Virus record (IMG/VR): IMGVR_UViG_3300009502_001749 | Span: 23,837-87,836 of that record | Origin: a virus | Reading direction: 5' to 3' (one strand) | DNA: 64,000 nucleotides | Shown: piece by piece, positions 1 to 64,000 of the stretch | How positions within the stretch are numbered: position 1 is the stretch's first letter | Layout: every line of letters begins with the position of its first letter | Position numbers and translations under genes: made by a program | Notes under the pieces: generated by a model | The model's database searches: none | The model's input: only the letters and a program-made list of their open reading frames with translations | What the model was told of the DNA's origin: nothing

Positions 1-1
1 A

Positions 2-235
2 GAAGTTATTTATGCACTTCTTGGTGATTTAATTAAAGGTGTGGGAAAACATAAAGATGTTCCATTATCAAAGTTTGATCCGGAACAAATTAAAATAGGA
101 ATAGATATTGAAAAAGAACATACAGATAATCCAGCAGTAAGACTTGAAATTGCAAAAGATCATTTAGCTGAATTTCCAGATTATTATACAAGATTACTTA
201 AATTGGAAAAAGAAGCTAAAGCCGCTAAAAAATAA
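2..235 (+). CDS. DUF5661-like small phage protein, 5' end outside the window
   Basis: Frame is open from base 2 (EVIYALLGDLIKGVGKHK...). Motif DPEQIKIGIDIEKEHT...EIAKDHLAEFPDYYTRL resembles DUF5661. Confidence 0.6.
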   Translation, partial: EVIYALLGDLIKGVGKHKDVPLSKFDPEQIKIGIDIEKEHTDNPAVRLEIAKDHLAEFPDYYTRLLKLEKEAKAAKK

Positions 236-249
236 ATAGGAGTTAAATT

Positions 250-543
250 ATGATTAGTGTTTCTTATTTATTTGAAGATGAAACTTTTCGAAAGAAGTTT
301 GATCAAGGTTCTTTAAGACAAGATATGATGATGGGTGCATTAATAGCTCCAACATCATTAGCTTTAAAAACTGCTATAGTTGATAAAGATATATTACATA
401 AATTAAATGTTGATCATCCTATGGCTGCTCCTACTGCTTTAGCTGCAGCTGCACTTGTAGGAGCTGGTAGTTCTGCAGCAGTTCATGGAGCAATTAAAGG
501 ATATTATAAGTTAAAGGATAAAGTAATTAATAAGAGGAAATAA
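250..543 (+). CDS. Leader-tagged small Gly/Ala-rich protein (putative internal head protein)
   Basis: RBS AGGAG; N-terminus MISVSYLFE; hydrophobic Ala/Gly segment; basic C-terminus. Confidence 0.6.
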   Translation: MISVSYLFEDETFRKKFDQGSLRQDMMMGALIAPTSLALKTAIVDKDILHKLNVDHPMAAPTALAAAALVGAGSSAAVHGAIKGYYKLKDKVINKRK

Positions 544-561
544 TTTTATGTAGGAGATATT

Positions 562-1308
562 ATGATATCTGTTATTTTGGAAATTTGGAATCCACCACCG
601 AAAGTGAATTTTACACAAAAAGTCATTAATAGATTTAGTGGTGAAAAACCACCCCCTCCGCCTCCTCCATCAGGATTTGATAGATACAAATCAGTAATTA
701 CTAATAAACAAGTTGAAAATAAAGATGCACGTTCAAATATTAATTGGAGAGATTTTGGTAAAATAAAAGAAAATATATCAAATTATAAACAATCTAAAGA
801 TGTTGAAAAAGGTTTAAATGAAAAATTAACTAGAGCAACAGCTGTTAAAAATACTAATGATGCTAGTAAACAATCTGCAAAATCTGCTGGTGAATTAGCA
901 GCAACAGAAGCTCAATCAGCAGCTTATAGTCAACAACATCCTATAAAAGCTGGATTAAAAAATTTACTTAGAATAGGATATTCTCCGGAAGAAAAAGCTC
1001 GAATATATGCAGATGCTGATCGAGAAAAATATGATTATAATAAAAATATATCTGATTCATTAAGAAATAAAAGTCAATCTTATAACAATGCAAATGAAGT
1101 TTTGCGTACTAATAAAACAACTTCACAAGAAGAACCAAAAGCTGTAACAACTGGACAACAAGCTATTCCTGTTGGTTCTGCTCCAAAAGCTTTACCGCCA
1201 GCCTCAAATAATAATATTCCAATTAGAAGACCAGTTGGTCCTTTAAATATGGATGAATTATTAAGAGATAAATTAAATAAAAAGAAAAGAGAACAAGTTA
1301 ATATATAA
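562..1308 (+). CDS. Leader-tagged low-complexity protein
   Basis: RBS AGGAG; N-terminus MISVILE; poly-Pro run; basic tail. Confidence 0.55.
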   Translation: MISVILEIWNPPPKVNFTQKVINRFSGEKPPPPPPPSGFDRYKSVITNKQVENKDARSNINWRDFGKIKENISNYKQSKDVEKGLNEKLTRATAVKNTNDASKQSAKSAGELAATEAQSAAYSQQHPIKAGLKNLLRIGYSPEEKARIYADADREKYDYNKNISDSLRNKSQSYNNANEVLRTNKTTSQEEPKAVTTGQQAIPVGSAPKALPPASNNNIPIRRPVGPLNMDELLRDKLNKKKREQVNI

Positions 1309-1326
1309 TTTTATATTGGAGAATAT

Positions 1327-1842
1327 ATGAAATCAATTAGAGAACAGTTATTTGAGAGTAAGAAAGAACATTCTGGTTATAAAATGGAAGATGTTGGTTC
1401 TGGTGCTGGTAAAGCAATTGGTGTAGCAGTAGGTAGTGTTCCAGGTATGGCTATTGGTCATTATATTGGAAAAGATTCACCACAACATCCTGATAATTCA
1501 ATTGATGAAAAGAAAAAATCACATCGAGTTGGAGCTATGTTTAATGAAAGATATAATGCAAAAAGAATGGCTAAGGGTGCTGGTATAGGCGCTGGTATAG
1601 GTGCTGGTATAAGTGCTGCCACAAGTGATTATAATCAAGATTTAAAAACAAATTTAATACACACTGCTGTTTCAGCTGGTATGGGTGCTATACCAGGTAT
1701 AATTGGTGGAAAAATGGTTGGAGGTTATAAAGCTGCTAAGAAACTTGGATATGGATCAGTAGGAAAAACATTTGCAACAACAATTCCTGGTTCTCTCACA
1801 GGACTTACAACACCAAAAAGACAAAAAGAAGAAAAGAAATAA
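1327..1842 (+). CDS. Leader-tagged glycine-zipper protein
   Basis: MKSIREQLFE leader; GxxxG zippers (GAGIGAGIGAG); Lys-rich end. Confidence 0.6.
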   Translation: MKSIREQLFESKKEHSGYKMEDVGSGAGKAIGVAVGSVPGMAIGHYIGKDSPQHPDNSIDEKKKSHRVGAMFNERYNAKRMAKGAGIGAGIGAGISAATSDYNQDLKTNLIHTAVSAGMGAIPGIIGGKMVGGYKAAKKLGYGSVGKTFATTIPGSLTGLTTPKRQKEEKK

Positions 1843-1856
1843 ATAGGAGGATTACA

Positions 1857-2096
1857 ATGATATCAGTTTGTAGATTATTTGAAATAAGTAAAGGTGGAGC
1901 TGCAGCATTAGGAGTAGCAGGTGGAACAGCAGCTGGAGTTGCCGGTGTAGCAGCAAAGAAAATGTATGATGAAGAAATGGCAAATCGAGTAAGAGAAGCA
2001 AATCCTATTAGAAAAGGTGCAAAATTTGTAGCGAAAATGTTTGATGATGGTGGACAATGGATTGGACGTAAAATTTGGGATGCTCATAATGGATAA
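1857..2096 (+). CDS. Leader-tagged glycine-zipper peptide
   Basis: MISVCRLFE leader followed by GGAAALGVAGGTAAGVAGVAA. Confidence 0.6.
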   Translation: MISVCRLFEISKGGAAALGVAGGTAAGVAGVAAKKMYDEEMANRVREANPIRKGAKFVAKMFDDGGQWIGRKIWDAHNG

Positions 2097-2110
2097 AAAT
2101 AAGGTGTAAA

Positions 2111-2989
2111 ATGGAAATTAAAGATCAAGAATTTCTTGGAGTTATATTACCTGATAAAGATAATAAACATCAAGGGCGTTATAAAGTTTATATACCAGTT
2201 CTTCAACCTTTTATGAAAGATAATGAAGGTATATGGGCTAAGAATCACGTTACTGATTATAGAAATACACCTTCAGCAGATGGTGTTTATGGAAGTTATT
2301 TTCCTTTACATGCAAAAACTCAAGTTATTGTTAAATTTTATACTGAGCAATACACAAGTGCTTATATTACTAGAATCACCTCAGATCACAATCCTGAATC
2401 TATGCCGTTCAAAATTATTGATAGAGACAGTTACTATCAACTTATTAGAACCCCAAAAAATAATCATTTAATTGCTTTATGTGAAGATACTGCAACTGGT
2501 GGAGCTGCCACAACTGCAAACTCAATTCACATATATTATAATAATAAAGCGATTACATTAATAATGGATAGTTCAGGAATGAGTATTAACGTAACAGCTG
2601 GAGATATAAATCTCAAAGGAGTTGCAAATACAAACATCCAAGTTGGTCAAGATTTAAATATAAAAGTAACTGGTGTTTGTAATATTCAATCTGATGCTGA
2701 TGTTCATATTAAAGCTGGAGGAGATGCTAATATTGAAGCTGGTGGAAATGCCAATGTTAAAGCTGGTGGAGATGCTAATATTCAATCTGGTGGAAGTGTT
2801 AGTATAAAAGCAGGAGGAGTTTGTAATATTGATGGTTCTATGGTTAATTTAAATGGTGGTGGTTCTTCAGCTGCTAAAGCGGCAAGATCTTCTGGTGCTG
2901 CTGGAACTGGAACACCAATCACAACAACAGATGAATTTAAATATTATGAAGGAAAAGATGGAACTGCAATTATAACAGCTAAAGGATAA
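2111..2989 (+). CDS. Baseplate central spike, gp5/gpV/VgrG-like (OB fold plus beta-helix repeats)
   Basis: N-terminal DKDNKHQGRYKVYIP OB-fold motif; 8-residue repeats (NIEAGGNA, NVKAGGDA); IDGSMVNLN near the end. Confidence 0.75.
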   Translation: MEIKDQEFLGVILPDKDNKHQGRYKVYIPVLQPFMKDNEGIWAKNHVTDYRNTPSADGVYGSYFPLHAKTQVIVKFYTEQYTSAYITRITSDHNPESMPFKIIDRDSYYQLIRTPKNNHLIALCEDTATGGAATTANSIHIYYNNKAITLIMDSSGMSINVTAGDINLKGVANTNIQVGQDLNIKVTGVCNIQSDADVHIKAGGDANIEAGGNANVKAGGDANIQSGGSVSIKAGGVCNIDGSMVNLNGGGSSAAKAARSSGAAGTGTPITTTDEFKYYEGKDGTAIITAKG

Positions 2990-2995
2990 TTAATT

Positions 2996-3328
2996 ATGAT
3001 ATCAATTATGAATTTATTTTATGAAAATAAAAGTGAAGAGAAAGAGATAAAAGATTTTTTAAAGAAAGAAGTTACTAAAAGTCATATAAAAAATGTTTTA
3101 TCAACAGGAGCTCTTGTTGGTACTGCTGTAACTGGTGGAACAGGATTATATAATATGTATAAAGGTGGAAGTTTTGTTGGAGATGAACCTGGAAGTTATG
3201 ATTCTTTAAAAAGTGGATTACGTTCTGGAGTTGGTTCTGCAGCTTTAACAGGATTATTTAATATTGGAAATGTTAGAAATCAACGAAAAGAGATTGATAG
3301 TTTAAAATTTAAAAAGAAAAAATCTTAG
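2996..3328 (+). CDS. Leader-tagged glycine-zipper protein
   Basis: MISIMNLFYE leader; two Gly-rich hydrophobic segments; KKKKS tail. Confidence 0.6.
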   Translation: MISIMNLFYENKSEEKEIKDFLKKEVTKSHIKNVLSTGALVGTAVTGGTGLYNMYKGGSFVGDEPGSYDSLKSGLRSGVGSAALTGLFNIGNVRNQRKEIDSLKFKKKKS

Positions 3329-3339
3329 GAGATTTAATT

Positions 3340-3537
3340 ATGATTTCAATTGTTATGGAAATTAGTCCAGAATTTATTCAGAATAGAAATTTAACAGGTG
3401 ATAATAAATTTTCTCAAGAACAAATTCGAAATGCATTAGTAGAAAAAGCAAAATCGCCTGTTGGTTCTGTTGCTAGAGCTGAAGCTGATAAAGTTATTAA
3501 AGACACAAGAGCAACATTTCCTTATCGTAAAAAATAA
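3340..3537 (+). CDS. Leader-tagged small protein
   Basis: RBS AGGAG; MISIVME leader. Confidence 0.55.
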   Translation: MISIVMEISPEFIQNRNLTGDNKFSQEQIRNALVEKAKSPVGSVARAEADKVIKDTRATFPYRKK

Positions 3538-3574
3538 GATTTTGCCGGTAAAAATAATACTTAGTGAGATTAAT

Positions 3575-3856
3575 ATGTTATCAATTATGGAAACCAAATT
3601 TGGTGTAGCAATATTGAATGAAGTTGGAAATAGCAGAGTAATGAGAGAAAGATTAGCAACTAGTTATGATCAAAATTATAAAAATAATCCACTTAAAGCA
3701 GAAAAAGCTGCATTTTTAAATTTGAGAATAAGAGCAAATAGAAATGAATTAACACCTTTTGAAAAAGGTAGTTCAGATAATGACCCGAATAAAGTTAAAG
3801 AATATATAAAATCTTATTTACCAACACTAAATGAAAAAATTAGAACAAATAAATAA
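3575..3856 (+). CDS. Leader-tagged small basic protein (start revised to ATG 3575)
   Basis: MLSIMETKFGVAILNE; the KFGVA block is shared with the 4555 ORF. Confidence 0.55.
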   Translation: MLSIMETKFGVAILNEVGNSRVMRERLATSYDQNYKNNPLKAEKAAFLNLRIRANRNELTPFEKGSSDNDPNKVKEYIKSYLPTLNEKIRTNK

Positions 3857-3875
3857 TACTTTAGAGGTTAAAATA

Positions 3876-4526
3876 ATGTATATCAATTATGATAATACAT
3901 ATAAGTTACTTACAGAAGATGAAATTGATGAAATGATTAATAACCTTGGGCGTTTGGACAGTACAGCTGACAGACCAGCAATACAAAATAAATTCACAAT
4001 CAATATGAGACCACAAGGTATAATTGTATACGATTCATACAACAATCCATTTTATCCTATTAGACCACGCCCAAGAATTGATACTTCAAAAATGGATTTA
4101 TTTGAAATTTATAAAAGAACTAGAGAATTATATGAAGATTTTGCTCCAACTCTTTTACCATGGCATTATGTAATTGAGTTTATTAATGATCGTTATTATG
4201 TGTTTAATACACGCCCGATCGATATGAAATTTCCCGTTTCAAATGTTGATGTAACTGATGATCGGCAAAAGTTCTGGGATAATACAACAAAACAATTTAT
4301 GAAAGATCAAATTTTTGATATTAGAGAAGCAATTCATATTTTAATTCTTGGAGATTCAAATATTGATGTTTATACTAAGAAGTTTTATGAGTTATTAGGT
4401 CGTATTTGTATTGTTCCATTTATAAGATTTTTTAAGTTACCTGAAGGAATAGGTGAACGTATATTTTATCTAAATATGGGTGAAAAATTTCACGGTCAAC
4501 AAATAATGAAATTTATAAGAAAATAA
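3876..4526 (+). CDS. Amidase_2/T7-lysozyme-fold protein, probably catalytically degenerate
   Basis: GIIVYDS, PWHYVI, NTRPID and AIHILILGD follow the amidase_2 motif order, but the first Zn-ligand His is absent. Start placed after GAGG. Confidence 0.4.
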   Translation: MYINYDNTYKLLTEDEIDEMINNLGRLDSTADRPAIQNKFTINMRPQGIIVYDSYNNPFYPIRPRPRIDTSKMDLFEIYKRTRELYEDFAPTLLPWHYVIEFINDRYYVFNTRPIDMKFPVSNVDVTDDRQKFWDNTTKQFMKDQIFDIREAIHILILGDSNIDVYTKKFYELLGRICIVPFIRFFKLPEGIGERIFYLNMGEKFHGQQIMKFIRK

Positions 4527-4554
4527 TAATCAAAAACAAAAGGAGAGTAATATT

Positions 4555-4758
4555 ATGAAGACGAATGAAGCAAAGTTTGGCGTAGCAGTAGTAGCATCAG
4601 TATTTGAAGTAGAAAATGCAATTCCTACAGATGGTGCATCTGATGTAACAACACCTGAAATTATAGCAAAAGCTATAAAGAGTGTTCTTGGAGTAGAAGG
4701 TTCTGATAGCGTTGCAGAAGCAAAAACAACTGGTGGAGATGCAACAGCAGATAGATAA
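4555..4758 (+). CDS. Leader-tagged small acidic protein
   Basis: RBS AGGAG; MKTNEAKFGVAVVASVFE. Confidence 0.55.
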   Translation: MKTNEAKFGVAVVASVFEVENAIPTDGASDVTTPEIIAKAIKSVLGVEGSDSVAEAKTTGGDATADR

Positions 4759-4773
4759 TTTCGGAGGTTTATT

Positions 4774-5315
4774 GTGATTAGTGTAAGTTATTTATTTGAG
4801 CTCGATACTTCAAATTTTACAAGAGAAGAAAAGAGACAATATCGTGAAGGTGCAAGAAAATTTCATCCTGATTTTAATGGTGGTAAAGATGAAGAAATGA
4901 AAAAACATAATAGTAGATGGGAACAGTTTGCTCACGCAAAAAAGTCTGGTTATAATAAATCATTTGATGATTATGCTGCTGAACAGAAAGCAAAAAACAA
5001 CAATCTTCTGGTTCTCAGCAACAATCTTCTGGAACGAATCAACCTGGTTCTCAGCAACAAAAGACAAATACTAGTTATGGTCACACTTATAATAAAGGAC
5101 AAGATTCTGGAACAAATCAATCTGGTTCTCAGAAAAACACAAATTCACAAAGTTCTAATTCTAAACAGAACACTGGAACAACAAATCAAAAACAAAGCAC
5201 AAATCAACAATCTTCTGCTGGAATAAATCAATCTAGTTCACAACAGAAAACAAGTTCAAAGCAATTTTATCCTGGATTTAAAAGTTCAATTTTTTCACAA
5301 ATAAGAAGAAAATAA
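4774..5315 (+). CDS. Leader-tagged partial J-domain (HPD) protein with a -1 frameshift into a Q/S/N-rich tail
   Basis: GTG start after GGAGG; MISVSYLFE; YREGARKFHPDFNGG. At A-AAA-AAC (4992-4998) the -1 frame reads QQSSGSQQQSSG... to TAA 5315, directly before the next RBS. Frame 0 ends at 5226. Confidence 0.65.
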
Positions 5316-5333
5316 TTTGGAGGTTTATTATAC

Positions 5334-5765
5334 ATGAAAACAATTAGAGAACAATTATTTGAAGGTAAGAAAGAAGATAATAAATTGAATAAAGCAGCAA
5401 AAATTGCTGGCACAACAGCTTTAACTGGCGCAGGTTTATATGGTGGAAAAGAATTAACAAGAGCTGTTATTGATGCATCAGAAGGTGGCGCACCTGCATC
5501 AGATACAATAGATGCTGTCGCATCACTTCATAATTCTACTATTGGAAAAATAGCAAGAGGAGTTAGCAAAGGTATTAGAAAAACTTTTACAAATGAACAT
5601 CCTTTATCAATTGAAGCAAAAGATAAAATGGGTGAATTAGCAGCTGGTACTTGGAAAGGAGCAAATCAAATTGGAGATATTGGAGGAGCTGTTGCAATTC
5701 CTGCGACAGTAACAGCATTAGGATTAGCAGCTTATAATAAATTAAAAAAAAATAAGAAGAAATAG
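5334..5765 (+). CDS. Leader-tagged Gly/Ala-rich protein
   Basis: MKTIREQLFE leader; two hydrophobic segments; KKNKKK tail. Confidence 0.6.
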   Translation: MKTIREQLFEGKKEDNKLNKAAKIAGTTALTGAGLYGGKELTRAVIDASEGGAPASDTIDAVASLHNSTIGKIARGVSKGIRKTFTNEHPLSIEAKDKMGELAAGTWKGANQIGDIGGAVAIPATVTALGLAAYNKLKKNKKK

Positions 5766-5781
5766 TTTTGGAGGTTTATTT

Positions 5782-5961
5782 ATGATTTCAATAATGGAAT
5801 CATTTTTTTGGACAGTAGAAGGTTTTGGAGAAAAAACTCCAAAAGAGGCATATACAATAACAGATGAATTTAAGCCTGATACAGAAATCAATAAAGATAA
5901 CTTATTAATACGAGATGAAGGAATAGGAACAGCAAAAAATAATTATGAGTCTCAAAGATAA
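5782..5961 (+). CDS. Small 59-aa protein with a MISIME leader (absent from the ORF track)
   Basis: RBS GGAGG; ATG 5782 to TAA 5961. Confidence 0.55.
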   Translation: MISIMESFFWTVEGFGEKTPKEAYTITDEFKPDTEINKDNLLIRDEGIGTAKNNYESQR

Positions 5962-6009
5962 AACAAATTGATATGAAGTTGAGAACTAATTTCTCTGCTT
6001 CTAAAAATA

Positions 6010-6021
6010 TATAGAAATTAT
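6010..6021 (+). promoter_or_regulatory. Candidate phage promoter element TATAGAAATTAT
   Basis: Recurrent 12-mer, about 40 nt upstream of the 6064 start. Confidence 0.45.
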
Positions 6022-6063
6022 ATTTTATGAAAGGCTTTTAAAAGAATAAAATGTGAGGAAAAA

Positions 6064-7341
6064 ATGTTTTTAGAGGCATATGGATTAAATCCTTCCAAAT
6101 CTGATACAAGTTTAGATATTTCTTATAAGCTTTTATTTTATCATATTAATGATGAATTAATAAAAGCAGCTAGTGATAATAATATTATTATTGCCACTAA
6201 ATTGATCGAGAAGTATTGGGTGGAACTGAAAAATAATTTTGAATCATCAATTCAAGATAGACACCCATTAGTTAAAGGTTTGTTTTATTTATATCAAACT
6301 GGTAATGCTTTGAATAGGTACAACACATTAGATTTAAAAATATCTAAAATTAAGTTTCGTTCAAAGGTTCTGTTTCCTTATTTAATTTATATTCTCCAAC
6401 AATATTTACCTAATGTTCGGCAATTTCTTCAATATATTGTTTGGTCATCTTATGAAGAAATGAAAAAGAAATCTGCCGGTGCAGTTAATTTTTATGTTAA
6501 TTCATTATATCTTGATCAAGATGTTATTAAACATGATGTGTTATTAGAGTTTTTAGGTAATGCTTTAATTAAATTTACACCATTAAGTGTTGGAAATGTT
6601 AACGCATTTTATAAAAAGATATTCAGAAACATTTTTAATTGGTATTTTAAAAATAAACAAGAAAATCAACCAATTTGGTCAAATTTTTGGAATATTGAAA
6701 ATGCATTAACATCAATTAACACTTCTGTGAGATTATCTATTTATCGAGATGTTTTATATGGTCTTGAAGTTGAGAAACTTTACAAACAATCACCAGTATT
6801 ATCTCAACTAGGTTATAATTATAAGATTTTTAGAAATTTAATTATTAATAATGAAATTCAAGATATTTATATGTCACTTGATAAGTATAATTCAGCTGGA
6901 ATTACAAATAATGAATACAAACTACTTAAGATTTATGATGATGATATTATGAATGAACAGATTATAGAAAAAATTCGTAAATTACCAACGATTTTTAAAC
7001 TATTGAAATGTGTTCATATTGTTAATCCAAAAGGTAAACCACACAATGAAATGGTTATAAAGCCTGAGTTATTGAAATTTGCCGTTAGAGATGAATTAAT
7101 ACATCCTTTTAGAAATTTCTTTAATGAAAATTATTTATTACCTATTTTAGAAAAAGTTGCTGAAAATTTTGTAAATTCATTATTGATGGGTGATTATATT
7201 AATTTAATAACGTTGGCACCCATTAAAATTAATCAGATTAGTTTTGTAGAACAAGTACGTAAATTTGTTCGTATTTGTTTGGATGAAATGTCCAACGTTG
7301 GAGGCGAAACGGAAGATGTCAGGATCAGAGCAGTTCGATAA
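6064..7341 (+). CDS. Hypothetical protein (425 aa)
   Basis: Long ORF with RBS GAGG; no motif recognised. Confidence 0.7.
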   Translation: MFLEAYGLNPSKSDTSLDISYKLLFYHINDELIKAASDNNIIIATKLIEKYWVELKNNFESSIQDRHPLVKGLFYLYQTGNALNRYNTLDLKISKIKFRSKVLFPYLIYILQQYLPNVRQFLQYIVWSSYEEMKKKSAGAVNFYVNSLYLDQDVIKHDVLLEFLGNALIKFTPLSVGNVNAFYKKIFRNIFNWYFKNKQENQPIWSNFWNIENALTSINTSVRLSIYRDVLYGLEVEKLYKQSPVLSQLGYNYKIFRNLIINNEIQDIYMSLDKYNSAGITNNEYKLLKIYDDDIMNEQIIEKIRKLPTIFKLLKCVHIVNPKGKPHNEMVIKPELLKFAVRDELIHPFRNFFNENYLLPILEKVAENFVNSLLMGDYINLITLAPIKINQISFVEQVRKFVRICLDEMSNVGGETEDVRIRAVR

Positions 7342-7798
7342 ACAAGAAATATCATCTAAAATTGAAGATCAAAAATCACAATTAGAAACACAAATTACAC
7401 AATTAGGTACTAGAATTTTAAATTTACAAAAATACATTATAACTCTTGAACATGCTAATAATGTTATTGAACAATTAGCTAATAACGAAAAAGATGGCGC
7501 AAAAATAAAATCATATTATGCTGCAGTAAAACAGAATATTGAATTATTAGCTAAAATTTTTGAAGTTATTAAAGAGTATGAAGGTGTTAAATTTAAATAT
7601 TATAAAGAAATAGATGATATTATAATTAGTAAGTATAAAATGATTTCTATTGATATTAAAAAATTAGAAGAAAAACTTAACGGTTCAGATGATGTATTTG
7701 GATTTTTTGAAAGATTAACAGATGCATTAAAAAATTCAGGTGCTAAACGAGAACAAGTTACAAGTGAATTACAAAATGATCCAGATTATAAGTTGTAG
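7316..7798 (+). CDS. Coiled-coil hypothetical protein (start revised to 7316)
   Basis: GGAGG upstream of ATG 7316; heptad-like pattern. Confidence 0.6.
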   Translation: MSGSEQFDKQEISSKIEDQKSQLETQITQLGTRILNLQKYIITLEHANNVIEQLANNEKDGAKIKSYYAAVKQNIELLAKIFEVIKEYEGVKFKYYKEIDDIIISKYKMISIDIKKLEEKLNGSDDVFGFFERLTDALKNSGAKREQVTSELQNDPDYKL

Positions 7799-7806
7799 GA
7801 GGAAAC

Positions 7807-8172
7807 ATGATTTCTATTATAAGACCGAATGCATTTTTAGGTGGAAGAGATTCTGATGATAGAACTAATAATTTTATTCCACTCGGTGGTAATATAATCA
7901 GAATAATCAAAATAAGATCAGTTCCAACAGAAACGGAAGAAGAGGTAAAAAATATGTCAGATTATGATGATGATAATATAGCAGATGACTATGATGATGA
8001 AAACATACAAGATCCAGATTTTTCTGAATTTCAAGATGAATTAGATCAAATTCCAGATGATGATGAAACACTTGATTCACTTCCAGATATTGATATTGAT
8101 GAATTAGATGTTGAAGATTTTGAAAATAGAGATGAAGAAGAAGATTTTGAGGGAATGGAAGATGACTTATAA
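7807..8172 (+). CDS. Highly acidic hypothetical protein
   Basis: RBS GGAGG; D/E-rich C-terminal two thirds. Confidence 0.6.
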   Translation: MISIIRPNAFLGGRDSDDRTNNFIPLGGNIIRIIKIRSVPTETEEEVKNMSDYDDDNIADDYDDENIQDPDFSEFQDELDQIPDDDETLDSLPDIDIDELDVEDFENRDEEEDFEGMEDDL

Positions 8173-8347
8173 AGATGATCAAAAAATAGATTTAGATGAA
8201 TTAATTACTGAATTTATGAATATGGTTAATGAAGATGGTACTGATTTAAGTACTGATCCTAATGTTAAAAGAGTAAAAGTAATTAAAGCAAGTGGTGGTT
8301 GTGCTTGTGGAAATTGTTTAGATGAAGAAGATGTTATGGAGGCGTAA
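8162..8347 (+). CDS. Small acidic protein with CACGNC motif
   Basis: Overlaps the previous stop; Cys cluster. Confidence 0.5.
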   Translation: MTYKDDQKIDLDELITEFMNMVNEDGTDLSTDPNVKRVKVIKASGGCACGNCLDEEDVMEA

Positions 8348-8352
8348 ATAAA

Positions 8353-8589
8353 ATGAAGTTAACAAAATTTGATAATCAGATAAGTGAAAGGATTATTAAA
8401 AGTGTTATTTTTGAAAATTGGATGGAAATAACAAAACAAAAAATTAAAGATTGTTTAGAAGATATAATTCATGGGTGGTATCAATTTAATTTTAATATTA
8501 GTCTAATATCAAATAGTATTATAATTAATTTTACTTATTGTCCTAGTGAATTTAAAATGAAAACACTTTGTATTAAAGTTGGAGGCTAA
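8353..8589 (+). CDS. Hypothetical protein
   Basis: RBS GGAGG; tightly packed with neighbours. Confidence 0.55.
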   Translation: MKLTKFDNQISERIIKSVIFENWMEITKQKIKDCLEDIIHGWYQFNFNISLISNSIIINFTYCPSEFKMKTLCIKVGG

Positions 8590-8599
8590 AAAATAAACA

Positions 8600-10322
8600 A
8601 TGGCAAGAAAAAAAGAAGATACAAATAAAAGTGCAAACAATAGTAGTTATGATTCTTCAAATTTTGAAAGTGCATCAACTAGTCAAGCTGAACTTTTGGG
8701 AACAGCATTTGAATCTATTATTACAACTAAATATGGATTTGCTAGAGCACCAGAACCTTATCTTACTCCATTTGGAATTCAACATTTGGATGGTTTAATT
8801 GGTGGAGGAATAACTTCTTCAGCACCAGTTATGTTAACATCAACTCCAGAAACAGGTAAAAGTACATTAGCTTTTCAGCTTTCAAAGATATTTCAAACAT
8901 TATATCCAAATTCGATGGTTGTTTATTTGGATATTGAAACAGCAGCAAATAAATCTAATAAAAATAATGCAATGTCTCGAGTTAATATATTTGAGATTGA
9001 TGAAAAGAGATTCAGGTATGAACCTTTGGTTATTGATATAAACCAGTTGTTTGAGTTGATCGAACAGTTGTGTCAAGTAAAACAAATGTTTGAACAAAAG
9101 TCACAGAAAGAGTTTAAAGTATTTATTATTTGGGATAGTATAGCGGCAACACCTTCTTCTAAAGTTGCTGACGCTGAAGATCCAAATAAAATAATTGGGG
9201 TTAGCTCTAGGCTTTGGCTCCAATAAAATCTTGTGAATTGCTGGAACACCCTTAAAACTTTTCTACTACAAAGTAATCTGAAAAGATAAACTTGAATGTT
9301 TAAAAAAGAAAAGATTGGGCAATCAGCAGCCGAGCTCCTAAAGAATCTGCTAAATTTTATGGAGAAGGTTCAACGACTAGTCGAAAGACGTAGAGTTTAA
9401 GTAAACTCGAAGCGCAAGACATTCAGAAATGAATGAAGATATAGTCTGATCTATATGGAAACATATAGCTGAATAAAATTCAGAAGAAGAATTAACGATT
9501 CTTCTTAAACACAAATGAAAAGCTCGCCAGTTAACATTTGCATTAGAAAAATATTTGCCAATGATGGCTTTTAACAGAATCACATTTCTTGCTATTGATC
9601 AAGTTCGTGCAAATCTTCAGATTGATCCTTACGCTCAAAAAGAAAAGTCAGTCGGGATCTTTAAAGATTATCGCGCCGCTACATCAATATCAGCTCTCAA
9701 TCATAGAGTTGCTCAATGGTTATTTTTATCCAGAAAAGCAGCTATAACACCAGATGATGGTTTGGGTATTAATGGTTGGCAGATGAATCTATATGTAGAG
9801 AAGAATAAAATTGCACCATCTCAAGAATCAATTACATGTGTTTTTGATAAAAGAAATGGTCTTCATAAATTTTGGAGTGAGTATATTTTCCTTAGTGAAA
9901 TGATGCCATCTGAAAAGAAATATTATAAAACTGAAGAAAAAATACCTTATCCATTATCAATTATAAAATCTGGACCTCAGGTTCATCTTGAGTTTATAGA
10001 TCCAACAACTGGAAATGTTACTTATTCATCAGATAATATGTATAAGAAAAATATGAACAAAGCATATGATTCAGATGCTCAATTTAAAGCTGCTTTTGAT
10101 TATGTTGTTAGTATGGCTGTTGAACTTAGAATTAAACAAGGTCTTTTTAGAGAGAATGAATCAAAAGTTAATTTAAGTTCTGAAGAGATTGAAGAATTTG
10201 AAACTGAAAGTCTTGTTGATGAAGATATAAATACACCTAAAATATCTGCCGCTGAACAAATTGTAGCAGAAATACCTTCAACTAATATTGAAACCGAAGC
10301 AACATATGAATCAATATTTTAA
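8600..10322 (+). CDS. recA: RecA/UvsX-like recombinase, spliced join(8600..9201,9518..10322), 468 aa
   Basis: TPFGIQHLDGLIGGG; Walker A STPETGKST; YLDIE; Walker B IIWDSIAA. Splicing restores IIGV-KARQLT, followed by IDQVR and KNKIAP. Confidence 0.88.
9202..9517 (+). ncRNA. Group I intron (no ORF, 316 nt) in recA
   Basis: P AATTGCTGGAA, Q AATCAGCAGCC, R GTTCAACGACTA, S AAGATATAGTCT. P1 TTGGGGT/GCTCCAA has the U-G splice pair; P10 GCTTT/AAAGC; terminal G; splicing restores the frame. Confidence 0.93.
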
Positions 10323-10345
10323 TATTGTTGTGTAGAGGAGTTATT

Positions 10346-11320
10346 ATGGATGTTAGATTTTTGAAAGAAATTAGTGAAGCATATATTATGGACACAGAAC
10401 TTGATGCTTTTCCAGAACAAATATTTAATGAATTATATGGAATCACCAAATATATTCAAGCGAATGATCTGGAATTATATAATGAACTTTATGAATCAAG
10501 CAGAATCACTCAACAAAGAATTTTAAAAACATATCTTGATTGTGTTTTTGAATTAGATGTTCCTGAAAAAGTTGATGAAGAATTGTTAACTGAAGATCCT
10601 GGAGTTGGAGCTGTTATTGGTATATTGGGTTCAATTGTAATTGGATTATATCGTAAAGGAATAACAAAAAGCTTAATGAAAGCTGCATCTGAACTTGGAA
10701 AATTTTCTGAGTATATTGGAAAATTTCTAACTAAGAAAGGTAAATATTTTCAGCTTAGATATTCTATTATTCAGGAAAATTATAAAAAATGTTATGTTAA
10801 ATGTGGAATTGAAAAACCTTCTGATATTAGTGCGCTTTCATATGGTTCTATTTCTTCATCGGCAAATTTCGCATCTAAAAAGTCAGCAGAGCAAGCAAAG
10901 TGTCTTAGAGAATGTTATCTTGAAAATTTAATAGAAACAATTTGTTTGCATATGGAAGGATATTTCGCTTGTTTAAAAAGAACTGGAAATTTTGCCGCTA
11001 TACAAAATTCTGATTCTGATGATCTTATGAAACTTATATCTTCAACTAATATTGGAGCTGCATGTGCAGATTATTATGATTTAGCTCAATCATCTCTTGG
11101 AAATTTTTACAAAGTTCTTGAATTAGTTTATAATGAGATGGAAGAAGGAGATAAAAAATTAGAATGGATCAACAAACTCAGAGGAAGATTATATCAAACA
11201 AGACAACAAGTACAAAAATATGATAATAATCAGTTACAAAAATATGATTCTAATAGCGGACAAAGACCAGATTTCAAAAACAATCAAAGACCTGATTTTA
11301 AAAAGTTTCAAAGGTCTTAA
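10346..11320 (+). CDS. Hypothetical protein, possibly virion-internal
   Basis: RBS AGGAG before ATG 10346; acidic N-terminus ending LLTE; hydrophobic segment; Cys pairs; short C-terminal QRPDFK repeat. Confidence 0.6.
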   Translation: MDVRFLKEISEAYIMDTELDAFPEQIFNELYGITKYIQANDLELYNELYESSRITQQRILKTYLDCVFELDVPEKVDEELLTEDPGVGAVIGILGSIVIGLYRKGITKSLMKAASELGKFSEYIGKFLTKKGKYFQLRYSIIQENYKKCYVKCGIEKPSDISALSYGSISSSANFASKKSAEQAKCLRECYLENLIETICLHMEGYFACLKRTGNFAAIQNSDSDDLMKLISSTNIGAACADYYDLAQSSLGNFYKVLELVYNEMEEGDKKLEWINKLRGRLYQTRQQVQKYDNNQLQKYDSNSGQRPDFKNNQRPDFKKFQRS

Positions 11321-11383
11321 AAGAAATTTATTCCCATTAGGAGGGGTGTTTAAAATATCCTAGATTCAATCAGAGGAGAAAAT

Positions 11384-11647
11384 ATGATTAGAGCTACAAT
11401 GTCTAAACGTAGTAAAGCTGGAAAAATGAATGCACTTGGTGGTGCTTTTGCAATGAGAATTGCGAGAGAAAAAGGCGATCCTCTTTATGTTAAAATGAAG
11501 AAACTTAAATTTTTATACAAAGCTGCGAAACTAACACTTCTTAAAAGATATGGTTCAAAGGGTAAAATGGCTGCTCGTTTGGCTGCTATGGGCAAAGTTC
11601 AGAGTTTTGCTCCTCATGTTTCTGGTCAACCTGTTCACAAAAAATAA
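11384..11647 (+). CDS. Small very basic protein, likely nucleic-acid binding
   Basis: RBS AGGAG; K/R-rich; AREKGDPLY motif. Confidence 0.6.
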   Translation: MIRATMSKRSKAGKMNALGGAFAMRIAREKGDPLYVKMKKLKFLYKAAKLTLLKRYGSKGKMAARLAAMGKVQSFAPHVSGQPVHKK

Positions 11648-11655
11648 AAATTTTA

Positions 11656-11692
11656 AATATTTGGGAAGGTGTCAAAAGCCTTCCCAAATATT
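11656..11692 (+). terminator. Hairpin terminator candidate
   Basis: Inverted repeat AATATTTGGGAAGG...CCTTCCCAAATATT after a stop codon. Confidence 0.6.
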
Positions 11693-11708
11693 ATATTTGC
11701 AATTTATA

Positions 11709-11720
11709 TATAGAAATTAT
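11709..11720 (+). promoter_or_regulatory. Candidate phage promoter element TATAGAAATTAT
   Basis: Same 12-mer, after a terminator and upstream of 11755. Confidence 0.45.
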
Positions 11721-11754
11721 ATCTTATATAAACTATATTAAATGGAGGCGTTGT

Positions 11755-12723
11755 TTGAGTGACTTAATTAATTTAATGGAAATGATCGAAACACCACAGG
11801 ATATTATTGAAGATATTATTGAAAGAGAGAAAAGTTCTGAAATTGTAGACTGTCCTTCATATGAAATTGTAACACCAAATATTCCACAATCTTATTCTTT
11901 ATTCGATATTGATAAATTTACAAAAGAATTGTATGATAAATCTGCCGCTAAAAATCAAGCTTATCGTGAAATAGTTCAGAATATTAATGCATATGATTTA
12001 GCAAAAAATTGTATAAGAGATATTGTTTATAAATTATTAAATACACCAGTTGAATCTTTTGCCGATAAATGGTTACCTATTTTATTAAGATCAACTTTAG
12101 GAAATGCTATACATAATTTCATTCAAGATAATTCTAATCAATTTACTGAAAGAGAAGTTTCTATAAAAGTTCCATCTAAAAGAATGTCTGTTAGATTAGA
12201 TAATCTTATCGGTCCAAATATTTTAGTAGAAATTAAAAGTTTACCTTATTTAGAATATGAAAAAATAATTAGAACTTGCAAACCAAGATTGGCAGATTTT
12301 TATCAAGGAGTAACTTATAAATATTTATTAGAGAATCATTTAGAAGAAGCAAAAAATTCTGGAGGAAAAGGAAAAACAAGAACTGATCCTCCGGCTTTAG
12401 ATAAATATGATATTCAACAAATTCAGTTCATTTATGTTGCACATGATGTAACAGCAAATGATGTTGAATCTTTAGCTGAAATTTTAGAACGAATCAAACA
12501 ATTAAAAAGACTTCTTAAGTCTAAGTCTAATACATTTTTCTTCATAACAACATTATCAATTGATGTAACAAATAATGTTGCAGATCCTTATATTAATCAT
12601 ATTAAAAATAAATTAGAAAGGATTAATTATTATTTAGATAATAATAAGATACCACCTGATGATGATAAATATATGGAAAAAGAATGTTTTTTCTGTCTAT
12701 ACAAAAAGTTATGTGGAAAATAA
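11755..12723 (+). CDS. Cas4-like PD-(D/E)xK exonuclease (solo)
   Basis: N-terminal Cys; GNAIH; RLD...EIKS; QxxxY; C-terminal CFFCLYKKLC Fe-S ligand pattern. Confidence 0.75.
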   Translation: MSDLINLMEMIETPQDIIEDIIEREKSSEIVDCPSYEIVTPNIPQSYSLFDIDKFTKELYDKSAAKNQAYREIVQNINAYDLAKNCIRDIVYKLLNTPVESFADKWLPILLRSTLGNAIHNFIQDNSNQFTEREVSIKVPSKRMSVRLDNLIGPNILVEIKSLPYLEYEKIIRTCKPRLADFYQGVTYKYLLENHLEEAKNSGGKGKTRTDPPALDKYDIQQIQFIYVAHDVTANDVESLAEILERIKQLKRLLKSKSNTFFFITTLSIDVTNNVADPYINHIKNKLERINYYLDNNKIPPDDDKYMEKECFFCLYKKLCGK

Positions 12724-12762
12724 TAATTTAGAGAAGAGTTAAATCTCTTCTCTAAATTATTA
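12721..12762 (+). terminator. Hairpin terminator candidate
   Basis: TAATAATTTAGAGAAGAG...CTCTTCTCTAAATTATTA perfect inverted repeat. Confidence 0.6.
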
Positions 12763-12774
12763 TTTGGAGATAAA

Positions 12775-12975
12775 ATGGAAACGAAGGATGAACTATTAAA
12801 TAAATATAAACATGATCCTTATTTGTTTATGAAAGATTTTATTATGAAACCAGGTCAAATATTTGATAAAAATCATGAAAAATTATTTATAAATTTACGC
12901 GAATTTTTAAAGAAAAGAATTAAAGCTAATGTGCCGATAGAAGATATCATTCATAAGGAGAGATATAATGATTAG
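12775..12975 (+). CDS. Hypothetical protein
   Basis: RBS GGAG; 66 aa. Confidence 0.5.
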   Translation: METKDELLNKYKHDPYLFMKDFIMKPGQIFDKNHEKLFINLREFLKKRIKANVPIEDIIHKERYND

Positions 12976-13405
12976 TGTTAAACATTTATTTGAATCGTTA
13001 AATCAATCAAAGAAAATTGGAATTGTAGGATATTCTGCAATGAAGTTTGATGAAGATTTAGCTAAAAAATTAATTAATGAAGGACTAGATAATGTTGATG
13101 CTAAAGAAGGAGATGAACTAGTTTCTGGATTAACAGATTTAGGAATACCAGGATTGGCTTACAGAATTGGTAAAGAACGAAATATGAAACTTATAGGTAT
13201 AGCTTGTGAAAAAGCACATGATGAAGATAGTGTTTGTTATCCTGTTGATAGAGAAATAATAGTTGGAAAAAATTGGGGAGATGAATCAAAAACTTTTTTA
13301 GATTATATAGATGTTTTAATTAAAGTTGGTGGTGGAAAACAATCTAAAGAAGAATATGAAAAGTTTGATGGTCCTAAGATTAATTTTGAATTAGAATCTA
13401 AGTGA
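12968..13405 (+). CDS. Leader-tagged SLOG-superfamily protein (DprA/LOG-like fold)
   Basis: MISVKHLFE leader; IGIVG, LVSGLTDLGI, IGIA and VGGGKQS motifs. Confidence 0.65.
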   Translation: MISVKHLFESLNQSKKIGIVGYSAMKFDEDLAKKLINEGLDNVDAKEGDELVSGLTDLGIPGLAYRIGKERNMKLIGIACEKAHDEDSVCYPVDREIIVGKNWGDESKTFLDYIDVLIKVGGGKQSKEEYEKFDGPKINFELESK

Positions 13406-13415
13406 GGAAATTATT

Positions 13416-13547
13416 ATGAGAGATTTAGGTTTTCCACCTGATAAGTGTGATAAATGTGGTAATACTTCTTTTAATTTATCTTTTTCTGAATCTGAAGTTA
13501 TTTTTATTTGTGGTAAATGTGGAAATGTTATAAGAGGAGAGAAATGA
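13416..13547 (+). CDS. Small Zn-ribbon protein (43 aa, absent from the ORF track)
   Basis: RBS GAGG; CDKCG...CGKCG; ATGA overlap with the next gene. Confidence 0.55.
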   Translation: MRDLGFPPDKCDKCGNTSFNLSFSESEVIFICGKCGNVIRGEK

Positions 13548-13916
13548 ATTTTGAAAAATTTTTAGATTTTTATGATAAACATCCAGAATATGTTAATCAT
13601 AATTTTTTTAAATTATCAAGAGAATCTGTTTTGAAATTATTAAAAAATAATTCTCAAGTTATTGTTTCTCTAGTAAATCCAGCAATATTTACAATTTCCT
13701 AATATTTATATAACTTATAAAAGATTAATATTTAAAGAAGAATTTAAAAATCATGATTTTATAAAAAATATAGATCAAATAATATATTCTTGCAATTTTA
13801 AAATAAATAGAGAAATAGATAATAAATTTGAGTGGAATTTTATAACTGAAGAATTTAAATATAATAATAAACAAATTCAATATGTTGGATTTGAAAGATA
13901 TATTGAGGAGAGATAA
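13544..13916 (+). pseudogene. Frameshifted hypothetical gene (or assembly indel)
   Basis: Frame 0 stops at 13702. The +1 frame is open from about 13680 (LQFPNIYITYK...) to TAA 13916 and fills the gap to the next gene. Confidence 0.45.
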
Positions 13917-13919
13917 ATA

Positions 13920-14069
13920 ATGGGATTTGTGCCATTTGGATTAGTTCCAAGAAAACATTTCATTTCAAATCAAAAAGGTTATGATTTTGTTTTAAATGAA
14001 ATTAAATATGCTAAACAAAAAAGTTTAATAAGTAAAATTATTAATTTTTTAAGAAGGAAGAATAAATGA
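13920..14069 (+). CDS. Small basic protein (49 aa, absent from the ORF track)
   Basis: RBS GAGGAG; ATGA overlap with 14066. Confidence 0.5.
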   Translation: MGFVPFGLVPRKHFISNQKGYDFVLNEIKYAKQKSLISKIINFLRRKNK

Positions 14070-14596
14070 AATTATTTTTCGATACAGAGTTTACAGGATT
14101 ACATAAGAATACAACTTTAATTTCTTTAGGAATAATTTCAGATAATAATAAAACATTTTATGCTGAATTTACAGATTTTGATGTGAGTCAATGTGATCAT
14201 TGGATTTTTGATAATGTTGTGAAAAAATTAACTTTATGCGGTAAAACTGGAACATGTTATATTAATGATGAAAACAATATACAAATTTGTAATAAAACCT
14301 TTACAATTAAAAAAGAACTTGAAAGATGGTTAGAACAATTTGATCAAGTTGAGATGTGGTCTGATTGTCTATCATATGATTGGGTTTTATTTAATGATTT
14401 ATTTGGAACAGCTTTTAATATACCTAAAAATATATATTATATTCCTTTTGATATTTGTACACTTTTTAAAATTAAGGGTGTTGATCCTGATATTAATCGT
14501 GAAGAATTTGCCGGTAGTCATTCTTTAGTTGATAAACATAATGCTTTACATGATGCTAAAATCATTAAATTGTGTTATGAAAAATTGATGGAATAG
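14066..14596 (+). CDS. DEDDh 3'-5' exo(ribo)nuclease, RNase AS-like
   Basis: FFDTEFTGL, SYDW and HNALHDA motifs. Confidence 0.8.
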   Translation: MKLFFDTEFTGLHKNTTLISLGIISDNNKTFYAEFTDFDVSQCDHWIFDNVVKKLTLCGKTGTCYINDENNIQICNKTFTIKKELERWLEQFDQVEMWSDCLSYDWVLFNDLFGTAFNIPKNIYYIPFDICTLFKIKGVDPDINREEFAGSHSLVDKHNALHDAKIIKLCYEKLME

Positions 14597-14602
14597 GGAG
14601 AT

Positions 14603-15211
14603 ATGATGTTATCATTAAGTTATCTTTTTGAAGAAGATGAAGATTTTGATAGAGAAGATATGATTGATCATTTTAACGAAAGAACACATAACCATATTTT
14701 TCTCGTAGAGAAATATTTAGATAAAATTATTAATTTAGAAGATTCAAATTTGGACAATTCTATTTTAGAAAAAGAAAAAGAAGGACATGATGAAAGTAAA
14801 TTTTTAGCACCAGAACATGAACCATATTTAAAAATCAATTGGCGTTATCATATGAAAGATAGAGGAATAGATTATAATCCTGGAAAAAAGATTGAAGATC
14901 AAATGCAAGCGGCAACTTTTCATCATGTGAAGAATAATAAACATCATCCCGAATTTTGGGATGAAAAAAGTACTATAGAAAACGTTAATAATAAAGATCG
15001 TGATAAACCACCAGAACAAATTGTGGATGCAACAAAAATGCAGTTAGAGTATATTGCTTGTATGGTAGCTGATTGGTGTGCTATGTCTGAAGAACGAAAT
15101 AGTGATCCTTATAAATGGGCAAAAGATAACATCAACGTTAGGTGGCAATTTACTCCAGAGCAAGAAAATTTTATTTATGATTTATTGGATGAAGTATGGA
15201 AAAAGAAATAA
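14603..15211 (+). CDS. Leader-tagged HD-fold protein (DUF5662-like)
   Basis: MLSLSYLFE leader; HI...HDESKF...HHVKNNKHHPEFW...MVADW. Confidence 0.7.
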   Translation: MMLSLSYLFEEDEDFDREDMIDHFNERTHNHIFLVEKYLDKIINLEDSNLDNSILEKEKEGHDESKFLAPEHEPYLKINWRYHMKDRGIDYNPGKKIEDQMQAATFHHVKNNKHHPEFWDEKSTIENVNNKDRDKPPEQIVDATKMQLEYIACMVADWCAMSEERNSDPYKWAKDNINVRWQFTPEQENFIYDLLDEVWKKK

Positions 15212-15228
15212 CTTCATAGAGGGTACTT

Positions 15229-17385
15229 ATGAATATAACAGGACAAAGTCAATACTCGAAAATTGTAGCGGGTCTGAGAGATCCAAAAACACATCTTGCA
15301 GGTCAAGATTTAAATTTAATTTTTGTTTATCCAATCTTATTACCTAACAAATTACCTGATCTGCGAAATGTAGAAACAATAATAAGAAATTTCATATCAA
15401 CAACATTTTTAAAAGAGATATTCATACAAAACACAATTAGTATGATTTCTTTAGCAAATCAAATTCAACCTCTTTCAGATGAAAGTGGAATGAAAATTGA
15501 TCCAAACACAACCATAGCACAAGTAATTCAAAATGTTCAAGCAACTGGATCTTCTGCTGGAATGGTAAGATCAGATACATCATCACCAAATTATAACGTG
15601 AGTTCAGGTTATCGTGATCAAATTCAAAGAAAGATTAATGAGAAGACAGCAGTAATTCAAAAAATAGTAAAAACAGATCCAGTAATGAGTAAGTTAAATC
15701 CTTATATTGAAATGATAACAATGGGAAATCTTATTGATGTTCCTGTTATTGTTGGTACAAAAACATTTCAAGTTGATACTTTATCATTGATTCATATTTT
15801 ATTAGCTTCTATTGCAATGGATAAAAAATTAAATCATGTTGATAATTTAAATTTTATTTGTGATAAACTTAACGGTTTAAATGAAGAACAATATTGGCTC
15901 TTATTAAATAATCTTGCCGCTGCAGATAAATCATTCAATATGTGGCAATGGACTAAAGAACTTGGTGGTAAAATAGGTGATAAAATTCCTAATGTTTCAC
16001 AATTTGTTGGAAAACAAACTGGAAAAATTGGATCTTTTTTATCTGGAATTAAATCATCAACTCAAAATTTTGCCGGTAACAAAAATGAATTTGTTGAAAA
16101 TCCATCCTTTGATATTTTAAGAATTTTAAAAACCAAATTGGATGAAACAAAATTATTTTTTAGATTTGTTTTAGATAGAGATTTTTTAAAATCTCAAATT
16201 GGACTTAATCCATATGATGCAAATGGTGCTAAAACAAAATTAATTTCAGATCTTTTTCCTGATTTGCAAAGGGCAAGTTCATCAACAATTCCCGGATTTC
16301 AAGATGCATTATCAAGCACAGGATTATCTGCTTTAAGATCAAGTGTAACTTTGGTTGAACCTGAACCATTAATGTCTGATAATATTGATTTACTTGATTT
16401 GATAAGAAATGAAATAAATGAAAAATTAATAATTGGAATAGCACAATCAAATAAAGATTTATATGAAAAAATAGCAGAAGGATTAAATAAAACTAATTTT
16501 GATACGACTAAAGGTGATGTTAATATTATTAAAAATTTAAGTTCATTTGATACCGGTGATGAAATTCAAAAAGTTGGTTCAAAACTTCAAAATGAACTAC
16601 CAGTAAATTTTTCAGATAGTCAGTATGAACAATTTTTACAAACATTAGATCAAGCTGGTCAATTATCAGTATTAAAAAGTAAGCAGATTGAGAATATAAT
16701 AACTGGATTTGGTGATGTTAGACAAGATATTATGAAAATTTTAAATGAAATTAGATCTATGATAAGAAATCAAATTAAAGTTATATTTGATAATTGTACT
16801 CGTCAATATATTTCTTCAGGTACAGTTGGAATGTCTCATTTACCAAGGGTAACAGTTAGAACAAATGATAAACGAACAATGGCAGATGTTATTCAAGGTA
16901 TTATACCAACATTAATCACTTATCTTACAGAATATTTTTATTTTTTATTTTTATCATCAGTTAAATTATCAATTAAAAAATTTATGATGAAAGCTGAAAT
17001 ATCAATTGATACAGCTTCAAATGATGTAACTGAATGGCCAAATTATACATTAGTTTTGCCGATAGAAATTGTTTCTGCACTACATGCTGCAATGGTTTCT
17101 AAAGGTTGGTATAATTTAACAACTAATACTAAAACAGGTATTAAATTAACTAGTGAAGAATTAGCAAAAGGTAATGTTATTCATGTGACAGATAATTATG
17201 TTAAAGGAATAGTTAAGTTTGTAAGTATGAAATTAGGTGTTCCAAATTTTATAGTTATTGATTCTAAGAAAGGAGATGTTTATTATAAATTAATGAACCA
17301 ATCTGGAATTAATAAAACTAAATTATCTACATTAGAAACATTTGTAACTGAGTCTTTAAATAAACCAGTAATTAACTATTATTAA
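15229..17385 (+). CDS. Large hypothetical protein (718 aa), possibly virion
   Basis: Long ORF in the structural region; no motif recognised. Confidence 0.7.
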   Translation: MNITGQSQYSKIVAGLRDPKTHLAGQDLNLIFVYPILLPNKLPDLRNVETIIRNFISTTFLKEIFIQNTISMISLANQIQPLSDESGMKIDPNTTIAQVIQNVQATGSSAGMVRSDTSSPNYNVSSGYRDQIQRKINEKTAVIQKIVKTDPVMSKLNPYIEMITMGNLIDVPVIVGTKTFQVDTLSLIHILLASIAMDKKLNHVDNLNFICDKLNGLNEEQYWLLLNNLAAADKSFNMWQWTKELGGKIGDKIPNVSQFVGKQTGKIGSFLSGIKSSTQNFAGNKNEFVENPSFDILRILKTKLDETKLFFRFVLDRDFLKSQIGLNPYDANGAKTKLISDLFPDLQRASSSTIPGFQDALSSTGLSALRSSVTLVEPEPLMSDNIDLLDLIRNEINEKLIIGIAQSNKDLYEKIAEGLNKTNFDTTKGDVNIIKNLSSFDTGDEIQKVGSKLQNELPVNFSDSQYEQFLQTLDQAGQLSVLKSKQIENIITGFGDVRQDIMKILNEIRSMIRNQIKVIFDNCTRQYISSGTVGMSHLPRVTVRTNDKRTMADVIQGIIPTLITYLTEYFYFLFLSSVKLSIKKFMMKAEISIDTASNDVTEWPNYTLVLPIEIVSALHAAMVSKGWYNLTTNTKTGIKLTSEELAKGNVIHVTDNYVKGIVKFVSMKLGVPNFIVIDSKKGDVYYKLMNQSGINKTKLSTLETFVTESLNKPVINYY

Positions 17386-17401
17386 GTTAGGAGGAGTTAT
17401 T

Positions 17402-18088
17402 ATGTATAATTTTTTAACAGATCAAGATCATTTCAAAGTAATGAATGAATCAGCAGAAGCACTTAGAAAAATGAAAAATGAAAAAGTCATAAAGAGAGAT
17501 CCATTGGTAGTTTTATCGGAGCATCTTCAAGGTATAAATATTAATACTGAACTTTTTGAATCTTTTGATATAACTGTTTGGGAAGGAAAAGTTAAAGTTG
17601 ATGTATTATATTTTGAACAATTACTTCAGAAATTAAATGAAGATCAGATTGAATTAGTTGAAAATGCACTTGGTGTATATTTTAAAGATATAAGAATGAT
17701 ATATGAATTCATTAATCTTAAACCAGAAGTGTATGGAAAAAATATTGATATTAAGATTTTAGAAGATTCAAATGAAATGTGTCAACAGAAATTATCAAGT
17801 GTTATTTATGAATATTTTGATATTTATTTTTATGGATTATCTCCTGATAAAAGAGTTGATAAATATATTGAAACTTCTCGAGAATTATCCAGATCTTTAA
17901 TTAATGAAGGAATAGAGCCAGATGAGGCTATTGAATTTAGTATAAAAACAACTATAATGGAAAATTTACTTACAAAGATTGCTTTTCCGTTTGCAACATG
18001 GTCCAGAATAAATTATCTAATAGAATCTGAAGATTATGGCAAAGTATTCGATCAGAAAACATTGATTGAATTGGTCGAATCATTTTAG
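17402..18088 (+). CDS. Acidic helical protein, possibly prohead core-associated
   Basis: RBS GGAGG; several [ILV]xE sites; frame stays open for 14 codons after the TAG. Confidence 0.6.
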   Translation: MYNFLTDQDHFKVMNESAEALRKMKNEKVIKRDPLVVLSEHLQGININTELFESFDITVWEGKVKVDVLYFEQLLQKLNEDQIELVENALGVYFKDIRMIYEFINLKPEVYGKNIDIKILEDSNEMCQQKLSSVIYEYFDIYFYGLSPDKRVDKYIETSRELSRSLINEGIEPDEAIEFSIKTTIMENLLTKIAFPFATWSRINYLIESEDYGKVFDQKTLIELVESF

Positions 18089-18160
18089 AAAAAGGTAGGT
18101 TCAATATCGAAGATAGCCGCGGCTGTAATATAAATAAAGAAAACACAAGAGGGGTGTATC

Positions 18161-19390
18161 GTGTCTAAAGTTATCGAAATGTACAATAAATTAGATCAAA
18201 CTTTAAGTTCAAATGTGACTCTTGTTAATAATTTAAATACAGAATTGAGTAGATTAGTTTCACAAGCGTATTCACAAGCAATGGATTCTGATGAAGGATT
18301 TTGTTTTAAATTTACTCTTCCAATTACAGCAGTAATGAATTTATTTTCACTTGTAAAACTTGATGTTGAAGAAGTGGGAAAAGCTTTTCAGAATGATTGG
18401 GATTATCCATCAAATGCAAATATGTATGCTGATCCATATTATCATATATTAATATTATTAATATATTATGGTCTTCGTAAAAAGAAAGATATTTTAGTTA
18501 ATCATGCTTTGTTTATTATAATGATGAAGACATGGAATGGAAGGAAAGCTAAATATTTAAAGTATTGTGATAAGAGAGTTATGAATTATGTTGTAACACA
18601 TATGGTTAATAATAAACATTTAGTTTCAAAATATGATTCACCATTAACTTTAATAAAAGAATATTTTGTTCCTAGTTTATTATCAAAATATGGTAGTGAA
18701 ATTTTAAAAGATCCTTATAGATTAAGACAACTATTTATGCAGATATGGGTTAGAATAGATCAATTATTTGCTTTTAATATGAGAGTAAATCCATTAACAC
18801 AAGCTAACGAAGCACAGGGTGGATTATTACCATTATATATGAAAGCAAAGAAAGAAAATTTAACTTTAACCACTCCAACAATTTCAACAGGTGAAGAAGA
18901 AGAACCAGAATTTGATCAATATTCAACAATACACAATAGAGATGAAATAACATCAGGTACAACAGATTTTATTATTATGAATGTTCAAACACAGTATCCT
19001 ACAAATTTCATATCAACTGTTAATGATTATACAAAAGTATCATCACATATAATTGAAGAAATGTTAAAATCATTACACAATCATAAATATTATGATATTA
19101 TTCATAATATAATCTCTATTATTTTAACAAGAACAAATGTTGTTGATAAGAGCGATATTTGTGGTTCTAATTTTTTATTGAATGTAAAAAAGAATATAAT
19201 TTCATCTAAGAATAATACTGATGTTCAAAATATTCAGAAGTTATTAGATGCTCTTTGTATTCAGATATTTATGGCACCAAATTTGAATTTAGATTTTAAT
19301 AAGTATAGTAATGTTCAAAGAATTCAAATTAGAAATGTTTTGATTTACGGATTGATTTATAATTTGAAGAAATTAAATTGTCAGGGATAA
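18161..19390 (+). CDS. Hypothetical protein (409 aa)
   Basis: GTG start after GAGG; long ORF. Confidence 0.7.
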   Translation: MSKVIEMYNKLDQTLSSNVTLVNNLNTELSRLVSQAYSQAMDSDEGFCFKFTLPITAVMNLFSLVKLDVEEVGKAFQNDWDYPSNANMYADPYYHILILLIYYGLRKKKDILVNHALFIIMMKTWNGRKAKYLKYCDKRVMNYVVTHMVNNKHLVSKYDSPLTLIKEYFVPSLLSKYGSEILKDPYRLRQLFMQIWVRIDQLFAFNMRVNPLTQANEAQGGLLPLYMKAKKENLTLTTPTISTGEEEEPEFDQYSTIHNRDEITSGTTDFIIMNVQTQYPTNFISTVNDYTKVSSHIIEEMLKSLHNHKYYDIIHNIISIILTRTNVVDKSDICGSNFLLNVKKNIISSKNNTDVQNIQKLLDALCIQIFMAPNLNLDFNKYSNVQRIQIRNVLIYGLIYNLKKLNCQG

Positions 19391-19394
19391 AATT

Positions 19395-19432
19395 AATATC
19401 GGCAGAATCTTTAACTAGATCTTGCCGATATT
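19395..19432. repeat. Dispersed palindrome copy 1 (ATCGGCAAGAT...ATCTTGCCGAT family)
   Basis: Intergenic inverted repeat; left arm slightly degenerate. Confidence 0.85.
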
Positions 19433-19450
19433 TTTAAAATGAGGTAATAC

Positions 19451-20575
19451 ATGGAAACATTAATAGAATATATAAACCAAGCTTTCTTTACAGAAGACTC
19501 TGGTGTTATGAATTATTTTTACCAACAACAATATCAAGATTATGCACCAGATATAAATGGATATTTACTTTGTTTTATGGTTCCACCAGATCTTAGCGCA
19601 TATGCACAAAAATACTCAGATGGAATATATGGTCAAAATGATCCCAATTCATATATGGGAGAAGTAGCTAATATGATGTCTTTTTTAGCTGTTGATTTTA
19701 CTTCTCCTCAAAGTCAAGTTAATACTGAACAGATATCTTCTAGAACTGGAGCTATACCTTATGCAACAGAAGTCACAGAATCTGAAAATTGTTCTATCAC
19801 ATATATTGACACAAAAGATTTAGATATATATCATTTTCATCATTTATGGATAGAATATATTCGTGAAGTTTTAGAAGGAGTAATAGAACCAAAACCACAA
19901 TATTTTATGAGAGAACAAGCTAATGATTTTGCTCCATCATCTGGGTTATCATATGGTGGTATTGATTATGCAGCTTCTCTTTATATTGTGAAATATAGAC
20001 CAGATATGAAAACAATAACATATGTTGCAAAATGTATGGGAATTTTTCCACAAGGTTTACCTAATAAAGAATTAATAGGAACTAGAACATCAAATGAATT
20101 AACAACTTTACCATTTACTTATTTTTGCACAGCATTTAGAGAAGCAACAAGTCTTGATTCTGGAAATGCTAAATGGATACTTGGTGAATTAGAAAGTTTT
20201 ATTTTTAAGAAATTTACAGGATCTTCTAGATCTATAATTGGATTATTAAGTGGATTAGGAATGAGATCATTACTTGAAACTAATACAGGTGCAAGATTAC
20301 TTAAATCTGTTGGACAAATAGGTGATGATGTTGTAAAATATGCAGATTCAGCTTCAACAATTTATAAATCTGCTACAAAATTTGGACAAATTTTTGGAGT
20401 GGGTCAATCAGCAGGAAGCTCAAAAGGTGGTATTGCTAGTGTAATAAATAGTTTTCCAAGTCCATTTAGTTCTTCAAAAGATTCAGGTAGTAATTATGAA
20501 GCTCCTCCAGTTAGTGAATATAATGATATAACTCCTGAACAACAATATGAATATGATGTAGAAGAAAATAATTAA
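19451..20575 (+). CDS. Tail tube-like protein (gp19/gp54-like paralog) with a low-complexity C-terminal extension
   Basis: WIEYI...YAASLYIVKY...GIFPQGLP...NELTTLPFTY resembles the gp19-fold signature. Confidence 0.55.
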   Translation: METLIEYINQAFFTEDSGVMNYFYQQQYQDYAPDINGYLLCFMVPPDLSAYAQKYSDGIYGQNDPNSYMGEVANMMSFLAVDFTSPQSQVNTEQISSRTGAIPYATEVTESENCSITYIDTKDLDIYHFHHLWIEYIREVLEGVIEPKPQYFMREQANDFAPSSGLSYGGIDYAASLYIVKYRPDMKTITYVAKCMGIFPQGLPNKELIGTRTSNELTTLPFTYFCTAFREATSLDSGNAKWILGELESFIFKKFTGSSRSIIGLLSGLGMRSLLETNTGARLLKSVGQIGDDVVKYADSASTIYKSATKFGQIFGVGQSAGSSKGGIASVINSFPSPFSSSKDSGSNYEAPPVSEYNDITPEQQYEYDVEENN

Positions 20576-20592
20576 AATAAAAGAGGCATAAT

Positions 20593-23500
20593 ATGGCAGA
20601 TTTACCAACTCTTAGTAATTCGTCACCAGAAGATTTTATTAATTATTATTTTAATAATTTAAAATCAGATTTAGGAGTTTTTAATGTTGAAATAGCAAAA
20701 GTTGGTCTTATTGGTTTTTTAATGAATGTTCTAGGAAATACACATTTTGATCAAAAAATGTACTATGATGGTTTATTTAAGGAAGCATTCATAGCAACAG
20801 CACAAAATGAAGAAACACAAAATCTTCATGCATCAATATATGGATATCTTCCTGGATTTGCAAATCCAGCAACAGCAAATGGAGTTATTGAATTTGATTT
20901 TAATACTTGCATATCAACAAAACAATCAGATGTTGTTAAAAGAGAAGTATTTCTTGGTTATAGAGTAGTTGATGGAGTGGTATCAAAAATAAGTAGTTCA
21001 TTCGATTCAGTAAATTATAAATTTACAATTGATGCTATTTATAAATTTGTTGAAGATAGAGGAAATAATCCATTAAATTCACCTTCATATTTTACAGAGG
21101 TGTTAACAGCAGATGGAACAAAATTAATAATTCCTTCAGCTTCAGCTTCAATATCTGTTCCTCTTTATTCTACAACACAATATAATTTTGTTGAATACTT
21201 TTTTCAAATTCCTAAATATAGTTTAGGATCATATCAAACATATTATTTTACAATCAATAGTGGTTATTATTTATCTGATGTTAAAGTTTATATTACTCCA
21301 CCAGGTGGAACAGAAGAACAATATGATATTCAATATGTTAAATATCTTGCCGGTGGAAATGATAAAGTTGTATTTCTTAAAAAATTATCAGCAACAAATT
21401 ATATGATTGAATTTGGCTCAGGTATTCGTGGAGTTTGGGCTTCTCAATATACTGCACGAATTGTAGTTGAATATTGTGAAGGAACAGCTGGAAATTTAAT
21501 AGATTCAACTTCAACAAAAATACCTGTTATCGGCGAAACAATATTACATGATTATACATATAATTCTATTACTGGAGGTTTAGTTCCAACAGCAACTTCA
21601 CCATCTCTTTTAAATAATATTGTTGTTGATTTTTTAAATTCTAGCGGTGGAACAAATACTTTAACAGGTGAAAATTTAAGAAAAGAAATTGTTAATTTCA
21701 TACAAACAAGAAATAATTTAATTAGTGAAGTTGATTATTATAATCTTGCCGTTCAAAATGGTTTTTCAAGAGATTTTAAATTTCTATTTAAAAAAGTAAA
21801 TGTATTTGATAATATATTTTATCTTTACAGAGCTTTTAGAGATAAAAATCAAGATGTTAGTTACACGACAAATCATTTAATTCCAGTTGTAAATACTAAT
21901 TTAAGTCCAACTAGTTTAGCGGCAGTTTCTGCTGTTGATGCTTCTGGAACATTAATTCCAGGTAATACATATGCATATCGAGTTGATGCATATGATTTAT
22001 GGGGTAGATGTATTCCTTGTACACAAGTCAGTCTTGTTTTAGCTGCTTTTAATAATAGTGTTTATCTTACTTGGGATGCTATGGATAATGCTGTTGGATA
22101 TAGAGTGTATGGAAGAACTTCTGTTTCTCAATCAATGTATTGGAATACAACAGATTTATTTTTTACTGATGTTGGAAGTGCAGGAACTACAGGAACTGTT
22201 CCAGCAACTTCAACTCTTGCCGATACAAACTACAATCCAATATTTTATTTAGATAATGCTATTAGTTGTGTACCAAATGCAACAGATGATCTTTTTGCAT
22301 GTACAAATAATGGTTTATCTGATGATAATGTTGTTACATTTTCTGGTACTGGAGGCGGAGTAACTGTTGGAGTTTATTATTATATTGTTAATTCAACAGA
22401 TGATACATTTCAAATTTCTCTTACTGAAGGTGGATCTATAATAGATCTTGTAAACACAACAACAAATGGATTTTATAGACCATTTATCAGTCCTTTCTTT
22501 TATAAAGGAAATAATAGAATGGGATATTTTGATGGTTATATTTTAGATCAATCTTTATTAGTTCAGTTCAGTGAGTTTATTCCAAGTGCATCTGTAATTG
22601 GTACTGGTTTAGATAATCCAGCGATATATCTTAATTTAAATTATAATATATCAACAAAACAAACAACTATAAAAGTTAAATCATATCAAAATATTTCAAC
22701 ATATTCATTTAAAATTACAATTTTTGGTTACACGTCGATTTCAGATGTTAGTATGGTTTGGACTGTAGGAACAAGTTCATTTGATTATGTTTATATTAAT
22801 TCATCAACATTTGGTATTTTAGAAAATGAAATGCAAATTGAAGTAGTTGCGTATCAAACTATTAGTGGAGTTACCACAGAAAGATTTAGAAGCAGAACTT
22901 CTAAGTTTTATCAATTAACAAATATTAGTGATCAATTAAGATTGTTTAGATATATTAATGGAACTGATATGTATATTATAAACGTTCCAGTAATTTATTA
23001 TGGTACTTATATTGAAGATTCAGATTATTATTTAGATAAATTATATCAGTTTATGATTAGTAATAATTTTCAAAAGACTAGAATGATAACTGATATAGTT
23101 CAAGGTAGATTTTTAAACACATATATATTTGCATCTCCTGCTATTGAAGCTAATTTAGTTCAAAGAGGAGAAGTTTTTACAGACTATAATTGGTTAGATG
23201 ATGTTATGATAACCAGAGATAGACCGTATACAACACTTACAATAGGAGATAGATATAAAGTAAGCGATTCTCCTTATGGAAGTGGAGCTTTTAATGGTCA
23301 TGCTAAAGAAATAGCAGAATACACTTCAACAGGTTGGTCTTTTTATAGTCCAAGTGTTAATGATGGAGTTTATGATTCTGATGCTAAAGTATCTACTATT
23401 TGGGGTGGTTCGAGTTGGGGTAGTATTCCATCAATAAGACTTCCTCTAAAAATGACAGTTGATATTAAATTAAATAAAGATTTTATTGATAGAAATCCTA

Positions 23501-23820
23501 TGAATTTAGGACAAGCGAAAGATCAGTTGAATTTAATGTTAGCACAACATTTACAAAGGTGGAGAACTGGAGTTGATGTTAAATTTTACAACAGTCAAAT
23601 AGTTGATATAATACATGATACAGGTCCTTGGATTAAATCTGTTATAGTTTCTGTTACAGATTCATCTCAAGTTCCGAATAATTTAAATAGTGGAATTGAA
23701 ATGGTTTCAGTTGATACAACAGTTCTTAGTGATTTACCAGATAAATTTGAGATTTTAAAATATGTTCCAGCAATGTTATTTTGGGATATAAATGATATTG
23801 TTATAAATTTAAGTTTGTAA
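20593..23820 (+). CDS. Baseplate wedge protein, gp6/gpJ-like, with inserted domains
   Basis: EAFIATAQ...YGYLP...ATA; IEFGSGIRG; GGTN...LRKEI...TRNNLISEVDY. Confidence 0.75.
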   Translation: MADLPTLSNSSPEDFINYYFNNLKSDLGVFNVEIAKVGLIGFLMNVLGNTHFDQKMYYDGLFKEAFIATAQNEETQNLHASIYGYLPGFANPATANGVIEFDFNTCISTKQSDVVKREVFLGYRVVDGVVSKISSSFDSVNYKFTIDAIYKFVEDRGNNPLNSPSYFTEVLTADGTKLIIPSASASISVPLYSTTQYNFVEYFFQIPKYSLGSYQTYYFTINSGYYLSDVKVYITPPGGTEEQYDIQYVKYLAGGNDKVVFLKKLSATNYMIEFGSGIRGVWASQYTARIVVEYCEGTAGNLIDSTSTKIPVIGETILHDYTYNSITGGLVPTATSPSLLNNIVVDFLNSSGGTNTLTGENLRKEIVNFIQTRNNLISEVDYYNLAVQNGFSRDFKFLFKKVNVFDNIFYLYRAFRDKNQDVSYTTNHLIPVVNTNLSPTSLAAVSAVDASGTLIPGNTYAYRVDAYDLWGRCIPCTQVSLVLAAFNNSVYLTWDAMDNAVGYRVYGRTSVSQSMYWNTTDLFFTDVGSAGTTGTVPATSTLADTNYNPIFYLDNAISCVPNATDDLFACTNNGLSDDNVVTFSGTGGGVTVGVYYYIVNSTDDTFQISLTEGGSIIDLVNTTTNGFYRPFISPFFYKGNNRMGYFDGYILDQSLLVQFSEFIPSASVIGTGLDNPAIYLNLNYNISTKQTTIKVKSYQNISTYSFKITIFGYTSISDVSMVWTVGTSSFDYVYINSSTFGILENEMQIEVVAYQTISGVTTERFRSRTSKFYQLTNISDQLRLFRYINGTDMYIINVPVIYYGTYIEDSDYYLDKLYQFMISNNFQKTRMITDIVQGRFLNTYIFASPAIEANLVQRGEVFTDYNWLDDVMITRDRPYTTLTIGDRYKVSDSPYGSGAFNGHAKEIAEYTSTGWSFYSPSVNDGVYDSDAKVSTIWGGSSWGSIPSIRLPLKMTVDIKLNKDFIDRNPMNLGQAKDQLNLMLAQHLQRWRTGVDVKFYNSQIVDIIHDTGPWIKSVIVSVTDSSQVPNNLNSGIEMVSVDTTVLSDLPDKFEILKYVPAMLFWDINDIVINLSL

Positions 23821-23829
23821 ATTGTTTTA

Positions 23830-23863
23830 TATCGGCAAGATCTGAAATATGATCTTGCCGATA
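23830..23863. repeat. Dispersed palindrome copy 2
   Basis: TATCGGCAAGATC TGAAATAT GATCTTGCCGATA. Confidence 0.9.
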
Positions 23864-23888
23864 AAATTTGGAGGCGAAAAGAAAATTT

Positions 23889-26747
23889 ATGATACGGGCA
23901 CCATTTGTTTTAACTAAATATGATGAAGAGTCACTGAATCTTCTTCAAGAAAGTAATGGGATAAGTATTGATGAAATTAAACAAAACGAATGGTTTAAAT
24001 GTCGAGAAAATCCTTTTTATTTTATTTTGAACTATGTTTATCTACCAGAAGTTGGTGGAAAATTAAAATACACAAAAGAGTACTTACACCCAAAATTTAG
24101 AAGAATAATCAAATCAATATATAAAAATCATATGGCAATGTTGATGGCAAGTCGGCAGCTTGGGAAGAGCTCTATCGCTGCATGTCTTTTAGCATGGGCT
24201 TTAATCTTTTTTCCAAACAACAGAGTTGTCATTTTAAACTATCGAAAAATTGCCGCTCAAGAAAACTTAAAGAAAATAAAGTTTATAATACAAAATTTAC
24301 CAACATGGATGAAAATTCCTTATAGATCGAAAAGTGAAATTAAGGAATATGCTGAACTTCAAAACGGTTCAAGAATAGATACATTTTATCCTTCTTCAAC
24401 AAGTTCACCATCAACATTAGCTAGATCGCTTACAGTTCCGATTAACTTATAAAGTCGCTTTCATCAGTAATGATGATCGAATAATCCGGTGAATTCAGGG
24501 AAACTCCTAGTAATAGGACAATCCTGAGCCAAGCTTTAAATCTTGCCGCTAACAAGATTTACTGAAGGTGCAACGACTATCCCGAAAGGGAGTACATTCA
24601 AGCGAGTGGAAGCGCCGGACAACCTTAAAAATGAAAAATAAAAAAGGAAATAAATATGGAAGAAAATGAATATAATAAAATGAATTATTCTCAAGATATT
24701 TTAAAAAGATTTTGGAGTAAGATAGAAATTCCAGTTGATTGGGAAACAAATGATCAATGTTGGAAATGGAAAGCTAGTACATGGAAAGGATATGGACAAT
24801 TTTTATTATATGAAAATAAAAAAGTAAGAGCTCATAGATTTATATATGAATATTATTATGGTCCAATTTTAGATGATTTAATTATAAGACATAAATGTGA
24901 TAATCCAAGTTGTTGTAATCCTAATCATTTAATAACTGGTACTCAAATAGATAATGTAAATGATATGATTGAAAGAAAAAGACAAAATAATGTTAAAGGT
25001 TCTGAAAATGGTAATTCAGTTTTAACAGAAGAACAAGTTATTGAAATTTTAGAAAATATTAAAAATGGGTTATATTCAACTCAATTACAAATATCTGATG
25101 ATTATTTTATTAGTAAATCTGTTATTAATAAAATTTTAAACGGATATTTGTGGAAATCTATTACAGATAAATATAATCTTGATGAATTAAGAAAGATATT
25201 TACACATCCAAATTCACAATTAACAAAAGAAGAAGTTTTAGAAATTAGAAAATTATTTTTGGATGGAAAAAATAATATTGAAATTGGTAAAGAATTTAAT
25301 GTTTCACCTATCACAATTTCAAGAATAAGAACTGGAAAATTATATAAAAATTTTTAAGGTTGATGAGATAGTCTAATCTACATAGTAATATGTAGCAGTC
25401 TAACAAGACGGGTAGAGAGTAGCGATCTCTATTGAATACAAATGTTTATATGTTGATGAAGTAGCATTTATTAGTCATATGGAAGAAATTTATGGGAGCG
25501 CACAACAAACACTTTCAAGTGCAAGAGACCAAGCTATAAAGAATGATTATCCTTACTTTATTTTAATGACTTCAACTCCAAATGGTGTTGAAGGTGATGG
25601 AAAATTCTTTTATGATTTTTGGACTAATGCAGTTGAATCAGATGATATTTTTGAAGAAGATCCAGAAAATGGAATGGAAGATTGGAAACCAGATATATCA
25701 GGTCTTCTTAATCAAGCAGATAGAAATAGTTTTATAAGAGTTAAATATCATTGGTCTGAAAATCCAGATAAAACTATGGCTTGGTATGAACAACAAAAGA
25801 AAGAACTTAACTTTGATCTTAGAAAAATAAACCAAGAATTAGATATTCTTTTTGTTGGTGGAACAAATTGTATTTTTACTGATGAAGTTTTACAAAAATT
25901 AACTTATATACCCAGAACTAATTATATTGAACTTTCAAATCAAGTTCAATTTGATATGTATGGAGAAATTGATGAACAAGATTATCTTTTAGTTGGAGTT
26001 GATACAGCAAGTTCAATTAAAGGAGCTTTTAATGCTATAGAATTGTTTTCTTATAGAGATTTTATCCAGTTAGGTGAAGCTAATATTCGTTTGGGTTCAT
26101 TAACTAAATATGGTGAAACAGTTGATTCATTATTTAGAAATTTATATAAAACAACTAAGAGAATACTTCTTTGTATAGAAAATAACTCAATTGGTAAAGC
26201 TGTTATTGAACATTTAATTTATCATGTTAAAGATTTTAATTATATGCCTTTTATATATAAAGAAAAGAAATTGGATATGACAGATAAAGATGAATTTGGA
26301 ATATCAACAACAGGTCAATCAAAAGAATTAATGGTTTCACTTTTTTATGATCATATTAATCAAAATCCAGGATGTTTAAAGTCACAGAATTTGATTGCTC
26401 AGTTAGGTACAATACAAAGATCAAATCGTGGTACTGTTAAAGGTTCTGGTTATAGTGATATGTTTATGTCTGGTAGTTTTTGTGCATATGTTAGGAATAA
26501 AACTTATCTAGATATTTTGCCGCTATTAGGACAATCAAATAAACAAGTACAAGATACATTTTTTAACTCAGTAAAAACAGCTGCTGAAATGATGAATGTT
26601 AAATTAATTATTAAAAATTCAATTCAACAAGAAACAGGATATTTATCTATTGAAGAAGATAGATATAGAGATGAAGAAGCAAGACATGAACATGATACAA
26701 TAATGGATGAAGATTGGAGAGTGTTTATACCTATTTTAACACCATAG
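23889..26747 (+). CDS. terL: Terminase large subunit (gp17-like), spliced join(23889..24442,25445..26747), 618 aa
   Basis: KCRENPFYF; Walker A SRQLGKS; splicing restores Walker B VPI-LYVDEVAFI; STPNG; nuclease motifs GVDTA and IENN. Confidence 0.9.
24443..25444 (+). mobile_element. Group I intron with HNH gene, in terL
   Basis: P AATTCAGGGA, Q AATCCTGAGCC, R GTGCAACGACTA, S GAGATAGTCT. P1 CGAT/GTCG; P10 TATAAA/TTTATA; terminal G; in-frame splice. Confidence 0.93.
24656..25357 (+). CDS. Intron-encoded HNH homing endonuclease with C-terminal HTH repeats
   Basis: CWKW...GYG...RAHR...HKCDNPSCCNPNHL...N. ORF sits inside the stem CAACCTTAAAAA/TTTTTAAGGTTG. Confidence 0.9.
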   Translation: MEENEYNKMNYSQDILKRFWSKIEIPVDWETNDQCWKWKASTWKGYGQFLLYENKKVRAHRFIYEYYYGPILDDLIIRHKCDNPSCCNPNHLITGTQIDNVNDMIERKRQNNVKGSENGNSVLTEEQVIEILENIKNGLYSTQLQISDDYFISKSVINKILNGYLWKSITDKYNLDELRKIFTHPNSQLTKEEVLEIRKLFLDGKNNIEIGKEFNVSPITISRIRTGKLYKNF

Positions 26748-26757
26748 GAGAAATAGA

Positions 26758-29700
26758 ATGCCTAATTATGCAAATCCTCATTTAGGATTAAATGATAATT
26801 TATTAAAGATGCAATTAAAGGCACAAGCTGCCGCTAGAGATTCAGAACAACAAAAAGGTGCTTATACGAGACAAGGATATAATGAAGGTGGAATGACTGC
26901 CGCTAATGAAATGATTTATCGGCAGTTTCAGAAAAATATTGGTAAAGTTCAGGGTAATAAAGCTTTTATGGCTGCTTCAATTGCTTTACCAATGGCAGTA
27001 GATTATTCAAAAGATATTAGTAAGTTGATTGGTAAAATAAGCGGAAAAGAATTATCAACAAATATTGCAGAAACGATGGGTAAAATGGGAGCAATGTTTT
27101 ATCTTATGCCATCAGCAATGAGTAAAGTTCTTCAATCTAAAAGGGATTCTTTTGAAAAGAATTTTTCAAGAGAACTTGGTAAAGTTGGAACTGCTTATAA
27201 AGTTCTTAATCTTTTGAATCTTATGAGATATCCAATGAGAACTTTACCAGCAGGTTTAGCAATGTTAGCTGGATTTTCTGGTAAAGGTGTAGGAATAAGA
27301 CCAGAACAGATTATGGCTGGATTAGGTTTAGCAACTGGAGCTTATAAAGGTGCAAAAGCTGCTGCTGGATATGGTATTGGAGCTGCTGGTGGACTAGTTA
27401 ATAAAGTAACTGGTGGAGCAGCTGGAAGAACAGTTGATGCTGTTACTGGAACACAACTTGGTGGAGCTTCTGCTGGATTAATAAAGAAAGTTTTTGGAGG
27501 AGTAGATTCAAAAATTTTATCAATACTTGGTTCACCAATGGGTCTTTCTTTAGCTCTTGCCGGTGCAACAGTAGGATTATCGATATTGAAATCTATTAAA
27601 CTGTCAAGATTATTACCATCTAGAAAATCTCCAATGAATTTAGAAAGACAATATTCTGATAGTTTAGCTTTCGATTCTGTTTTAAATAATTTAACTTCAA
27701 GACTTGCTTCTGGTACAATAAAAACAGATCAAGGTATATTAGAATCTAATTTAATAATTGCTCAAGCATCAATACTTACTGAAAGACATACAAGTCTATT
27801 GAGATTAATGGCAGTTGAAACAGAATATAAGAGTCAAGAACGTGAAAAACAAGGTCGTTCATATAGTATTGATGTACTTGGTCAAGATCCAGCTGGAATG
27901 ATTTCACAAGGATTAAATGCAATAACAGGACGTTTACATCATACGATTGCAAAATATGATCCGATAACACAAATGTTAAACTTCATATTTTCCGGTGGTA
28001 AATTAAGACCAATGGGAGAATTAGGAAGACTCGAAAAAACATATGGTATTGGGATGTATGGAAAAATTGTAAAAGGTCATGCTAGTAATTTTGGTTTAAG
28101 TATGTCAGATGCTAGATTAACAACTATAAATTCAGATGAAGTATTACGTATGGGAATAAGTCATGAAGATAGAATGGAAAAATTAGGTCAATGGCAAGGA
28201 GATCTCTTAAAAGGAATATATACTGAAAATATAACTCTTCGTACTGGTTTTGGTTTTAAGAAAAATGTTTTTACTATACCACATGAAAATTTAATGAAAT
28301 TTCTCAGAGGAATAAATCCTCTTAACTTACCAGGTATTCATGCTATAAGTAGTTTAGTTCAAGCCCCATTTAGAGCTGTTAATGCAGTTAGTAGAGGTAT
28401 TACAAATACAATTGGTTTACATCGTGGACCTGGTGGAATTCTTGGTGCAGTAAAAAATATGTTAAGACCAGGTGGACCAGATCAATTAGCATTAGGCGGT
28501 CCTGGTGGTCCTGCTTTACCAGTTAGAATAATGGGTAAAGGTGGTCCATTTAAGAAATTTTCCCCTTTCATTGCTGGAGATCAAGGTCCAGAATTGATTT
28601 TTCCTAAAAATGATGGAAGAGTTGCTCCACATCGGGAAGTTAGAAATAATCTCGCAAAAGCTTTATTTTTAAGAAACAGAACTCTTTCTCAAGAACTTAA
28701 TGAAGTTTCAGTTGGAAAAGAAAAAGCTGCAACAACTAAACATCAAGGTGATGTTAGTGAATTAGTAAAATACATGAAACAAGAGAGAACTGCAGGAGCT
28801 ATTAAAGGTATTATTGGTGGAGCTGGTGGATTAGTTTATAGAGGTGCTGATAAAGCATTTTCTGCCGGTAAAGGTTTCTTATCATCTGGATTAGGTTTTA
28901 TTGGTGATATTTTTAAAGGTTTATTAAATTTTGTTGTTCACAATCCTTTATTAACAATTGCAGGTGGTTTAATAACTTACATAGTTCCAACTTTAATTAA
29001 AAAATTAACAGATAAATTCAGTATCAATTGGGATGCTATTCAAGGTAAAATTGGCGACATGATGAAAGGAGCATTAGATCTATCAAATACTCCTATCGGC
29101 AAATATGCTTCTATTGGTTTTGCTATGGGTATTCCTTATGGTGTAACTCCAGGTATTATGGGAGCTATGGTTGGTGGTGGTCTTGGTGGATTTATTACAT
29201 TAATGGCAAAAATTAAAGAGAAAGATCCTGATAACATCTGGAAGAAACTACTTGAAGGTGGAATGTTAGAGAAAGTTGAACAAGGTGGTTTTGCTTTAGG
29301 CGGTGCATTATTAGGATTAAAATTAGGTACAATGGTAGGTGGACCAATTGGTGGTATCGCTGGAAGTTTACTTGGTGGTGGATTAGCTTGGTATCTCTCA
29401 CTTTTAAAACAAGATAAAGTAAAACCTGGGTGGGAAGGATTTAAAGAAGTTGCAACTGCTATTTGGGAAACTGCAAAAATTAATCTTGAAGCTAATCCAA
29501 TAATTGGTAGACTTGCTGGAATAGGTTTTCTAGCTGGTGTTCCTTTTGGCTTACCAGGTATGATTGCTGGAAGTTTACTTGGTGGTGGTCTTGGAGTTTA
29601 TTTATCATTTTTTAGAACACCTGAAGAAAAAGAGAAAGATGATATATGGAAAAAATTATCAAATCCAAATTCTGAATTAGTAAAAGAAATTGGTGGTATA

Positions 29701-31443
29701 GCTGGTGGAGTTGCTGGTTTTTCTATTGGAGCTAGTTTTGGTCCAATTGGGGCTATTTTAGGTACAACAATTGGTTATTATATTGGAAGTATGGGTCTTA
29801 TTGGTCAAATGTTTGATAAAGAAAAAGGTGGAGTAAGTGGAGTTTTAGGAAGGGTTATTATACAACTTGGTAAAGATGCGTTTAAATTATCAGGTGAACA
29901 TCCAGTTTATTCTGCTATGGGTGGTGCTTTAGCAGGATTAACTGTAACATTACCATTATTAACAGTTAATCCAATGATACCTATATATGGTGCACTTACA
30001 GGTATGCTTATTGGGGTATTATTCAGTTCAATAAGTGAAATGGTTAGTTTATTTGATAAAGATAAAGATTGGAAAGATGTAATTTGGACAGTTACTAAAT
30101 CTATGGCAAGAGGTGTATTTGGTTTACCTGCAACAATAGCTACAAGTGGTTTAGAACGTTATTTTAAAAATCCACCTAACACTTCTACAACATCAGAAAC
30201 ACCAAAAAGAACTGGTACTTCAGGAGAGTTCAATACTGATCCAATAAAAGAATTATCAGGTAGAACACCTAATATAGTTGGACCAGGATCTGGTGGAAAT
30301 TTAACAAAAGAAGAACAAGATGCAGTAATAAAAGATGCATCTTTAAAAACTGGAGTTCCAATACCAATATTACAAGGATTGATTACAACAGAAAGTGGTG
30401 GATTAAATAAACAAAATATAGCAGGAAGTCGTGCTTATGGTCCTATGCAAATAATGCCAGGAACATTTGCAGCTCTTAGAGGTCCAGCTGCAAGTTATGG
30501 TATTGATCTTACAGCAGATGGTTTAAAAGATCCAGTTCAAAATATATATGCTGGAGCTGTGTTTGCTGCTAGAAATATAGAAAGATTTAAAAAAATGGGT
30601 ATAACAGATCCCACAGCTACTGATATGTATATTTCACATTGGTTAGGTCCAGGAGATACACCAAAATTTTATAACGCATATAAAGAAAATCCAAATCAAT
30701 TAACATCTAAAATATTACCTAATATAATTGATAAAAATGAACCATATTTTTATTTTGATGAAAAAAATAAAACTGGCTCTAAATATGATGATAGAAATAA
30801 AAAATATCCTATGTCATTACAACAAACTATGAATAAAATTTCTAGTTTAAAAGGTATTAAAACTGCAACATTAAATACTAATAGTGGTATAGGAACTTCA
30901 GATGTTACACCTGTCACAGGTGGATCCGTTGGTGGTTCATTGATGAGTCAAAATTCCCCAAATAATTTAGTAGCAAAAGATGATATTGATCTTGAGAGAA
31001 AATTAGCTGTGTTAGGAGCATTATATGAAACTGATTATGCTAAAGCAAAAGATGAAATTGATAAAGTAAAATTAAAAGAAGAATATTTTACAAATGTTCA
31101 AAAATTAGTTAATTCTGTTCCTAAACAAACAACAAAATCTTTACCAGAAAAACTTGGAGGAGCACTTTCAGCTTTTGGAAAACTTTTCTCTGGAGAAATG
31201 TCTCTTGATCAAGTTAAAGAATCATTATCAAAAGCATTTGCTCTTACAGCTGAAGTTGCAAAAGAAACAAAAGAAGCTGTCGCTTCAACTGCAAGTAATG
31301 TAACTAATAATTCTTCAAGTAGTTCTAATGTGTCACCAACAACACAACTTGGTGATACTTCATTTGAGTCAATGTGTAAAGAATTATTCAGCACAGTCAT
31401 AAAAGAATTTAAAAATTCTTCAATACTTTATGCAGGTTTATAA
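26758..31443 (+). CDS. Tape measure-like protein with a lytic transglycosylase (SLT) domain
   Basis: 1561 aa, Gly/Ala-rich repeats; GDQGPELIFP motif; TESGG...GPMQIMPGT...DPVQNIYAG. Confidence 0.8.
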   Translation: MPNYANPHLGLNDNLLKMQLKAQAAARDSEQQKGAYTRQGYNEGGMTAANEMIYRQFQKNIGKVQGNKAFMAASIALPMAVDYSKDISKLIGKISGKELSTNIAETMGKMGAMFYLMPSAMSKVLQSKRDSFEKNFSRELGKVGTAYKVLNLLNLMRYPMRTLPAGLAMLAGFSGKGVGIRPEQIMAGLGLATGAYKGAKAAAGYGIGAAGGLVNKVTGGAAGRTVDAVTGTQLGGASAGLIKKVFGGVDSKILSILGSPMGLSLALAGATVGLSILKSIKLSRLLPSRKSPMNLERQYSDSLAFDSVLNNLTSRLASGTIKTDQGILESNLIIAQASILTERHTSLLRLMAVETEYKSQEREKQGRSYSIDVLGQDPAGMISQGLNAITGRLHHTIAKYDPITQMLNFIFSGGKLRPMGELGRLEKTYGIGMYGKIVKGHASNFGLSMSDARLTTINSDEVLRMGISHEDRMEKLGQWQGDLLKGIYTENITLRTGFGFKKNVFTIPHENLMKFLRGINPLNLPGIHAISSLVQAPFRAVNAVSRGITNTIGLHRGPGGILGAVKNMLRPGGPDQLALGGPGGPALPVRIMGKGGPFKKFSPFIAGDQGPELIFPKNDGRVAPHREVRNNLAKALFLRNRTLSQELNEVSVGKEKAATTKHQGDVSELVKYMKQERTAGAIKGIIGGAGGLVYRGADKAFSAGKGFLSSGLGFIGDIFKGLLNFVVHNPLLTIAGGLITYIVPTLIKKLTDKFSINWDAIQGKIGDMMKGALDLSNTPIGKYASIGFAMGIPYGVTPGIMGAMVGGGLGGFITLMAKIKEKDPDNIWKKLLEGGMLEKVEQGGFALGGALLGLKLGTMVGGPIGGIAGSLLGGGLAWYLSLLKQDKVKPGWEGFKEVATAIWETAKINLEANPIIGRLAGIGFLAGVPFGLPGMIAGSLLGGGLGVYLSFFRTPEEKEKDDIWKKLSNPNSELVKEIGGIAGGVAGFSIGASFGPIGAILGTTIGYYIGSMGLIGQMFDKEKGGVSGVLGRVIIQLGKDAFKLSGEHPVYSAMGGALAGLTVTLPLLTVNPMIPIYGALTGMLIGVLFSSISEMVSLFDKDKDWKDVIWTVTKSMARGVFGLPATIATSGLERYFKNPPNTSTTSETPKRTGTSGEFNTDPIKELSGRTPNIVGPGSGGNLTKEEQDAVIKDASLKTGVPIPILQGLITTESGGLNKQNIAGSRAYGPMQIMPGTFAALRGPAASYGIDLTADGLKDPVQNIYAGAVFAARNIERFKKMGITDPTATDMYISHWLGPGDTPKFYNAYKENPNQLTSKILPNIIDKNEPYFYFDEKNKTGSKYDDRNKKYPMSLQQTMNKISSLKGIKTATLNTNSGIGTSDVTPVTGGSVGGSLMSQNSPNNLVAKDDIDLERKLAVLGALYETDYAKAKDEIDKVKLKEEYFTNVQKLVNSVPKQTTKSLPEKLGGALSAFGKLFSGEMSLDQVKESLSKAFALTAEVAKETKEAVASTASNVTNNSSSSSNVSPTTQLGDTSFESMCKELFSTVIKEFKNSSILYAGL

Positions 31444-31447
31444 AACA

Positions 31448-31488
31448 AATTATCGGCAAGATCTTTAAATTAGATCTTGCCGATAATT
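31448..31488. repeat. Dispersed palindrome copy 3
   Basis: AATTATCGGCAAGATCT...AGATCTTGCCGATAATT. Confidence 0.9.
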
Positions 31489-31509
31489 ATTAGTAGGAGG
31501 CGAAAAAAG

Positions 31510-33759
31510 ATGTCAATTGAAAAAATTGTAAATAAAATTTTACCAACTGCAGTTGCAGCAGCAGCTTTAACTAAAACTGTTACTAATCTATCTGATATGA
31601 AATTTATTAATAATGAATTTTTACCCGGAATATCTGCGGTAACTGGTTTAAAATTAGGTCCTATTCCAAATTTAAGTGATTTAGCTAAAAATGCTATGGG
31701 TTCTGTATCAGATATGTTTGGTTCAGCTAAAGATGCAGTAGGAAATATGTTTGGATCATCCAAATCTGATATAATAAAAGAAGATGCAATACATACTTTA
31801 GATGAAAGTGTTGGTATGGCTGCTTCTCCAGAAAGTATATGTTGCAATACAATTCCAGTAGATGAAGCTGTAAAAACAACAGGTGATAGTTTTGGTGGTA
31901 ATTTTGCTGCTGCGGCAACAAAATCAACATTTTTAGATTCAAATCTTTTACCAGAATTACCTGATAATTTAAAGACAATAGAACCTCAATCTTTTGGTGA
32001 TCTTGGTAGTGATTATGATTCTGCTCCAGAAGGTTATAATCCTTCTTATGAAGGTGAATGGACAGAACCATCATTTGGTGAATTAGGTAGTGATTATGAT
32101 TCTCCTTCTTGGGATGAAAATGCTTATGAAGCTCCTCCAGAAGGTTATAATCCTTCTTATGAAGGTGAATGGTATGAAGATGATTTTAGTATGTTAGGTA
32201 GTGATTATGAAGCTCCTCCTCCAGATTTTAGCGAACTTGGAAGTGATTATGAAACACCTCCTTGGGATGCAGATGCTTATGAAGCTAGTCCTAATTGTAT
32301 AGGAAATAGTATAGATTCTGGTGAAGAATCAATAACAGACTTTGATTCTCCAAGTGGTGGCGGTTCAATGCCAACTGGTAGTAGTCTATATGTTATTGGT
32401 AAACCAGTAGGATTTAATGAATCTATAGATCCAGGTGGAAGACTTAGTAATTATATTAAATCAAAAATGAGTGTTATTGATCTTATTCCATGTGATTATA
32501 AATTAGATTTTACAAAAATGAAAGAACAAAGTATGGAAGGAGGTAATCCTGTTGGTGATGGACTTTACACAATAAAATATGATGAAAAAGTTAAAATATA
32601 TCAAAGGCTCCAGAGACATTATGGATTAGATTCTGGAGATTCTGCAAAATCTGGAGTAAGATTATATACAACGGACGATACAACTTCAGTTGATAATTTT
32701 AGCATTCAATATAAACCAAATATATTTCAAGGTCCAATTGATAAACTTGGTGATGCTACAAGATCATTAGCTGATTTTATGAATTCTGTGGATAGTACTT
32801 GGCAAGCAACTGCTAATAAAAAAGTTTCAGAAGGTATTGATTGGTTAAAAACGAAAATGGGAAATAATAATGCTACTAATGCAGCAGGAGCTTTTTTAGA
32901 AACTGCAATAACTTCTATTGTGAAAGGTAATAGAGTTTCATTTCCTAAAATTTGGCAGAATACATCTTATAATAATACACTATCAACTGTTATTAAATTA
33001 GTATCTCCATATGGTCATCCTAAAGCTGTTTATGAGTTTATAATTAAACCATTAACATATTTAATTTTATTAGCTTCTCCACAAACAATAGATGGTTTTA
33101 CATATGGTGGTTCGATACCATTAACAATAAAAGCATATGGTATGAATCATACAACTTTAGGAACAATTAGTAATATAACAGCTCGACGCGGTGGAAATGA
33201 CACAAGTTTTAATGTTTATCGGCAACCTTTATCTATTGATGTTAGTATAACTTTTGAAACATTATTTGACGGTTTTGCCGCTTACTTACCAAATGGAAGC
33301 GGACAAGGAATAGATGAAATGTTTTCAGCTAAAGATGGTACATTAACAGGTCAATCTGGTCCTGGAAATGAATTATATCAAAAGACACCAAGAACACCTT
33401 TAATGACTGTTGGAAAAGTGCTTGAATCATTAAAACCAATAAAAATTGTTGAAGGTAATTTTGATACATATGGTTCTATGAATAGACCTTCAAGAATAAA
33501 TGCTCCTGGTGCTGGTGGTTTAGGAGATCTTAATCGTTCTCTTGGAAATATTTCTTCTGGTGTATCAACAGCAACAAATACAGTTGGAGATTTTTTAGGA
33601 ATGTCTAATCTTTCAGAATTTACAACTGCAAAAAAATCAATCACAGGTGTTATAAATTCAGTAACAGGTTGGGTTGGAGAGAGAACAAAAGATGTATCTG
33701 TAGGAGATGCAGCAAAAGAAAAAATATTTGGAAATATGGGAATTAACTTAAAAATGTGA
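31510..33759 (+). CDS. Baseplate hub / tube-cap-like protein with an acidic repeat region (start revised to 31510)
   Basis: GGAGG RBS; C-terminal ISNITARRG...PLSIDVSITFE resembles a gp48/tube fold; follows the tape measure gene. Confidence 0.5.
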   Translation: MSIEKIVNKILPTAVAAAALTKTVTNLSDMKFINNEFLPGISAVTGLKLGPIPNLSDLAKNAMGSVSDMFGSAKDAVGNMFGSSKSDIIKEDAIHTLDESVGMAASPESICCNTIPVDEAVKTTGDSFGGNFAAAATKSTFLDSNLLPELPDNLKTIEPQSFGDLGSDYDSAPEGYNPSYEGEWTEPSFGELGSDYDSPSWDENAYEAPPEGYNPSYEGEWYEDDFSMLGSDYEAPPPDFSELGSDYETPPWDADAYEASPNCIGNSIDSGEESITDFDSPSGGGSMPTGSSLYVIGKPVGFNESIDPGGRLSNYIKSKMSVIDLIPCDYKLDFTKMKEQSMEGGNPVGDGLYTIKYDEKVKIYQRLQRHYGLDSGDSAKSGVRLYTTDDTTSVDNFSIQYKPNIFQGPIDKLGDATRSLADFMNSVDSTWQATANKKVSEGIDWLKTKMGNNNATNAAGAFLETAITSIVKGNRVSFPKIWQNTSYNNTLSTVIKLVSPYGHPKAVYEFIIKPLTYLILLASPQTIDGFTYGGSIPLTIKAYGMNHTTLGTISNITARRGGNDTSFNVYRQPLSIDVSITFETLFDGFAAYLPNGSGQGIDEMFSAKDGTLTGQSGPGNELYQKTPRTPLMTVGKVLESLKPIKIVEGNFDTYGSMNRPSRINAPGAGGLGDLNRSLGNISSGVSTATNTVGDFLGMSNLSEFTTAKKSITGVINSVTGWVGERTKDVSVGDAAKEKIFGNMGINLKM
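31993..32286 (+). repeat. Intragenic imperfect tandem repeats (F-x-x-LGSDY x4; PEGYNPSYEGEW x2)
   Basis: Exact DNA duplication of CTCCAGAAGGTTATAATCCTTCTTATGAAGGTGAATGG. Confidence 0.85.
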
Positions 33760-33769
33760 GGATAAAAAG

Positions 33770-35623
33770 ATGAGTGTTTTTGCTAATAATTTTTCAAGTT
33801 ATTTAAATTATACAGCTAATTATACAAATAGATTGACCAATTTAGAATCTATTTTTAAAGAAGCATATGAAACAGTTAAAGATCCAAATTTTATTTCAGT
33901 TGATTTTTTAGATAAAATTGGTCAGTTTCCGAAATTTCCATATTTTATGAGTATCATGTCAAAAACAAATTATTTAAAAATACCAAATATTTATAATGTT
34001 TCATTAGATAGACCTGAAAGTTTACTTACAACTATGTTAGAATCAAATATAACTTATTTGAAATCAGATTATGATACAGTTCCTAATGAGATTGAAAATA
34101 TTTTAAGACATGCAAATTTTCAATATACTTATCTAAGTACTGTTAATCAAATTTATGATGTGAATAAAACTTGTAAAACAACTAATACAGAAACATCTTA
34201 TCGTAATTTTTTTACAAATCTTTATTCACAGAAATATTTTAGTGTTGGTTATCCAGTTTCAGCTGGTTTTGAAAGTAGTTGTTCAATGAACGAACAAGCT
34301 TTAATATCATTATTTTCAAATAATTTATCAGCTTCATGTTCATTAACAACTAATTTATTAAAATATATTTTATATTTTAATGCTTTACAACCAGGTGATT
34401 TTGGATATTTTCTTGGGATTGAAGCTCAACAAATTAAAAGTGCAAATTTTCAACAAGCTTTTGATTATTTTATTATAAATAATAAAGTTGATATGAGTGG
34501 AAATATTATAGATTTAATTTCTAAATCACTTTATAATTATAATAATTTATCTACTAGTTTAAAAAGTGAACTTACAGTTGTTGTTGAACCTCTCATATTA
34601 GGTTTATCACAATACTTTACAGATTATTTAAATTCATTTTCAAATTTTGAACCTAATTTTGATATCACTTCAAATTTTATTGATTCTCTATATTATCTTT
34701 GTTCTGTTGATTTAACGTCTTTGTGTTTTAAAGATGCTACAATTATGGAACAGGCAAATTCAAATATTTTGGCTATTGAAGAAGATGCAAAATTTACATT
34801 ATATATGAATAAAATTGATTCCATGAATATTCAAGATTATCTCTTTCTTGTTTATCTTTATAAGTTCTGGCCGCTAAAATTTGTGAATGTTTTACAAATG
34901 GTTGTTAAAGAATATATTCAAAATATAATAAAAACAGTAGATATTGAAGATAATGCTTTTGATATTTCAGAATTTACAGAATTCATGGGAAGACTTTACG
35001 CCGATACATATACACCTTTTGATCCATTACATCCTTTTGTAAACTCTAAAATAAATTATACTGCTCTTGATACTTTTATTCAATCAATATTTACATTAAC
35101 TCCAGATAATTATCTTTGGAGAATGGAAAACACAAAAGAAGTTTCTAAATTTGCTTGTGAATTATATTATATTCAATTGATAGATAATTTTATGGCAAGT
35201 GAATATTATATTGATTTTACAAAAGATTTATTGAAAACTATTTTTGAATATTTACGTGATAATGGACATGTTAGTTATTTATTTAATTGGTATAATAACC
35301 ATGAAGTTGTTGATATCTTTATTAAAACATTTTTAAGATATCGAATTTTTAGTGAGGATAGTAAAGGACCAGGAACAAGATTATTTCATTCTATAACGGC
35401 AAATTTTAAAGCAATTTTTGATAGAGTTGTAACAAATACAACTGGCGAACCAGTATATGATATATCTATTACTTACAAAACACCACAACAATTAAATGAT
35501 CAATTTAAAAATTTAGTTGAAGGTGCAACAATTAATAGAATGTATCAATTTAATGAAAATTTATATTTATCAAGTTTGACATGTGAAAGTTTTTATGCAA
35601 TACTTGGAAAATTCTTTTCATAA
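33770..35623 (+). CDS. Hypothetical protein (617 aa), probably virion
   Basis: Long ORF co-oriented with tail genes. Confidence 0.65.
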   Translation: MSVFANNFSSYLNYTANYTNRLTNLESIFKEAYETVKDPNFISVDFLDKIGQFPKFPYFMSIMSKTNYLKIPNIYNVSLDRPESLLTTMLESNITYLKSDYDTVPNEIENILRHANFQYTYLSTVNQIYDVNKTCKTTNTETSYRNFFTNLYSQKYFSVGYPVSAGFESSCSMNEQALISLFSNNLSASCSLTTNLLKYILYFNALQPGDFGYFLGIEAQQIKSANFQQAFDYFIINNKVDMSGNIIDLISKSLYNYNNLSTSLKSELTVVVEPLILGLSQYFTDYLNSFSNFEPNFDITSNFIDSLYYLCSVDLTSLCFKDATIMEQANSNILAIEEDAKFTLYMNKIDSMNIQDYLFLVYLYKFWPLKFVNVLQMVVKEYIQNIIKTVDIEDNAFDISEFTEFMGRLYADTYTPFDPLHPFVNSKINYTALDTFIQSIFTLTPDNYLWRMENTKEVSKFACELYYIQLIDNFMASEYYIDFTKDLLKTIFEYLRDNGHVSYLFNWYNNHEVVDIFIKTFLRYRIFSEDSKGPGTRLFHSITANFKAIFDRVVTNTTGEPVYDISITYKTPQQLNDQFKNLVEGATINRMYQFNENLYLSSLTCESFYAILGKFFS

Positions 35624-35637
35624 AAATTCTATTTTTA

Positions 35638-35649
35638 TATAGAAATAAT
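35638..35649 (+). promoter_or_regulatory. Candidate phage promoter element TATAGAAATAAT
   Basis: Recurrent 12-mer upstream of 35668 and the helicase gene. Confidence 0.45.
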
Positions 35650-35667
35650 TATTTTAAAGAGGTGTAT

Positions 35668-35901
35668 ATGATTTCAATTACAAATTTATTTGAAGAAATT
35701 TCAGCAGTAGATGATAGAATGAATTATGCTAGTGAAAGAATTGCTACATTACAAAGAGCTTTTAAAGCTGGAAGAATATCTGCAAAAATTTATCAACAAC
35801 AATTAAAACAATTCCAACAAGTTAAACGTGGAGTTCCATCGAAAGAAATGCCTGAAAGTGAAATTAAAGCAGCAGGCACATATTTAAATACTCAACAATA
35901 G
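35668..35901 (+). CDS. Leader-tagged small protein
   Basis: RBS GAGGT; MISITNLFE. Confidence 0.6.
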   Translation: MISITNLFEEISAVDDRMNYASERIATLQRAFKAGRISAKIYQQQLKQFQQVKRGVPSKEMPESEIKAAGTYLNTQQ

Positions 35902-35915
35902 TAAAGAGGAGGCGT

Positions 35916-38777
35916 ATGGATTTTGCATCAAACAGTACAAAAAAAGTTGTATCAAATTCTTTATTAAAAGCTTTCATATCAAGATATGTTGCAGAAGATT
36001 TTTTTACAAATATTGCAAGAATAATTCTTTATCCATCTGATTTTGGTAATTTTATTTCAGATAGAACAAATTCTGTAATTGATTATATGCAAGAATTTTT
36101 AAAGAGTTTATCAATTTTTTCTGGTAAATTACAACTGCAAAATACTAAAGTTGTTAGAAGTCAAATTGCTATTTTAAGTTCTTTATTAACAATTAGAGAA
36201 ACAAGTCCAATTTTATTAACTTATGATAATGTGAATCAACATTTAATGCCAGGACAAGATTTAATTGTTACTAAACTTATTCAAAAATGTGTTGATGAAA
36301 GAATTACTGATCCTGATGAATTTAGAAAAATTACAGATGAAATTATCAGTACAATTTCTTCTTATTATGAAATGATGTCAGCTTCAGATAGTATTACTAT
36401 GGTTGGGAATCTTTATGATTTGATTAATGAAGGTAATCTTGTGCCGATGGAAACATTAAAAAGTTATAAAGATGTTATTAATGTTGCATATAACGATTTA
36501 TCTAAATTACAATCTTTAAGTAAAGCTGAAACAGCTGCAGATTATTTTGTTATTTCAGATGATAAGTCTTGTGATGCATTATCAAAAACATTAGTTAATT
36601 ATGTGTCAAAAGGTTTTTCAGTATTTAAAACTGGTTTTGATTTATTTGATAAATATATTAATGGAATTGAAAGTTCCAGCGTACATTTGATAGGGGCTCC
36701 GAGCAACCACGCTAAGAGTTTGTTTACGATTAATCTCTCATATAGAATGATAAAAAATAATCTTGCCGATTTCGATAAACAAGATTGTATATTATTTGTA
36801 ACATTAGAAGATTTAGTTAATAACTAACTTTGTCTCTTTTACTGGTGACAGTAATTGAAAAAATCCGGTGAATTCAGGGAACATCCTAGTAATAGGACAA
36901 TCCTGAGCCAAGCTTTAAATCTTGCCGCTAACAAGATTTATTGAAGGTGCAACGACTATCCCGAAAGGGAGTACACTCAAGCGAGTGGAAGCGCCGGACA
37001 TCTTGAGAAATTTAATATTATGGAGTTATTAAAATGTTTAATGAAATGAATTACCCAGAAAAATATATTATAAGATTTTGGGACAAAGTAAATGTTCCAA
37101 AAGATTGGGCTGAAAAAGATCAATGTTGGAAATGGAATGGACTTTTATTTATAAAAACTAATTATGGAAGTTTTTCTTTTAATGGTAAAAATCTTAAAGC
37201 TCACAGATTCTCATATGAAATTCATTATGGTCCAATTCCTGAAGGATTAGATGTTATGCACAAATGTGATAATCGAAAATGTGTAAATCCAAATCATTTA
37301 AAAGTTGGTTCCAGAAAAGAAAATATGGAAGATTGTGTTGAAAAAGGAAGATCAAAATTTGGTTCTAAAAATAATATGTCTAAGTTAACAGAAAATAATA
37401 TTATAGATATTATTAATAAAAGTTTAAATGGAACATATACAAATAGAAATCAAGTTATTAATGATTATAAAATATCATTATCAGAACTTTCAAATATTCT
37501 TTGTGGAAAAAGATGGACACATATAACTTCTAATTTTACACAACAAGAAATTGAAAAAGTAAAATATTTATTAGGATGTAGGTTATCAATAGAAGATATT
37601 GCTGATATAAAAATGAGATTAGATAAAGGTGAATCACAAAGTTCAATAGCTAGAAGTTATAATATATCTCAACCGGTAATATCAAATATGATAAAATTTA
37701 TAAAACTCAAGATGATGAGATAGTCTAATCTTATAGGTAACTATAAGCAGTCTAATAAGACGGGTAGGGAGTAGCGATCTCTATTGAATAAAAATGGATA
37801 TTTACAAATTAATTCGTAGGTTCGCGTCAATATATGGAAATTATAAATTTGAATCTTTAAAAAGATTATTTTCAAAATCATATGAAATGACAAGAGCAAC
37901 ACAAATAATGGACATGTCAACTGAAGCAAGTTCAAGATTGTATAATAATTTAGACGGGATGTTTAAAAATGTTTTAAAAACAAGTATTGCTAAAGTAACA
38001 CAAGGTAAAGTTAATATAGCAATTAAACATTGTTCAGAGAATTCGTTTTCTCCTGGTGATTTAGGAAGATTTATAGATCGTTTGAATATTGAAGGTTATA
38101 AGATTAAGATGGTCTTTGTAGATTACTTAGATGTTATGTCTGCGACAATTAACAGATTTGGTGGAGCAGGGAAAGAATATGATATACTCGGTCAGATCAC
38201 ACAAGAACTTCGTAACTTAGCTCGTATACATAAAGTACCAATAATAAGTCCTACACAGAATAGAAGAGAGTCAGAGAATGTAAGCACAAAACTAAGTAAT
38301 GAACAAACTGGTGATTCATATAAAAAAATCAGATATTCGGATTTTATATATTCATGTAGATTAAGACCAGATTTAGATTTTCTATCTGAAGGAGTTAGAC
38401 ATCATGTGATTCCAACAAAAGTAAGTCCAGATGGAACAATTGCAGATTTTATTTCTCCAGAACTTATAAAACTTAAAGAAAGCTTATTTAGAGTATTAGT
38501 ACCTTTTGAAGTTAAAATTACAAAGTCAAAAGATTCAGAAAAAGATTCAACAAAATTTTTCTTATTTTGTAAAGAAAATTTGAGAATGTATAATAATGTA
38601 GATGAATATATTAAAGATGCTCCTGTTCTTGTTGCTAATAGTGAAAAGTTAGAGAAAGATATTGCTATATTAACTGAATTAGCTATTACAAGTGTTTCAA
38701 GTGGAATTAATGAATTTTTTGATAATGATCAGAGTGATATTGAATTTGGTGATATTCCAAATGTTGTTTTTGGATAA
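35916..38777 (+). CDS. DnaB/gp41-like replicative helicase, spliced join(35916..36812,37797..38777), 625 aa
   Basis: KTGFDLFD; atypical Walker A GAPSNHAKS; FVTLE; VFVDYLDVM; ELRNLA; SPTQNRR; GDSYKK; ITKSKD. Confidence 0.85.
36813..37796 (+). mobile_element. Group I intron with HNH gene, in the helicase gene
   Basis: P/Q/R/S nearly identical to the terL intron; P1 AGAT/GTCT; terminal G; splice gives TLED-DIYKL in frame. Confidence 0.92.
37034..37723 (+). CDS. Intron-encoded HNH homing endonuclease
   Basis: CWKW...KAHRFSYE...HKCDNRKCVNPNHL; paralog of the 24656 ORF. Confidence 0.9.
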   Translation: MFNEMNYPEKYIIRFWDKVNVPKDWAEKDQCWKWNGLLFIKTNYGSFSFNGKNLKAHRFSYEIHYGPIPEGLDVMHKCDNRKCVNPNHLKVGSRKENMEDCVEKGRSKFGSKNNMSKLTENNIIDIINKSLNGTYTNRNQVINDYKISLSELSNILCGKRWTHITSNFTQQEIEKVKYLLGCRLSIEDIADIKMRLDKGESQSSIARSYNISQPVISNMIKFIKLKMMR

Positions 38778-38822
38778 TGGAGATTAATATGAAAAAAGAT
38801 CCAACAGAAGATTAATATTTTA

Positions 38823-38855
38823 ATCGGCAAGATTTAGAAATAAGATCTTGCCGAT
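38823..38855. repeat. Dispersed palindrome copy 4
   Basis: ATCGGCAAGAT...ATCTTGCCGAT. Confidence 0.88.
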
Positions 38856-38885
38856 ATTTTAAACTAATAGGGGGAAACTGATAAA

Positions 38886-39125
38886 ATGGATTTAGTGGAT
38901 AATCCAACTAATTGTAATCAACTTGAAAGTAATTCTGCTCAAAATTTTAGAAATTTTTATTGTTGTGAATATGATAATTGCCTCGATAAAGCTATTGAAA
39001 ATAATTGGAGAAGTTTTAGTTGTCAAGATTGTTGGAAATTTTCTTATAAAGAATCTATGAAAAAATTATATTTATTATCATCATTTTTATTATTAATTAA
39101 AAATAGATATGGATTAATAGTTTAA
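38886..39125 (+). CDS. Small Cys-rich protein
   Basis: CCEYDNC...CQDC; purine-rich RBS. Confidence 0.5.
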   Translation: MDLVDNPTNCNQLESNSAQNFRNFYCCEYDNCLDKAIENNWRSFSCQDCWKFSYKESMKKLYLLSSFLLLIKNRYGLIV

Positions 39126-39284
39126 TTTTTAAAAAGTTGAAACCCTTTTAACAAATACATGAAAATAGTCTACATATAATGAAAAATGTAATGGGGTAAC
39201 TATATTAATAACCGGAAAAGTATTAACAAAATGTTGTGAATCAATAGTGATTCAACAAAAAATTAATTTAATGGAGGTTTTTAC

Positions 39285-39533
39285 ATGTTAAGAGAGTTTA
39301 TACAGTTGGTAGACGAAGCAGTCGATGAGGGTTATGATCGCGGACTTAATCTTTTTATGGAAAGTCTTGAAGAGGATCTTACTAAGAATGAAGTCATTGC
39401 TGAAAGTGGTGGTTTTGACAAGGTAATTTCTGAGATGATGACTGCAGATGGTATCGAACTTCTGAATGAGGAAGAAATTAGTGAAGATCAGATCGATGCC
39501 CTTTTAAAAGAATTAGAGAAAGAGGAGAAATAA
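39285..39533 (+). CDS. Small acidic protein, prohead core/scaffold candidate
   Basis: RBS GGAGG; E-rich with LVDE, IAE and LNE protease-type sites; upstream of portal. Confidence 0.55.
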   Translation: MLREFIQLVDEAVDEGYDRGLNLFMESLEEDLTKNEVIAESGGFDKVISEMMTADGIELLNEEEISEDQIDALLKELEKEEK

Positions 39534-39914
39534 TTGTATAATATTTTTGCAATATGCTTATCATTAATTGAAATAGGAGTTTTGTTATTAATTTTATTAA
39601 AATTTGATAAAGAAAGAATTCATGAAGATGAATTTGTAATTTCTAACACAGTTTTAAATAATGTTATGAATAATTATTATGAATCAATTCTTGTTTTTAA
39701 AATTGAAGAATTGAAGAAAAATTATGACTTAGATCCGAGTTCAAAAACGAATTCAATTAAGCCATTTACAGAAAATTATAATATAATGCTTAAAGATTGT
39801 TCTAAAGAAATTATAACTTCTTATTTATCAAAAAATTGTTTAAGTGTATTGTTGAAATATTATAGCGTTGAGAGTCTTGTTTTAATTATAATATCAAATT
39901 TGAAGAAAAGGTAA
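39534..39914 (+). CDS. Hypothetical protein with an N-terminal TM segment
   Basis: TTG start after AGGAG; hydrophobic N-terminus. Confidence 0.55.
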   Translation: MYNIFAICLSLIEIGVLLLILLKFDKERIHEDEFVISNTVLNNVMNNYYESILVFKIEELKKNYDLDPSSKTNSIKPFTENYNIMLKDCSKEIITSYLSKNCLSVLLKYYSVESLVLIIISNLKKR

Positions 39915-39917
39915 TTT

Positions 39918-42900
39918 ATGTCATTATTTGGCCAGTTTTTTAAAGATGATTCACTTGAAAATTTTGATGCTAGAATAGATTCACTTGTTAGTCAATTTCC
40001 TTCTACTGAAAAAGGAGAACCAGTTGATTTGTTATCTGGAGATTTTATTTCATCGTTTATGGAACATTCATCTAAAGATGAACTTGAAAAAGTACTTGCA
40101 GGAATATCTGTTTCTAGAGATAGACTTGAAAGATATGCTGTTTATGATGAAGCATATAAATATGTACCAATTCTGAAACGTATGATGAAAGTTTATGTTG
40201 CTAATATTTTACAAAAGAATCCAGTAACAGGTAAAAGCGTTCTCATTCAAGAGTCTGGAGATTTAACAAAAGAAAAGCGTCAGAATAAAGAAATTTTAGA
40301 ATCGGCGAAAGATTTTGCCGATAAATGTATTAAATCATTCGATTTATTAGCTAGATTAAAAAACAAAATTTTACCAAATGAACTAACCTATGGTGACTGT
40401 TATCTTGAAGTTGTTGATGTGAATCAAGAAATTAAAAAATCTGATCCGGAAGGTGCTGCAGCAGTTCAAATGACTACGTTGTTTGAAGGTGATTTAATAA
40501 ATATGACTGCTGAAGTTGATCAAATGAAAAATCGAGCAAATGGTCATTTGCCGATAGGACAAATTGATCAATTATTATATAAGACCGCTGAATATTTGGC
40601 TGATATTGAAGTTGCTTCTATTACAGAGTATGATCCTAATGAAAAGGATGATGAAGATAAAAAGAAACAAAGTAATGGATCAACAAATTATGCTGATAAT
40701 TCATCAACAAAAACTAGTGATAAAGAAAACAAAAAAGAAGTTCAAGATTTTAATGATATTGTTATTAAAATTCATAAACCTCACAATATTATAGTTTTAC
40801 AAACAAACTATGGATCAACTATAGGATATCTTGAAGTTGCAAAAGATGAATTTCCTCAAGTATTTAATTTAACTCAATCTCTTTCAACTTTAGTAGGACG
40901 TATAACATCACTAGTAGGAAAAGATCAATTAAGTCAAGATAATGTAACTGATAGGATTGTTCGATTTATTGTAAAACAAGCATTAGATAAAGCTGATAAG
41001 TCTAAAGCTTTTGATATGAGTCAGCAGAATGTACAGAATATTAATGACATTCTGAAAAATTTAGACCCACAAGTTTACACTTACATTAAAAGATTAATTA
41101 TCGAACAAGGATTAAATCAGACACAGTCACAATATCTTAACAAGTTAAAGATCAGATTTATTTCTTCAAGCCGTATGATTTCATTTACAGTTCCATCGAA
41201 TGAGTATGATCCGTATGGAATTTCGTTTATTGATAATTTAGTATTTCAGTGTAAGTTGTATATTCTTTCACAGTTGTCTAATGTGATTATGAAGTTGAGT
41301 AGAGCTGCGCCAGTAAGAAAATGGACGATAGATACGGGCAGCACTCAAATGCACGCTAACTTGATTCAGAAGTTGAAACGTGAGCTTTACAATACAAGAG
41401 TAACATTAGATGATTTAGGTAGTTTTAAGAGTATTCCCAAGCTGTTAAGTGACTTCAAGGATAAATTTTTGTCCCCTATATCAGTAATGATATTTGAAAA
41501 ATTCGGTGAATTCGGTGGAACTCCTAGTAATAGGACAATACCGAGCCAAGCTTTAAATCTTGCTGCTAACAAGATTTATTGAAGGTGTAACGACTATCCC
41601 GAAAGGGAGTACGTCCAAGCGGACGGAAGTGCCGAATATCCTGTAATAGTAAAATAAAAAGTATGGAGGACAGCGCCGGCCAGCGTTGATAGATACCGAT
41701 TTATCTATCTTACTCCTTTTAAACAATTAACCTAATCGGAGGATTACAAATGAATAAAGAAAAAATTGAAAAAGCAAAACAAATTATAAAAAATTTTAAA
41801 AATGAGGAAGAACATTCAAATTTTATTTTTAAAATGTGTATTGAATGGAAATTATCTATTGAAGAAATTTCAGAATGTTATAATAATTATACTCCAGATC
41901 TCATTAAACAATTTTTGATTGAAGTGTATAAAGTTGAGTTTAAAAAGTGTAAAAAATGTTGTGAAACTAGATCAATAACATCTTTTACAAAACAATTTAA
42001 AGATAGTAATATAACTCGATCTTATTGTAAAGTTTGTAATAATCTTGAAAAAGCAAAATATAGAAAAATTCCAGAAGTGAGACAAAAAATATTGAATATG
42101 CTAAAGAATATAATCAAATGTATAATATTAATAATAGAGAACAAATTAAACAAACACATCATGAATATTATGAAACAAATAAAGATATTATATCTCAAAA
42201 ACAGAAAGAATATTATGAATTACATTCAGATGATGTTAAACAAAGATCAAAAGATTATTATTATGATAATCAAGAAAAATTTATACAACTTAGTATAGAT
42301 TATAAAAAACAACATCCAGAATGTGCTGAATACAGTAAAGAATATAATAAAATACATCATGATGAATTATTAGAATATAAAAATGAATATAATAGAAATA
42401 AATATAAAACAAATTCAAAACATAGATTAAGAGTTTGTTTTGGTTCAAATTTATATAATTCAATTAAGAATTTAAAAAGTGGTAGAAAATGGGAAGAAAT
42501 TGTTGGATATACTCTTGAACAACTTATGGAACATCTTGAGTCTAAATTTGATGATAAAATGACTTGGGATAATTATGGAAGTTATTGGCATGTTGATCAT
42601 ATTGTTGGAGTTGCAAATTTTAATTACACATCTTATGAAGATGAAGCTTTTAAAAAATGTTGGTCGTTAGAAAATTTACAACCTTTATATGGAGTTGATA
42701 ATCTTAAAAAAGGTGACACAATTAGTGAAAAATGGAATAATACTGAGTTAGCAGCTCAATTACTTATGTAACATAAAATTACAGGATAATGATATAGTCT
42801 AGTCTGTATAGTAATATACAGTTGTCTTTAAAAAGACAGGTTAGAAGTTGCGATTCTAGCTGAATATAAACGATGTTCGTGCTCGCGAAGGGCGGAAATA

Positions 42901-43448
42901 AACCTATAGATGTTGAAGTGACTTCACATGGCGACCCCACAATCAGAGTCGCAGATCTTGAAGATTCAAGAAGGGAAATAATGAGCTTGTCCGGCATACC
43001 CCCAGCATATTTGGGCTACGCGGACGTGATCGAATTGCGCGAGCAACTAGTTCACACAAACATCTCTTTCGCTACAGAAATAATTGATATGCAAGAGATA
43101 ATTACAGCTGGTCTTACAAAATTTGTAGATATTGTAGCAGAAATTTTAAATGTTAAATATAAACCATCGGAATACGTACAGATTAAATTAATTCCACCGA
43201 TAGTTTTAATTCTTCAGTTGATTGAGATGACTCTGTCATCAATTGGTAATATTAATGGAATATTTCAAACGTTACAAACTCCAGTTGATCCTTATTTCTT
43301 CTTAAAACAATATGTACCATATATTGATTGGGATGCGTTTAGAACAGCAGCAGATCAATATGTTACTGATCAAAAAACAAAAGCTGAAATAGATGCTAAT
43401 AAGAATCCTGGAAATTCGAATCCTGAACCTGGAGCTGAAGGAGGGTAG
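39918..43448 (+). CDS. Portal protein (gp20-like), spliced join(39918..41462,42873..43448), 706 aa
   Basis: LSRAAPVRKWTIDTG; splice gives LSDFKD-MFVLAKGGNKPIDVEVT; LSGIPPAYL; position upstream of protease and capsid genes. Confidence 0.85.
41463..42872 (+). mobile_element. Group I intron with a frameshifted HNH gene, in portal
   Basis: P AATTCGGTGGA, Q AATACCGAGCC, R GTGTAACGACTA, S GATATAGTCT; P1 GGAT/GTCC; terminal G 42872; in-frame splice. Confidence 0.92.
41750..42771 (+). pseudogene. Intron-encoded Zn-finger/HNH endonuclease split by a -1 frameshift at the A6 run 42084-42089
   Basis: Frame 1 has CKKC and CKVC. Frame 2 continues NIEYAKEYNQ... to WHVDHI...NLQPL...DNLKK. Confidence 0.75.
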
Positions 43449-43450
43449 TA

Positions 43451-43879
43451 ATGTTTTTAGTTGAAGTTTTATTTGAACAACAAACTCAAACACCATCCCA
43501 AGTTCCTCCAGTGCAAATTGTACAACATGTTAATCAGCCTGAAACTAAACAACCTGAACCTACTTCACAACAGGATCAAGATGTTCCTCAGGAACAACCT
43601 GAACAACAACTTTCAGGAGATGAACTGGATGCTGTTCAGGCACAAGAAATGGGAATTGCTCCAGATCTTATGCCGATAAAAAAATATTATTTAATCAACA
43701 GATTAAAAGAGTTAAAAACCCAATTGGGTGAGTACAGTATACAAAATGATGAACTTAATATTGTACTAAAATTTGCCGATAATTTATCTTATAGTTCATT
43801 ATTAAGTATTGGAATGATACTTATTGATTTTATTGAACAACAATTAGCGAGGTTAACAGATGGCAAAAATAAAAGCTAA
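43451..43879 (+). CDS. Prohead core/scaffold-like protein
   Basis: Between portal and protease; MFLVEVLFE N-terminus; Q/P/E-rich linker. Confidence 0.55.
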   Translation: MFLVEVLFEQQTQTPSQVPPVQIVQHVNQPETKQPEPTSQQDQDVPQEQPEQQLSGDELDAVQAQEMGIAPDLMPIKKYYLINRLKELKTQLGEYSIQNDELNIVLKFADNLSYSSLLSIGMILIDFIEQQLARLTDGKNKS

Positions 43880-44621
43880 GAAATATAATTTTATATTTGA
43901 AACCACCTCGATTAATTCACGTGATGATATTAAAGTTTTAGAAGAAACAAAATTGCCTAATGGTAATGGAAAAATTGCAGCCTCAGTTAGACTTCAGGAA
44001 GCAGAAATGAAGAATAGTAATAGTCGATATTACTCAACTGCGATTTGTGAATCCATAGTGAGTCAGTTATCTCCGAAAGCAACGAGTCGATCATTATTAA
44101 TGGAGATTGATCACCCACTTTTTGTAACTTCAGCTGACGATGTTAAAAGACGTGCGTCAATCGTAGAAATTAATAATTGTGGTGGTTTGTTAAGAAAGAT
44201 AGATTTTGCCAATAATAAAGTAGGTGGAATCTTTGAAACCCTTAGTGGATTTAAAGGTCCGGATTTGTACAACATAATAATGAAAGATCAGGTAGACATA
44301 GGATTTTCATTGAGAGCTCTTGGTGCAGTCGAACAGCTTCAGGATGGAACAATATTAGTCAAAGATCCTATAAAACCAATCACGTATGATGTAGTTTCGA
44401 ATCCAAGTCATGCAACGGCAAAAGTTCTTGAATTCTTACCAGAAAACGTTACAGAGTATATGTCTGAACACAGTGTGATTTATGAAGCTGCTGATATAGA
44501 AATGTTAGATTTAGATCATATAACAATTTCTGACAGTACAATTTCACTAACTGAATTTTTTGATGATATTTATAGACAGAAATTTTCAGATGTTATTAGT
44601 AGAATAACTTTTAGAGTTTAA
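43860..44621 (+). CDS. Prohead protease (T4 gp21-like)
   Basis: NSNSRYY; MEIDHP; GFSLRALG; ITYDVVSNPS (catalytic H/S/D). Confidence 0.9.
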   Translation: MAKIKAKKYNFIFETTSINSRDDIKVLEETKLPNGNGKIAASVRLQEAEMKNSNSRYYSTAICESIVSQLSPKATSRSLLMEIDHPLFVTSADDVKRRASIVEINNCGGLLRKIDFANNKVGGIFETLSGFKGPDLYNIIMKDQVDIGFSLRALGAVEQLQDGTILVKDPIKPITYDVVSNPSHATAKVLEFLPENVTEYMSEHSVIYEAADIEMLDLDHITISDSTISLTEFFDDIYRQKFSDVISRITFRV

Positions 44622-44655
44622 TTACTCAATATTATATTTAAAAGGAGATTTAATT

Positions 44656-47581
44656 ATGTACGATCAAGCGATATTCGAAAATTATGAAATGTTCTTAAAT
44701 GAGCATAGTGATGAATTTTCTACTCCAAGTGGAGCTTTAAAACTCATTACAGATAACGGTATGTTTAGGGGTTACATGGAAGGACTTACAAATGGTCTTG
44801 ATTCAAATCAGAGAGCAGTTGCTATGGCAGTTGCAAATCGTCAGAGAGAATATCTTTTGACAGAATCTGCAAACGTTCCTGGTAGTACACTTGCATTTGG
44901 TTGGACTGTACTTAGCTTTCCTATTCTTGTTGATATTTATGCTGAGCCAGTAATAAGTGAATTATGTAATGTTTATCCGGTTTCATCCCCAGTAGCATCT
45001 ATTCCCAGAATCAAAATCATGGCTTATATTAGAGGCTATGATGGTAACGTAACACAGGTCAGAATGCCTACGCTTAATCAGGCTGTTAGACCCGGTGCAT
45101 TGAATCTTACAGTAACACCTGCAGTAAGCAACAGCATATTTACTATAGCTTCAGCGGCAGTTGCTCCTGCAACAGTAACGTCTGATATGTACAGAATTAA
45201 TAGAAGGTATACACTTCTTACAGCAGTTCAGGTAGCAGAAACTACAGCTCTTGGTCCTGTTGTAAATCATAATGTTGTAGTAACAATAAAGCCTGATAAT
45301 AGAAATCAGTTTGTTGGTACTTTTACATTTAACGATAATACTCCTGCTCCTGTAGGTCCAGTTGCTATCGTTGGTACATTGAATGGTCATATTAATTATG
45401 ATTCTGGAATTTTTCAGTATCAGGTAATTTATGCTGTTGGCGCAACTACTTCTACATTTGCAACAACTTCAGCAACAATGACTATACGTTTTATGTCTCT
45501 GACAACTCAGAATGGTCGTATAAAGGTCAAAATTCAGACTGAAATGACTGACGTAAGTATAGATCAGAATGAAGATTTTCTCATCGAATTACCACCTGAA
45601 GATATACAAGATTTTCGCGCGATCAACAATTAAAGGTCGCTTTCACTAGTAATAGTGATCGAATAATTTTCCTAATTGCTGGAACACCCTTAGAGCTTTT
45701 CTACTACAAAGTAATCTGAAAAGATAAACTTGAATGTTTAAAAAAGAAAAGATTGGGCAATCAGCAGCCGAGCTTCTGTAAAATGAAGAAGGTTCAACGA
45801 CTAGAGCGCAAGCTCGTAGACTCAAGCGAGTCGAAATGGAAGAAATCCTTGAATATTTAACATTTTCATATAGAAATAATAAATTAAGTCTAGCCAACTT
45901 TGAACTAATTTATTATGGAGGTGAGAATGGAAAAAGAATGTTGTAAATGTCATCAAATTAAAGATGAATCAGAATTTGAAAAAAGAAATGATGTTAATTA
46001 TTGTCATAAATGTACGAGTATTAATAATAGAAGAAGAAAAATCAAGAAAAATACTCCAGAAGAAAACTTTCAATTCTTATATAAACTATATATGAGAGGT
46101 GAAACAGTAGAAGATTGTTGTTTGTACTTTGAAACATCTAATAATATTATCATTGAAGCTTTAAATCTATTTGGAATTTTTCCAGATCAAACTGATAAAT
46201 TATTTTGCTCAAAATGTAATCAAATGAAATCATTTGATGAATTTGATCAAAGTAAGAATAGAAGAGGATTTAAACCTTGGTGTAAAACATGTAATAAAGA
46301 ATATAATGATACATATTATGAAGATAATTCAGATTATATTAAACAAAAAACTCTTAATTACTATTATGAAAATTATGATATTGAAGTTGAAAGACGTATT
46401 AAATATCATTATGATCATAGAGATGAAATTCTTGAAAATAAACGTATAATGAGACAAAATGAAGAGTTTAAACAAAATAAAGCTATTTATGATGCATCAT
46501 ATTATGAAATATATAAAGAAGAAATTAAAGAAAATATTTATCAATGGAAAATAAATAATCCAGCAAAAGTAAGAGAAATACAAGAATTTTATCGTATAGC
46601 AAAATTACAAGCAACACCTAAATGGATTGATAGAGAAGAAATTTTAAAATATTATATTGAAGCTAGAAGATTAACAGAAGAAACTGGAATATTATATTCT
46701 GTTGATCATATCATTCCATTACAAGGTGAAAATGTATGTGGTTTACATGTTCCATGGAATTTACAAGTTATTACACAATCAGAAAATTGTAGAAAAAATA
46801 ATAAAGTTTTAGTAGAAATGTGATTGGCTATCACATTTCTTTTTGTTTTTCAAGGATTATGATATAGTCTAATCTCATAAGAAATTATGAGCTGTCTGAA
46901 TAAGACGAATAAAATTTAGCGAATTTTATTGAATATAAATGCTTTAAGATCGACATTTTACGTACACTTTCCGAAGCAATAAAAAGACAGATCATGTTGA
47001 ACAAAGATCAGGATCTTGCTTTCTTCTTAGCAGCTTCAGAAGGCGATATGGCATCTAACGGTGCTGCAGAAGCATTGAATCTTGATAGTTACGATGTAAC
47101 CGGCGGTCGTTTCGAACCTAACAAAGTTATCGATGTATTTAAGGCTGTAATTCCTAAGATTTCTATTCTTACTGGAATTATAAGAAAGAATTTCAACATG
47201 TATCCTTCTTATTTAGTAGCTGGTTTAAAGACTGCTGCTTTGTTAAGATCAGTTCAGACATTTGCACTCCAGATGCCGGGTATTGGAAATGGCGACGGCG
47301 CAATGGGTTGGGCAGGAGATGTTGCACAGATGTTGAAGATGAAAGTTCTTGAATCTAATGCAATCGCAGAAGGTAAGATATATCTTTCAACAAAAGCTCC
47401 GAATAATGCTCTTGAAAAATCTACTATAGTTGATTTGATTTATCAACCTCTCTACATCGTAACTGAGGTAACTGATGGTCAGACCAGAAACTATGTAAGA
47501 TCAAGAACTCTTATTGAAATTCCTAGAACAGATGGTCTTGGAGTTATCAATATAACTGGTCTTGGTACTTATTTTACGTAA
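44656..47581 (+). CDS. Major capsid protein (gp23-like), spliced join(44656..45623,46942..47581), 535 aa
   Basis: Follows the protease; propeptide ending LLTE. Splice gives DIQDFRAI-FKIDILRTLSEAIKRQIMLNKD, similar to gp23 QDLRAVHG..EIN. C-terminal YQPLY. Confidence 0.85.
45869..45880 (+). promoter_or_regulatory. Candidate phage promoter inside the capsid intron
   Basis: TATAGAAATAAT about 35-45 nt before the HNH start. Confidence 0.45.
45915..46823 (+). CDS. Intron-encoded HNH endonuclease with Zn fingers (start may be 45927)
   Basis: Four CxxC pairs; VDHIIPLQGENVCGLHVPWNLQVI...N..KNNK. Confidence 0.88.
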   Translation: MEVRMEKECCKCHQIKDESEFEKRNDVNYCHKCTSINNRRRKIKKNTPEENFQFLYKLYMRGETVEDCCLYFETSNNIIIEALNLFGIFPDQTDKLFCSKCNQMKSFDEFDQSKNRRGFKPWCKTCNKEYNDTYYEDNSDYIKQKTLNYYYENYDIEVERRIKYHYDHRDEILENKRIMRQNEEFKQNKAIYDASYYEIYKEEIKENIYQWKINNPAKVREIQEFYRIAKLQATPKWIDREEILKYYIEARRLTEETGILYSVDHIIPLQGENVCGLHVPWNLQVITQSENCRKNNKVLVEM

Positions 47582-47604
47582 GATTTAATTAATTAATATT
47601 TAAA

Positions 47605-47638
47605 TATCGGCAAGATCTGAAATATGATCTTGCCGATA
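47605..47638. repeat. Dispersed palindrome copy 5
   Basis: Identical to copy 2; directly after the capsid gene. Confidence 0.9.
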
Positions 47639-47662
47639 AATTTTATTTTTGGAGAATTAATT

Positions 47663-48043
47663 ATAATTAGTGTGAGTAGTTTATTTGAGATTGGAAAAAG
47701 TCCATTAATGCAAGATAAATTATTACAAGCTTCAAAAAATTATACACAAGATTCAATTAATCTCAAATCATCAAATTTAAAATCTGATAAACAAATGGGT
47801 CAAAAAGCATATTTAAAAAGTCAGAGAGCAGGATTTTTAGCAGATTCTATTAAAAATAGAAATTTAGATCAAACTAATCAAAATGAACCAAATATTAAAC
47901 ATCCAATTATTAATAAAATTAAACAATTTTGGAATCGTGATATAGGTTGGAAGTCTGATATGAATAATGTGAAAAAAATAAGAGAACGAGAATATCCAGA
48001 ACGAAAATTTAGTCAAATTAATAAAAAATTAATAAATAAGTAA
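47663..48043 (+). CDS. Leader-tagged basic protein with a probable ATA start
   Basis: GGAG at 47651, then ATA-ATT-AGT-GTG-AGT-AGT-TTA-TTT-GAG = (M)ISVSSLFE. Confidence 0.5.
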   Translation: MISVSSLFEIGKSPLMQDKLLQASKNYTQDSINLKSSNLKSDKQMGQKAYLKSQRAGFLADSIKNRNLDQTNQNEPNIKHPIINKIKQFWNRDIGWKSDMNNVKKIREREYPERKFSQINKKLINK

Positions 48044-48077
48044 AAACAAAACAAAGAAAATTGGAGGCGTAAACAGT

Positions 48078-48980
48078 ATGGCATTAAGTGAGTTTTTGAA
48101 AGCGATGGAAGTTATTAGTAATATTAAGAAACAAGAGGTTCCACTCCCAATAGCTCGAAAGACGGCTGTCGTAAGTCCTCTTAGGGTTGGAGATGATTTA
48201 TCATTAAGATCATCATTAACTTCACCAGTTAATTATGATAGACAAATGACAAGATTGATATTTGATTTAACAGAATTTATAGCAAGCGAAGGTCAACCAT
48301 TAGTAAAAGAAAATTTTGAATATTATTGTAAAACAACATCTAACATTGATAAAATTTGTTTGATTTGGGGTTTGTACAAAACAACATATGAAACTCTTGG
48401 AAGAAGAACATTTAAATGTGATAAAGAAAATTGTAAACATGAATTTAAACAAGATGTTATGTTAGATAGTTTAATTCAAGAAGATACATTTTATGCTTGG
48501 GATGAAGAAATACCTTTCCATGAATATATTTTTGAAATAGTAGTTCCTTATGAACAATTTGAGTTTATATTTGAAAGTAAAATACCTTCTATTAGTGATA
48601 ATAATAGAGTGTTAAGTAATTTATCTATTGATTCAGTTCAGGAAAATTTTCAAACTGGTGGTAATTTGTTTAGTAGAAGTGAACAGATGACTTTGCTTAA
48701 TAGATCTGTTGCAATTAAGAGTGTTGCTAATCCAAATAACATTCCTAAAACAGAAAATATGCAAGAGATGTTGATAGCTTTTAGAAAACATGTTCCTTTA
48801 ACAGTTTCTGAAAAATTCTTTGTTGAATACAATAAGAAATTCGATAAATATTATACAAAATTTTATACAGAGATTCTTTGTCCTCAATGTGGTAATAAGA
48901 TAAAATATACGGTAGACCTGGAATCAGAATTCTTTCGGAGAAGCATATTTAGTGGAGGGGAGGGCGTCGAAGAATTATAA
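48078..48980 (+). CDS. Baseplate hub assembly protein (gp26/gp51-like)
   Basis: SPLRVGDD; two Cys pairs (CDKENC, CPQCG); EFF near the C-terminus. Confidence 0.6.
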   Translation: MALSEFLKAMEVISNIKKQEVPLPIARKTAVVSPLRVGDDLSLRSSLTSPVNYDRQMTRLIFDLTEFIASEGQPLVKENFEYYCKTTSNIDKICLIWGLYKTTYETLGRRTFKCDKENCKHEFKQDVMLDSLIQEDTFYAWDEEIPFHEYIFEIVVPYEQFEFIFESKIPSISDNNRVLSNLSIDSVQENFQTGGNLFSRSEQMTLLNRSVAIKSVANPNNIPKTENMQEMLIAFRKHVPLTVSEKFFVEYNKKFDKYYTKFYTEILCPQCGNKIKYTVDLESEFFRRSIFSGGEGVEEL

Positions 48981-49167
48981 ATATTTTGTTGATACTTTTA
49001 TCTTATATCAAGCTATGTTTGATAATACTGGTGATCTTAATTCTATTTTGAATCTTCCATATCCTTTGTATAATGATATTATACTTAAACAGATTGAAGA
49101 GAAGAAGAAAGAGAAGAAAGTTCATGATGAAAATATGAGAAAGATGAAAAGTAATAAAAAGAAATAG
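48952..49167 (+). CDS. Small baseplate/tail assembly partner protein
   Basis: Overlaps the upstream gene; LNSILNLPY...IEEKKKE pattern. Confidence 0.45.
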   Translation: MEGRASKNYKYFVDTFILYQAMFDNTGDLNSILNLPYPLYNDIILKQIEEKKKEKKVHDENMRKMKSNKKK

Positions 49168-49168
49168 A

Positions 49169-49202
49169 TATCGGCAAGATCTGAAATAGAATCTTGCCGA
49201 TA
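49169..49202. repeat. Dispersed palindrome copy 6
   Basis: TATCGGCAAGAT...ATCTTGCCGATA. Confidence 0.9.
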
Positions 49203-49218
49203 AAACTTGAGGATAAAT

Positions 49219-49752
49219 ATGCAGATCATTAATTTAAGTACTTTACCACAAGACATATTACAACAAATTCCTCTATCTATTAGAACTTTTAAGAAACTAT
49301 ATGCTTGGTATGAACTTCCAAGTGATATTCAGGAATTAATTAAAACATATTATGATTCAACTCCATCTATTAAATATTCAAATGTTTATGATTTTATTCC
49401 AACAATATCAAGATATAGTGATTTTACAACTATTGAAAATAAAGTAGATCTTGTTGTTGAATATTTAAAAAATTATCTTTTAATTTTACCAGAATCTTAT
49501 CCATTTGATCCAAATTTTGGTTGTAGATTAAAATATCATTTACAAACAAAAGATACCAATTTAAGACAAACATTAATATCTGCAGAAATAGATAACCTTA
49601 TAAATATTCTAACAGTTCAATTTGATATTCCAATTACAATTAATAGTATTACTATGAATCCAATTAGGGGTGTTGCATTTAGTGAATATAATATAAAAAT
49701 CGATTTACAGATAAGTGATTATCATAAGAGTTTTAATTTTGAATTTAGGTAA
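49219..49752 (+). CDS. Baseplate wedge gp25/gpW-like protein
   Basis: LKNYLLILPESYPFDPNFGCRL; start placed after GAGG. Confidence 0.7.
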   Translation: MQIINLSTLPQDILQQIPLSIRTFKKLYAWYELPSDIQELIKTYYDSTPSIKYSNVYDFIPTISRYSDFTTIENKVDLVVEYLKNYLLILPESYPFDPNFGCRLKYHLQTKDTNLRQTLISAEIDNLINILTVQFDIPITINSITMNPIRGVAFSEYNIKIDLQISDYHKSFNFEFR

Positions 49753-49785
49753 AAATATCTCAACCTTTATAGTTGAGATATTTTT
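49751..49785. terminator. Bidirectional terminator candidate
   Basis: AAAAATATCTCAAC...GTTGAGATATTTTT between convergent genes. Confidence 0.65.
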
Positions 49786-49791
49786 AATCAA

Positions 49792-50595
49792 TTAATCAAT
49801 ATTTGTAAATTCAGCAATTTTACTTAGAGTTATATCATTACTTTTTTCAAGATTGTAACTAGCGCGTAATAGAATTGGCGATTTTTCATTTCTAAATATA
49901 TCTTTTATAAAAGTTTTACGAAGATATATTTTATAAGTATCTGATATTATAATATCAAATATTGACCAAAGTGGAAGAATTCGTTGAATGATATTAATAA
50001 CTTCAAATTTTGAACATTCTCCAACATATAATTCAGATGGATTCATAATTGAAAAATAGATTTGACAAACTTGTTTATCAATTGTTGTAAAAATAAAACC
50101 TTTATTTAAAATTGATGGAAAAGTTTTAAGAAAATCTGTTTTAAATCTAGTTTTTTGATCATAATTAATTTGATAAGTTTTTGGATCGATGTTTTTGAAA
50201 GTTAATTTTCCTTCTACACCAATTTCTAATTCATTTTGTTTTTTCTTTTCAACAATAGTTGTAAAATGAATTAATCCTGTTTCAGCTTGACCAAACATAT
50301 CATCTGGTAGTCTTTTAACACAATCAAAACTCACAATACTATCAGACACATTGTAAGTTGCAACTCCTGGAATAAGTTCATATAATGATTGTATTTTAGC
50401 TAATTTGCCGATAGGAACAAAAAACTTTGAATAATAATTTTTATCCATTTTAATAAAAGGACAAACAACATCTGTAACTGATTCTCTTATTTTTTTTGCT
50501 AAGATAAATTGTTGTTCAGAAGACATCATTACTTGTGTGAGATTGACATTTGGTTTCTTATATTCCGATTGTTGAAAACTATTAACTAAAGGCAT
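49792..50595 (-). CDS. Hypothetical protein (267 aa), lone antisense gene in the structural block
   Basis: RBS GGGGAGG on the - strand; own candidate promoter at 50635-50646. Confidence 0.7.
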   Translation of the reverse strand: MPLVNSFQQSEYKKPNVNLTQVMMSSEQQFILAKKIRESVTDVVCPFIKMDKNYYSKFFVPIGKLAKIQSLYELIPGVATYNVSDSIVSFDCVKRLPDDMFGQAETGLIHFTTIVEKKKQNELEIGVEGKLTFKNIDPKTYQINYDQKTRFKTDFLKTFPSILNKGFIFTTIDKQVCQIYFSIMNPSELYVGECSKFEVINIIQRILPLWSIFDIIISDTYKIYLRKTFIKDIFRNEKSPILLRASYNLEKSNDITLSKIAEFTNID

Positions 50596-50634
50596 TTTTC
50601 CTCCCCTTATTTAAATTTAATTACATTTAAATAT

Positions 50635-50646
50635 ATTATTTCTGTA
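50635..50646 (-). promoter_or_regulatory. Candidate phage promoter variant TACAGAAATAAT
   Basis: One mismatch to the consensus; correctly oriented 40 nt upstream of 50595. Confidence 0.35.
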
Positions 50647-50674
50647 CAAAACTAGAAGTTGATAAGGATGAAAT

Positions 50675-51634
50675 ATGTTAAACTCTTTATACGATCCGCA
50701 ATTAGTTCAAAATTATCATAGTGAATATCTTAAGTTAATAAAATACTACTCAAATATTAAAAGACCAAGTTCGTTTATTAGGTATTATAATATTGATATA
50801 GATAATTCTACTTATGATGAAAAGTTAGAAGCAACATATGATATGTATCATATTTCAAACATCAGATTTAATTTATATGATTTTACTCCATCTTTTTATT
50901 TAGCACCAGTTTTAAATGCAAGTGGTAATGTATCAGATCTTCGTGGACAAATGTTAGATGCGACAACTTCAATTGTTACTTATAGTATTGAAAAACCAAG
51001 AATTCATGATTTGGTTATGTTTTATTCACCAGTTAAAAGTGATGAAATTTTCAGAGTTACAAATTTTCGTACTCCAGTCAATGCTATACATTCTGATCCA
51101 AGTCTTACTTGGTTTGAAATTGATCTTGAATATGCGCCGTTAGCAGATGTTATTCAATTAAAACTTTTAAATCATTATGTTTATGATTTATCTGAAGAAG
51201 TTTATATCACTTATGCAGATTATATAAAATTTATGGAGTTGTTAAAAAATTTAGAAATATTATTAAAACAAATAACAGCATTTTATGATAATTATAATGA
51301 TTTATATCAATATGAACAATTAGTTCCGGTTGAAGTAAATGAATTATTGATATTTTTCAAAAGAACTTATGCTGTTAAATTTAAAAGAATCTTAGAACAA
51401 TTTTTATTACCTTATGGTTATCTTGATAATATGAATTTTCAAATGGTTTATTCAAATGTTAATGAATTACCTTATATTCCTGGAAATTATACATACCATG
51501 TTTATAATTTAGTAACAAAACAAGTTGAAGATTATACTTGGTCAATTTCTCATACAGAAGATCAAGTTGGACTTGATGAATTATTTTTATTATCATTTAG
51601 ACTTTTACAGTTAGCTTATGATTGGAAAATTTAG
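50675..51634 (+). CDS. Neck/head-completion-like protein (gp14-like, tentative)
   Basis: KPRIHDLVMF...EIFRVT resembles the gp14 PxxGDLIYF...LFEI motif. Confidence 0.45.
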   Translation: MLNSLYDPQLVQNYHSEYLKLIKYYSNIKRPSSFIRYYNIDIDNSTYDEKLEATYDMYHISNIRFNLYDFTPSFYLAPVLNASGNVSDLRGQMLDATTSIVTYSIEKPRIHDLVMFYSPVKSDEIFRVTNFRTPVNAIHSDPSLTWFEIDLEYAPLADVIQLKLLNHYVYDLSEEVYITYADYIKFMELLKNLEILLKQITAFYDNYNDLYQYEQLVPVEVNELLIFFKRTYAVKFKRILEQFLLPYGYLDNMNFQMVYSNVNELPYIPGNYTYHVYNLVTKQVEDYTWSISHTEDQVGLDELFLLSFRLLQLAYDWKI

Positions 51635-51648
51635 TTTGGAGAAATAGT

Positions 51649-53157
51649 GTGGCTAATCAACTTTCAACAACTTTAAATAACACAACAAAGTCAATTACAA
51701 TTGAACAAGTTAGAAATTTTTTTAATGAATATATTAAAACATATTATCCATATAGAGATGAAGTTGTTTATTCAACATTAATTTCTAACTTAACAGAATA
51801 TTATTATAATAATATGTATAATGTTATTCCTCAAGAACTAAAAGAGTTTATTGAACAACACAATATAGATAATGTTGTTTTATATGATAGACTTCTTGTA
51901 TCTATTGGAGTACCAGACACATTAATTCGAGATCTTACATATGATGAAAAAGCTATATTTCTAAAAAATTTGGGAAATTTTTATCAATATAAATCAACTT
52001 TGAATTTTGTACAAAATCTTGGTGAAGTTTATAGTGAAACAAATATAGTTAATATTTATGAACTTTATATTGATTATGATTCATCATTATCACAACCATG
52101 GGTATTAAAACCTGTAAATATTTTTCATAATGATCAAGTTGATTTAAATGAAAATTCTTTAGATTATGTTGATGCTTATGATAAAATTCCATCTTTATTA
52201 ATTGAAACGACAAGACTTGATGCTATGAAAACTGCTGGTGAAATTGTTTTGCCGCTAAAATCAAACATATTATTTCTTGATTATAATTTAAATTTAGAAG
52301 TCAATTCATTACAATTTTTAATAGTTACAACATTTTTAAAAGAATATAAATCAGATTTTATCGAAGTTTATTTTTCAGATGGAAGTTCATTAAATTGTAG
52401 ATTAGGTTCAATATGTTTTGCTTGGTTTTATTTAATTAGTCAGTATTATTCATATAATTGGCCTGTAATAGGTCAAGTACCAACATATATTCCAATAATA
52501 CTAACAATGTCTTATGATAGTATTTCATTTCCATATAGTATTGGAGATATAAATCAATTAATAACTGATTATAATAATATATCAACAATAGCTGAAAGAG
52601 ATGATTATTATCGAGATAATTTTTCACAATATTTTCTTACACAAACAACATTTCAATCAGTTACACTTTTACAAATGCAAGGAATGTTAAGAAGTTTAGA
52701 TAAAAATTTAGGTTCATATTTGGATTCGTTAATAGATGCTTCTCCAAGTAATATTGAAGGATTATTAACAAATATTTATAATTCATTAATAGTATATAAT
52801 GACAATTTAGCATCATCTGATTTTAAAAAGTATTTTAGCTATTTTTTAAGTTTTCTACCACAAATTTTAGAAGATCCATCAAAAACAGCAACATATAAAA
52901 TTTTACAAGAATTTAAACCATATCATGTTGAATTATATTCAAGATTTCAAGAATCAATTCATTGTGATGATAAATTTAATTCTGCTTGGGTTGAAACATA
53001 TGATTATAATTTTCGATTAATTAAATTTTTAGCAAATATTTTTAATGCATCAGATATAGCAACTCACTCAACAGTATATACATATTCAGATACAGTAACT
53101 CCTGCTTCTATTGAAGATAGATATCAAATTATAGGAGGATCTGATATTGAACCATAG
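51649..53157 (+). CDS. Baseplate wedge protein, gp7/gpI-like
   Basis: FLKNLGNFYQYKST...NIYE and late FKPYHVEL; GTG start after GGAG. Confidence 0.6.
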   Translation: MANQLSTTLNNTTKSITIEQVRNFFNEYIKTYYPYRDEVVYSTLISNLTEYYYNNMYNVIPQELKEFIEQHNIDNVVLYDRLLVSIGVPDTLIRDLTYDEKAIFLKNLGNFYQYKSTLNFVQNLGEVYSETNIVNIYELYIDYDSSLSQPWVLKPVNIFHNDQVDLNENSLDYVDAYDKIPSLLIETTRLDAMKTAGEIVLPLKSNILFLDYNLNLEVNSLQFLIVTTFLKEYKSDFIEVYFSDGSSLNCRLGSICFAWFYLISQYYSYNWPVIGQVPTYIPIILTMSYDSISFPYSIGDINQLITDYNNISTIAERDDYYRDNFSQYFLTQTTFQSVTLLQMQGMLRSLDKNLGSYLDSLIDASPSNIEGLLTNIYNSLIVYNDNLASSDFKKYFSYFLSFLPQILEDPSKTATYKILQEFKPYHVELYSRFQESIHCDDKFNSAWVETYDYNFRLIKFLANIFNASDIATHSTVYTYSDTVTPASIEDRYQIIGGSDIEP

Positions 53158-53167
53158 TTAAAATATT

Positions 53168-53905
53168 TTGGAGGTTTTGGTTGTGTTAAATAATAATGAA
53201 GTGTTTGTAAAAGATGATTATGTAATTTTTGATAAATTAGCTTTAGAAATGAAAAAAAGACCTGGTAGAGGTCCAATTGGTTGGGTTCAAATTTTTCTTC
53301 AAACAAAAAATGGTCTTGTTTATGATGAAGGTTCAAATCTTGTAAGTGCACGAGGTCGTGAATTTGTTGCACAAAAGTTATTTGATTGTAATACTTATGT
53401 TGGTGGTACAAGAACTGATTGGAGAAAACATTTAGTAAGTCATTTTGCAGTTGGATCTGGTGGTTCTACAGTATCAGGTGGAACAGTAACTTTATTAGGT
53501 CCTTATATATGTGATACACAATTAATTCAAGGAATAGATCTTGGTATAAGTGGATATTTAACAGAGCCAGGAGGAACAATAACAGCTGTTAAACCAATAA
53601 CGTCAGATTTTGGTTCTACAGTTTTAGAGGTGCAAAGTTATAGTGGTGGAATAGTTTCATGTGACTATTATACCAAAATAAAAAACACTTGTATTGTTCC
53701 ATCAGGAGAACCATTTGATTTAAATCCAGGGGAATCTGTTAAAATTGATGAGACAGGACTTTATTTTGTATTGAATTCTGCCGCTAATCCATATACAGAT
53801 CCACCAATATACTCAGATCCACAATTATTTGCTCATATTTGTTTCGCTCCAAAATGGAAAGAAAAAGAGAGCTCACTAACTATTATTTGGTATATTTTGT
53901 GTTAA
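53168..53905 (+). CDS. Baseplate/tail-fibre collar-like protein
   Basis: NLVSARGREFVA; FAVGSGG; IDETGLY; LFAHICF..K. Confidence 0.6.
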   Translation: MEVLVVLNNNEVFVKDDYVIFDKLALEMKKRPGRGPIGWVQIFLQTKNGLVYDEGSNLVSARGREFVAQKLFDCNTYVGGTRTDWRKHLVSHFAVGSGGSTVSGGTVTLLGPYICDTQLIQGIDLGISGYLTEPGGTITAVKPITSDFGSTVLEVQSYSGGIVSCDYYTKIKNTCIVPSGEPFDLNPGESVKIDETGLYFVLNSAANPYTDPPIYSDPQLFAHICFAPKWKEKESSLTIIWYILC

Positions 53906-53986
53906 TAAATATTTTCTTTATGTTTTTTCCGGTTAAAATGTAAAGAATAATTTCTATTTGAATTTTTATAATTAAGGAGAGTTAAT

Positions 53987-56242
53987 ATGCCTGTCAATGA
54001 TCGGCGAGAGCCAGCGGTTTACGTTACAATTGAAGATGCAAGTTATGCAGCTCCAACTTTAGAAACAGGTAGGGTTGGTTATATTGCAACAATTTGTGAT
54101 CGTGGGGAACATAATAAAGTTATTACATTAACAAATCTTCAAGAATTTTATAGTAAGTTTGGAAAACCAAACTTTAGAAAAACAAGTCAAGCTCATTATT
54201 TGATAGATAAGTTTTTACAATATTCAAATAAATGTTTGGTTGTTAGAGTTATGCCAGAGGATGCATATTTGGCTAATAGTATAATTGAAGCATCAACAGT
54301 ATCACAGAAAATAGTTTATGGTACACCTGCAGTTGATGGTTCATTTTCATTTGTTTCAGCTGTTAGTGTTTCTGTATGGGAACAGGAAACTGCTTATTCT
54401 ATTGGTGATATAGTATCTGTTACAGATATTATAGGTTACACTTATGTTGCTGAAACTGATGGTACAAGCGGAAGTTCAAATCCAGTTTGGCCATTAACTC
54501 CTACTACAACTGTTTTAGACGGAACTGTTCGTTGGAGATGTGAAACTAATATTTATAACATAGTAACATGTCAGGATGTTGGTTCATATGGGGCAGTTAC
54601 AGCTGGTCAGTGGATTTTTGCAGAAGATGATAGTCCAACAAATGCAGCTCAAGTAGTTTCTAAATCAGATGTTGGTGGTTATTTCTTAACAATTGATAGA
54701 AATTATGATGGTACTGCACCTGTTGGTCCACCAAGTTTAGGTTATACATGTGATCCTTATCATCAGAAAAGTCAATTATCAGTCAGATCATCTGCCGATT
54801 TCAACAATCCTATTGTTAATGATTGGAGTAAAGTTGTTTATTGTTTCTATGCTAAAGGTGCAGGATCTTATTATAATAATGTAAGACTCAAAGGTGTTAG
54901 AAACATTCAGATGGAAAAAATGTATACTGATGATAATGGTGTTGTTTTATATCCTTATCTTTTTATGGATGTTGGAATTTACGCTATTAATTATGATGGA
55001 ACACAAACATTATTAGAAGGTCCTTGGACTGTATCTTTAACAAGAAGAACTCCAACTGGATCTATTATTCGTGACATTACTAGTGGTCAAGTTTTATATA
55101 TTGAAGATGTATTAAACGATTCAAGCAATGTTCTTGGTGTAGTTTCTGGTGATGGTGTAAATAATTTAATAAATGCAATTGATGCTGATCAAAGAAGACT
55201 TGAAGTTATGTTGTTACTCAGTATGTCTGGAACAACTATTCCAACAAGTGGAAATATTGCAGCTAATGGATTAACATTTTATAACGGTACTGATGGTACT
55301 GTAAATATTGATCCATCTTTACCAGGTACAAAGAAACCTATGTATGATGTTAATACTGGATATTTGGAAAGTGATAATACTTTTCTTTTGGGATTATTAA
55401 CAAGAGCTTATGAAGGAACATTAACTTCAACAGATGGTTCAATTGAACAGTTGCCTGAATGTGTTTATCCTTGGTTTGATATTGATTACATTGTGACTGG
55501 AGGGTATCCGGCAATAGTTCAGTATGGTGGAAGAACATTAGCTGATATTAGACAGGATTGTATTCATATTGGTGATACTGGTGCTTATGTAACAGATTAT
55601 CAAGATGATATAACTGCTAGATTAAATGATGTACCTTGGAATAATTGGACATCTATGTTGTATGTTCAGTATAGACGTATTTTTGATACTTTTACTGGTG
55701 AATATATGTGGGTAAATCCTGTATATCATGCTATTGAAAGACATTTATATTGCGATTCAGTTTATTTTCTTGCTGAGCCTGTTGCTGGTATTGAAAAAGG
55801 TGCAATTGGACAGAAGATAGAATTATCATATAAAGGTAATCATACTCAGCGTGGTGATTTACAGGATAAAAATCTTAATATGGTTATTGTAGAACCCCAG
55901 GGTAAATATATATTAACTCAATTAACAACCTGGAAAAGATTATCAGTTCTACAGAGAGGACATGTAGCTAAATTTGTAGCTTATATACGTAAAGAAATAC
56001 CTAAACTTCTCAAAGATATTTTACAGAGAAGGGCAACAGCTTATTGGATAGGTCAAGCACAATATAGGACAACTGAATTTTTGTCCAAGTTTCTTGAATC
56101 AAGTGTTGAAAGATATTCTGCACTTAAAACTTTTACAGTAAGTACAGTTTTTGATGATGTTAGAAGCGAACTTAACGTATATATAGATATTACTCCAATC
56201 AGATCGATTGAGAGAATTAATGTATTTATTATAGTTCATTAA
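53987..56242 (+). CDS. Contractile tail sheath protein (gp18-like)
   Basis: PAVYVTIEDAS; FYSKFGKP; VVRV; GAGSYYN; RQDCI; IDITPIRSIERINV. Confidence 0.9.
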   Translation: MPVNDRREPAVYVTIEDASYAAPTLETGRVGYIATICDRGEHNKVITLTNLQEFYSKFGKPNFRKTSQAHYLIDKFLQYSNKCLVVRVMPEDAYLANSIIEASTVSQKIVYGTPAVDGSFSFVSAVSVSVWEQETAYSIGDIVSVTDIIGYTYVAETDGTSGSSNPVWPLTPTTTVLDGTVRWRCETNIYNIVTCQDVGSYGAVTAGQWIFAEDDSPTNAAQVVSKSDVGGYFLTIDRNYDGTAPVGPPSLGYTCDPYHQKSQLSVRSSADFNNPIVNDWSKVVYCFYAKGAGSYYNNVRLKGVRNIQMEKMYTDDNGVVLYPYLFMDVGIYAINYDGTQTLLEGPWTVSLTRRTPTGSIIRDITSGQVLYIEDVLNDSSNVLGVVSGDGVNNLINAIDADQRRLEVMLLLSMSGTTIPTSGNIAANGLTFYNGTDGTVNIDPSLPGTKKPMYDVNTGYLESDNTFLLGLLTRAYEGTLTSTDGSIEQLPECVYPWFDIDYIVTGGYPAIVQYGGRTLADIRQDCIHIGDTGAYVTDYQDDITARLNDVPWNNWTSMLYVQYRRIFDTFTGEYMWVNPVYHAIERHLYCDSVYFLAEPVAGIEKGAIGQKIELSYKGNHTQRGDLQDKNLNMVIVEPQGKYILTQLTTWKRLSVLQRGHVAKFVAYIRKEIPKLLKDILQRRATAYWIGQAQYRTTEFLSKFLESSVERYSALKTFTVSTVFDDVRSELNVYIDITPIRSIERINVFIIVH

Positions 56243-56252
56243 TAATGTTAAA

Positions 56253-56287
56253 TATCGGCAAGATCTTTAAATTAGATCTTGCCGATA
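56253..56287. repeat. Dispersed palindrome copy 7
   Basis: Core identical to copy 3; lies between sheath and tube. Confidence 0.9.
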
Positions 56288-56313
56288 AAACATTTTATTA
56301 AAGGAGAATTTCT

Positions 56314-57090
56314 ATGCCAGATTCAACTTCAATTATAAGTAGATTCGCAACTAAATTTAATGATGCTATTAAAGATCGGGATAAACCTGATTTCTTAACT
56401 AGAGATATTGGTGGTCAATGGAGAACAAATCAACCTTACATATCAGGATATTTTCAGTTGATATTTGGTTTACCTCAAGTTCTTTATAATGGTGCCGTTA
56501 ACGCTGCAATTGCTTCAAGATGGTTACATAGTACATGTGAAGGATTTACTCCTCATACACAGAGTATTACAAAAATAGATATTATGGGACAAGGTCAAAT
56601 TGGTTCTTCATATATCTCAAATATGATAACATCAAGAGAATTCACAACTACATTTAGAGAGTATCAGAATTTACCAATGTTGAATATTATTAAACGTTGG
56701 AATCCTTTTGATCCTTTTACAGGTGTGAGTGCTTTATCCGGTAGTCAATTCATTCCTATAAATTATAAAGGTTGGATTGCTGTTATTCAAACTAAACCTG
56801 TTAAATCTCAGAATCAGGATCTTGCTGTTGAAGATGTTGAAGAATGTTATATTTATCAAGGTGTATTTCCAACAACTATTCCTATTGATGCATTTGGATC
56901 AGATATAACTGCAAACGATACAACTCAATTATCTGTAACATGGTCTTTTGATGGTGCGCCTCTTACATCTGCTGAAAGTGGTGTAACTGATAAATGTATA
57001 AGTTTATTAAAAGATCTTAGATATATGGGAAGTTCTGATAGTACATTTGATCATTATCATTCACATGGTTTATCAATTGGTGGTATATAA
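56314..57090 (+). CDS. Tail tube protein (gp19-like)
   Basis: Follows the sheath gene; FTTTFRE; YQGVFPTTIP...LSVTWSFD. Confidence 0.8.
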   Translation: MPDSTSIISRFATKFNDAIKDRDKPDFLTRDIGGQWRTNQPYISGYFQLIFGLPQVLYNGAVNAAIASRWLHSTCEGFTPHTQSITKIDIMGQGQIGSSYISNMITSREFTTTFREYQNLPMLNIIKRWNPFDPFTGVSALSGSQFIPINYKGWIAVIQTKPVKSQNQDLAVEDVEECYIYQGVFPTTIPIDAFGSDITANDTTQLSVTWSFDGAPLTSAESGVTDKCISLLKDLRYMGSSDSTFDHYHSHGLSIGGI

Positions 57091-57164
57091 ATAAAAATAA
57101 TCTTGAGAGCACAAATAATACTGAGTTAACGCCTCCCTAGTGTATTTCCTTGCTCTCGCCCTCT

Positions 57165-57195
57165 GAGACCTCCCTTCAACGGGAGGTCTCTTTTT
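57165..57195 (+). terminator. Intrinsic terminator of the late operon
   Basis: GAGACCTCCC-TTCAAC-GGGAGGTCTC followed by TTTTT. Confidence 0.85.
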
Positions 57196-57210
57196 ACCGC
57201 AAATAAAAAG

Positions 57211-57242
57211 AATTTGGGCTACCAATTAAGGTAGCCCAAATT
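57211..57242 (-). terminator. Terminator for the - strand block
   Basis: AATTTGGGCTACC...GGTAGCCCAAATT just past the stop at 57246. Confidence 0.75.
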
Positions 57243-57245
57243 TTA

Positions 57246-57590
57246 TTATTTTCTATCTTCAACTTGTTTATTCAAAGCTGCCCAGAACTCATCTTTTGTA
57301 CAAATTTCATATTTAATATATTGATCTTCGTAGTGCCACCATCCATCTGTTCTAAATCCCCAGATTAATTTGAGGGCTTTTTTGAATTCTTCTTCAGATT
57401 CTTCCCAAAGTTGTTTTACAACTGGAAATTTTTCAGAAAGTTCTACTTTAACTTGATCTTTTATTTTCCATTCAACACAATTAATTTCATGATATTGTGA
57501 ATTATGAATTTTTATCAAATTATACAAAAATTCATTTGCTATATTTTCATCATCTGTAAAGATTTGAAGTGTTATAGTTTTTTCGATCAT
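57246..57590 (-). CDS. Hypothetical protein
   Basis: RBS GGAG; 114 aa. Confidence 0.6.
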   Translation of the reverse strand: MIEKTITLQIFTDDENIANEFLYNLIKIHNSQYHEINCVEWKIKDQVKVELSEKFPVVKQLWEESEEEFKKALKLIWGFRTDGWWHYEDQYIKYEICTKDEFWAALNKQVEDRK

Positions 57591-57600
57591 TTATTTCTCC

Positions 57601-57948
57601 TTAACTGAAATAATACATTGCATGTTCTCCACAATGAGAAGTTTCTCTAATAAGTTTTCTTCCTTCCCATTTAATAATTTTCAAATATGTTCCTAAATTT
57701 TGTTCATCAACTATTTTTTTAAGAATTTGATGATTTCTTGAATTATATCTGAAACATCTGTGGTAATTATATTTCTGATTACTATCAATTTTTAATGTAT
57801 CACAGAAATCAATATATGATGTTTTCTTAGAAATTTCTGTATTATTATATACAGAAAACTTAATGATAATATTATTATTAAAACACCATTTATTAATATT
57901 GTTATTTTTATGACATTGACCTCTCATGCGGAAAACATTAATCCACAT
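57601..57948 (-). CDS. Hypothetical protein (start revised to MWINVF)
   Basis: Revised start removes the 125-nt overlap with the upstream gene. Confidence 0.5.
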   Translation of the reverse strand: MWINVFRMRGQCHKNNNINKWCFNNNIIIKFSVYNNTEISKKTSYIDFCDTLKIDSNQKYNYHRCFRYNSRNHQILKKIVDEQNLGTYLKIIKWEGRKLIRETSHCGEHAMYYFS

Positions 57949-57961
57949 ATTATTAAATACA

Positions 57962-58420
57962 TCAACTCCAACACAAAGGTACAAAGTCTCCTTCGATGAT
58001 AAGAGCAGGAATTTGAGCGTCATATACATAGTAGATTTCAGCCCAAGTTCTGAAAGTTCCAGTTGATGAAGTTTTAATTTCAACAACTACTTGAATATCT
58101 TTCAATCCAAATTTATCACCAACACATGTAAATGCTTCAACAAGTGTTATATATTTATCAATTGTTAATGGAAGGTATTCATATGTTCGTTGTTTAATCA
58201 TCCATGGACCATATCCAAAATCAACAGAATTTGGAGGTGATGTTTTATAATCTTTACCAACTCCAAGTTGCCATTCTTTTAAAACGTTTATAAATGTTTT
58301 AATTTTGAATTTTTGTAAATGATCTGTTGATAAATCATGAAGATCTTTATCTATTGGTAATATAATATTTAAAGTTACTTGACCATATCCATGTAAGTTT
58401 AAAATCCAAACGGTTTTCAT
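57962..58420 (-). CDS. Hypothetical protein
   Basis: RBS AGGAG; 152 aa. Confidence 0.6.
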   Translation of the reverse strand: MKTVWILNLHGYGQVTLNIILPIDKDLHDLSTDHLQKFKIKTFINVLKEWQLGVGKDYKTSPPNSVDFGYGPWMIKQRTYEYLPLTIDKYITLVEAFTCVGDKFGLKDIQVVVEIKTSSTGTFRTWAEIYYVYDAQIPALIIEGDFVPLCWS

Positions 58421-58585
58421 TTTCTTCTCCTTTATTTTTGACTAAAATATTTTTTGTTCCAATTTTTCTTTTTCTTTTGATGGAGATATTGTTTTAGTCG
58501 TTCATATGATTCTTTATCTTCTTTTAATTTTTCAGAGTTAATTTTAAGTTCAAATATCATTTCTTTTTCTGTTTCAATTTTAAAT

Positions 58586-59116
58586 TCATCCATTCTTTTT
58601 CCATCCATATCTTGGTTTAATATTCAAGTTTTCACAAATCAACTTTTCAATTTCTGGATAACTTGAAATCTTATCACCTTCATTTTCATAAACAGCTCTT
58701 GCTGAATTAATATCATTAATTTCTAAATAATGAATTAAAGTTCGAACAGAACTAACTCCTCTTCCATTATTTTCTTGTTTTTGAAGATCAAATAATTTTT
58801 TAGCTAAATTTTTTATTTTTTCAAATTCTTCTTGAGTAAACTTCATATCTTTTTCTTCTTGAGTTTCAGTTTCACCATTGACTAGATATTCTCTAGCATT
58901 GTGTATTGCACATTCCAATTCGAACAAACTGTTATCTGAATCTGTTTGAACAAATGATTGTGCCGCTTGAAGTAATTCTCTTAATCTTGTTTCTGGTATT
59001 TCTTTTCCAGCGTTAAAAGCCAATCCAAGAGCGAGTGTTTTTGACATTCTTCCTTCAGCAATTTCATCTAATAATTTAATAACATGTTCATCTCTTTTGT
59101 CGTTTATCTTTTTCAT
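58586..59116 (-). CDS. Hypothetical protein
   Basis: RBS AGGAG; 176 aa. Confidence 0.65.
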   Translation of the reverse strand: MKKINDKRDEHVIKLLDEIAEGRMSKTLALGLAFNAGKEIPETRLRELLQAAQSFVQTDSDNSLFELECAIHNAREYLVNGETETQEEKDMKFTQEEFEKIKNLAKKLFDLQKQENNGRGVSSVRTLIHYLEINDINSARAVYENEGDKISSYPEIEKLICENLNIKPRYGWKKNG

Positions 59117-59170
59117 TTCTTCTCCTTTTTTATAATAAGATTTAAGTAATAAACATACCTAATTTACTAT

Positions 59171-59182
59171 ATTATTTCTATA
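59171..59182 (-). promoter_or_regulatory. Candidate phage promoter element TATAGAAATAAT
   Basis: Exact consensus on the - strand, upstream of 59116. Confidence 0.45.
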
Positions 59183-59429
59183 TGAAATCGCACAAAATTA
59201 AAAATTGGCGGCAAGATCTATTTCTAGATTCTTGCCGCCAAAAGTTATTTATTTTTTCAATAATTTCCCAATTTTTACTTCTTTTTTGTTTTTCACTTAA
59301 TTGTTTACATAATTCATCAAAGCTTAAATTATCAACGTTAATATCAATTGATAATGTACTAAGTCTTAATAAATATATATTATTTATTTCTCTTTGTTTT
59401 ATTCCATTAAATGCAGTTAATAAATCCAT
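59178..59429 (-). CDS. Hypothetical protein whose 3' end runs through a palindrome
   Basis: AGGA RBS; follows the 59436 gene. Confidence 0.4.
   Translation of the reverse strand: MDLLTAFNGIKQREINNIYLLRLSTLSIDINVDNLSFDELCKQLSEKQKRSKNWEIIEKINNFWRQESRNRSCRQFLILCDFI
59205..59241. repeat. Dispersed palindrome copy 8 (variant arms)
   Basis: TTGGCGGCAAGA...TCTTGCCGCCAA, with compensatory changes in the outer arms. Confidence 0.8.
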
Positions 59430-59435
59430 TTGTTC

Positions 59436-59786
59436 CTAATCAATATATGAAACTGATTTTGCTATTTTCATACAAGTACAAAAAGCAAATCTTTTTTCAT
59501 CATAAATTACTTTTATTAATTTACCATTTACTGTTGCATCTTTAAATACTTTAATCATTTCTGTATTGTTTGGTATAAGAACACTAACATCTTCTTTTGA
59601 CATTGATCCAATTCCGTTTCTCATTATACCTAAACTTATATCAGCTTCAATATAATCTGGACATAATATTGGAGTTTCATTAGTGACTTTTTTAACTTGT
59701 CCTACTAAGTCACTATCTCTTTGAGAGTATCCACATCCAATAAGTAAACAAGTTATAAATATCAGTGTTATTATTTTTGATTTCAT
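59436..59786 (-). CDS. Putative lipoprotein
   Basis: Signal peptide with LIGC lipobox. Confidence 0.65.
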   Translation of the reverse strand: MKSKIITLIFITCLLIGCGYSQRDSDLVGQVKKVTNETPILCPDYIEADISLGIMRNGIGSMSKEDVSVLIPNNTEMIKVFKDATVNGKLIKVIYDEKRFAFCTCMKIAKSVSYID

Positions 59787-60334
59787 TCTTTCTCCTTTTG
59801 TATTTCTTGAACATAACGATTCACAATCTCATCTATTGAAACTGGCCGATAATTCCAAACATCAACCCCAACATTAATCACATTTTTACAAAGTTTGAAT
59901 AAATTATGAACATGTCCACACAGTTGAACATTTGGATTAAATACAACTGACCAAGCTGGATCATGATGTAGAAAAAATTTAATTTTTCCATTTTCTCCAT
60001 TTATTGAAGTATAATTCATTTCAGTTGCTAATGTTGTATGAACTGAAGCAAATCCAGCTTCAATCAAATCCCATGGTCTTTGTCTATCATGGTTACCTAA
60101 AATTAAATGATGTATACCATTCAGTTGACCTAAAATTCTTTCTATCATATGAACATCTCCAATAGGTAACATTGTGAAATCTCCAATATGATATGTTTCA
60201 TCATCTGGTCCAACAATTTCATTATGATTTTTAATAAATGTTTTGTTCATTTGTTTTGTTGTTTTAAATGGTCTTTCACATGGAAATATAATACCTTCAT
60301 GATAATAGTGTTCATCTGCCGTTAAATATTTCAT
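59783..60334 (-). CDS. Calcineurin-like metallophosphoesterase
   Basis: ADEH, GDF, GNHD, HHDP, GHVH, NVGVD. Confidence 0.88.
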   Translation of the reverse strand: MKYLTADEHYYHEGIIFPCERPFKTTKQMNKTFIKNHNEIVGPDDETYHIGDFTMLPIGDVHMIERILGQLNGIHHLILGNHDRQRPWDLIEAGFASVHTTLATEMNYTSINGENGKIKFFLHHDPAWSVVFNPNVQLCGHVHNLFKLCKNVINVGVDVWNYRPVSIDEIVNRYVQEIQKEKE

Positions 60335-60528
60335 TGATTATCATCTCCACTATATAAGATAATATTACTTATTCTATCATTTGCTCCTTGCAAACCATTT
60401 TCCAACTTTTTGATTCTTTTAATTAAATCAACATTTGTTTCTTTTAAAGATTTAATATCTTTTTGTGATGTAAAAACTTCTTTTTCAAGAATTTCTAATT
60501 TAGCTTTAAGACTTTCAATTGTTGGCAT
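60331..60528 (-). CDS. Small coiled-coil protein
   Basis: Overlaps both neighbours; heptad pattern. Confidence 0.55.
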   Translation of the reverse strand: MPTIESLKAKLEILEKEVFTSQKDIKSLKETNVDLIKRIKKLENGLQGANDRISNIILYSGDDNQ

Positions 60529-61825
60529 TTTTGTTTTTATTCTCCTTTCTTTCTTGTCGTATTTCTTTCCATGATTTTTGATTATCGCTGCGATCTTTTA
60601 AACTCAAAATTGGCTTAAATTTATCAATAACAGTTGCAGTCGGTTCAATTAACATTTCAGTTAATGCACTATCTTTATATGCATCTGGAGATTCATCTAA
60701 TGTTGAAGCACAAACACTTGTTGAATATATTCCTTTCATATCTTTTTCAAATTTTTCAAGTTTTAATGTAGCTTTTGCTTGTTCTCTACTTAATAATCTT
60801 CCAGCTCCATGAGGAGCAGAATAATTCCAATCTGGATTACTTTTACCTTCACATAGAAGAATACCATCTCTCATATTTAATGGAATAACCATTTTTTGTC
60901 CGATATACGAAGAGATAGCTCCTTTTCTAATTATGTTATCTTTTGGATTTATATAATTATGAACAGTTTCAATATAATTTGTTGATTTAGTATTTAGAAG
61001 ATTTTTAATGGTTTTCATAATTAAGGCTCTATTATAGTGAGCATATAATTCAATAAATCCCATATCATCTAAATAATCTTTAGCATGTTGATCTTGTAAA
61101 AATGATAAATCGTTTGGAACATTTCCAACAAATAAATTTTCTCTTAATTTGTTTATATTATGTTCTATTTCTTTACCTTTATAATCACTTTTAATTCGAT
61201 TAATTTCTTTGATATAAAACTCTTTTTTTGGTTTATTAATATCTTCTTCTGCTATATTTTGATGATATTCGCAGATTTTTTTACCAAAATTTCTTGAACC
61301 ACTATGTATAATTATACAAGGCTTTCCAGTTTTTTCTGAAACACCAATTTCTATAAAATGATTACCACCACCTAATGTTCCGAGTGAACATTCTGCATAT
61401 TCTAAATCAATTCCAATTTGTTTACATTTCTTTTTAAACCAATTATAATCATATTTAAACCATTTAAGTTGTTCCCATTTATCAAATAATGGTGAATTAT
61501 GAACATTGGTTCCGAATGGAATTTGTTCTCTAATCATTTCATCCAATGTTTTCAAATCAATACGATTAATTTCATCTTTATTAATCTCAAGAAAAAGCAT
61601 TCCACAATCACCATCAACACCAATTACATTAGGAATAATTTTATCAGTTTTTTCCATAGTGAATCCAATCACAGAACCTGTTCCAGAATGTGTATCTGGC
61701 ATTATTACTACTCTATTTGTGAATGCTGGATGACTAATAAAGTGATGAATTTGATTAATACAAGTTTCATCTATTTCTTCTGCATAGATTATTGCTGTTG
61801 TATATTTTCCTTTTATTTCAAACAT
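60515..61825 (-). CDS. rtcB: RtcB-family RNA ligase
   Basis: MPDTH, GVDGDCG, GTLGGGNHFIE, HSGSR, HNY, RKGA, SAPHGAGR, DESPDAYK. Confidence 0.93.
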   Translation of the reverse strand: MFEIKGKYTTAIIYAEEIDETCINQIHHFISHPAFTNRVVIMPDTHSGTGSVIGFTMEKTDKIIPNVIGVDGDCGMLFLEINKDEINRIDLKTLDEMIREQIPFGTNVHNSPLFDKWEQLKWFKYDYNWFKKKCKQIGIDLEYAECSLGTLGGGNHFIEIGVSEKTGKPCIIIHSGSRNFGKKICEYHQNIAEEDINKPKKEFYIKEINRIKSDYKGKEIEHNINKLRENLFVGNVPNDLSFLQDQHAKDYLDDMGFIELYAHYNRALIMKTIKNLLNTKSTNYIETVHNYINPKDNIIRKGAISSYIGQKMVIPLNMRDGILLCEGKSNPDWNYSAPHGAGRLLSREQAKATLKLEKFEKDMKGIYSTSVCASTLDESPDAYKDSALTEMLIEPTATVIDKFKPILSLKDRSDNQKSWKEIRQERKENKNKNANN

Positions 61826-61964
61826 TTTATACTCTCGTCTTTTTTAATAATATTTAAATATTTTTTACATGTTACTCTTTTTTTATCATTACTCCAAGTA
61901 TGACCTGAAGCTAATGATTTTGAATCAGAACATGGAATAGTATCATTTTTGACCCAATGTGTTT

Positions 61965-62195
61965 TCATGGTCTCAAAATAATATTGTATATTTTATTATC
62001 ATGAATTAATCCACCAAGTTTAATAGCTTCATCCATTCTTTGTTTATATAATTGTCTACTAACTACTAAACCAAAACATGTTCCTATCATTATCCAAATT
62101 AATAGAATTGTTAAATGAGATTTAACCCATAAACTAATTTTATGACCTTTCATAATTTCATTTTTTGTATGTTCTAAAAATTCATCACCAGTCAT
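61965..62195 (-). CDS. Small membrane protein
   Basis: Single TM segment; RBS AGGAG. Confidence 0.55.
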   Translation of the reverse strand: MTGDEFLEHTKNEIMKGHKISLWVKSHLTILLIWIMIGTCFGLVVSRQLYKQRMDEAIKLGGLIHDNKIYNIILRP

Positions 62196-62196
62196 T

Positions 62197-62688
62197 TTAT
62201 GTCTCCTTTATTATATTTTCTTTTATAAAATCTAAAAGATTACCACCTTCAAATTTAAATCCTCTTATTCCAATACGTTGTGCCGCTAACATATCTTTAT
62301 CACGATCCCCAATCATAAAAGAATTATCTAAATCAATTGGACCTTTATCATATATAGCTTTCATAAATAATTCTGTTTTAGGTTTTCTACATAAACATTC
62401 TTCTTCTTTAGTATGTGGACAAATATAGAATCCATCGATTTTTTTGCCGATATTAACTTTTAATGTTTTATTTATCCATTTATGTAACTCATCAACTTGA
62501 TTTCTTGTATATAAACCTTTATTAATACCACTTTGGTTAGTGATAATAATAATTTTATATCCTTCTTTCTTTAATAGTTTTATAGCTTCTTTAACTCCAT
62601 CAATCCATTTGAAATCTACTTTATCCCAAACATATCCAACGTCATGATTAATAACACCATCACGATCTAAGAAAGCAATTTTATTCAT
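62197..62688 (-). CDS. gmhB: D-glycero-D-manno-heptose 1,7-bisphosphate phosphatase (HAD)
   Basis: FLDRDGVIN, TNQSG, CPH...CLCRKP, MIGDRDKD. Confidence 0.88.
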   Translation of the reverse strand: MNKIAFLDRDGVINHDVGYVWDKVDFKWIDGVKEAIKLLKKEGYKIIIITNQSGINKGLYTRNQVDELHKWINKTLKVNIGKKIDGFYICPHTKEEECLCRKPKTELFMKAIYDKGPIDLDNSFMIGDRDKDMLAAQRIGIRGFKFEGGNLLDFIKENIIKET

Positions 62689-62996
62689 ATTTTATCCTTA
62701 TCAAAATGACCAACATCATAATGTTGTTTTAATTCTTCCATATTATTAATCACAACACCACATTTACAAGTTACTATTTCTTTTCCTCTTACAGATTCAA
62801 TAACTTCATCAAAAGTTGGTCTTATTGATTTTAATAAAAGATTAGAAATGAAATTTACTTGATTAATACATTCATTTATTTTATTCCATATTTCACTTTG
62901 CCAATTATGTCTTGCTTGTGCTCCTTGTTGTTGTCCAGTTAATTCATCTATTATTTCTTCAAAAAATGGTGGTAAATGTTCAATTATTTTTATCAT
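62685..62996 (-). CDS. Hypothetical protein with a C2H2-like end
   Basis: CKCG...HY...H; overlaps both neighbours. Confidence 0.55.
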   Translation of the reverse strand: MIKIIEHLPPFFEEIIDELTGQQQGAQARHNWQSEIWNKINECINQVNFISNLLLKSIRPTFDEVIESVRGKEIVTCKCGVVINNMEELKQHYDVGHFDKDKI

Positions 62997-63927
62997 AATA
63001 AATCTCCTCTTTTAATTCTTCTTGAGTTATAGCGGCAGTTCCGCGTTTTTCAACAACAAGTCCTGCTGCCATATTTGATAATTCAACCGCTTGTTCAATT
63101 TCTGCTCCGGCACCAATTGCCAAAGCTAAAACAGCAACAACTGTATCTCCTGCGCCGCTAACATCAAATAATCTTTTAGCTGTTGGTGGAAAATCTAATC
63201 GTTCTTTATCTCTACGAAGAAGAGTCATACCATTTTCACCTCTAGTTATGAGAATATTTTTAATATCATATGTTCCAGTTAAATAATTCAAACTATCAAT
63301 ATCAATACTTTCAGTTGCAAGAAATAATTCTTTCATATTTGGAGTTATAATAGTTGCTCCAGAATATTTTATCCAATTTTTTCTTTTAGGATCTATTATA
63401 ATTGGTTTATTTTTGAAATGTAGTTTTATCACATCTAATATATCATCTGTTATTGTTCCTTTATCATAATCAGATATCACAACAACATCAACATCTTCAT
63501 AATTATTTATTATGTCAAAAATTATTTTTTGTTCATCTGTTGTACATATTTTATGTTGAGGTTCTGTGTCTATTCTCACAATTTGTTGATTATGAGCAAT
63601 AATTCTATTTTTAGTTATAGTTGACCAAAAAGGATCAATAATTATATTATGATCTATATTAAAATAATCAATTAAACTAGCAAGAATTATTCCAGAATCA
63701 TCATCACCAATAACACCTATTATATTTACATTTCCATTAAGAGATTTAATATTATATGCAGTATTACCAGCTCCACCTGGTCTCATAATAGATTTTTCAA
63801 ATTTTACAATTGGAATTGGGGCTTCTGGTGATATTCTATTAACAGTTCCATAAGTATATTTATCTAACATTACATCACCAATGATGAGAATTTTAACTTT
63901 ATTAAATTTTTCGATTATCTCTTTCAT
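62980..63927 (-). CDS. Heptose-7-phosphate kinase (HldE/RfaE domain I, PfkB family)
   Basis: GDVMLD...RISPEAP...GGAGN...SDYDKG...DPK...TPN...DVSGAGDT. Confidence 0.9.
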   Translation of the reverse strand: MKEIIEKFNKVKILIIGDVMLDKYTYGTVNRISPEAPIPIVKFEKSIMRPGGAGNTAYNIKSLNGNVNIIGVIGDDDSGIILASLIDYFNIDHNIIIDPFWSTITKNRIIAHNQQIVRIDTEPQHKICTTDEQKIIFDIINNYEDVDVVVISDYDKGTITDDILDVIKLHFKNKPIIIDPKRKNWIKYSGATIITPNMKELFLATESIDIDSLNYLTGTYDIKNILITRGENGMTLLRRDKERLDFPPTAKRLFDVSGAGDTVVAVLALAIGAGAEIEQAVELSNMAAGLVVEKRGTAAITQEELKEEIYYDKNN

Positions 63928-64000
63928 TTTTTATCCTTTTTCTCATAACATTCAATACATATTGAACCATTAAAACAATAATGACCTTCAATAATACATA

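Follow-up and report, generated by a model that had tools for sequence, protein, structure and literature searches.

Why would an uncultured jumbo phage place one and the same N-terminal tag of 6-10 residues on about two dozen otherwise unrelated small proteins and enzymes? We addressed this question in a 64,000-nucleotide stretch of the viral contig IMGVR_UViG_3300009502_001749 (contig positions 23,837 to 87,836; hereafter, the window), where a first-pass annotation had listed 16 such leaders and read them as a portable tag that loads a large, swappable protein payload into the phage head for injection with the DNA. The contig was compared with four related uncultured phages, G1 (285 kb), G2, G3 and G4, giving five genomes in all; genes in these genomes were called by a crude ORF and Shine-Dalgarno heuristic, and totals such as 122 or 460 proteins are therefore approximate.

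Occurrence of the leader

All 16 listed leaders were recovered at the positions assigned to them, each at a gene start with a GGAG-type ribosome-binding site directly 5', and all genes cited here by coordinates lie on the plus (+) strand. The class M[IL]S[ILV]xxLFE comprises MISVSYLFE at 250..543 (97 aa, basic, Gly/Ala-rich), MISVCRLFE at 1857..2096 (79 aa), a second MISVSYLFE with a GTG start at 4774..5226 (150 aa, with an HPD motif and a weak, sub-threshold match to the J-domain, Pfam DnaJ E 0.005), MISVKHLFE at 12968..13405 (145 aa), where the leader is followed by a linker and a SLOG/LOG-fold domain, MLSLSYLFE at 14606..15211 (201 aa), which precedes a DUF5662 (HD-like) domain (Pfam 1.7e-22), and MISITNLFE at 35668..35901 (77 aa, basic). 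Its last member, (I)ISVSSLFE at 47663..48043 (126 aa), has ATA in place of the start codon, and the G1 orthologue starts with ATG and reads MISVSILFE. A shorter class, M[IL]S[IV]x(0-2)[ILVM]xE, is represented by MISVILE at 562..1308 (248 aa, basic, without a homologue in G1), MISIVME at 3340..3537 (65 aa), MLSIME at 3575..3856 (93 aa), where TKFGVAILNE follows and gives two candidate sites, and MISIME at 5782..5961 (59 aa).

The leader at 2996..3328 (110 aa), MISIMNLFYE, ends in LFYE, and four others are variants. Two of these have the form MK[ST]IREQLFE: MKSIREQLFE at 1327..1842 (171 aa, with a weak Gly-zipper-like match), which resembles the capsid targeting sequence (CTS) of phage T4 and is replaced by MISITE in the G1 orthologue, and MKTIREQLFE at 5334..5765 (143 aa). 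The others are MKTNE...VFE at 4555..4758 (67 aa, two candidate sites; MKTNE...KFGVAVVASVFE) and MFLVEVLFE at 43451..43879. One further MIS-type start, outside the earlier list, was found at 7807..8172 (MISIIR..., without an early Glu); the encoded 121-aa protein is very acidic and is kept in G1 and G2, and its membership in the leader family is uncertain. The window itself opens within a DUF5661 protein (C-terminal part at 2..235; 147 aa in full, Pfam DUF5661 8e-15), whose leader, MLSIYKLFE, lies 208 nt 5' of the window (genome position 23628). Nine additional leader genes lie in the 23.8 kb that precede the window on the contig, and more were found in the four relatives.

The tag is confined to gene starts. 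Under a strict motif, M-[ILV]-[STP]-[ILV]-x-x-[LI]-[FLIVT]-E, it heads 9 of 122 proteins in the 88-kb fragment and 17 of 460 in G1, and it occurs internally not once in 27,128 residues of the present genome and once in 87,510 residues of G1. The looser [LI]FE falls within the first 12 residues of 14 proteins here and 27 in G1, against expectations of 0.9 and 2.6. Altogether, about 25 carriers were counted in the 88 kb, roughly one-fifth of the genes, and at least 37 in G1; across the five genomes, 92 tagged proteins fall into 74 sequence families. The assertion that similarity stops at the Glu also stands, as the mature parts of 24 leader proteins displayed no significant pairwise similarity (best E-value 0.003, a coiled-coil match). 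What these parts tend to share is charge: about 70% have a pI above 9, versus 30% of other small proteins (p = 2e-8). The recognisable replication, terminase, sheath and tube genes all lack the motif; two tagged enzymes, the SLOG and DUF5662 proteins, lie among recombination and nuclease genes, outside the head module.

A candidate cutting motif shared with head proteins and the protease

The C-terminal end of the leader agrees with the (L/I/V)-x-E rule of T4 gp21, as the first-pass annotation had proposed. Among 106 proteins of the five genomes that start with M[ILVM][STPN][ILVM], 84 (79%) have an [LIV]-x-E ending by residue 12, compared with 15% of internal controls (p = 1e-45). The P3 residue is Leu in 52, Ile in 28 and Val in 4 of them, P1 is Glu, and this Glu stands at position 6, 7, 9 or 10. 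The other 22 of the 106 MIS-type starts, including that at 7807, have no early [LIV]-x-E.

The gene at 43860..44621, earlier named as a gp21-like protease, matches the PHROG head-maturation protease profile (4.7e-15) and is assigned to the S77/S80 prohead protease family of T4 gp21 and phiKZ gp175. The homologues in its protease clade number 241. Its relatives carry PF03420 (S77) and PF20034 (S80), and its own Pfam S80 score (21.4 bits) is just below the cut-off of 23.4 bits. It shares 26% identity over 156 aa with T4 gp21, and its H85 and S150, the catalytic His and Ser, align with T4 gp21 H85 and S140 and are invariant in 19 homologues. It has two candidate self-cleavage sites, the N-terminal ...FIFE14 (Glu invariant; LIE-9 is the T4 gp21 equivalent) and the C-terminal ...VIYE209.

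The candidate cutting motif of the leader is likewise N-terminal in the major capsid protein, in the gp68-like protein and in the protease itself, where the relatives keep it. Adjoining the protease on its 5' side, the protein at 43451, a gp68-like prohead core/scaffold candidate of 142 aa, starts MFLVEVLFE, and T4 gp68 (141 aa, in the same position) starts MLLIPE. The major capsid gene is split into exon 1 (44656..45633) and a last part (46994..47581) by an HNH-carrying insertion (about 45634-46990), and in G1 a single 535-aa ORF spans both parts. Its N-terminus, MYDQAIFE-NYEMFLNE, holds two tandem candidate sites, which four relatives keep as [LI]FE-NYE-x-F-[IL]-x-E. Among solved structures, the capsid protein has a single relative, PDB 7x30 (1.6e-9); a literature search under that code returned nothing useful.

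Portability of the leader and its cargo domains

Two enzyme families allowed the tagged and untagged states to be compared. About 100 SLOG homologues begin directly at the first strand of the fold, and a leader with linker occurs only in the 7 from the present clade; AlphaFold modelled residues 1-10 of the SLOG protein with a mean pLDDT of 52, versus about 90 or above for most of the domain, in keeping with a leader that lies outside the fold. For DUF5662, an [LIV]FE within residues 1-12 is seen in 29 of the 38 closest homologues and in 0 of 82 distant ones. At the level of sequence, these distributions support a portable leader that was attached to the SLOG and DUF5662 families only within the present clade. 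DUF5661 provides a further case, since its G3 member lacks the leader; in Vibrio phage VPs20, this domain forms part of a DUF2213 protein of the head module. The tagged carriers of the relatives include HD and LigD 3'-phosphoesterase domains. A literature search on DUF5661 and DUF5662 found no papers.

Some SLOG homologues carry leaders of other types (MTRLEQYIEE, MNNFKEYLIE and MRNLIKSIFFE), and P0128, sought in a metagenome scan for the genomic context of these homologues, yielded nothing. From 23 further IMG/VR SLOG loci, crude gene calls recovered 20 SLOG genes, mostly leaderless, and the SLOG extensions in L083 and L089-L091 are absent from the adjoining genes. In other uncultured huge phages, the SLOG and DUF5662 families begin with MNW[YF]K. 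Like the leader described here, the MNWYK-type tags of that lineage are short N-terminal peptides on the same two cargo families, but their sequence is unrelated and lacks the terminal Glu cutting motif.

Alternative explanations of the leader

Could the conserved feature be a nucleic-acid element, namely a 5' mRNA enhancer of translation initiation or a joint at which DNA recombination exchanges cassettes? The leaders do lie at initiation regions with alike AT-rich spacers, and gene exchange at conserved flanks is known for the internal-protein loci of T-even phages. The two identical leaders at 250 and 4774, however, differ at synonymous sites, as had been pointed out (ATG/GTG, GTT/GTA, TCT/AGT and GAA/GAG), and across the leaders Ser3 is drawn from two unconnected codon families (AGY 11, TCN 17). 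Among orthologues, synonymous differences at conserved leader residues (34%) are as frequent as in the rest of the same genes (30%) and in other genes (26-27%), the variable positions 5-6 fall within the supposed element, and no MIS start is present on the capsid, sheath and tube genes, which are highly expressed. The leader is thus kept as a peptide; the nucleic-acid reading is not supported by these comparisons, and we give it almost no weight.

A peptide might equally be recognised by machinery other than the capsid, such as a modifying enzyme, a degradation pathway or a membrane or secretion apparatus. Eight radical-SAM genes in G3 and hydrophobic, Gly-rich stretches in some of the cargo would fit such a role, yet a radical-SAM gene is absent from the present contig, G2 and G4, and the single weak match in G1 is separated from the nearest leader gene by more than 12 kb. 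A tag for a radical-SAM or RiPP-type maturase was rejected on this lack of co-occurrence. Sec, Tat and lipoprotein signals consist of a charged n-region and a hydrophobic core followed by an A-x-A or lipobox site, 15-30 residues in all; leaders of 6-10 residues that terminate in Glu, without a lipobox Cys, are too short and of the wrong shape, and these signals were likewise rejected. With the same motif also heading the capsid protein, the core protein and the protease, recognition by other machinery appears improbable. Somewhat less remote, though still unlikely, is that the tagged proteins are indeed targeted and cut but serve mostly in head assembly, as prohead-core or scaffold parts (like T4 gp22, gp67 and gp68) or in DNA condensation, and not as effectors after injection. 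Many carriers are small, of low complexity, Gly/Ala-rich or coiled-coil-like and without an enzyme domain, the gp68-like protein is itself tagged, and the interval between the protease and capsid genes yielded no separate large scaffold gene. Against this, the folded enzyme or ligand-binding carriers (SLOG/LOG and DUF5662, with HD and LigD 3'-phosphoesterase in relatives) would make poor scaffolds, and the set of carriers differs among relatives, unlike that of core assembly parts.

Proposed mechanism and its implications

The reading that we favour, and regard as probable by analogy with T4, is that the leader is a T4-type propeptide for capsid targeting, which the prohead protease removes. 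Its N-terminal half (M-I/L-S-I/V) would act as the address that holds a protein on the assembling prohead core, and the cutting site would be the [L/I/V]-x-E that closes the leader, in most cases L-F-E (residues 7-9) or I-x-E (residues 4-6 or 5-7). After closure of the shell, the gp21-family serine protease would cut the leader, and the mature protein would remain in the head and exit with the DNA. Core binding, cleavage, presence in the virion and injection of the tagged proteins are steps that we infer from the T4 model. For several Gly/Ala-rich tagged proteins, and likewise for the gp68-like protein, a role in the prohead core or scaffold may apply, in which case they would be degraded and would not belong to the payload. 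The head-loading proposal of the first-pass annotation was partly upheld, in that the tag is conserved as a peptide, confined to gene starts, portable, in keeping with the gp21 rule, accompanied by the protease and echoed on the capsid, core and protease N-termini. The 'swappable' nature of the payload is seen only as a trend, a G1 homologue being absent for 8 of 22 leader genes versus 21 of 95 other genes (p = 0.18).

Beyond this, we tentatively consider a clade-wide plug-in loading system, for which the odds appear somewhat below even: the capsid would carry a first-wave toolkit (SLOG/LOG, HD/DUF5662, LigD 3'-phosphoesterase and J-domain-like proteins), and the same families would have been recruited independently under the MNWYK tag elsewhere. 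If so, dozens of proteins would be injected, including enzymes for nucleotide handling and for the healing of nucleic-acid ends, and payload families shared under two tags would point to a conserved injected arsenal and not to lineage-specific odds and ends.

If the tag functions as its T4 counterpart does, the loading of capsids through a removable address would not be confined to T-even phages and would be a general and greatly expandable strategy of large phages. With the tag as a simple criterion, those proteins of uncultured phages that are probably injected or head-internal could be picked out from sequence, and it marks orphan proteins and enzymes (SLOG, DUF5662 and DUF5661) as candidates for early counter-defence or repair. 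For the packaging of foreign proteins, the leader might also provide a second tag, one that is very short and has a defined site of cleavage.

Comparison with known systems

The capsid targeting sequence on the internal proteins of T4 was reportedly described by Mullaney and Black in 1996. Within the present clade, neither a megablast search with 20 kb of sequence nor tblastn searches with the capsid and DUF5662 proteins found a relative among GenBank phages, and the clade thus has no cultured phage with virion proteomics.

Other phages deliver proteins with their DNA by different routes. Polyvalent/MuF-type and DarA/DarB-type virion-packaged proteins bring in enzymes fused to a large protein of structural or carrier type and, unlike the leader system proposed here, make no use of a removable short tag carried by separate small genes. 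The phiKZ, 201phi2-1 and SPN3US phages have head and ejection propeptides that are cut by the S80 proteases gp175 and gp245 (PMC5694885, PMC7411985). They resemble the present phage in being jumbo myoviruses and in their S77/S80-clan protease, which cleaves after Glu; many of their head-internal proteins are processed, with propeptides thought to target the prohead. Their motif, however, is (A/S/G)-x-E, and most of their propeptides are not a short common tag but span 79-130 residues or more, whereas the tag described here has 6-10 residues, is near-identical across carriers and has a hydrophobic P3 residue.

The closest parallel is offered by T4, where the internal proteins IPI, IPII and IPIII as well as Alt bear a CTS that the prohead protease gp21 removes (PMC9026906, PMC3012670); this CTS has 10 residues, of which the N-terminal part serves targeting and residues 8 and 10 are the processing positions (PMC9026906). 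In both phages, an N-terminal peptide of about 10 residues is found on otherwise unrelated, mostly basic small proteins, the leader ends in (L/I)-x-E, a gp21-family protease is encoded, and the motif is also N-terminal in the capsid, core and protease proteins. The genes for portal, 141/142-aa core protein and protease follow one another in the same order in both. The T4 sequence MKTYQEFIAE (AF158101) matches the two MK[ST]IREQLFE leaders at M1, K2, (T3), E6, [LI]8 and E10, whereas the dominant M-I/L-S-I/V-x-x-L-F-E form has a different address half and shares only [LI]-x-E with it. The present system further differs from that of T4 in its two leader length classes (Glu at 6/7 or 9/10), in its number of carriers, set against a handful in T4, and in the folded enzyme-type domains (SLOG, DUF5662/HD and LigD-PE) among them. 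By this comparison, the leader most likely represents a much expanded version of a kind of system already known from the T4 CTS.

Leaders at gene starts in an uncultured jumbo myovirus

The sequence derives from one virus contig of 87,836 bp with a G+C content of 28.8%. The window covers bases 23,837–87,836 of it and includes genes for a contractile tail sheath (53987–56242), a UvsX-type recombinase, and an RtcB ligase. Searches of GenBank phages by DNA and by capsid protein revealed no relative. The nearest relative, G1, is a syntenic IMG/VR contig of 285,572 bp (95% complete by CheckV) with a protease 87% identical to that of the present contig, and on this basis the window is about one third of an uncultured jumbo myovirus genome. 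Three further relatives, G2 (68.7 kb; protease identity 64%), G3 (314.8 kb with terminal repeats; 52%), and G4 (109 kb; 49%), were taken as whole records for comparison, and genes in all five genomes were called by a simple ORF and Shine–Dalgarno heuristic of our own.

All leaders listed by the first-pass annotation were found to begin at the positions assigned to them, with a GGAG-type ribosome site directly upstream. Nine more leader genes were identified in the contig's 23.8 kb upstream of the window (e.g. MISISYLFE, MLSIYKLFE, and MVSIVME), and the ORF tail at 2–235, encoding a DUF5661 protein (8e-15), belongs to a leader gene that starts upstream. The strict motif M-[ILV]-[STP]-[ILV]-x-x-[LI]-[FLIVT]-E occurs at 9 of 122 protein starts in the present genome and 17 of 460 in G1, as counted on heuristic gene calls, while internally it was found 0 times in 27,128 residues and once in 87,510 residues, respectively. 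Likewise, 14 proteins here and 27 in G1 carry [LI]FE within their first 12 residues, against 0.9 and 2.6 expected from its internal frequency. The tag is absent from the sheath, tube, terminase, helicase, recombinase, and nuclease genes. Amid the main leader-gene array lies a leaderless gp5/VgrG-like spike protein (2111–2989), whose OB domain and beta-helix repeats gave weak Pfam matches only.

Two gene starts deviate from this pattern. An additional leader-like start at 7807 opens a family (7807–8172) that is conserved in G1 and G2 and begins MISIIR... without an early hydrophobic-x-E; its extremely acidic product (40% Asp+Glu) may be either targeted but uncut, or not related to the tag. In the leader gene at 47663, ATA replaces the ATG of the G1 orthologue, and a good GGAG precedes it by 8 nt. 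An upstream in-frame ATG is an unlikely start, because it lies within a perfect 13-bp terminator-like hairpin, and the gene either uses a rare non-canonical start or was recently disabled. The inverted repeat itself (47604–47638; TATCGGCAAGATC ... GATCTTGCCGATA), just 3′ of the capsid gene, resembles a terminator or processing hairpin.

Several phage genes are interrupted. The uvsX-type recombinase, one uninterrupted 467-aa ORF in G1, is divided here into two parts (8600–9226 and 9555–10322) by a group I intron at 9149–9468 (Rfam RF00028, 93 bits). Inserts carrying HNH-type endonuclease ORFs were located in the capsid gene (45634–46990; ORF 45915–46823), the portal gene (41583–42980; ORF 42118–42771), the terminase gene (24453–25478; ORF 24656–25357), and the DnaB-type helicase gene (36828–37793; ORF 37034–37723), none of which gave an intron call at the Rfam gathering threshold. 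In G1, intact genes encode the capsid protein (535 aa), the portal (702 aa), and the terminase (618 aa).

Anatomy and portability of the tag

Among 106 proteins from the five genomes starting with M-[ILVM]-[STPN]-[ILVM], an [LIV]-x-E ending by residue 12 was present in 84 (79%), compared with 15% of internal control stretches opening with that tripeptide class (Fisher p = 1e-45). The Glu was found at residue 6 (21 proteins), 7 (12), 9 (40), or 10 (9), preceded at P3 by Leu (52), Ile (28), or Val (4) and at P2 by Phe in 41 proteins. By these position and residue counts, the tag opens with M-I/L-S-I/V as its constant half and closes with (L/I/V)-x-E, the long form having two variable residues in between.

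A nucleic-acid element, either for translation initiation or as a recombination joint, could have produced such shared gene starts. However, Ser3 is encoded by both codon families (AGY 11, TCN 17), and the Ile, Val, Leu, and Glu codons of the leader are likewise variable. At conserved leader residues, the codon differs between the present genome and its G1 orthologues in 24 of 71 cases (34%), as frequently as in the remainder of the leader genes (30%) and in other genes (26–27%). The leader is therefore under no extra nucleotide constraint, which removes both readings and upholds the earlier claim of conservation at the peptide level.

The similarity was also said to stop at the Glu, and indeed the mature parts of the 24 carriers in the present genome displayed no significant resemblance to each other. 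Across the five genomes, the 92 carriers formed 74 sequence families, of which 50 had a single member. All 14 carriers with a G1 orthologue are tagged in G1 too, with the leader type swapped in one pair (MKSIREQLFE here, MISITE in G1).

Portability can be tested cleanly on two enzyme families among the carriers. For the SLOG protein (12968), about 100 of 112 homologues begin at the first beta-strand (MK-IGVVGYS), while MIS[IVL]xxLFE followed by a variable 3–8-residue linker was found in only seven, all of this clade; others carry different 10–11-residue add-ons ending in hydrophobic-x-E (MTRLEQYIEE, MNNFKEYLIE, and MRNLIKSIFFE). The AlphaFold model of the 12968 protein (pLDDT 89.8; mean of 52 for residues 1–10) adopts, minus the leader, the LOG/SLOG fold, with TM scores of 0.63–0.71 against 1ydh, 5its, and 2iz5. 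For the DUF5662 protein (14606; Pfam 1.7e-22), [LIV]FE lies within the first 12 residues in 29 of the 38 closest homologues and in none of 82 more distant ones. Both families carry the leader in this clade and lack it outside, so that the tag is portable. DUF5661 is leaderless in G3, and in Vibrio phage VPs20 it lies within a head-module DUF2213 protein.

The maturation protease and head-protein leaders

The gp21-like protease proposed by the first-pass annotation is borne out at 43860–44621 (PHROG 207, 4.7e-15). Its homologues carry Pfam PF03420 (S77, T4 gp21) and PF20034 (S80, phiKZ gp175), and the window's own protein scores 21.4 bits for S80, under the 23.4 cut-off. Alignment with T4 gp21 (from AF158101) showed 26% identity over 156 residues, placing H85 and S150, both invariant in 19 homologues, opposite H85 and S140, the catalytic pair of gp21.

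The motif also occurs on the kinds of protein known as substrates of such proteases, namely capsid protein, core protein, and the protease itself. The capsid protein starts MYDQAIFE-NYEMFLNE, and those of the relatives start MKTLFE-NYELFIRE, MDTLFE-NYEMFIKE, and MELPLFE-NYEHFITE. Directly upstream of the protease, a 142-aa putative core protein starts MFLVEVLFE (MLLVEVLFE in G1); T4 gp68, in the same position, has 141 aa and starts MLLIPE...LVLE. Near its N-terminus, the protease has ...FIFE14, a counterpart of gp21 LIE-9 in which the Glu is invariant, and an invariant hydrophobic-x-E209 lies ~45 residues before its C-terminus, at the place of self-cleavage in gp21-type and S80 proteases (PMC5694885).

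Properties of the carriers

With a median length of about 85–105 aa, the carriers are small proteins, and a pI > 9 is more frequent among their mature parts (about 70%) than among small non-carriers (30%; p = 2e-8). IPII and IPIII, internal proteins of T4, are likewise basic. Several carriers are Gly/Ala-rich with weak Gly-zipper matches, and the domains recognized were SLOG/LOG, DUF5662 (HD-like), and DUF5661, together with a weak J-domain match below cut-off, with an HPD motif, in the 4774 carrier. Carriers of the relatives include an HD domain and a LigD 3′-phosphoesterase domain. The LigD protein (Pfam 6.5e-20) is tagged in G3 (L045:14046–14474, MLSILTLLE) and G1 (L020:17576–18013, MISLTNLFE), which, along with the RtcB ligase (60515–61825, minus strand), hints that nucleic-acid end repair is among the phage's tools.

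Another shared start peptide, M-[NSDT]-W-[YF]-K (MNWYK), was found on four adjacent genes of another phage (L077:3620–8996, IMGVR_UViG_3300028603_004324), as well as on 15 distant DUF5662 and 2 SLOG homologues (among proteins P0178, P0205, and P0290–P0351). An unrelated peptide of another lineage hence marks the same two cargo families, and this shared payload links the MNWYK system with the leader system described here.

Interpretation and comparison with known systems

Taken from the sequences, the leader is probably a capsid-targeting propeptide that the protease cuts off. The capsid-cargo addressing system originally proposed is supported by the sequence-level tests that could be computed, while its packaging and injection part rests on analogy with T4; by that analogy, the chance that most carriers would be delivered into the host is about even. 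Signal peptides do not match the leader's shape, 6–10 residues ending in Glu. Recognition of the tag by another enzyme, such as a radical-SAM partner, found no support: radical-SAM genes are missing from the present contig, G2, and G4, and G1 has one weak match far from the leader genes. Of eight radical-SAM matches in G3, seven lie within about 9 kb (loci L048–L049; record 216,700–225,300), one of these seven starting MVKASQIFEE; the eighth in that part of the genome is at 191.8 kb, and a further one is at 272.5 kb. The cluster does not occur in the present contig. The live rival, differing in degree, is that some tagged proteins, the gp68-like one certainly among them and the Gly/Ala-rich carriers perhaps, may belong to the core or scaffold and be degraded instead of delivered.

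The proposed targeting and cleavage by the prohead protease find their closest counterpart in T4. There, the first 10 residues suffice as a capsid targeting sequence (CTS): residues 4 and 7, towards the N-terminus, are needed for targeting, and residues 8 and 10 for processing (PMC9026906). The leader layout matches the T4 CTS, its (L/I/V)-x-E end corresponds to the gp21 cutting rule, and the computable sequence-level features of the CTS/gp21 system were recovered, with resemblance to the T4 leader sequence itself seen only in the MK[ST]IREQLFE copies. By contrast, phiKZ and SPN3US have long individual propeptides with an (A/S/G)-x-E motif, unlike the short shared leader. Unlike T4, the present phage has a main leader with a different address half, two length classes, more carriers (about 25 in its 88 kb, and 37 or more in G1), and enzymes among its cargo. 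Judged by sequence, the system quite likely works like T4 CTS and gp21, with a much enlarged repertoire.

Follow-up and report, generated by a model that had tools for sequence, protein, structure and literature searches.

A dispersed DNA word, (TCT)TGCCGNT, as a probable recognition signal in a small lineage of freshwater jumbo phages

Results

The window analysed here is a stretch of 64,000 nt of viral DNA within an 87.8-kb contig, which represents about 30% of a jumbo phage genome of ~285 kb. Among its genes are one of 1075 aa, one of 1561 aa with an SLT domain, a tail-sheath gene, a lone minus-strand gene (49792-50595) and a block of minus-strand genes including RtcB (57246..63927); no tRNA genes were found in the window. 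Throughout this DNA the heptamer TGCCGNT recurs, of which exact counting gave 68 copies between positions 1940 and 63037, 48 on the plus strand and 20 on the minus strand. An earlier note on this DNA had estimated 45-50 plus-strand and about 20 minus-strand copies, in agreement with these figures, and every coordinate that it listed proved to be real. Its expectation that base composition would give only a few copies was borne out as well, with 4.15 ± 1.9 copies per window (maximum 8) in dinucleotide-preserving shuffles. The whole contig contains 94 copies, 66 on the plus strand and 28 on the minus strand.

The word is sharp: TGCCGNT is enriched 12-fold, whereas most of its one-mismatch neighbours stay near 1-fold, which fits a protein reading six fixed bases. 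On the plus strand of the contig, TGCCG is followed by NT in 66 of 70 instances. The enrichment noticed earlier for TGCCGNT stands, but the best-defined form is longer, namely TCTTGCCG(NT); we write the word as (TCT)TGCCGNT, present as scattered copies of TCTTGCCGNT at about 1 per kb, with ARATYT-TGCCG-N-T-A as a fuller consensus. At 24 of the 68 window sites the full TCTTGCCG left half is present. TGCCGNT is enriched 12-19-fold in three genomes, and TCTTGCCG 38-120-fold across four, with a value of more than 100-fold in the present phage. The sites show no regular spacing (CV 0.84 and 0.94, not significantly below random) and are uniformly placed within genes, with no bias to gene starts or ends. 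No second dispersed enriched word was detected, the other enriched k-mers being local coding repeats or Shine-Dalgarno-like sequences; the remaining enriched 8-mers of the closest relative (G001) derive from localized Ser-Gly-Thr coding repeats.

Single sites are exemplified by plus-strand copies at 12060..12066 in the main frame (TTT-GCC-GAT) and at 17057..17063 in the second frame (TTG-CCG-ATA), both conserved in position in G001. Another plus-strand copy, at 24544..24550, lies in the loop of a local stem and belongs to a near-identical module of ~37 nt that recurs around a second plus-strand copy at 36923..36929.

Could the excess be a consequence of the encoded peptides or of codon choice? 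Coding sequences contain 52 sense and 24 antisense copies, compared with 7.5 ± 2.5 and 4.2 ± 1.8 after within-gene codon shuffles and 20 ± 3.4 and 6.5 ± 2.0 after a strict third-position shuffle that keeps dinucleotides. The excess thus persists under the coding-preserving shuffles by which, according to the earlier note, it might have disappeared, and it likewise survives them in the relatives. As had been claimed, the word occupies several frames and draws on rare GC-rich codons: xxT-GCC-GNT was found 37 times, xTG-CCG-NTx 13 times and TGC-CGN-Txx once, and 38 of the 65 rare GCC codons fall inside the word. Flank preferences are identical in every frame and in antisense copies, sense and antisense counts are about equal in G001, and gaining a site carries no excess amino-acid cost against a fair background. 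A peptide or codon artefact is ruled out by the shuffles together with the frame and antisense analysis, and the signal resides, as proposed, in the DNA itself; its polarity, described next, ignores gene direction as well.

Plus-strand orientation is kept inside minus-strand genes, as the earlier note had observed; the minus-strand genes of the contig hold six copies on the plus strand and one on the minus strand. The lone minus-strand gene at 49792-50595 has a plus-strand, hence antisense, site at 50406..50412, and the block at 57246..63927 has plus-strand sites at 58961, 60317, 62281 and 62445 beside a single minus-strand site at 63031. The strand skew that had been reported is real in this contig and much weaker in the relatives, where plus and minus counts are 175:144 (G001) and 111:71 (G007:C1). 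Pooled singlets are distributed 149:76 in plus-strand genes and 115:90 in minus-strand genes. Overall the polarity amounts to about 1.6-fold, with 56-77% of copies on one strand depending on the genome; it does not vary along the genome and bears no relation to gene direction, transcription or GC skew. Cumulative skew climbs steadily in all four genomes, with no strand switch point.

A sixth to a third of the sites (about 15-30%, by genome) form inverted pairs. The likeness to uptake sequences drawn in the earlier note, with singlets in genes and inverted pairs between genes, is indeed seen, and seven such intergenic pairs, none assigned to a strand, were confirmed in the window. The pair at 19398..19429 has the arms ATCGGCA and TGCCGAT with one irregularity in the left stem (dG -17.8 kcal/mol) and lies 8 nt past the upstream stop and 22 nt ahead of the next start. 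At 23831..23862, a perfect 12-bp stem (dG -21.8) stands 11 nt past the stop of the 1075-aa gene, and the pair at 47606..47637 is identical to it in stem and loop (dG -21.8). The others are found at 31452..31484, 9 nt past the stop of the 1561-aa SLT-domain gene (dG -25.3), at 38823..38855 (dG -18.1), at 49170..49201, 3 nt past a stop codon (dG -18.6), and at 56254..56286, 12 nt past the tail-sheath stop (dG -25.4); G001 carries a plus-strand site 39 nt past its own sheath stop. Generally, the hairpins lie a median of 9 nt past a stop codon, with dG of about -17 to -25 kcal/mol, and 51 of 62 stand between co-oriented genes. Their arms are a near-invariant 13-nt sequence, arranged across three genomes as 63 divergent against 4 convergent pairs. 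A rare convergent close pair, TGCCGCT followed by ATCGGCA, lies within the 1561-aa gene (26898..26924, no strand assigned), and an imperfect in-gene hairpin on the plus strand (40301..40322) has as its left arm ATCGGCG, a one-off variant of the word's complement. Singlets have no hidden hairpin partner: the distribution is bimodal, a full partner or background.

The word is common to three relatives of the window's phage (G000), namely G001, G007:C1 and G002, while G004, a complete but more distant relative, lacks it and has no dispersed word of another sequence either. G000 and G001 adhere strictly to the NT in the right half of the word; in G007 and G002 this is relaxed. Conservation of the sites in relatives, which the earlier note had made a test of its reading, gave a mixed picture, applying to their density and only weakly to individual positions: 21 of 54 aligned sites (39%) share their position with G001, against a background of 25-36%, whereas density is 1.03 per kb in core genes, 1.30 in clade-specific genes and 0.84 in unique genes. 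CpG is strongly depleted, to 0.44 in G000 and 0.41 in G001, and sites are most often lost through the CpG transition that turns TGCCG into TGCTG. Beyond the lineage, INPHARED phages gave distant sheath matches only, with 25% identity to PBS1 and AR9, and a 14-mer scan of viral contigs returned mostly chance single matches.

The earlier note had also suggested looking for the same enrichment in the host genome. As far as this was checked it is absent, both from G007, the one candidate host bin, and from 250 Bacteroidota genomes, none of which stands out for the word. The non-phage contigs of G007 (382 kb, 29.7% GC) contain 0 copies of TCTTGCCG where 4-6 are expected, and TGCCGNT is only 1.5-2-fold enriched in them. 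Exact searches of bacterial genome collections with the 22-nt hairpin arms gave matches of two kinds, chance terminators in high-GC genomes and low-GC phage-like contigs binned into taxonomically inconsistent MAGs.

Discussion

We consider it about 85% probable that (TCT)TGCCGNT is a recognition word in the DNA of one small freshwater jumbo-phage lineage known from lake water, kept at about 1 per kb by selection and not by protein coding. As the word stands far above chance and coding needs, some protein must read the DNA itself; which protein does so, and with what consequence, we can only infer. In print, dispersed clade-private phage words comprise only host Chi (LLS, P1 and MD8) and nick-associated motifs, the function of which is still unexplained after 50 years. 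New here are an uncultured jumbo-phage lineage, the highest density among the cases compared, a USS-like dual form, a chromosome-wide polarity that ignores transcription, and a short list of lineage-specific candidate readers.

As the most likely mechanism we tentatively propose, by analogy, a polar Chi-like signal for a tracking helicase-nuclease. Such a DNA-tracking enzyme, belonging to the RecBCD/AddAB class, would load at an end of the linear or concatemeric phage DNA and recognise the word on one of the strands as it travels; on meeting it, the enzyme would cease degradation and turn to recombination or protection. Numerous copies facing both ways, with one orientation in excess, might shield a headful-packaged genome whose exposed ends are mainly those of one side. 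On this view the inverted pairs between genes would be intercistronic stem-loops of the usual sort, serving RNA 3' ends or RNA stability; they may have taken up the favoured GC-rich word because a stem can carry it on each strand free of coding cost. The Chi-rich phages LLS, P1 (GCTGGTGG) and MD8 (GCTGGCGC) similarly carry a short non-palindromic word in numbers far beyond what chance or codon usage would give; its copies lie dispersed within genes, about 0.5-1 per kb, with one orientation in excess, and turn over among relatives, some of which have the word while others lack it (PMC12315714). Sites in these phages are said to 'come and go', Chi being the most frequent octamer there and spaced at 1 per 1.86 kb in LLS and 1 per 1.9 kb in P1 (PMC12315714). 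The tail-sheath gene here appears to lie on the favoured strand, comparable with lambda and LLS, which likewise have active Chi on the top strand. Two further observations speak for the Chi-like reading: no RecB-type nuclease was found to be encoded by the phages, and AddAB-like ORFs occur in the bacterial bin of low GC content in which one relative was found.

Several points argue against it. In the published cases the word is the known Chi of the host and growth is RecBCD-dependent, whereas here the candidate host bin is without it; cos phages show a stronger polarity (LLS 20:3), and intergenic hairpin copies have not been reported for Chi. Published Chi sequences are G-rich, which this word is not. 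G004 is without any dispersed word, and the lineage encodes its own RecQ-like helicase and NAD-dependent ligase, so that a dependence on host recombination is not evident. Chi also leaves unexplained why the hairpin copies hold a near-invariant 13-nt arm. Were the reader the host's, the word would predict the host's Chi and could help host assignment.

A phage-encoded reader is a more doubtful proposal, in which the sites would be binding or nick sites for an I-HmuI-like HNH endonuclease fused to an AP2 domain. A parallel might then be drawn to motifs associated with nicks in T5 and in the Pseudomonas phages tf and Rembedalsseter. Like the present word, those motifs are clade-private, more than ten-fold enriched, located mostly in coding sequences in either orientation (PMC11780129), and retained as such among relatives of low nucleotide identity; one of them, WACTRTGAC, is enriched in 61 phages, 88% inside coding sequences, and tied to nicks (PMC11780129). 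A word private to the lineage, the drift of its definition within the lineage from strict to relaxed NT, and a candidate host bin without it are in keeping with such a reader. HNH_3-AP2 genes are among only 22 proteins (at least 120 aa) common to G001 and G007 and missing from G004, with four AP2 matches in G001, two in G007:C1, one in G000 and none in G004. For the HNH part the alignment to the nicking enzyme I-HmuI is weak (1u3e, E about 0.007), and the AP2 part can be aligned to solved AP2/ERF domains, although these read very different words, so that AP2 specificity is not inferable; the literature yielded nothing usable on the DNA specificity of HNH-AP2 enzymes. Nevertheless, such genes are typical of mobile homing endonucleases and their patchy presence may be incidental, and the association compares three genomes with one complete genome, to which fragments add nothing. 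Physical nicks were demonstrated for the published motifs, whereas at the present word they are hypothetical. Those motifs have a density of about 0.2 per kb, clustered toward one side of the genome, and no reported hairpin form, while the sites here are about five times as dense and evenly spread; DNA nicked once per kb on both strands, and in 63 hairpins on either arm with 25-30 nt between the two, would be fragile.

Also doubtful, and somewhat more so, is a broader version, a self-mark that the lineage would have written for its own machinery. The 13-nt duplex might be recognised by a phage reader, possibly the AP2-domain HNH enzymes, both within double-stranded DNA and in the stems of intergenic hairpins, extruded or single-stranded. 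If true, the word would be a polar distributed signal on a giant chromosome for nicking, recombination or packaging, and a phage equivalent, independent of the host, of bacterial uptake or Chi words. The stoperators of Cluster A mycobacteriophages (L5 gp71 sites) offer a partial parallel, with dozens of asymmetric 13-bp copies spread over the phage genome and a phage-encoded protein as their reader. Stoperators occur for the most part in short gaps between genes and point along the direction of transcription, whereas the sites here lie mainly in genes and ignore that direction. With a phage-encoded reader, the word would reveal how a phage chromosome of 285 kb is marked or handled, and it could serve as a sequence tag for finding members of the lineage in metagenomes.

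It is unlikely that the word is a distributed directional mark for a phage DNA translocase, in the form of dispersed pac-like terminase entry sites or KOPS-like guides, by which the phage would pick out or orient its own DNA. The chromosome-wide polarity, the restriction to the lineage and the even density across gene classes would suit such a mark, but no phage is known to have such a system, no candidate reader was found, and the spacing is random rather than regular. KOPS-type skews, moreover, are far stronger than 1.6:1; KOPS and SRS exceed 85% and flip at the terminus, compared with 56-77% and no flip here.

Lagging-strand priming by a sequence-specific phage primase, with the hairpin copies as single-strand initiation signals, is less probable again. 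One site per 1.3-3 kb per strand is within the range of Okazaki fragment lengths, hairpin-type priming signals exist (RSF1010 ssi and the G4 origin), and a GC-rich site would need selection to persist in an AT-rich, CpG-poor genome. Known primases, however, read 3-5 nt, the spacing is random, and the polarity never flips as bidirectional replication would require.

We give little credence to a primary role of the RNA hairpin as terminator, RNase site or stabiliser, the singlets being RNA half-sites or targets of hairpin-derived small RNAs. Strong stems close behind stop codons, mostly between co-oriented genes, their arm order, the near-invariant arms and the site past the sheath gene in G001 also would all agree with it, and like intrinsic terminators the pairs are GC-rich stem-loops just past a gene. 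Yet a U-tract directly after the stem (at least 5 T in the next 8 nt) follows only 10 of 51 hairpins, the first two positions being mostly A, and pairs account for the minority of sites given above. Singlets are without a nearby partner and follow genome-strand rather than mRNA polarity, and in G001 they are as common antisense as sense.

Least probable of all is that the word serves DNA uptake by a naturally competent host, or that it is no signal and simply results from mutation or composition pressure peculiar to the lineage. The Haemophilus USS and Neisseria DUS indeed share its in-gene singlets in several frames, intergenic stem-loop pairs, strong core with weaker flanks, and density of about 1 per kb that is kept through turnover, but their carriers are competent bacteria in which they act in DNA uptake, whereas the carrier here is a lytic-type jumbo phage and its word has polarity; USS is not known to have a strand bias, and USS-like density was seen in no sampled bacterial genome. 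A methylase or Vsr-type drive was considered and rejected, since the phages have no PF00145 or PF01555 match and no C5 or N4/N6 methyltransferase was found in them. The CpG depletion and the main route of site loss might hint at a mutational by-product, but a single dispersed enriched word argues against general composition pressure, and CpG decay acts against the word, not for it.

Enrichment and definition of the word

The window contains 68 copies of the word TGCCGNT (fuller left half TCTTGCCG), with 48 of them on the + strand and 20 on the -, against 4.15 ± 1.9 in dinucleotide-preserving shuffles, which bears out the high excess claimed in the earlier note. The whole contig carries 94 copies, and NT follows 66 of its 70 + strand TGCCG; the fuller consensus reads A-R-A-T-Y-T-TGCCG-N-T-A, and TCTTGCCG has 37 copies against 0.3 expected under a first-order model. 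Within the genes of the contig, TGCCGNT stands 52 times in sense and 24 times in antisense, compared with 7.5 ± 2.5 and 4.2 ± 1.8 after a codon shuffle that kept each protein and its codon usage, and with 20 ± 3.4 and 6.5 ± 2.0 after a strict third-position shuffle that kept dinucleotides too. The excess thus persists under the codon shuffling that the earlier note had proposed as a check, and the same is seen in two word-rich relatives, the near-complete genome G001 (138 sense and 126 antisense vs 27 and 12 after shuffling) and the phage contig G007:C1 (75 and 57 vs 26 and 16). As had also been proposed, the word draws on rare GC-rich codons: the rare codon GCC is used 65 times in the contig, and 38 of these uses fall within the word. 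Flank preferences are equal across frame classes and antisense copies, implying that the constraint acts on DNA and not on peptides; together with the shuffles this upholds the idea of a DNA-level signal.

When the three genomes were pooled, TGCCGNT was 12x enriched and nearly all one-mismatch neighbours stood at about 1x. The exceptions were CGCCGNT (5x), TGCTGNT (2.9x; the synonymous or CpG-decay form), TGCCGNA (2.2x; a relaxed right half, mainly in G007:C1) and TGCAGNT (1.8x; the other common Ala codon is used).

Distribution among related phages

The window comprises bases 23837-87836 of one 87,836-bp contig (GC 28.8%) and carries genes of a phage with a contractile tail, whose sheath is 25% identical to those of PBS1 and AR9; among the other products are an RtcB ligase and an SLT-domain protein of 1561 aa. 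The Rfam gathering score was reached only by a group I catalytic intron at 9149-9468 of the window (+; RF00028, 93 bits). The sequence occurs in metagenome runs from lake water and freshwater. Since the syntenic relative G001, an IMG/VR contig with a 77% identical sheath, measures 285,572 bp and is estimated to be 95% complete, the contig represents about 30% of a jumbo-phage genome.

Expected counts for the relatives were taken from a first-order model or a reversed-pattern control. TGCCGNT and TCTTGCCG were found 319 (vs 16.5) and 102 (vs 1.0) times in G001, 182 (vs 27.6) and 113 (vs 1.8) times in G007:C1, and 43 (vs 11.6) and 30 (vs 0.8) times in G002, a 68.7-kb fragment (sheath 65%). The distant relative G004, complete at 314.8 kb with direct terminal repeats (sheath 56%), holds 116 (vs 60.5) and 12 (vs 3.1), and a scan of it for another dispersed enriched word found none. 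G005 has the word at only about 2x the reversed control, and G003 and G006 show no enrichment of it. The common denominator among the genomes is the left half TCTTGCCG, the right half NT being strict only in the window phage and G001. TGCCGNT is the only dispersed word, as localized Ser-Gly-Thr coding repeats account for the other 8-mers strongly enriched in G001. We consider it very probable, at roughly 85%, that selection maintains TGCCGNT as a DNA recognition word in this lineage alone.

The long (Ser-Gly-Thr)n coding repeats of G001, at about 20-40 kb and 260-285 kb, give very high counts of ACAAGTGG, GGAACATC and TCTGGAAC and are unrelated to TGCCGNT.

Strand polarity

Singlets favour the + strand 54:16 in the contig, and 6:1 inside its - strand genes. 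The direction is the same in all genomes (143:112 in G001, 85:45 in G007:C1, and 22:13 in G002 with its reversed contig orientation allowed for), and the cumulative skew climbs steadily, without a switch point, even across flips of gene orientation and GC skew. Pooled counts are 149:76 in + genes and 115:90 in - genes, to which genome strand contributes about 1.6x and sense about 1.2x. The strand skew reported earlier is therefore genuine in kind and was put too high in size, the relatives being weaker.

The closest published kinds of motif are the Chi arrays of Chi-rich phages (PMC12315714) and the nick-associated motifs of a Pseudomonas phage clade (PMC11780129). We tentatively favour a Chi-like reading, as a possibility well under even odds: because the polarity is uniform and blind to transcription, the word might be read by an enzyme tracking DNA from an end.

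Inverted pairs

Depending on the genome, about 15-30% of the sites lie in inverted pairs, in which ATCGGCAAGATC is followed by a loop of 6-11 nt and then GATCTTGCCGAT; 63 pairs have this arm order and 4 the other, and the arm is near-invariant across 13 nt. Their median distance is 9 nt from the preceding stop codon, with about 23 nt left to the next start; 51 of 62 are flanked by co-oriented genes, and folding energies range from -17 to -25 kcal/mol. A U-rich tract follows only 10 of 51, and the pairs look like intercistronic RNA stem-loops rather than canonical intrinsic terminators. On the Chi-like reading, hairpin stems would be a cost-free place to keep a favoured GC-rich word. A + strand site lies just 3' of the sheath stop in G001, as in the phage of the window.

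Besides, near-identical modules of about 37 nt are present at 24529-24565 and 36908-36944 of the window (+), each forming a local stem (AAATCTTG/CAAGATTT) whose loop contains TGCCGCT, with a TGA right after.

Candidate readers of the word

Only 22 proteins of at least 120 aa are common to G001 and G007:C1 and missing from G004. They include, with G001 coordinates on the - strand, a RecQ-like helicase (204206-205723), an NAD-dependent DNA ligase (216655-218532), a dimeric dUTPase (197686-198330) and a cpYpsA (SLOG) protein (234602-235129), as well as several HNH_3-AP2 endonucleases. The latter, fusions of an I-HmuI-like HNH endonuclease with an AP2/ERF-type DNA-binding domain, are a multi-copy family in the motif-rich genomes: AP2 matches number four in G001 (108866-109498, 133874-134434 and 135528-136190 on the - strand, 19188-19745 on the +), two in G007:C1 and one in the phage of the window (contig 10616-11308, upstream of the window), with none in G004 or the fragments. 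Their HNH part shows a weak alignment with I-HmuI, a nicking enzyme, and their AP2 part aligns with AP2/ERF domains of plants; as the AP2 domains of solved structure differ widely in the words they read, specificity is not inferable. Searches of the phages for C5 or N4/N6 DNA methyltransferases and for RecB-type nucleases found none.

On the host side, exact hairpin-arm matches in bacterial genomes were either chance terminators in high-GC genomes or phage-like contigs of 28-31% GC in MAGs of inconsistent taxonomy. G007:C1 (CAZRCF010000001.1, 256,708 bp) is a near-complete jumbo-phage genome in a Lentimicrobiaceae-labelled MAG. The MAG itself has 29.7% GC, which accounts for the binning; the phage was either misplaced on composition or points to the host. 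Phage-like fragments of smaller size occur in MAGs that carry the labels Bacteroidetes, Patescibacteria, Nitrospiraceae and Geobacteraceae. In 382 kb of the other contigs of that Lentimicrobiaceae MAG, the sole candidate host bin, TCTTGCCG is absent (4-6 expected), TGCCGNT reaches only 1.5-2x and CpG is undepleted. Among 250 Bacteroidota genomes the word stood at 1-4x the reversed control, with no standout.

That a phage protein binds or nicks at the word is somewhat less probable still than the Chi-like reading. Restriction of the word to the lineage, drift in its definition, the negative candidate host and the AP2 association all speak for it, but nicking fits poorly with the 63 hairpins, which have copies on both strands 25-30 nt apart.

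Spacing, turnover and density

Copies of TGCCGNT are spaced as if at random (CV 0.84 and 0.94), their position along genes is uniform, and no hidden complementary partner of the singlets was found. Across 70 orthologous gene pairs, 77% identical in nucleotides, the window phage has 54 aligned sites and G001 has 49, of which 21 (39%) are shared, against a background of 25-36% at the same six positions and 17% in other CpG-containing windows; most losses change GCC into GCT or are the opposite-strand equivalent. Conservation of sites in relatives, to which the earlier note had looked, is thus slight by position and clear by density. The target of selection, or drive, is density and not a fixed set of positions, since density in G001 is kept in core (1.03 per kb), clade-specific (1.30) and unique genes (0.84), with no excess amino-acid change on gaining a site, despite the limited sharing. 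We regard as less likely a dispersed guide for packaging or for a translocase, sites of priming, and an RNA-level element, and likewise an uptake sequence or a by-product of composition.

CpG is strongly depleted in the contig (o/e 0.44) and G001 (0.41), where TpG and CpA are in excess; the depletion is milder in G007:C1 (0.62) and G002 (0.78), and G004 (0.93) lacks it. GGAGGCG and TGGAGGCG are strongly over-represented on the coding strand of the whole contig (9 and 7 copies vs <0.2 expected) and look like an extended Shine-Dalgarno context.

Follow-up and report, generated by a model that had tools for sequence, protein, structure and literature searches.

Group I introns of subgroup IA that encode HNH endonucleases are well described in phages, including those of the DNA polymerase genes of the Bacillus phages SPO1 and SP82 (I-HmuI), of the terL, recA-like, lysin and polymerase genes of the Staphylococcus Twort-like phages, and of the Bastillevirinae. 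These introns share a core with P7.1/P7.2 and P9.1/P9.2, carry an HNH (+HTH) reading frame in a peripheral loop, interrupt conserved motifs of essential genes, and are patchily distributed among relatives. In the SPO1 intron this reading frame sits in P8. The Twort-like phages have interrupted TerL and RecA-like genes whose full-length products were detected by mass spectrometry (PMC5618024), and the Bastillevirinae contain 45 introns, with splicing in eight of nine tested genes (PMC11878797). Dense colonization is also known in the crAss-like Delta/Zeta phages and the Jug jumbo phages of the gut, whose core genes, capsid and terL among them, contain numerous group I introns. Zeta genomes contain up to 14 introns, with one capsid gene in five fragments (PMC7886860), and Jug phages have a mean of 18.5 introns per genome and a split terL, with 37 of 76 introns confirmed by metatranscriptome reads (PMC12880540).

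Two further precedents concern single genes. The mycobacteriophage LittleE and the lactococcal phage Tuc2009 each have one endonuclease-bearing intron in the major capsid gene, recognized through an intron-less relative; its splicing was established by RT-PCR and N-terminal sequencing across the junction, though the LittleE intron type was left uncertain by the authors (PMC3706429). In the jumbo phage PhiPA3, a group I intron with a homing endonuclease, gp210, interrupts an essential RNA polymerase gene, and its competitive function has been shown experimentally (PMC11620839). An earlier sequence-only reading of the stretch described below held that classic phage introns are mainly found in genes of nucleotide and DNA metabolism. 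This is out of date, as introns have been published from genes for the capsid (PMC3706429, PMC7886860), the terminase (PMC12880540, PMC5618024, PMC11878797) and RecA-like proteins (PMC5618024), several with RNA or protein proof (PMC3706429, PMC5618024, PMC12880540, PMC11878797).

Here we analyze a 64,000-nucleotide stretch (the window) of an 87.8-kb contig that represents about 31% of the genome of an uncultured jumbo phage from fresh water whose core genes are of the T4 type: a gp17-like TerL, a gp20-like portal, a gp23-like capsid and a UvsX-like recombinase. The recA-like, terL, helicase, portal and capsid genes are present in one copy each within this contig; an intact second copy might lie in the rest of the genome. 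Each of these five core genes is split at one position by a group I intron, and it is highly probable that all five introns are mobile and belong to one prolific, subgroup IA-like phage family. This conclusion is based on ribozyme homology, structural covariation, guide-exon complementarity, exact junctions relative to intron-less alleles, and a patchy distribution. Compared with the SPO1, Twort-like and Bastillevirinae systems, the host is a T4-like jumbo phage from fresh water, and the portal and capsid genes are also interrupted. The crAss-like and Jug phages, in contrast, are other lineages from the human and animal gut rather than lake water, and are more densely colonized than the present phage, which has five introns in 88 kb. 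Likewise, the LittleE and Tuc2009 capsids are of the HK97 type in siphoviruses, whereas the capsid here is of the gp23 type in a jumbo phage. Neither an alternative genetic code nor inteins were seen within the window. The five introns are:

9202-9517, plus strand: intron 1, in the recA-like gene; 316 nt, no ORF, core subfamily A; RF00028 93.2 bits (E = 1e-22)
24443-25444, plus strand: intron 2, in terL; 1002 nt, core subfamily B; RF00028 58.2 and 26.2 bits
36813-37796, plus strand: intron 3, in the helicase gene; 984 nt, core subfamily B; RF00028 73.1 and 20.8 bits
41463-42872, plus strand: intron 4, in the portal gene; 1410 nt, core subfamily B; RF00028 57.2 and 25.3 bits
45624-46941, plus strand: intron 5, in the capsid gene; 1318 nt, core subfamily A; RF00028 37.7 and 25.7 bits

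The sequence-only reading had placed group I introns at these five positions and had proposed a search with group I covariance models; the Rfam model RF00028 matched every one of the insertions, recognizing in them the P/Q/R/S-type catalytic core that had been claimed. The recA-like, terL, helicase and portal introns exceed the gathering score of 50 bits, whereas the capsid intron is matched in two pieces flanking its ORF, each below that score; the four longer introns were matched by scans of sub-regions. Family-specific nhmmer profiles recovered exactly five intron copies in the whole 87.8-kb contig. A further RF00028 candidate at 33307-33463 (12.9 bits, E = 0.04) lies within a 760-aa ORF, is missed by the family profiles, and was dismissed as noise.

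The cores fall into two subfamilies, one comprising the recA-like and capsid introns (A; 88% identity over 145 nt of core) and the other the terL, helicase and portal introns (B; the helicase and terL introns are 72% identical over 608 nt, ORF included). The minimum-energy fold of the ORF-less recA-like intron (z = -3.46) contains the helices expected for P3-P9.2. It also shows the P7.1 and P7.2 hairpins between P7 and P3', which follow GACUA in the Rfam alignments of the recA-like, terL, helicase and portal introns. These features point to phage-type, IA2-like introns of subgroup IA, although the exact type may be IA2 or another IA type. When the five introns were compared with two from a close relative (G001, a 285.6-kb IMG/VR phage whose recA-like and terL genes are 83-89% identical to the present ones at the nucleotide level), pairing proved to be preserved through compensatory double changes at 16 of the 20 pairs that make up the P9/P9.1/P9.2 domain and at 20 of 38 in the core, which in a set of seven related sequences is supportive evidence rather than statistical proof. 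The inserted ORFs are flanked by P8 stems of 9-13 bp. In the terL intron this stem has 13 bp (24619-24631 / 25349-25361) and surrounds the ORF except for its last codons, which extend into the 3' strand; the corresponding stems are at 41638-41647 / 42778-42787 in the portal intron and 45843-45852 / 46848-46857 in the capsid intron.

In all seven introns an internal guide beginning with G lies 9-20 nt into the intron and pairs with 4-8 exon bases, and its sequence differs among introns while fitting the intron's own exon. In the recA-like intron, the guide GCTCCAAT complements the exon ATTGGGGT; the other guides are GTCG (terL), GTCT (helicase), GTCC (portal) and GTCGC (capsid). The sequence-only reading had described a U-G pair in P1, a terminal G and 5' exons that mostly finish in GAT. 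In all five introns of the window the splice-site U can indeed pair with the first G of the guide, each intron ends in G (AAATG in four, AAACG in one), and the 5' exon finishes in GAT in every gene but one, which has GGT. The conserved GUC core of the guide accounts for most 5' exons ending in GAU. Changes in this short internal guide have redirected both core subfamilies to different genes. A 6-bp P10 is present in the terL (TATAAA) and capsid (TTAAAG) introns; the weak P10 of 1-2 bp in the helicase and portal introns counts against our explanation.

The exons flanking the introns are:

8600-9201, plus strand: UvsX/RecA-like recombinase exon 1, ending KIIG-V with the codon split after its second base; phrog_97 UvsX-like recombinase (E = 1.7e-20, profile 1-186), colinear with the uninterrupted G001 gene
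9518-10322, plus strand: UvsX/RecA-like recombinase exon 2, starting KARQLTF; phrog_97 profile 194-301, G001 alignment
23868-24442, plus strand: terminase large subunit exon 1, ending SLTVP-I; Pfam Terminase_6N, phrog_5989 (E = 6e-27)
25445-26747, plus strand: terminase large subunit exon 2, starting LYVDEVAF (Walker B); G001 alignment
35916-36812, plus strand: DnaB-like helicase exon 1, ending FVTLED; phrog_19 profile 334-390
37797-38777, plus strand: DnaB-like helicase exon 2, starting DIYKLIRR; Pfam DnaB_C, phrog_19 profile 410-584 (E = 5e-22)
39918-41462, plus strand: portal protein (T4 gp20-like) exon 1, ending LSDFKD; 85% identity to an uninterrupted 702-aa G001 protein
42873-43448, plus strand: portal protein exon 2, starting MFVLAKGG; 90% identity to G001 portal residues 515-702
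44656-45623, plus strand: major capsid protein (T4 gp23-like) exon 1, ending DFRA-I; 95% identity to an uninterrupted 535-aa G001 protein
46942-47581, plus strand: major capsid protein exon 2, starting FKIDILR once the Ile codon shared with exon 1 is complete; 97% identity to G001 capsid residues 324-535

The exact restoration of the frame proposed earlier is borne out at the DNA level: the predicted ligated junctions (90 nt, 45 from each side) give gap-free alignments with the intact G001 alleles of recA, terL, portal and capsid, and the proteins of this relative are colinear with the exon pairs at 83-97% amino-acid identity. In the recombinase, a gap of 7 profile positions separates the phrog_97 match of exon 2 from that of exon 1. 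The insertion points do fall in conserved motifs, and in terL the intron immediately precedes the Walker B segment LYVDE; exon 2 of this gene is 22-24% identical to annotated T4-type terL genes (tblastn). The portal assignment is supported by homologues of the G001 protein with PF07230 (Portal_T4), by scores of 0.97-0.98 for Atlas features against portal clusters, and by the gene order portal, protease, capsid, while the portal profile had no match among PDB sequences. Many portal homologues are truncated, ending near DFKD, SHGD, ADLED or KWTLDxG; of their contigs, that of G003 was examined. For the capsid, the 535-aa G001 protein matches phrog_20655 (major head protein) and agrees with Gp23 clusters both by features and by structure (TM 0.68-0.81). 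Capsid exon 1 gave no tblastn match, and megablast against GenBank phages returned short intron-core matches only.

It might be argued that a repeated element gave rise to chimeric assemblies at these sites, that the genes are truly split into separately expressed halves, or that the genes are dead. The cores are indeed repeats at which Logan contigs break, with 2-4x depth, and RNA sequencing runs were absent from the runs listed as containing the stretch. Among the DNA contig matches listed for 35900-47600, no clean intron-less joint was seen at the helicase, portal and capsid sites; the joints listed there mostly connect copies of intron cores or of endonuclease genes, or have short flanks, a pattern typical of repeats and of other genomes. 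Against the rival readings, the intron-bearing arrangement recurs at about 10-20x depth in Logan assemblies of runs from a 2017 and a 2020 study, among which the source samples may be included, so that more than one sample harbors a population organized in this way. Separately assembled contigs cross the exon-intron boundaries of the helicase, portal and capsid introns, the three examined, and one independent contig from run X3 covers 36965-44186 with a single mismatch, spanning the entire portal intron. Furthermore, the ribozyme cores are intact with compensatory changes, the second exons open in mid-motif with no start codon at the junctions, and the genes are essential ones, single-copy in the contig, in a phage found across years. 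We therefore regard chimerism, split genes or dead genes as very improbable.

Endonuclease genes occupy the P8 loop of four of the five introns, the recA-like intron being without one:

24656-25357, plus strand: HNH endonuclease with C-terminal HTH, 233 aa (terL intron); Pfam HNH_3 (E = 2.7e-11) and HTH_38, phrog_59 HNH endonuclease (E = 2e-33)
37034-37723, plus strand: HNH endonuclease with HTH, 229 aa (helicase intron); Pfam HNH_3 (E = 5e-14), phrog_1872, phrog_59
41750-42771, plus strand: zinc-finger/HNH "endonuclease VII"-type gene, frameshifted, in two overlapping frames (portal intron); phrog_1035, phrog_2633
45915-46823, plus strand: zinc-finger/HNH "endonuclease VII"-type endonuclease, 302 aa (capsid intron); phrog_1035 (E = 1.2e-19), phrog_26577 (E = 8e-24)

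In the portal-intron gene the frameshift falls somewhere from about 42067 to 42121: of the intact G001 homologue, residues 10-49 align to frame 3 and residues 47-258 to frame 2. The capsid-intron protein has a C-terminal DHIIP...N...N motif. The terL-intron HNH protein had no match among PDB sequences, and no sequence-level match to solved I-HmuI-type proteins was found.

The distribution of the introns among relatives bears on their biological role. G001 has continuous recA-like, terL, portal and capsid genes and so precisely lacks four of the five introns; its helicase gene is interrupted at the identical position, by an intron that carries another endonuclease gene. Two introns were found in G001, one of which belongs to the family described here and interrupts an RNA polymerase beta'-like gene, the kind of gene interrupted in PhiPA3. 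The portal gene of G004 (complete, 315 kb) is also uninterrupted, while G003 has at least 5 introns within 10 kb. An Rfam-based search found no intron in G002, G004 and G005, though G004 still has the core motif. Core motifs of the same ribozyme family are present in about 75 IMG/VR contigs, next to RNA polymerase, capsid, DNA polymerase and portal genes, the upstream gene being taken by the crude rule of the longest open frame before the core, by which some called ORFs are endonucleases rather than exons.

The sequence-only reading had suggested that the terL, portal and capsid introns gate virion production through splicing efficiency (guanosine, Mg2+); as a regulatory gate they would tune assembly to host guanosine and Mg2+ or to growth state. 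One part of this stands, in that full-length TerL, portal and capsid logically need three splicing events. Moreover, T4 intron splicing is reported to depend on translation and host growth state, and the portal exon-1 frame remains open for 39 codons into the intron before a stop, a long read-in that could couple splicing with translation. By analogy with T4, this read-in could also let ribosomes disturb ribozyme folding, a point against our main explanation. A rate-limiting role is nevertheless unsupported. G001 is without the terL, portal and capsid introns and the G004 portal is uninterrupted, the same ribozymes lie beside unrelated genes in the other viral contigs, and the homing endonuclease genes, one of them decaying, are a signature of selfish spread. 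The authors of one studied capsid intron also presume very efficient splicing (PMC3706429). Their patchy presence among close relatives suggests selfish mobile elements rather than a regulatory device, and a gate is improbable, with control by guanosine or Mg2+ being pure conjecture. There is similarly little chance that splicing of these three genes is a checkpoint coupling virion production to host physiology or translation, with the portal read-in as its most sensitive point, or, in a weaker variant, that the introns spread by guide-directed reverse splicing into GAU sites instead of endonuclease homing.

A different proposal is that the endonucleases mainly benefit the phage as competitive weapons, which would cut essential genes of co-infecting intron-less relatives and skew the progeny toward carrier alleles through interference competition or marker exclusion. 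This is compatible with selfish mobility, to which it would add an advantage for the carrier. The same lake samples seem to contain both intron-bearing and intron-less relatives: contigs of 80-95% likeness occur there, and a helicase exon is joined to a portal-type intron core, as in G001. Additionally, the PhiPA3 endonuclease, from an intron in an RNA polymerase gene, a kind of gene also interrupted in G001, was experimentally found to impair a co-infecting phage (PMC11620839), whereas the introns here are known from sequence. However, of the four endonuclease genes the one in the portal intron carries a frameshift, and the recA-like intron encodes no endonuclease, so that the benefit would not be uniform, and we advance the proposal as a tentative possibility.

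For the mobile introns favored here, we infer from sequence that they splice, that their endonucleases are active and how they reach new sites, and the following scheme may be envisaged. Each gene would be transcribed together with its intron, and the ribozyme would fold into P1-P9.2 with P7.1 and P7.2. Free guanosine would attack after the U of the G.U pair in P1, and the freed exon end would then attack after the terminal G, joining the exons in frame to yield a full-length mRNA. The endonucleases, two of the HNH_3+HTH type and two of the zinc-finger/HNH "endonuclease VII"-like type with one decaying, would presumably cut intron-less alleles in co-infecting relatives, and repair of the cut allele would copy in the intron (homing).

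These elements are ordinary mobile IA-like phage introns in a dense cluster; intron-riddled core genes of phages, including structural genes, are already well documented, and the present set opens no new question in this regard. For annotation, five core genes, here and in relatives like G003, would be miscalled as fragments unless the introns are recognized, and the junctions repair them. The locus also provides a clean natural case in which minor changes of the guide, together with the swapping of endonuclease genes, have redirected a single ribozyme family to several essential genes, and the matched intron-less alleles in the sister genome make it good material for studying the arrival of introns at new sites.

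A covariance-model scan with Rfam matched all five of the group I introns that had been proposed from the sequence alone, at the same coordinates. On the whole window at the gathering threshold Rfam reports only the recA-like intron; the other four were recovered by region-by-region scans, each as a match to the 5' core and a match to the 3' part with the inserted ORF between them. All five introns terminate in G, and the 5' exons end in GAT in four cases and GGT in one; the terminal G and the four GAT ends had been pointed out in the sequence-only reading.

Group I introns of the window: coordinates, gene, Rfam scores, guide, and ligated product as read from the sequence (slash, exon junction). 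Each guide fits its own exon.
9202-9517, recA-like gene; 93.2 bits (whole window, gathering threshold); guide GCTCCAAT; ...KIIGV/KARQLTF
24443-25444, terL; region scan, 5' match 58.2 bits, 3' match 26.2 bits; guide GTCG; ...SLTVPI/LYVDEVAF, with Walker B at the junction
36813-37796, helicase gene; region scan, 5' match 73.1 bits, 3' match 20.8 bits; guide GTCT; ...FVTLED/DIYKLIRR
41463-42872, portal gene; region scan, 5' match 57.2 bits, 3' match 25.3 bits; guide GTCC; ...LSDFKD/MFVLAKGG
45624-46941, capsid gene; region scan, 5' match 37.7 bits, 3' match 25.7 bits; guide GTCGC; ...DFRAI/FKIDILR

The closest IMG/VR relative of the record, G001 (285,572 bases, with completeness put at 95%), carries uninterrupted recA-like, terL, portal (702 aa) and capsid (535 aa) genes. 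In all four, the 90-nt predicted junctions (45 nt from the end of exon 1 joined to 45 nt from the start of exon 2) align to G001 free of gaps, and its proteins are colinear with the exon pairs, with abutting coordinates and 83-97% identity. The family is represented in G001 by only two introns, which interrupt an RNA polymerase beta'-like gene and, at the same position as in the window, the helicase gene. Given these junction alignments and the shared helicase position, the boundaries first proposed are exact; the introns are real and precisely delimited. For the recA intron the DNA comparison is equally compatible with a boundary shifted by one base, and we prefer 9202-9517 because no other fitting boundary yields a terminal G.

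The source record, an IMG/VR entry of 87,836 bases of which the window covers 23837-87836, is about 31% complete according to CheckV and, in view of the size of its closest relative, the window comes from a fragment of a jumbo phage. Its core genes are of the T4 type. For TerL the matches are to Terminase_6N and T4-type terminases; homologues of the portal protein carry PF07230 (Portal_T4), with Atlas features at 0.97-0.98; and the capsid protein matches phrog_20655, with Gp23 clusters matched by features and structure. The recombinase matches the UvsX-like phrog_97 and the helicase the DnaB-like phrog_19, and a head-maturation protease is encoded between the portal and capsid genes.

The intron cores fall into two subfamilies, A (recA and capsid; 88% identical over 145 nt) and B (terL, helicase and portal; 85-88% identical over 150-180 nt). 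Between the terL and helicase introns identity is 72% over 608 nt, a stretch that takes in the endonuclease gene. All five possess a related 3' domain, and in the four that bear an ORF this domain is 76-90% identical. When the five introns were compared with the two of G001, two-sided changes were found to preserve 16 of the 20 predicted pairs in P9/P9.1/P9.2 and 20 of the 38 in the core. Unaided folding of the ORF-less recA intron gives the expected helices (z-score -3.46), including two hairpins, P7.1 and P7.2, between P7 and P3', which presumably place the window introns in subgroup IA. In every intron a G-initial guide, 9-20 nt inside the intron, pairs with the last 4-8 bases of the exon, bearing out the U-G pair in P1 claimed earlier; those of G001 (GTCCTCT and GCGG) likewise fit their own exons. 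The recurrent GAT exon ends are explained by the GUC guide core common to the introns. P10 with the 3' exon comprises 6 bp in both the terL and capsid introns and is weak in the helicase and portal introns, which would be the likeliest of the five to depend on in vivo conditions for splicing. The reading frame of portal exon 1 continues without a stop through the first 39 codons of its intron (window 41463-41582), across P2-P6; in each of the other four introns the frame of the preceding exon is stopped within 2-7 codons.

The inserted ORFs are located in the P8 loop, with perfect 9-13-bp stems on both sides. Two encode HNH_3 plus helix-turn-helix proteins, and two encode zinc-finger/HNH proteins labelled endonuclease VII by PHROGs. 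In the portal intron, the endonuclease gene has a frameshift near 42067-42121, in an A-rich stretch, which divides it into two reading frames; its homologues in G001 are intact. As a second, separately assembled contig has the same sequence, the frameshift is probably real decay. The helicase intron of G001 combines a B-type core with a portal-type endonuclease gene, which shows that cores have been shuffled relative to the endonuclease genes they carry. The RNA polymerase intron of G001, a 1153-nt member of the B family (L007, a stretch of G001, 606-1758, minus strand; about 195496-196648 of G001:C1), encodes an intact 275-aa zinc-finger/HNH ORF, lies just upstream of the GADHDGDQ catalytic motif and is reminiscent of the PhiPA3 RNA polymerase intron.

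G003, a more distant relative (IMGVR_UViG_3300022664_000125; contig of 68.7 kb, portal identity 52%), contains five or more introns of the family within 10 kb (2057-9865 of its stretch L017). Its portal gene contains two, around a 20-aa mini-exon (5906-5965), both with 5' exons ending in GAT; its capsid gene at least two near the N-terminus, with a 23-aa mini-exon; and its helicase gene one, at a site different from that in the window. Of 120 portal homologues, 34 stop near recurrent points (DFKD, SHGD, ADLED and KWTLDxG), mostly after an Asp codon, which suggests further portal interruptions at several independent intron sites in this phage group. An Rfam-based genome search found no introns in the relatives G002, G004 (a complete 315-kb genome) and G005; since G004 holds an exact core motif, this search misses copies. 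Exact core motifs occur in 68 and 9 stretches, on about 75 IMG/VR contigs, and in a rough survey the ORFs just upstream of them encode RNA polymerases, major head proteins, DNA polymerases and a portal. On this sequence evidence, the ribozyme family is a generalist with a wide distribution in uncultured phages.

Depth in lake metagenome contigs is 2-4 times as high over the intron cores as over the genes beside them, and the cores are also points at which contigs break (36682-37072, 41374-41764 and 45675-46065); these samples therefore contain extra copies of the family or other phages that carry it. Short matches to GenBank phages come from two core stretches, 41579-41629 and 45670-45768. Klebsiella phages IME184 and Kpp-61 agree at 90% over 51 nt, in a gene annotated as endonuclease VII, and a Manatee Spring Caudoviricetes contig that lacks annotation agrees at 88% over 99 nt. 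Such matches hint at related, possibly unannotated, introns in those phages.

The homology, structure, junction precision and evolutionary mobility of the introns are matters of observation. We infer that the window introns are catalytic; they would be spliced from pre-mRNA by the standard two-step group I pathway, their endonucleases would promote homing into intron-less alleles upon co-infection, and movement to new genes would need changes in the guide. Indirect support for function comes from their residence in essential genes, each single-copy within the 87.8-kb contig, from the depth of about 10-20x of the intron-bearing arrangement in samples of different years, and from contigs that, at the three introns examined (helicase, portal and capsid), run across the boundaries between exon and intron. 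Runs with the window sequence are metagenomes from lake water and freshwater, belong to at least two studies and date from 2017 and 2020; no RNA run is among those listed.

The sequence-only reading had further held that head assembly and packaging depend on three splicing events, which follows logically, and that splicing might thereby gate virion production. Such regulated gating appears very improbable: sister phages do without the introns, the family is a selfish one sited beside many genes, and one of the endonuclease genes is in decay. Benefit to the carrier through interference competition, as demonstrated for PhiPA3 (PMC11620839), is plausible by analogy.

Comparable introns have been documented in the LittleE capsid gene by RT-PCR and protein sequencing (PMC3706429), in the Tuc2009 capsid gene, as cited in the LittleE paper (PMC3706429), and in terL and RecA-like genes of Twort-like phages, with mass-spectrometry proof (PMC5618024). 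They can also be numerous, with 45 in Bastillevirinae (PMC11878797), up to 14 per genome in crAss-like Zeta phages, where capsid genes lie in five pieces (PMC7886860), and an average of 18.5 in each Jug phage genome, with RNA reads confirming half (PMC12880540). A non-exhaustive literature search found no description of a portal-gene intron; the IMG/VR survey made here yielded further examples. Introns of this sort in phage core genes were hence already known, from the capsid, terL and RecA-like precedents.

Follow-up and report, generated by a model that had tools for sequence, protein, structure and literature searches.

Predicted group I introns in five genes of an uncultured lake jumbo phage are mosaics of shared ribozyme modules

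The td, nrdB and sunY (nrdD) introns of phage T4 reportedly recombine and shuffle domains with one another (Hall, Liu & Shub 1989; Bryk & Belfort 1990), and these events are said to have been laboratory-selected and mostly crossovers with deletion. Here, we describe an uncultured lake jumbo phage with group I introns in its recombinase, terminase, helicase, portal and capsid genes (n = 5); it offers a clear case in nature of the part-swapping among introns known from T4, and not a new kind of element. As in T4, homologous IA-type introns interrupt several genes of a single phage genome, and recombination at short conserved core elements would have yielded chimeric introns that are, here by prediction, foldable. 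Unlike the T4 events, this is a natural, non-crossover record (gene order is intact) that involves five introns, including those in structural genes, and blocks that are 2-4% diverged. Staphylococcus phage Twort is described as having many group I introns, three similar ones being located in one gene (Landthaler & Shub 1999, as described in PMC3073962); our phage likewise has several closely related group I introns in one genome, but they interrupt five different genes and their module borders can be delineated. Jug phages are stated to contain about 18.5 group I introns per genome (PMC12880540), and gp210 of PhiPA3 is an HNH intron endonuclease of an RNA polymerase gene (PMC11620839). In these jumbo phages, too, group I introns and HNH genes interrupt essential genes (terL, polymerases); the available portions of both accounts count introns or study competition and do not take up module exchange between introns. 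For rDNA introns, reverse splicing has been proposed as a way in which group I introns spread to new sites (PMC1299323; reviewed in PMC3984707), and the route by which they reach such sites is still regarded as an open question (PMC3984707).

The window analyzed here is a stretch of 64,000 nucleotides, and its features are listed in Table 1. All five elements are predicted self-splicing group I introns, each with P7.1/P7.2 hairpins. The phage GenBank collection contained no relative, only short intron-core matches, and the core has weak DNA similarity to Twort/K-like staphylococcal phages. A 285-kb syntenic relative, G001, retains the exon order on both sides of every intron, with exon identities of about 77-81%. 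Both exons of the recA gene match phrog_97 (UvsX-like), while the putative portal and capsid genes are named from ESM Atlas look-alikes and gene order: Pfam and PHROGs gave no match for the exons of either gene, a PDB profile search with the portal gave none, and AlphaFold2 models of orthologues of both proteins, built on alignments of 3-4 sequences, had an unusable mean pLDDT of 33.5. Gene calling that leaves such introns in place will report only fragments of the portal, capsid, terL, helicase and recombinase genes in metagenomic jumbo phages of this kind, a point of note for annotation.

Table 1. Positions of the predicted introns, guides, shared blocks and endonuclease genes in the window
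Feature	Position	Strand	Score, match or pairing	Exons and remarks
recA (UvsX-like recombinase) intron, ORF-less	9202..9517	+	RF00028 93.2 bits	8600-9201, 9518-10322
terL intron	24443..25444	+	RF00028 58.2 + 26.2 bits	23868-24442, 25445-26747; junction from comparison with G001
DnaB-like helicase intron	36813..37796	+	RF00028 73.1 bits	35916-36812, 37797-38777; site also occupied in G001
Putative portal intron	41463..42872	+	RF00028 58.5 + 30.1 bits	39918-41462, 42873-43448; junction from comparison with G001
Putative capsid (gp23-like) intron	45624..46941	+	RF00028 37.6 + 23.8 bits	44656-45623, 46942-47581
recA guide GCUCCAA	9217-9223	+	exon UUGGGGU, then splice site
terL guide GUCG	24454-24457	+	exon CGAU, then splice site
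Helicase guide GUCU	36832-36835	+	exon AGAU, then splice site
Portal guide GUCC	41471-41474	+	exon GGAU, then splice site
Capsid guide GUCGC	45636-45640	+	exon GCGAU, then splice site
Block A (P4, P5 extension, Q), recA copy	9236..9336	+	99/101 with capsid copy
Block A, capsid copy	45674..45774	+	99/101 with recA copy	flanks bridged by Logan contigs
Block B (P3 through P3'), terL copy	24481..24621	+	134/138 with helicase copy
Block B, helicase copy	36860..37000	+	134/138 with terL copy
terL HNH_3+HTH endonuclease ORF	24656-25357	+	Pfam HNH_3 43.4 bits; HTH_38 27.6 bits	P8 loop
Helicase HNH_3 ORF	37034-37723	+	Pfam HNH_3 52.1 bits	in P8; stop codon inside S element
Portal phrog_1035 endonuclease-like ORF	41750-42298 and 42064-42771	+		split over two frames
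Capsid phrog_1035/phrog_26577 putative endonuclease ORF	45915-46823	+		P8

Membership of group I was assessed with the Rfam covariance model RF00028, for which the gathering score is 50 bits. Four introns exceed this score; the capsid intron gives split matches only, each below it, and is counted as a group I intron because of its homology to the other four. The matches were recovered with short sub-windows, and a single E-value scan over positions 8000-48500 returned no intron. The predicted fold was supported by covariation among 11 type-B cores, a set distinct from the type-A cores of the recA and capsid introns: in P3-P4-P5-P6, 96.5% of cells are paired and 19 of 40 pairs have compensatory changes, with slid controls reaching 34-43% and none of 500 shuffles reaching the observed value. 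Within the same type-B cores, the 5-bp P7.2 has compensatory changes in 4 pairs, and the 4-bp P7.1 is invariant and hence uninformative. The predicted location of both hairpins between the R element and the P3' strand is a subgroup IA feature. All five introns have a U.G pair at the 5' splice site and a terminal G, and the predicted splices give open frames in every case. The spliced recA, terL, portal and capsid genes align without gaps to their intron-less counterparts in G001, and the capsid junction was additionally aligned to four other relatives. For terL, a 5' splice after position 24448 would also keep the frame, but only 24442 gives both the guide U.G pair and the gapless alignment.

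The recA and capsid introns contain block A, and its previously noted 99/101 match was reproduced exactly. When the recA/capsid ribozyme alignment was scanned by maximum chi-square, precisely this block was returned as the outlier window, identity falling to 109/232 outside it, and none of 300 column permutations was as extreme. The best external matches to block A, among the matches listed, are 86-90% identical. The earlier note had also assigned the 5' part of the capsid intron to the terL intron. A resemblance is indeed present (32/37 in the best window, reached in 3 of 300 permutations) but the match is not near-identical, and since identity over this 5' part is 72% and P2 has compensatory changes, this relationship is older.

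Blocks of this size could in principle arise through repeat collapse or chimeric paths during assembly, as they are close to read length (101-140 nt) and Logan contigs built with k=31 break within them. We nevertheless regard an assembly artifact as extremely improbable. Independent Logan contigs from three runs and two studies (41583-45725 and 45745-47600 in runs X1 and X2, and 42588-45725 in run X5) cross both borders of the capsid block without a mismatch, and therefore this block is not a misassembly. In addition, the copies retain private differences (2/101 and 4/138), and every intron sits between exons syntenic with G001 and splices to restore the frame. At position 36941 the Logan contigs have only C and lack the helicase-specific T; we read this as probable bubble-popping between near-identical copies and not as evidence against the helicase copy.

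The second shared segment, block B, is found in the terL and helicase introns, and here too the 134/138 match, at 24484-24621 and 36863-37000, was recovered as described. The scan placed a break at approximately 24483, with 216/241 identical positions downstream versus 23/49 upstream (0/300 permutations). Between these two introns P3-P6 is 96% identical, whereas identity to the G001 introns is at most 82% and, over the whole block, at most 77% to external contigs among the matches listed. More than 100 unrelated phage contigs share the last ~58 nt of the block (R-P7.1-P7.2), which, being conserved family-wide, provide no evidence on exchange. This family-wide conservation of part of block B counts against gene conversion, as does the P9 stem, which differs wholly between the terL and helicase introns within a 3' tail that is otherwise ~94% identical and would require patchy tracts or a separate hairpin replacement.

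The portal intron proved to be a diverged member of this second type, as the earlier note had suggested, its P4-P6 region being 90-92% identical to those of the terL and helicase introns. The compensatory changes proposed for its P4 stem are present in two pairs, A-U to G-C and G-C to U-A (pairs 16-50 and 18-48). An alternative anchoring of the portal P4, displaced by 9 nt since AATTCGGTG occurs twice, gave 82% identity and was rejected. A 31-nt P6 hairpin is common to three introns of the source genome and has no exact match in IMG/VR.

Strong purifying selection on the ribozyme core, with a drifting periphery, might produce shared blocks without any exchange, and R-P7.1-P7.2 behaves in this manner: over 52-62 nt it matches unrelated contigs at 96-98% identity, more than 114 IMG/VR contigs contain its 24-nt seed, and a 19-nt P4 seed is equally widespread. 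Outside R-P7.1-P7.2, however, the portal intron, the G001 introns and external homologues are only 72-92% identical in the same columns. Because these columns tolerate change (8-28%), with compensatory pairs, constraint alone fails to explain identities of 96-98%. Moreover, the identical stretches take in loops and the long P5 extension, and the best external identities among the matches listed are 90% for block A and 77% for the whole of block B. Selection without exchange is thus very unlikely to account for the pattern.

Comparison with G001 provided a further line of evidence. Four of the five intron sites (recA, terL, portal and capsid) are empty in this relative, and the portal and capsid sites are also empty in three to four further relatives. 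Barring intron loss in G001, the source phage appears to have acquired the introns at these four sites after it and G001 diverged. The helicase site is occupied in both phages, but the helicase P4-P6 region is 96% identical to its terL paralogue versus 74% to the same-site G001 intron. Within the family, each P4-P6 type is found with each P7.1/P7.2 type, giving four combinations, as represented by the recA intron, the portal intron of relative L259, the capsid intron of relative L260, and the terL intron. A further group I intron of G001 interrupts a gene that encodes an RNA polymerase beta'-type GADHDGDQ motif. The two genomes form a compact natural record of apparent intron gain and exchange, with blocks 2-4% diverged.

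Taken together, the breakpoint scans, the greater closeness of paralogue than orthologue, the empty sites, the type combinations and the contig bridging support the view that modules were exchanged among introns. The shared blocks, 96-98% identical, have abrupt borders inside otherwise diverged introns, the neighboring parts of which are 42-72% identical. It is probable that the five homologous introns behave as a dispersed-repeat family whose cores are overwritten by intragenomic gene conversion, that is, by non-crossover homologous recombination between copies within one genome. Conversion would start in short core stretches common to all copies, namely J3/4-P4, the R element GAAGGUNNAACGACUA and the S element. 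Recent overwriting may have affected the P4-P5 domain in recA/capsid, the P3-P6 core and most of the 3' tail in terL/helicase, and the P6 hairpin in the portal intron, while the nonhomologous parts (the P1 loop and guide, the P2 and P9 stems, and the P8 stem with its endonuclease gene) would have stayed different. We infer this mechanism, its direction and its timing from sequence comparison, in which donor and recipient are indistinguishable.

It is also conceivable that the near-identical modules were imported separately and recently from an outside intron pool during co-infection. Members of the intron family are common in viral contigs from lakes and elsewhere, module combinations reassort between phages, and the same runs contain other module joinings, such as 45774 linked via 27 nt to 36943 in X5. 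We consider this unlikely, as the same rare block would be needed in two independent imports, the P6 hairpin of three source-genome introns is absent from IMG/VR, and no external copy exceeds 90% identity among the matches listed, a seed-biased sample against which closeness to outside donors was judged.

With regard to insertion sites, each guide does fit its own 5' exon, as anticipated, with 4-7 bp and a U.G pair at the splice site. The idea that guides were retargeted found little backing, however, since the P2-bearing guides differ by one nucleotide only. All four P2-bearing introns have a GUCN guide and are inserted after exon NGAU, the terL and capsid introns sharing one guide, GUCG(C). 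In L259, the portal-gene intron site is located 9 nt upstream, with guide GUCAC after GUGAU. P2-bearing introns with GUCN guides thus follow NGAU at five places (terL, helicase, portal, capsid and L259 portal), which have no other sequence in common. At three of these, the intron-bearing allele has a rare G-ending codon (CCG, GCG or AAG) where the guide needs G, and intron-less G001 has A at that position. This sharing of NGAU only, together with the G-ending codons, is the footprint expected if introns colonize by guide-led reverse splicing. Similar to the rDNA introns, related introns at different sites share only 3-5 nt of guide complement; unlike in that case, the sites are in phage protein-coding genes, and any RNA intermediate would be hypothetical. 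A viability filter acting on DNA-level insertions would yield the same site pattern. In light of this, we put forward only tentatively, and with some doubt, that new sites might be chosen by the RNA guide and not the endonuclease, through reverse splicing into GAU sites of phage protein-coding genes and subsequent DNA-level fixation.

The endonuclease genes occupy a common position, and the claim of a shared loop between R and S stood, all four ORFs being located between the strands of an 8-12-bp P8 stem; the recA intron has no ORF. Three HNH types had been proposed, but the ORFs fall into two families, one consisting of two HNH_3 paralogues and the other of two proteins that match phrog_1035. 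The terL and helicase ORFs (Pfam HNH_3 cutoff, 24.8 bits; phrog_59/1872) are predicted HNH_3/I-HmuI-like homing endonucleases that share 38% amino acid identity, HTH_38 being below its cutoff in the helicase ORF. The other two match phrog_1035 ("endonuclease VII," His-Me finger) with E-values of 1e-19 for the capsid and 6e-6 for the portal ORF, as do the G001 helicase-intron ORF (1e-15) and RNA polymerase-intron ORF (1e-10), and Pfam found no HNH domain in these phrog_1035-matching ORFs. At the same site, the helicase intron of G001 has a putative endonuclease of another family in its P8 loop. Under gene conversion of the cores, the endonuclease genes would be separate, older passengers of this loop. 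One site with two families in two phages, and a simple, testable rule of GUCN guide and NGAU exon, add to the wider interest of this intron set. The two phrog_1035 proteins of the source phage differ in their C-terminal nuclease motifs, and the portal ORF is frameshifted, with G replacing P in the DHI(I/V)P motif.

The 87.8-kb IMG/VR contig from which the window is taken (bases 23837-87836) has 29% G+C and an estimated CheckV completeness of 31%, and window DNA was found in lake and freshwater metagenomes. The window is syntenic, at a nucleotide identity of about 77-87%, with the 285.6-kb relative G001 (IMGVR_UViG_3300021520_000002); both are jumbo phages. All five introns match the Rfam family RF00028, with both capsid scores lying under the cut-off. 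Intron boundaries were placed by the P1 U.G pair, the terminal G, and the reading frame, and predicted splicing leaves a single open frame in each of the five host genes. The recA, terL, portal, and capsid introns are absent from G001, and the four spliced junctions align gap-free to its uninterrupted genes; the helicase intron is also found in G001, at exactly the same insertion position. Pfam and PHROGs support the UvsX-like recombinase, terL, and DnaB-like helicase assignments, and the gp23-like capsid and T4-type portal are named solely from ESM Atlas look-alikes and gene order. Across 11 terL-type cores, helices P3, P4, P5, P6, P7.1, and P7.2 are 96.5% paired, with compensatory changes in 19 of 40 core pairs; none of 500 shuffles reached this, and slid controls gave about 40%. 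The stop codon (TAG, 37721-37723) of the helicase-intron endonuclease falls within the S element (P7 3'), and its coding sequence thus overlaps the ribozyme core.

Group I introns of the window and of its relatives, with guides and 5' exon ends (window coordinates unless prefixed)
Intron	Position	Length or ORF	RF00028 (bits)	Guide	5' exon end
recA	9202-9517	316 nt, no ORF	93.2	GCUCCAA	UUGGGGU
terL	24443-25444	1002 nt	58.2 + 26.2	GUCG	CGAU
helicase	36813-37796	984 nt	73.1	GUCU	AGAU
portal	41463-42872	1410 nt	58.5 + 30.1	GUCC	GGAU
capsid	45624-46941	1318 nt	37.6 + 23.8, each below cut-off	GUCGC	GCGAU
G001 helicase				GUCCUC	GAGGAU
G001 RNA polymerase	L022:15550-16650 (G001 195550-196650, minus strand)	phrog_1035 ORF		GCGG	CCGU
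Relative L259, portal (9 nt upstream of window's site)	L259:1921-2262	no ORF		GUCAC	GUGAU
Relative L260, capsid (after residue 88)	L260:4086-4528	no ORF			

The mosaic introns are a real, well-documented case of an already known kind, resembling intron recombination in phage T4 and the intron-rich jumbo phages described in PMC12880540. Both alignments in the earlier note, 99/101 for recA (9236-9336) against capsid (45674-45774) and 134/138 for terL (24484-24621) against helicase (36863-37000), were reproduced exactly, and a repeat search of the window recovers the same families. The first is block A (P4, the P5 extension, and Q), 98% identical between introns that share 42% in their 5' parts, 62% in P7.1-P3', and 71% in their 3' tails; a maximum chi-square scan of this pair chose exactly 9236-9336. 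The capsid 5' module (P1 loop, guide, and P2) does match terL, as proposed, at 72% identity and with compensatory P2 changes; the kinship is genuine but old. Between terL and helicase, identity is 62% across the P1 loop, guide, and P2, 96% across P3-P6, 100% in R, and 93% across P7.1-P3'; the P8 stems differ, the endonucleases are 37.6% identical in amino acids, and the 3' tail is 89% identical; the P9 stem within it differs completely and is compensated, and the sequence around the stem is ~94% identical. The portal intron is indeed a diverged member of this type, with two compensatory P4 pairs confirmed by the 11-core analysis. Its P5 is identical to that of terL, its P6 differs once from helicase and twice from terL, and its whole P4-P6 is 90-92% identical to both; the G001 RNA-polymerase intron is closest to its P4, P7.2, 5' module, and endonuclease family. 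The P6 hairpins of three introns (24546-24553, 36925-36932, and 41563-41570) contain TCTTGCCG, the portal version being TCTTGCTG; TCTTGCCG is also the octamer of the window's intergenic palindromes ATCGGCAAGATC..GATCTTGCCGAT.

Misassembly of the capsid block was rejected. Logan contigs from three metagenome runs in two studies (X1, X2, and X5) connect capsid exon 1, by way of the terL-like 5' part, with block A as far as 45725; in X1 and X2, contigs also extend from 45745 across the endonuclease gene and into capsid exon 2 with zero mismatches. Contig breaks occur only where the capsid block is identical to its recA counterpart, which is expected at k=31, and both block copies retain private differences. 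Nor is each intron closest to same-site homologues: at the helicase, the only checkable site, P4-P6 is 96% identical to the terL paralogue versus 74% to the G001 counterpart, and the 5' part 62% versus 39%.

Constraint accounts for part of the block similarity. A 24-nt R-P7.1 seed is present in >114 IMG/VR contigs, and, among the matches listed, unrelated phages share R-P7.1-P7.2 at 96-98% identity, so that this third of block B carries no exchange signal. Outside it, the blocks do carry one: among the matches listed, whole block B reaches at most 77% identity to external contigs and block A 86-90% at best outside the window genome, identity between the terL P4-P6 and the G001 introns is 72-82%, and no exact copy of the 31-nt P6 hairpin was found in IMG/VR.

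Reassortment extends across phages. The L259 portal intron combines a terL-type P4-P6 with recA-type P7.1/P7.2, and the L260 capsid intron, at a site other than the window's, joins a recA-type P3-P6 (85%) to the common P7.1; when recA and terL are counted as well, all four P4-P6 by P7.1/P7.2 combinations are represented. Exchange borders fall at J3/4-P4, R, and S, stretches kept in every copy, a pattern that homologous recombination would give. In a further relative (L262), at least eight S elements lie in a 9-kb stretch around the portal and capsid genes. Contigs from the same lake runs also join the modules in other ways (X1, 41612 to 46861 and 46896 to 37783, depth 16; X5, 45774 to 36943, depth 4); one ORF-less form, whose depth is close to that of the phage itself, may represent a sixth intron, lying in the 70% of the genome that was not sampled.

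Different endonucleases do share the P8 loop, but they belong to two families rather than the three HNH types proposed: HNH_3 paralogues (terL and helicase) and phrog_1035 (portal, capsid, and both G001 intron ORFs). The portal ORF shares 39-41% identity with the G001 pair; the capsid ORF shares only its N-terminal part (26-28%) and differs in its C-terminal motif. One helicase P8 loop holds HNH_3 in the window phage and phrog_1035 in G001, which directly supports the proposed swapping. The portal ORF (41750-42771) is split across two frames, with a shift at or near an A6 run (42084-42089) in three runs alike; this homing endonuclease gene is either in decay or read by slippage. Directly upstream of the phrog_1035 ORF, a G+C-rich twin-hairpin (GGAGGACAG ... 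CUUACUCC) lies in both the portal intron (41664-41716; fold z-score, -0.9) and the G001 helicase intron (L017:9267-9322; -2.8), and may control ORF translation. The exon downstream of the other G001 intron encodes a GADHDGDQ motif (multisubunit RNA polymerase beta'-like), recalling the PhiPA3 RNAP intron.

Each guide fits its own exon, as noted earlier, but there is hardly any retargeting. In the window genome, 7.5% of T's follow GA, which puts the chance of four further independent GAU sites at about 3e-5. The intron-bearing codons CCG (terL), GCG (capsid), and AAG (portal) account for 4.6%, 3.9%, and 14% of their respective codon families, and G001 has CCA, GCA, and AAA at these places. The GAU sites and rare codons point either to guide-limited site choice or to a viability filter. 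Apart from the introns, an in-frame tandem repeat (31993-32291; units of about 42-111 nt, GSDYE/APP-rich) lies within a 760-aa ORF (31477-33759).
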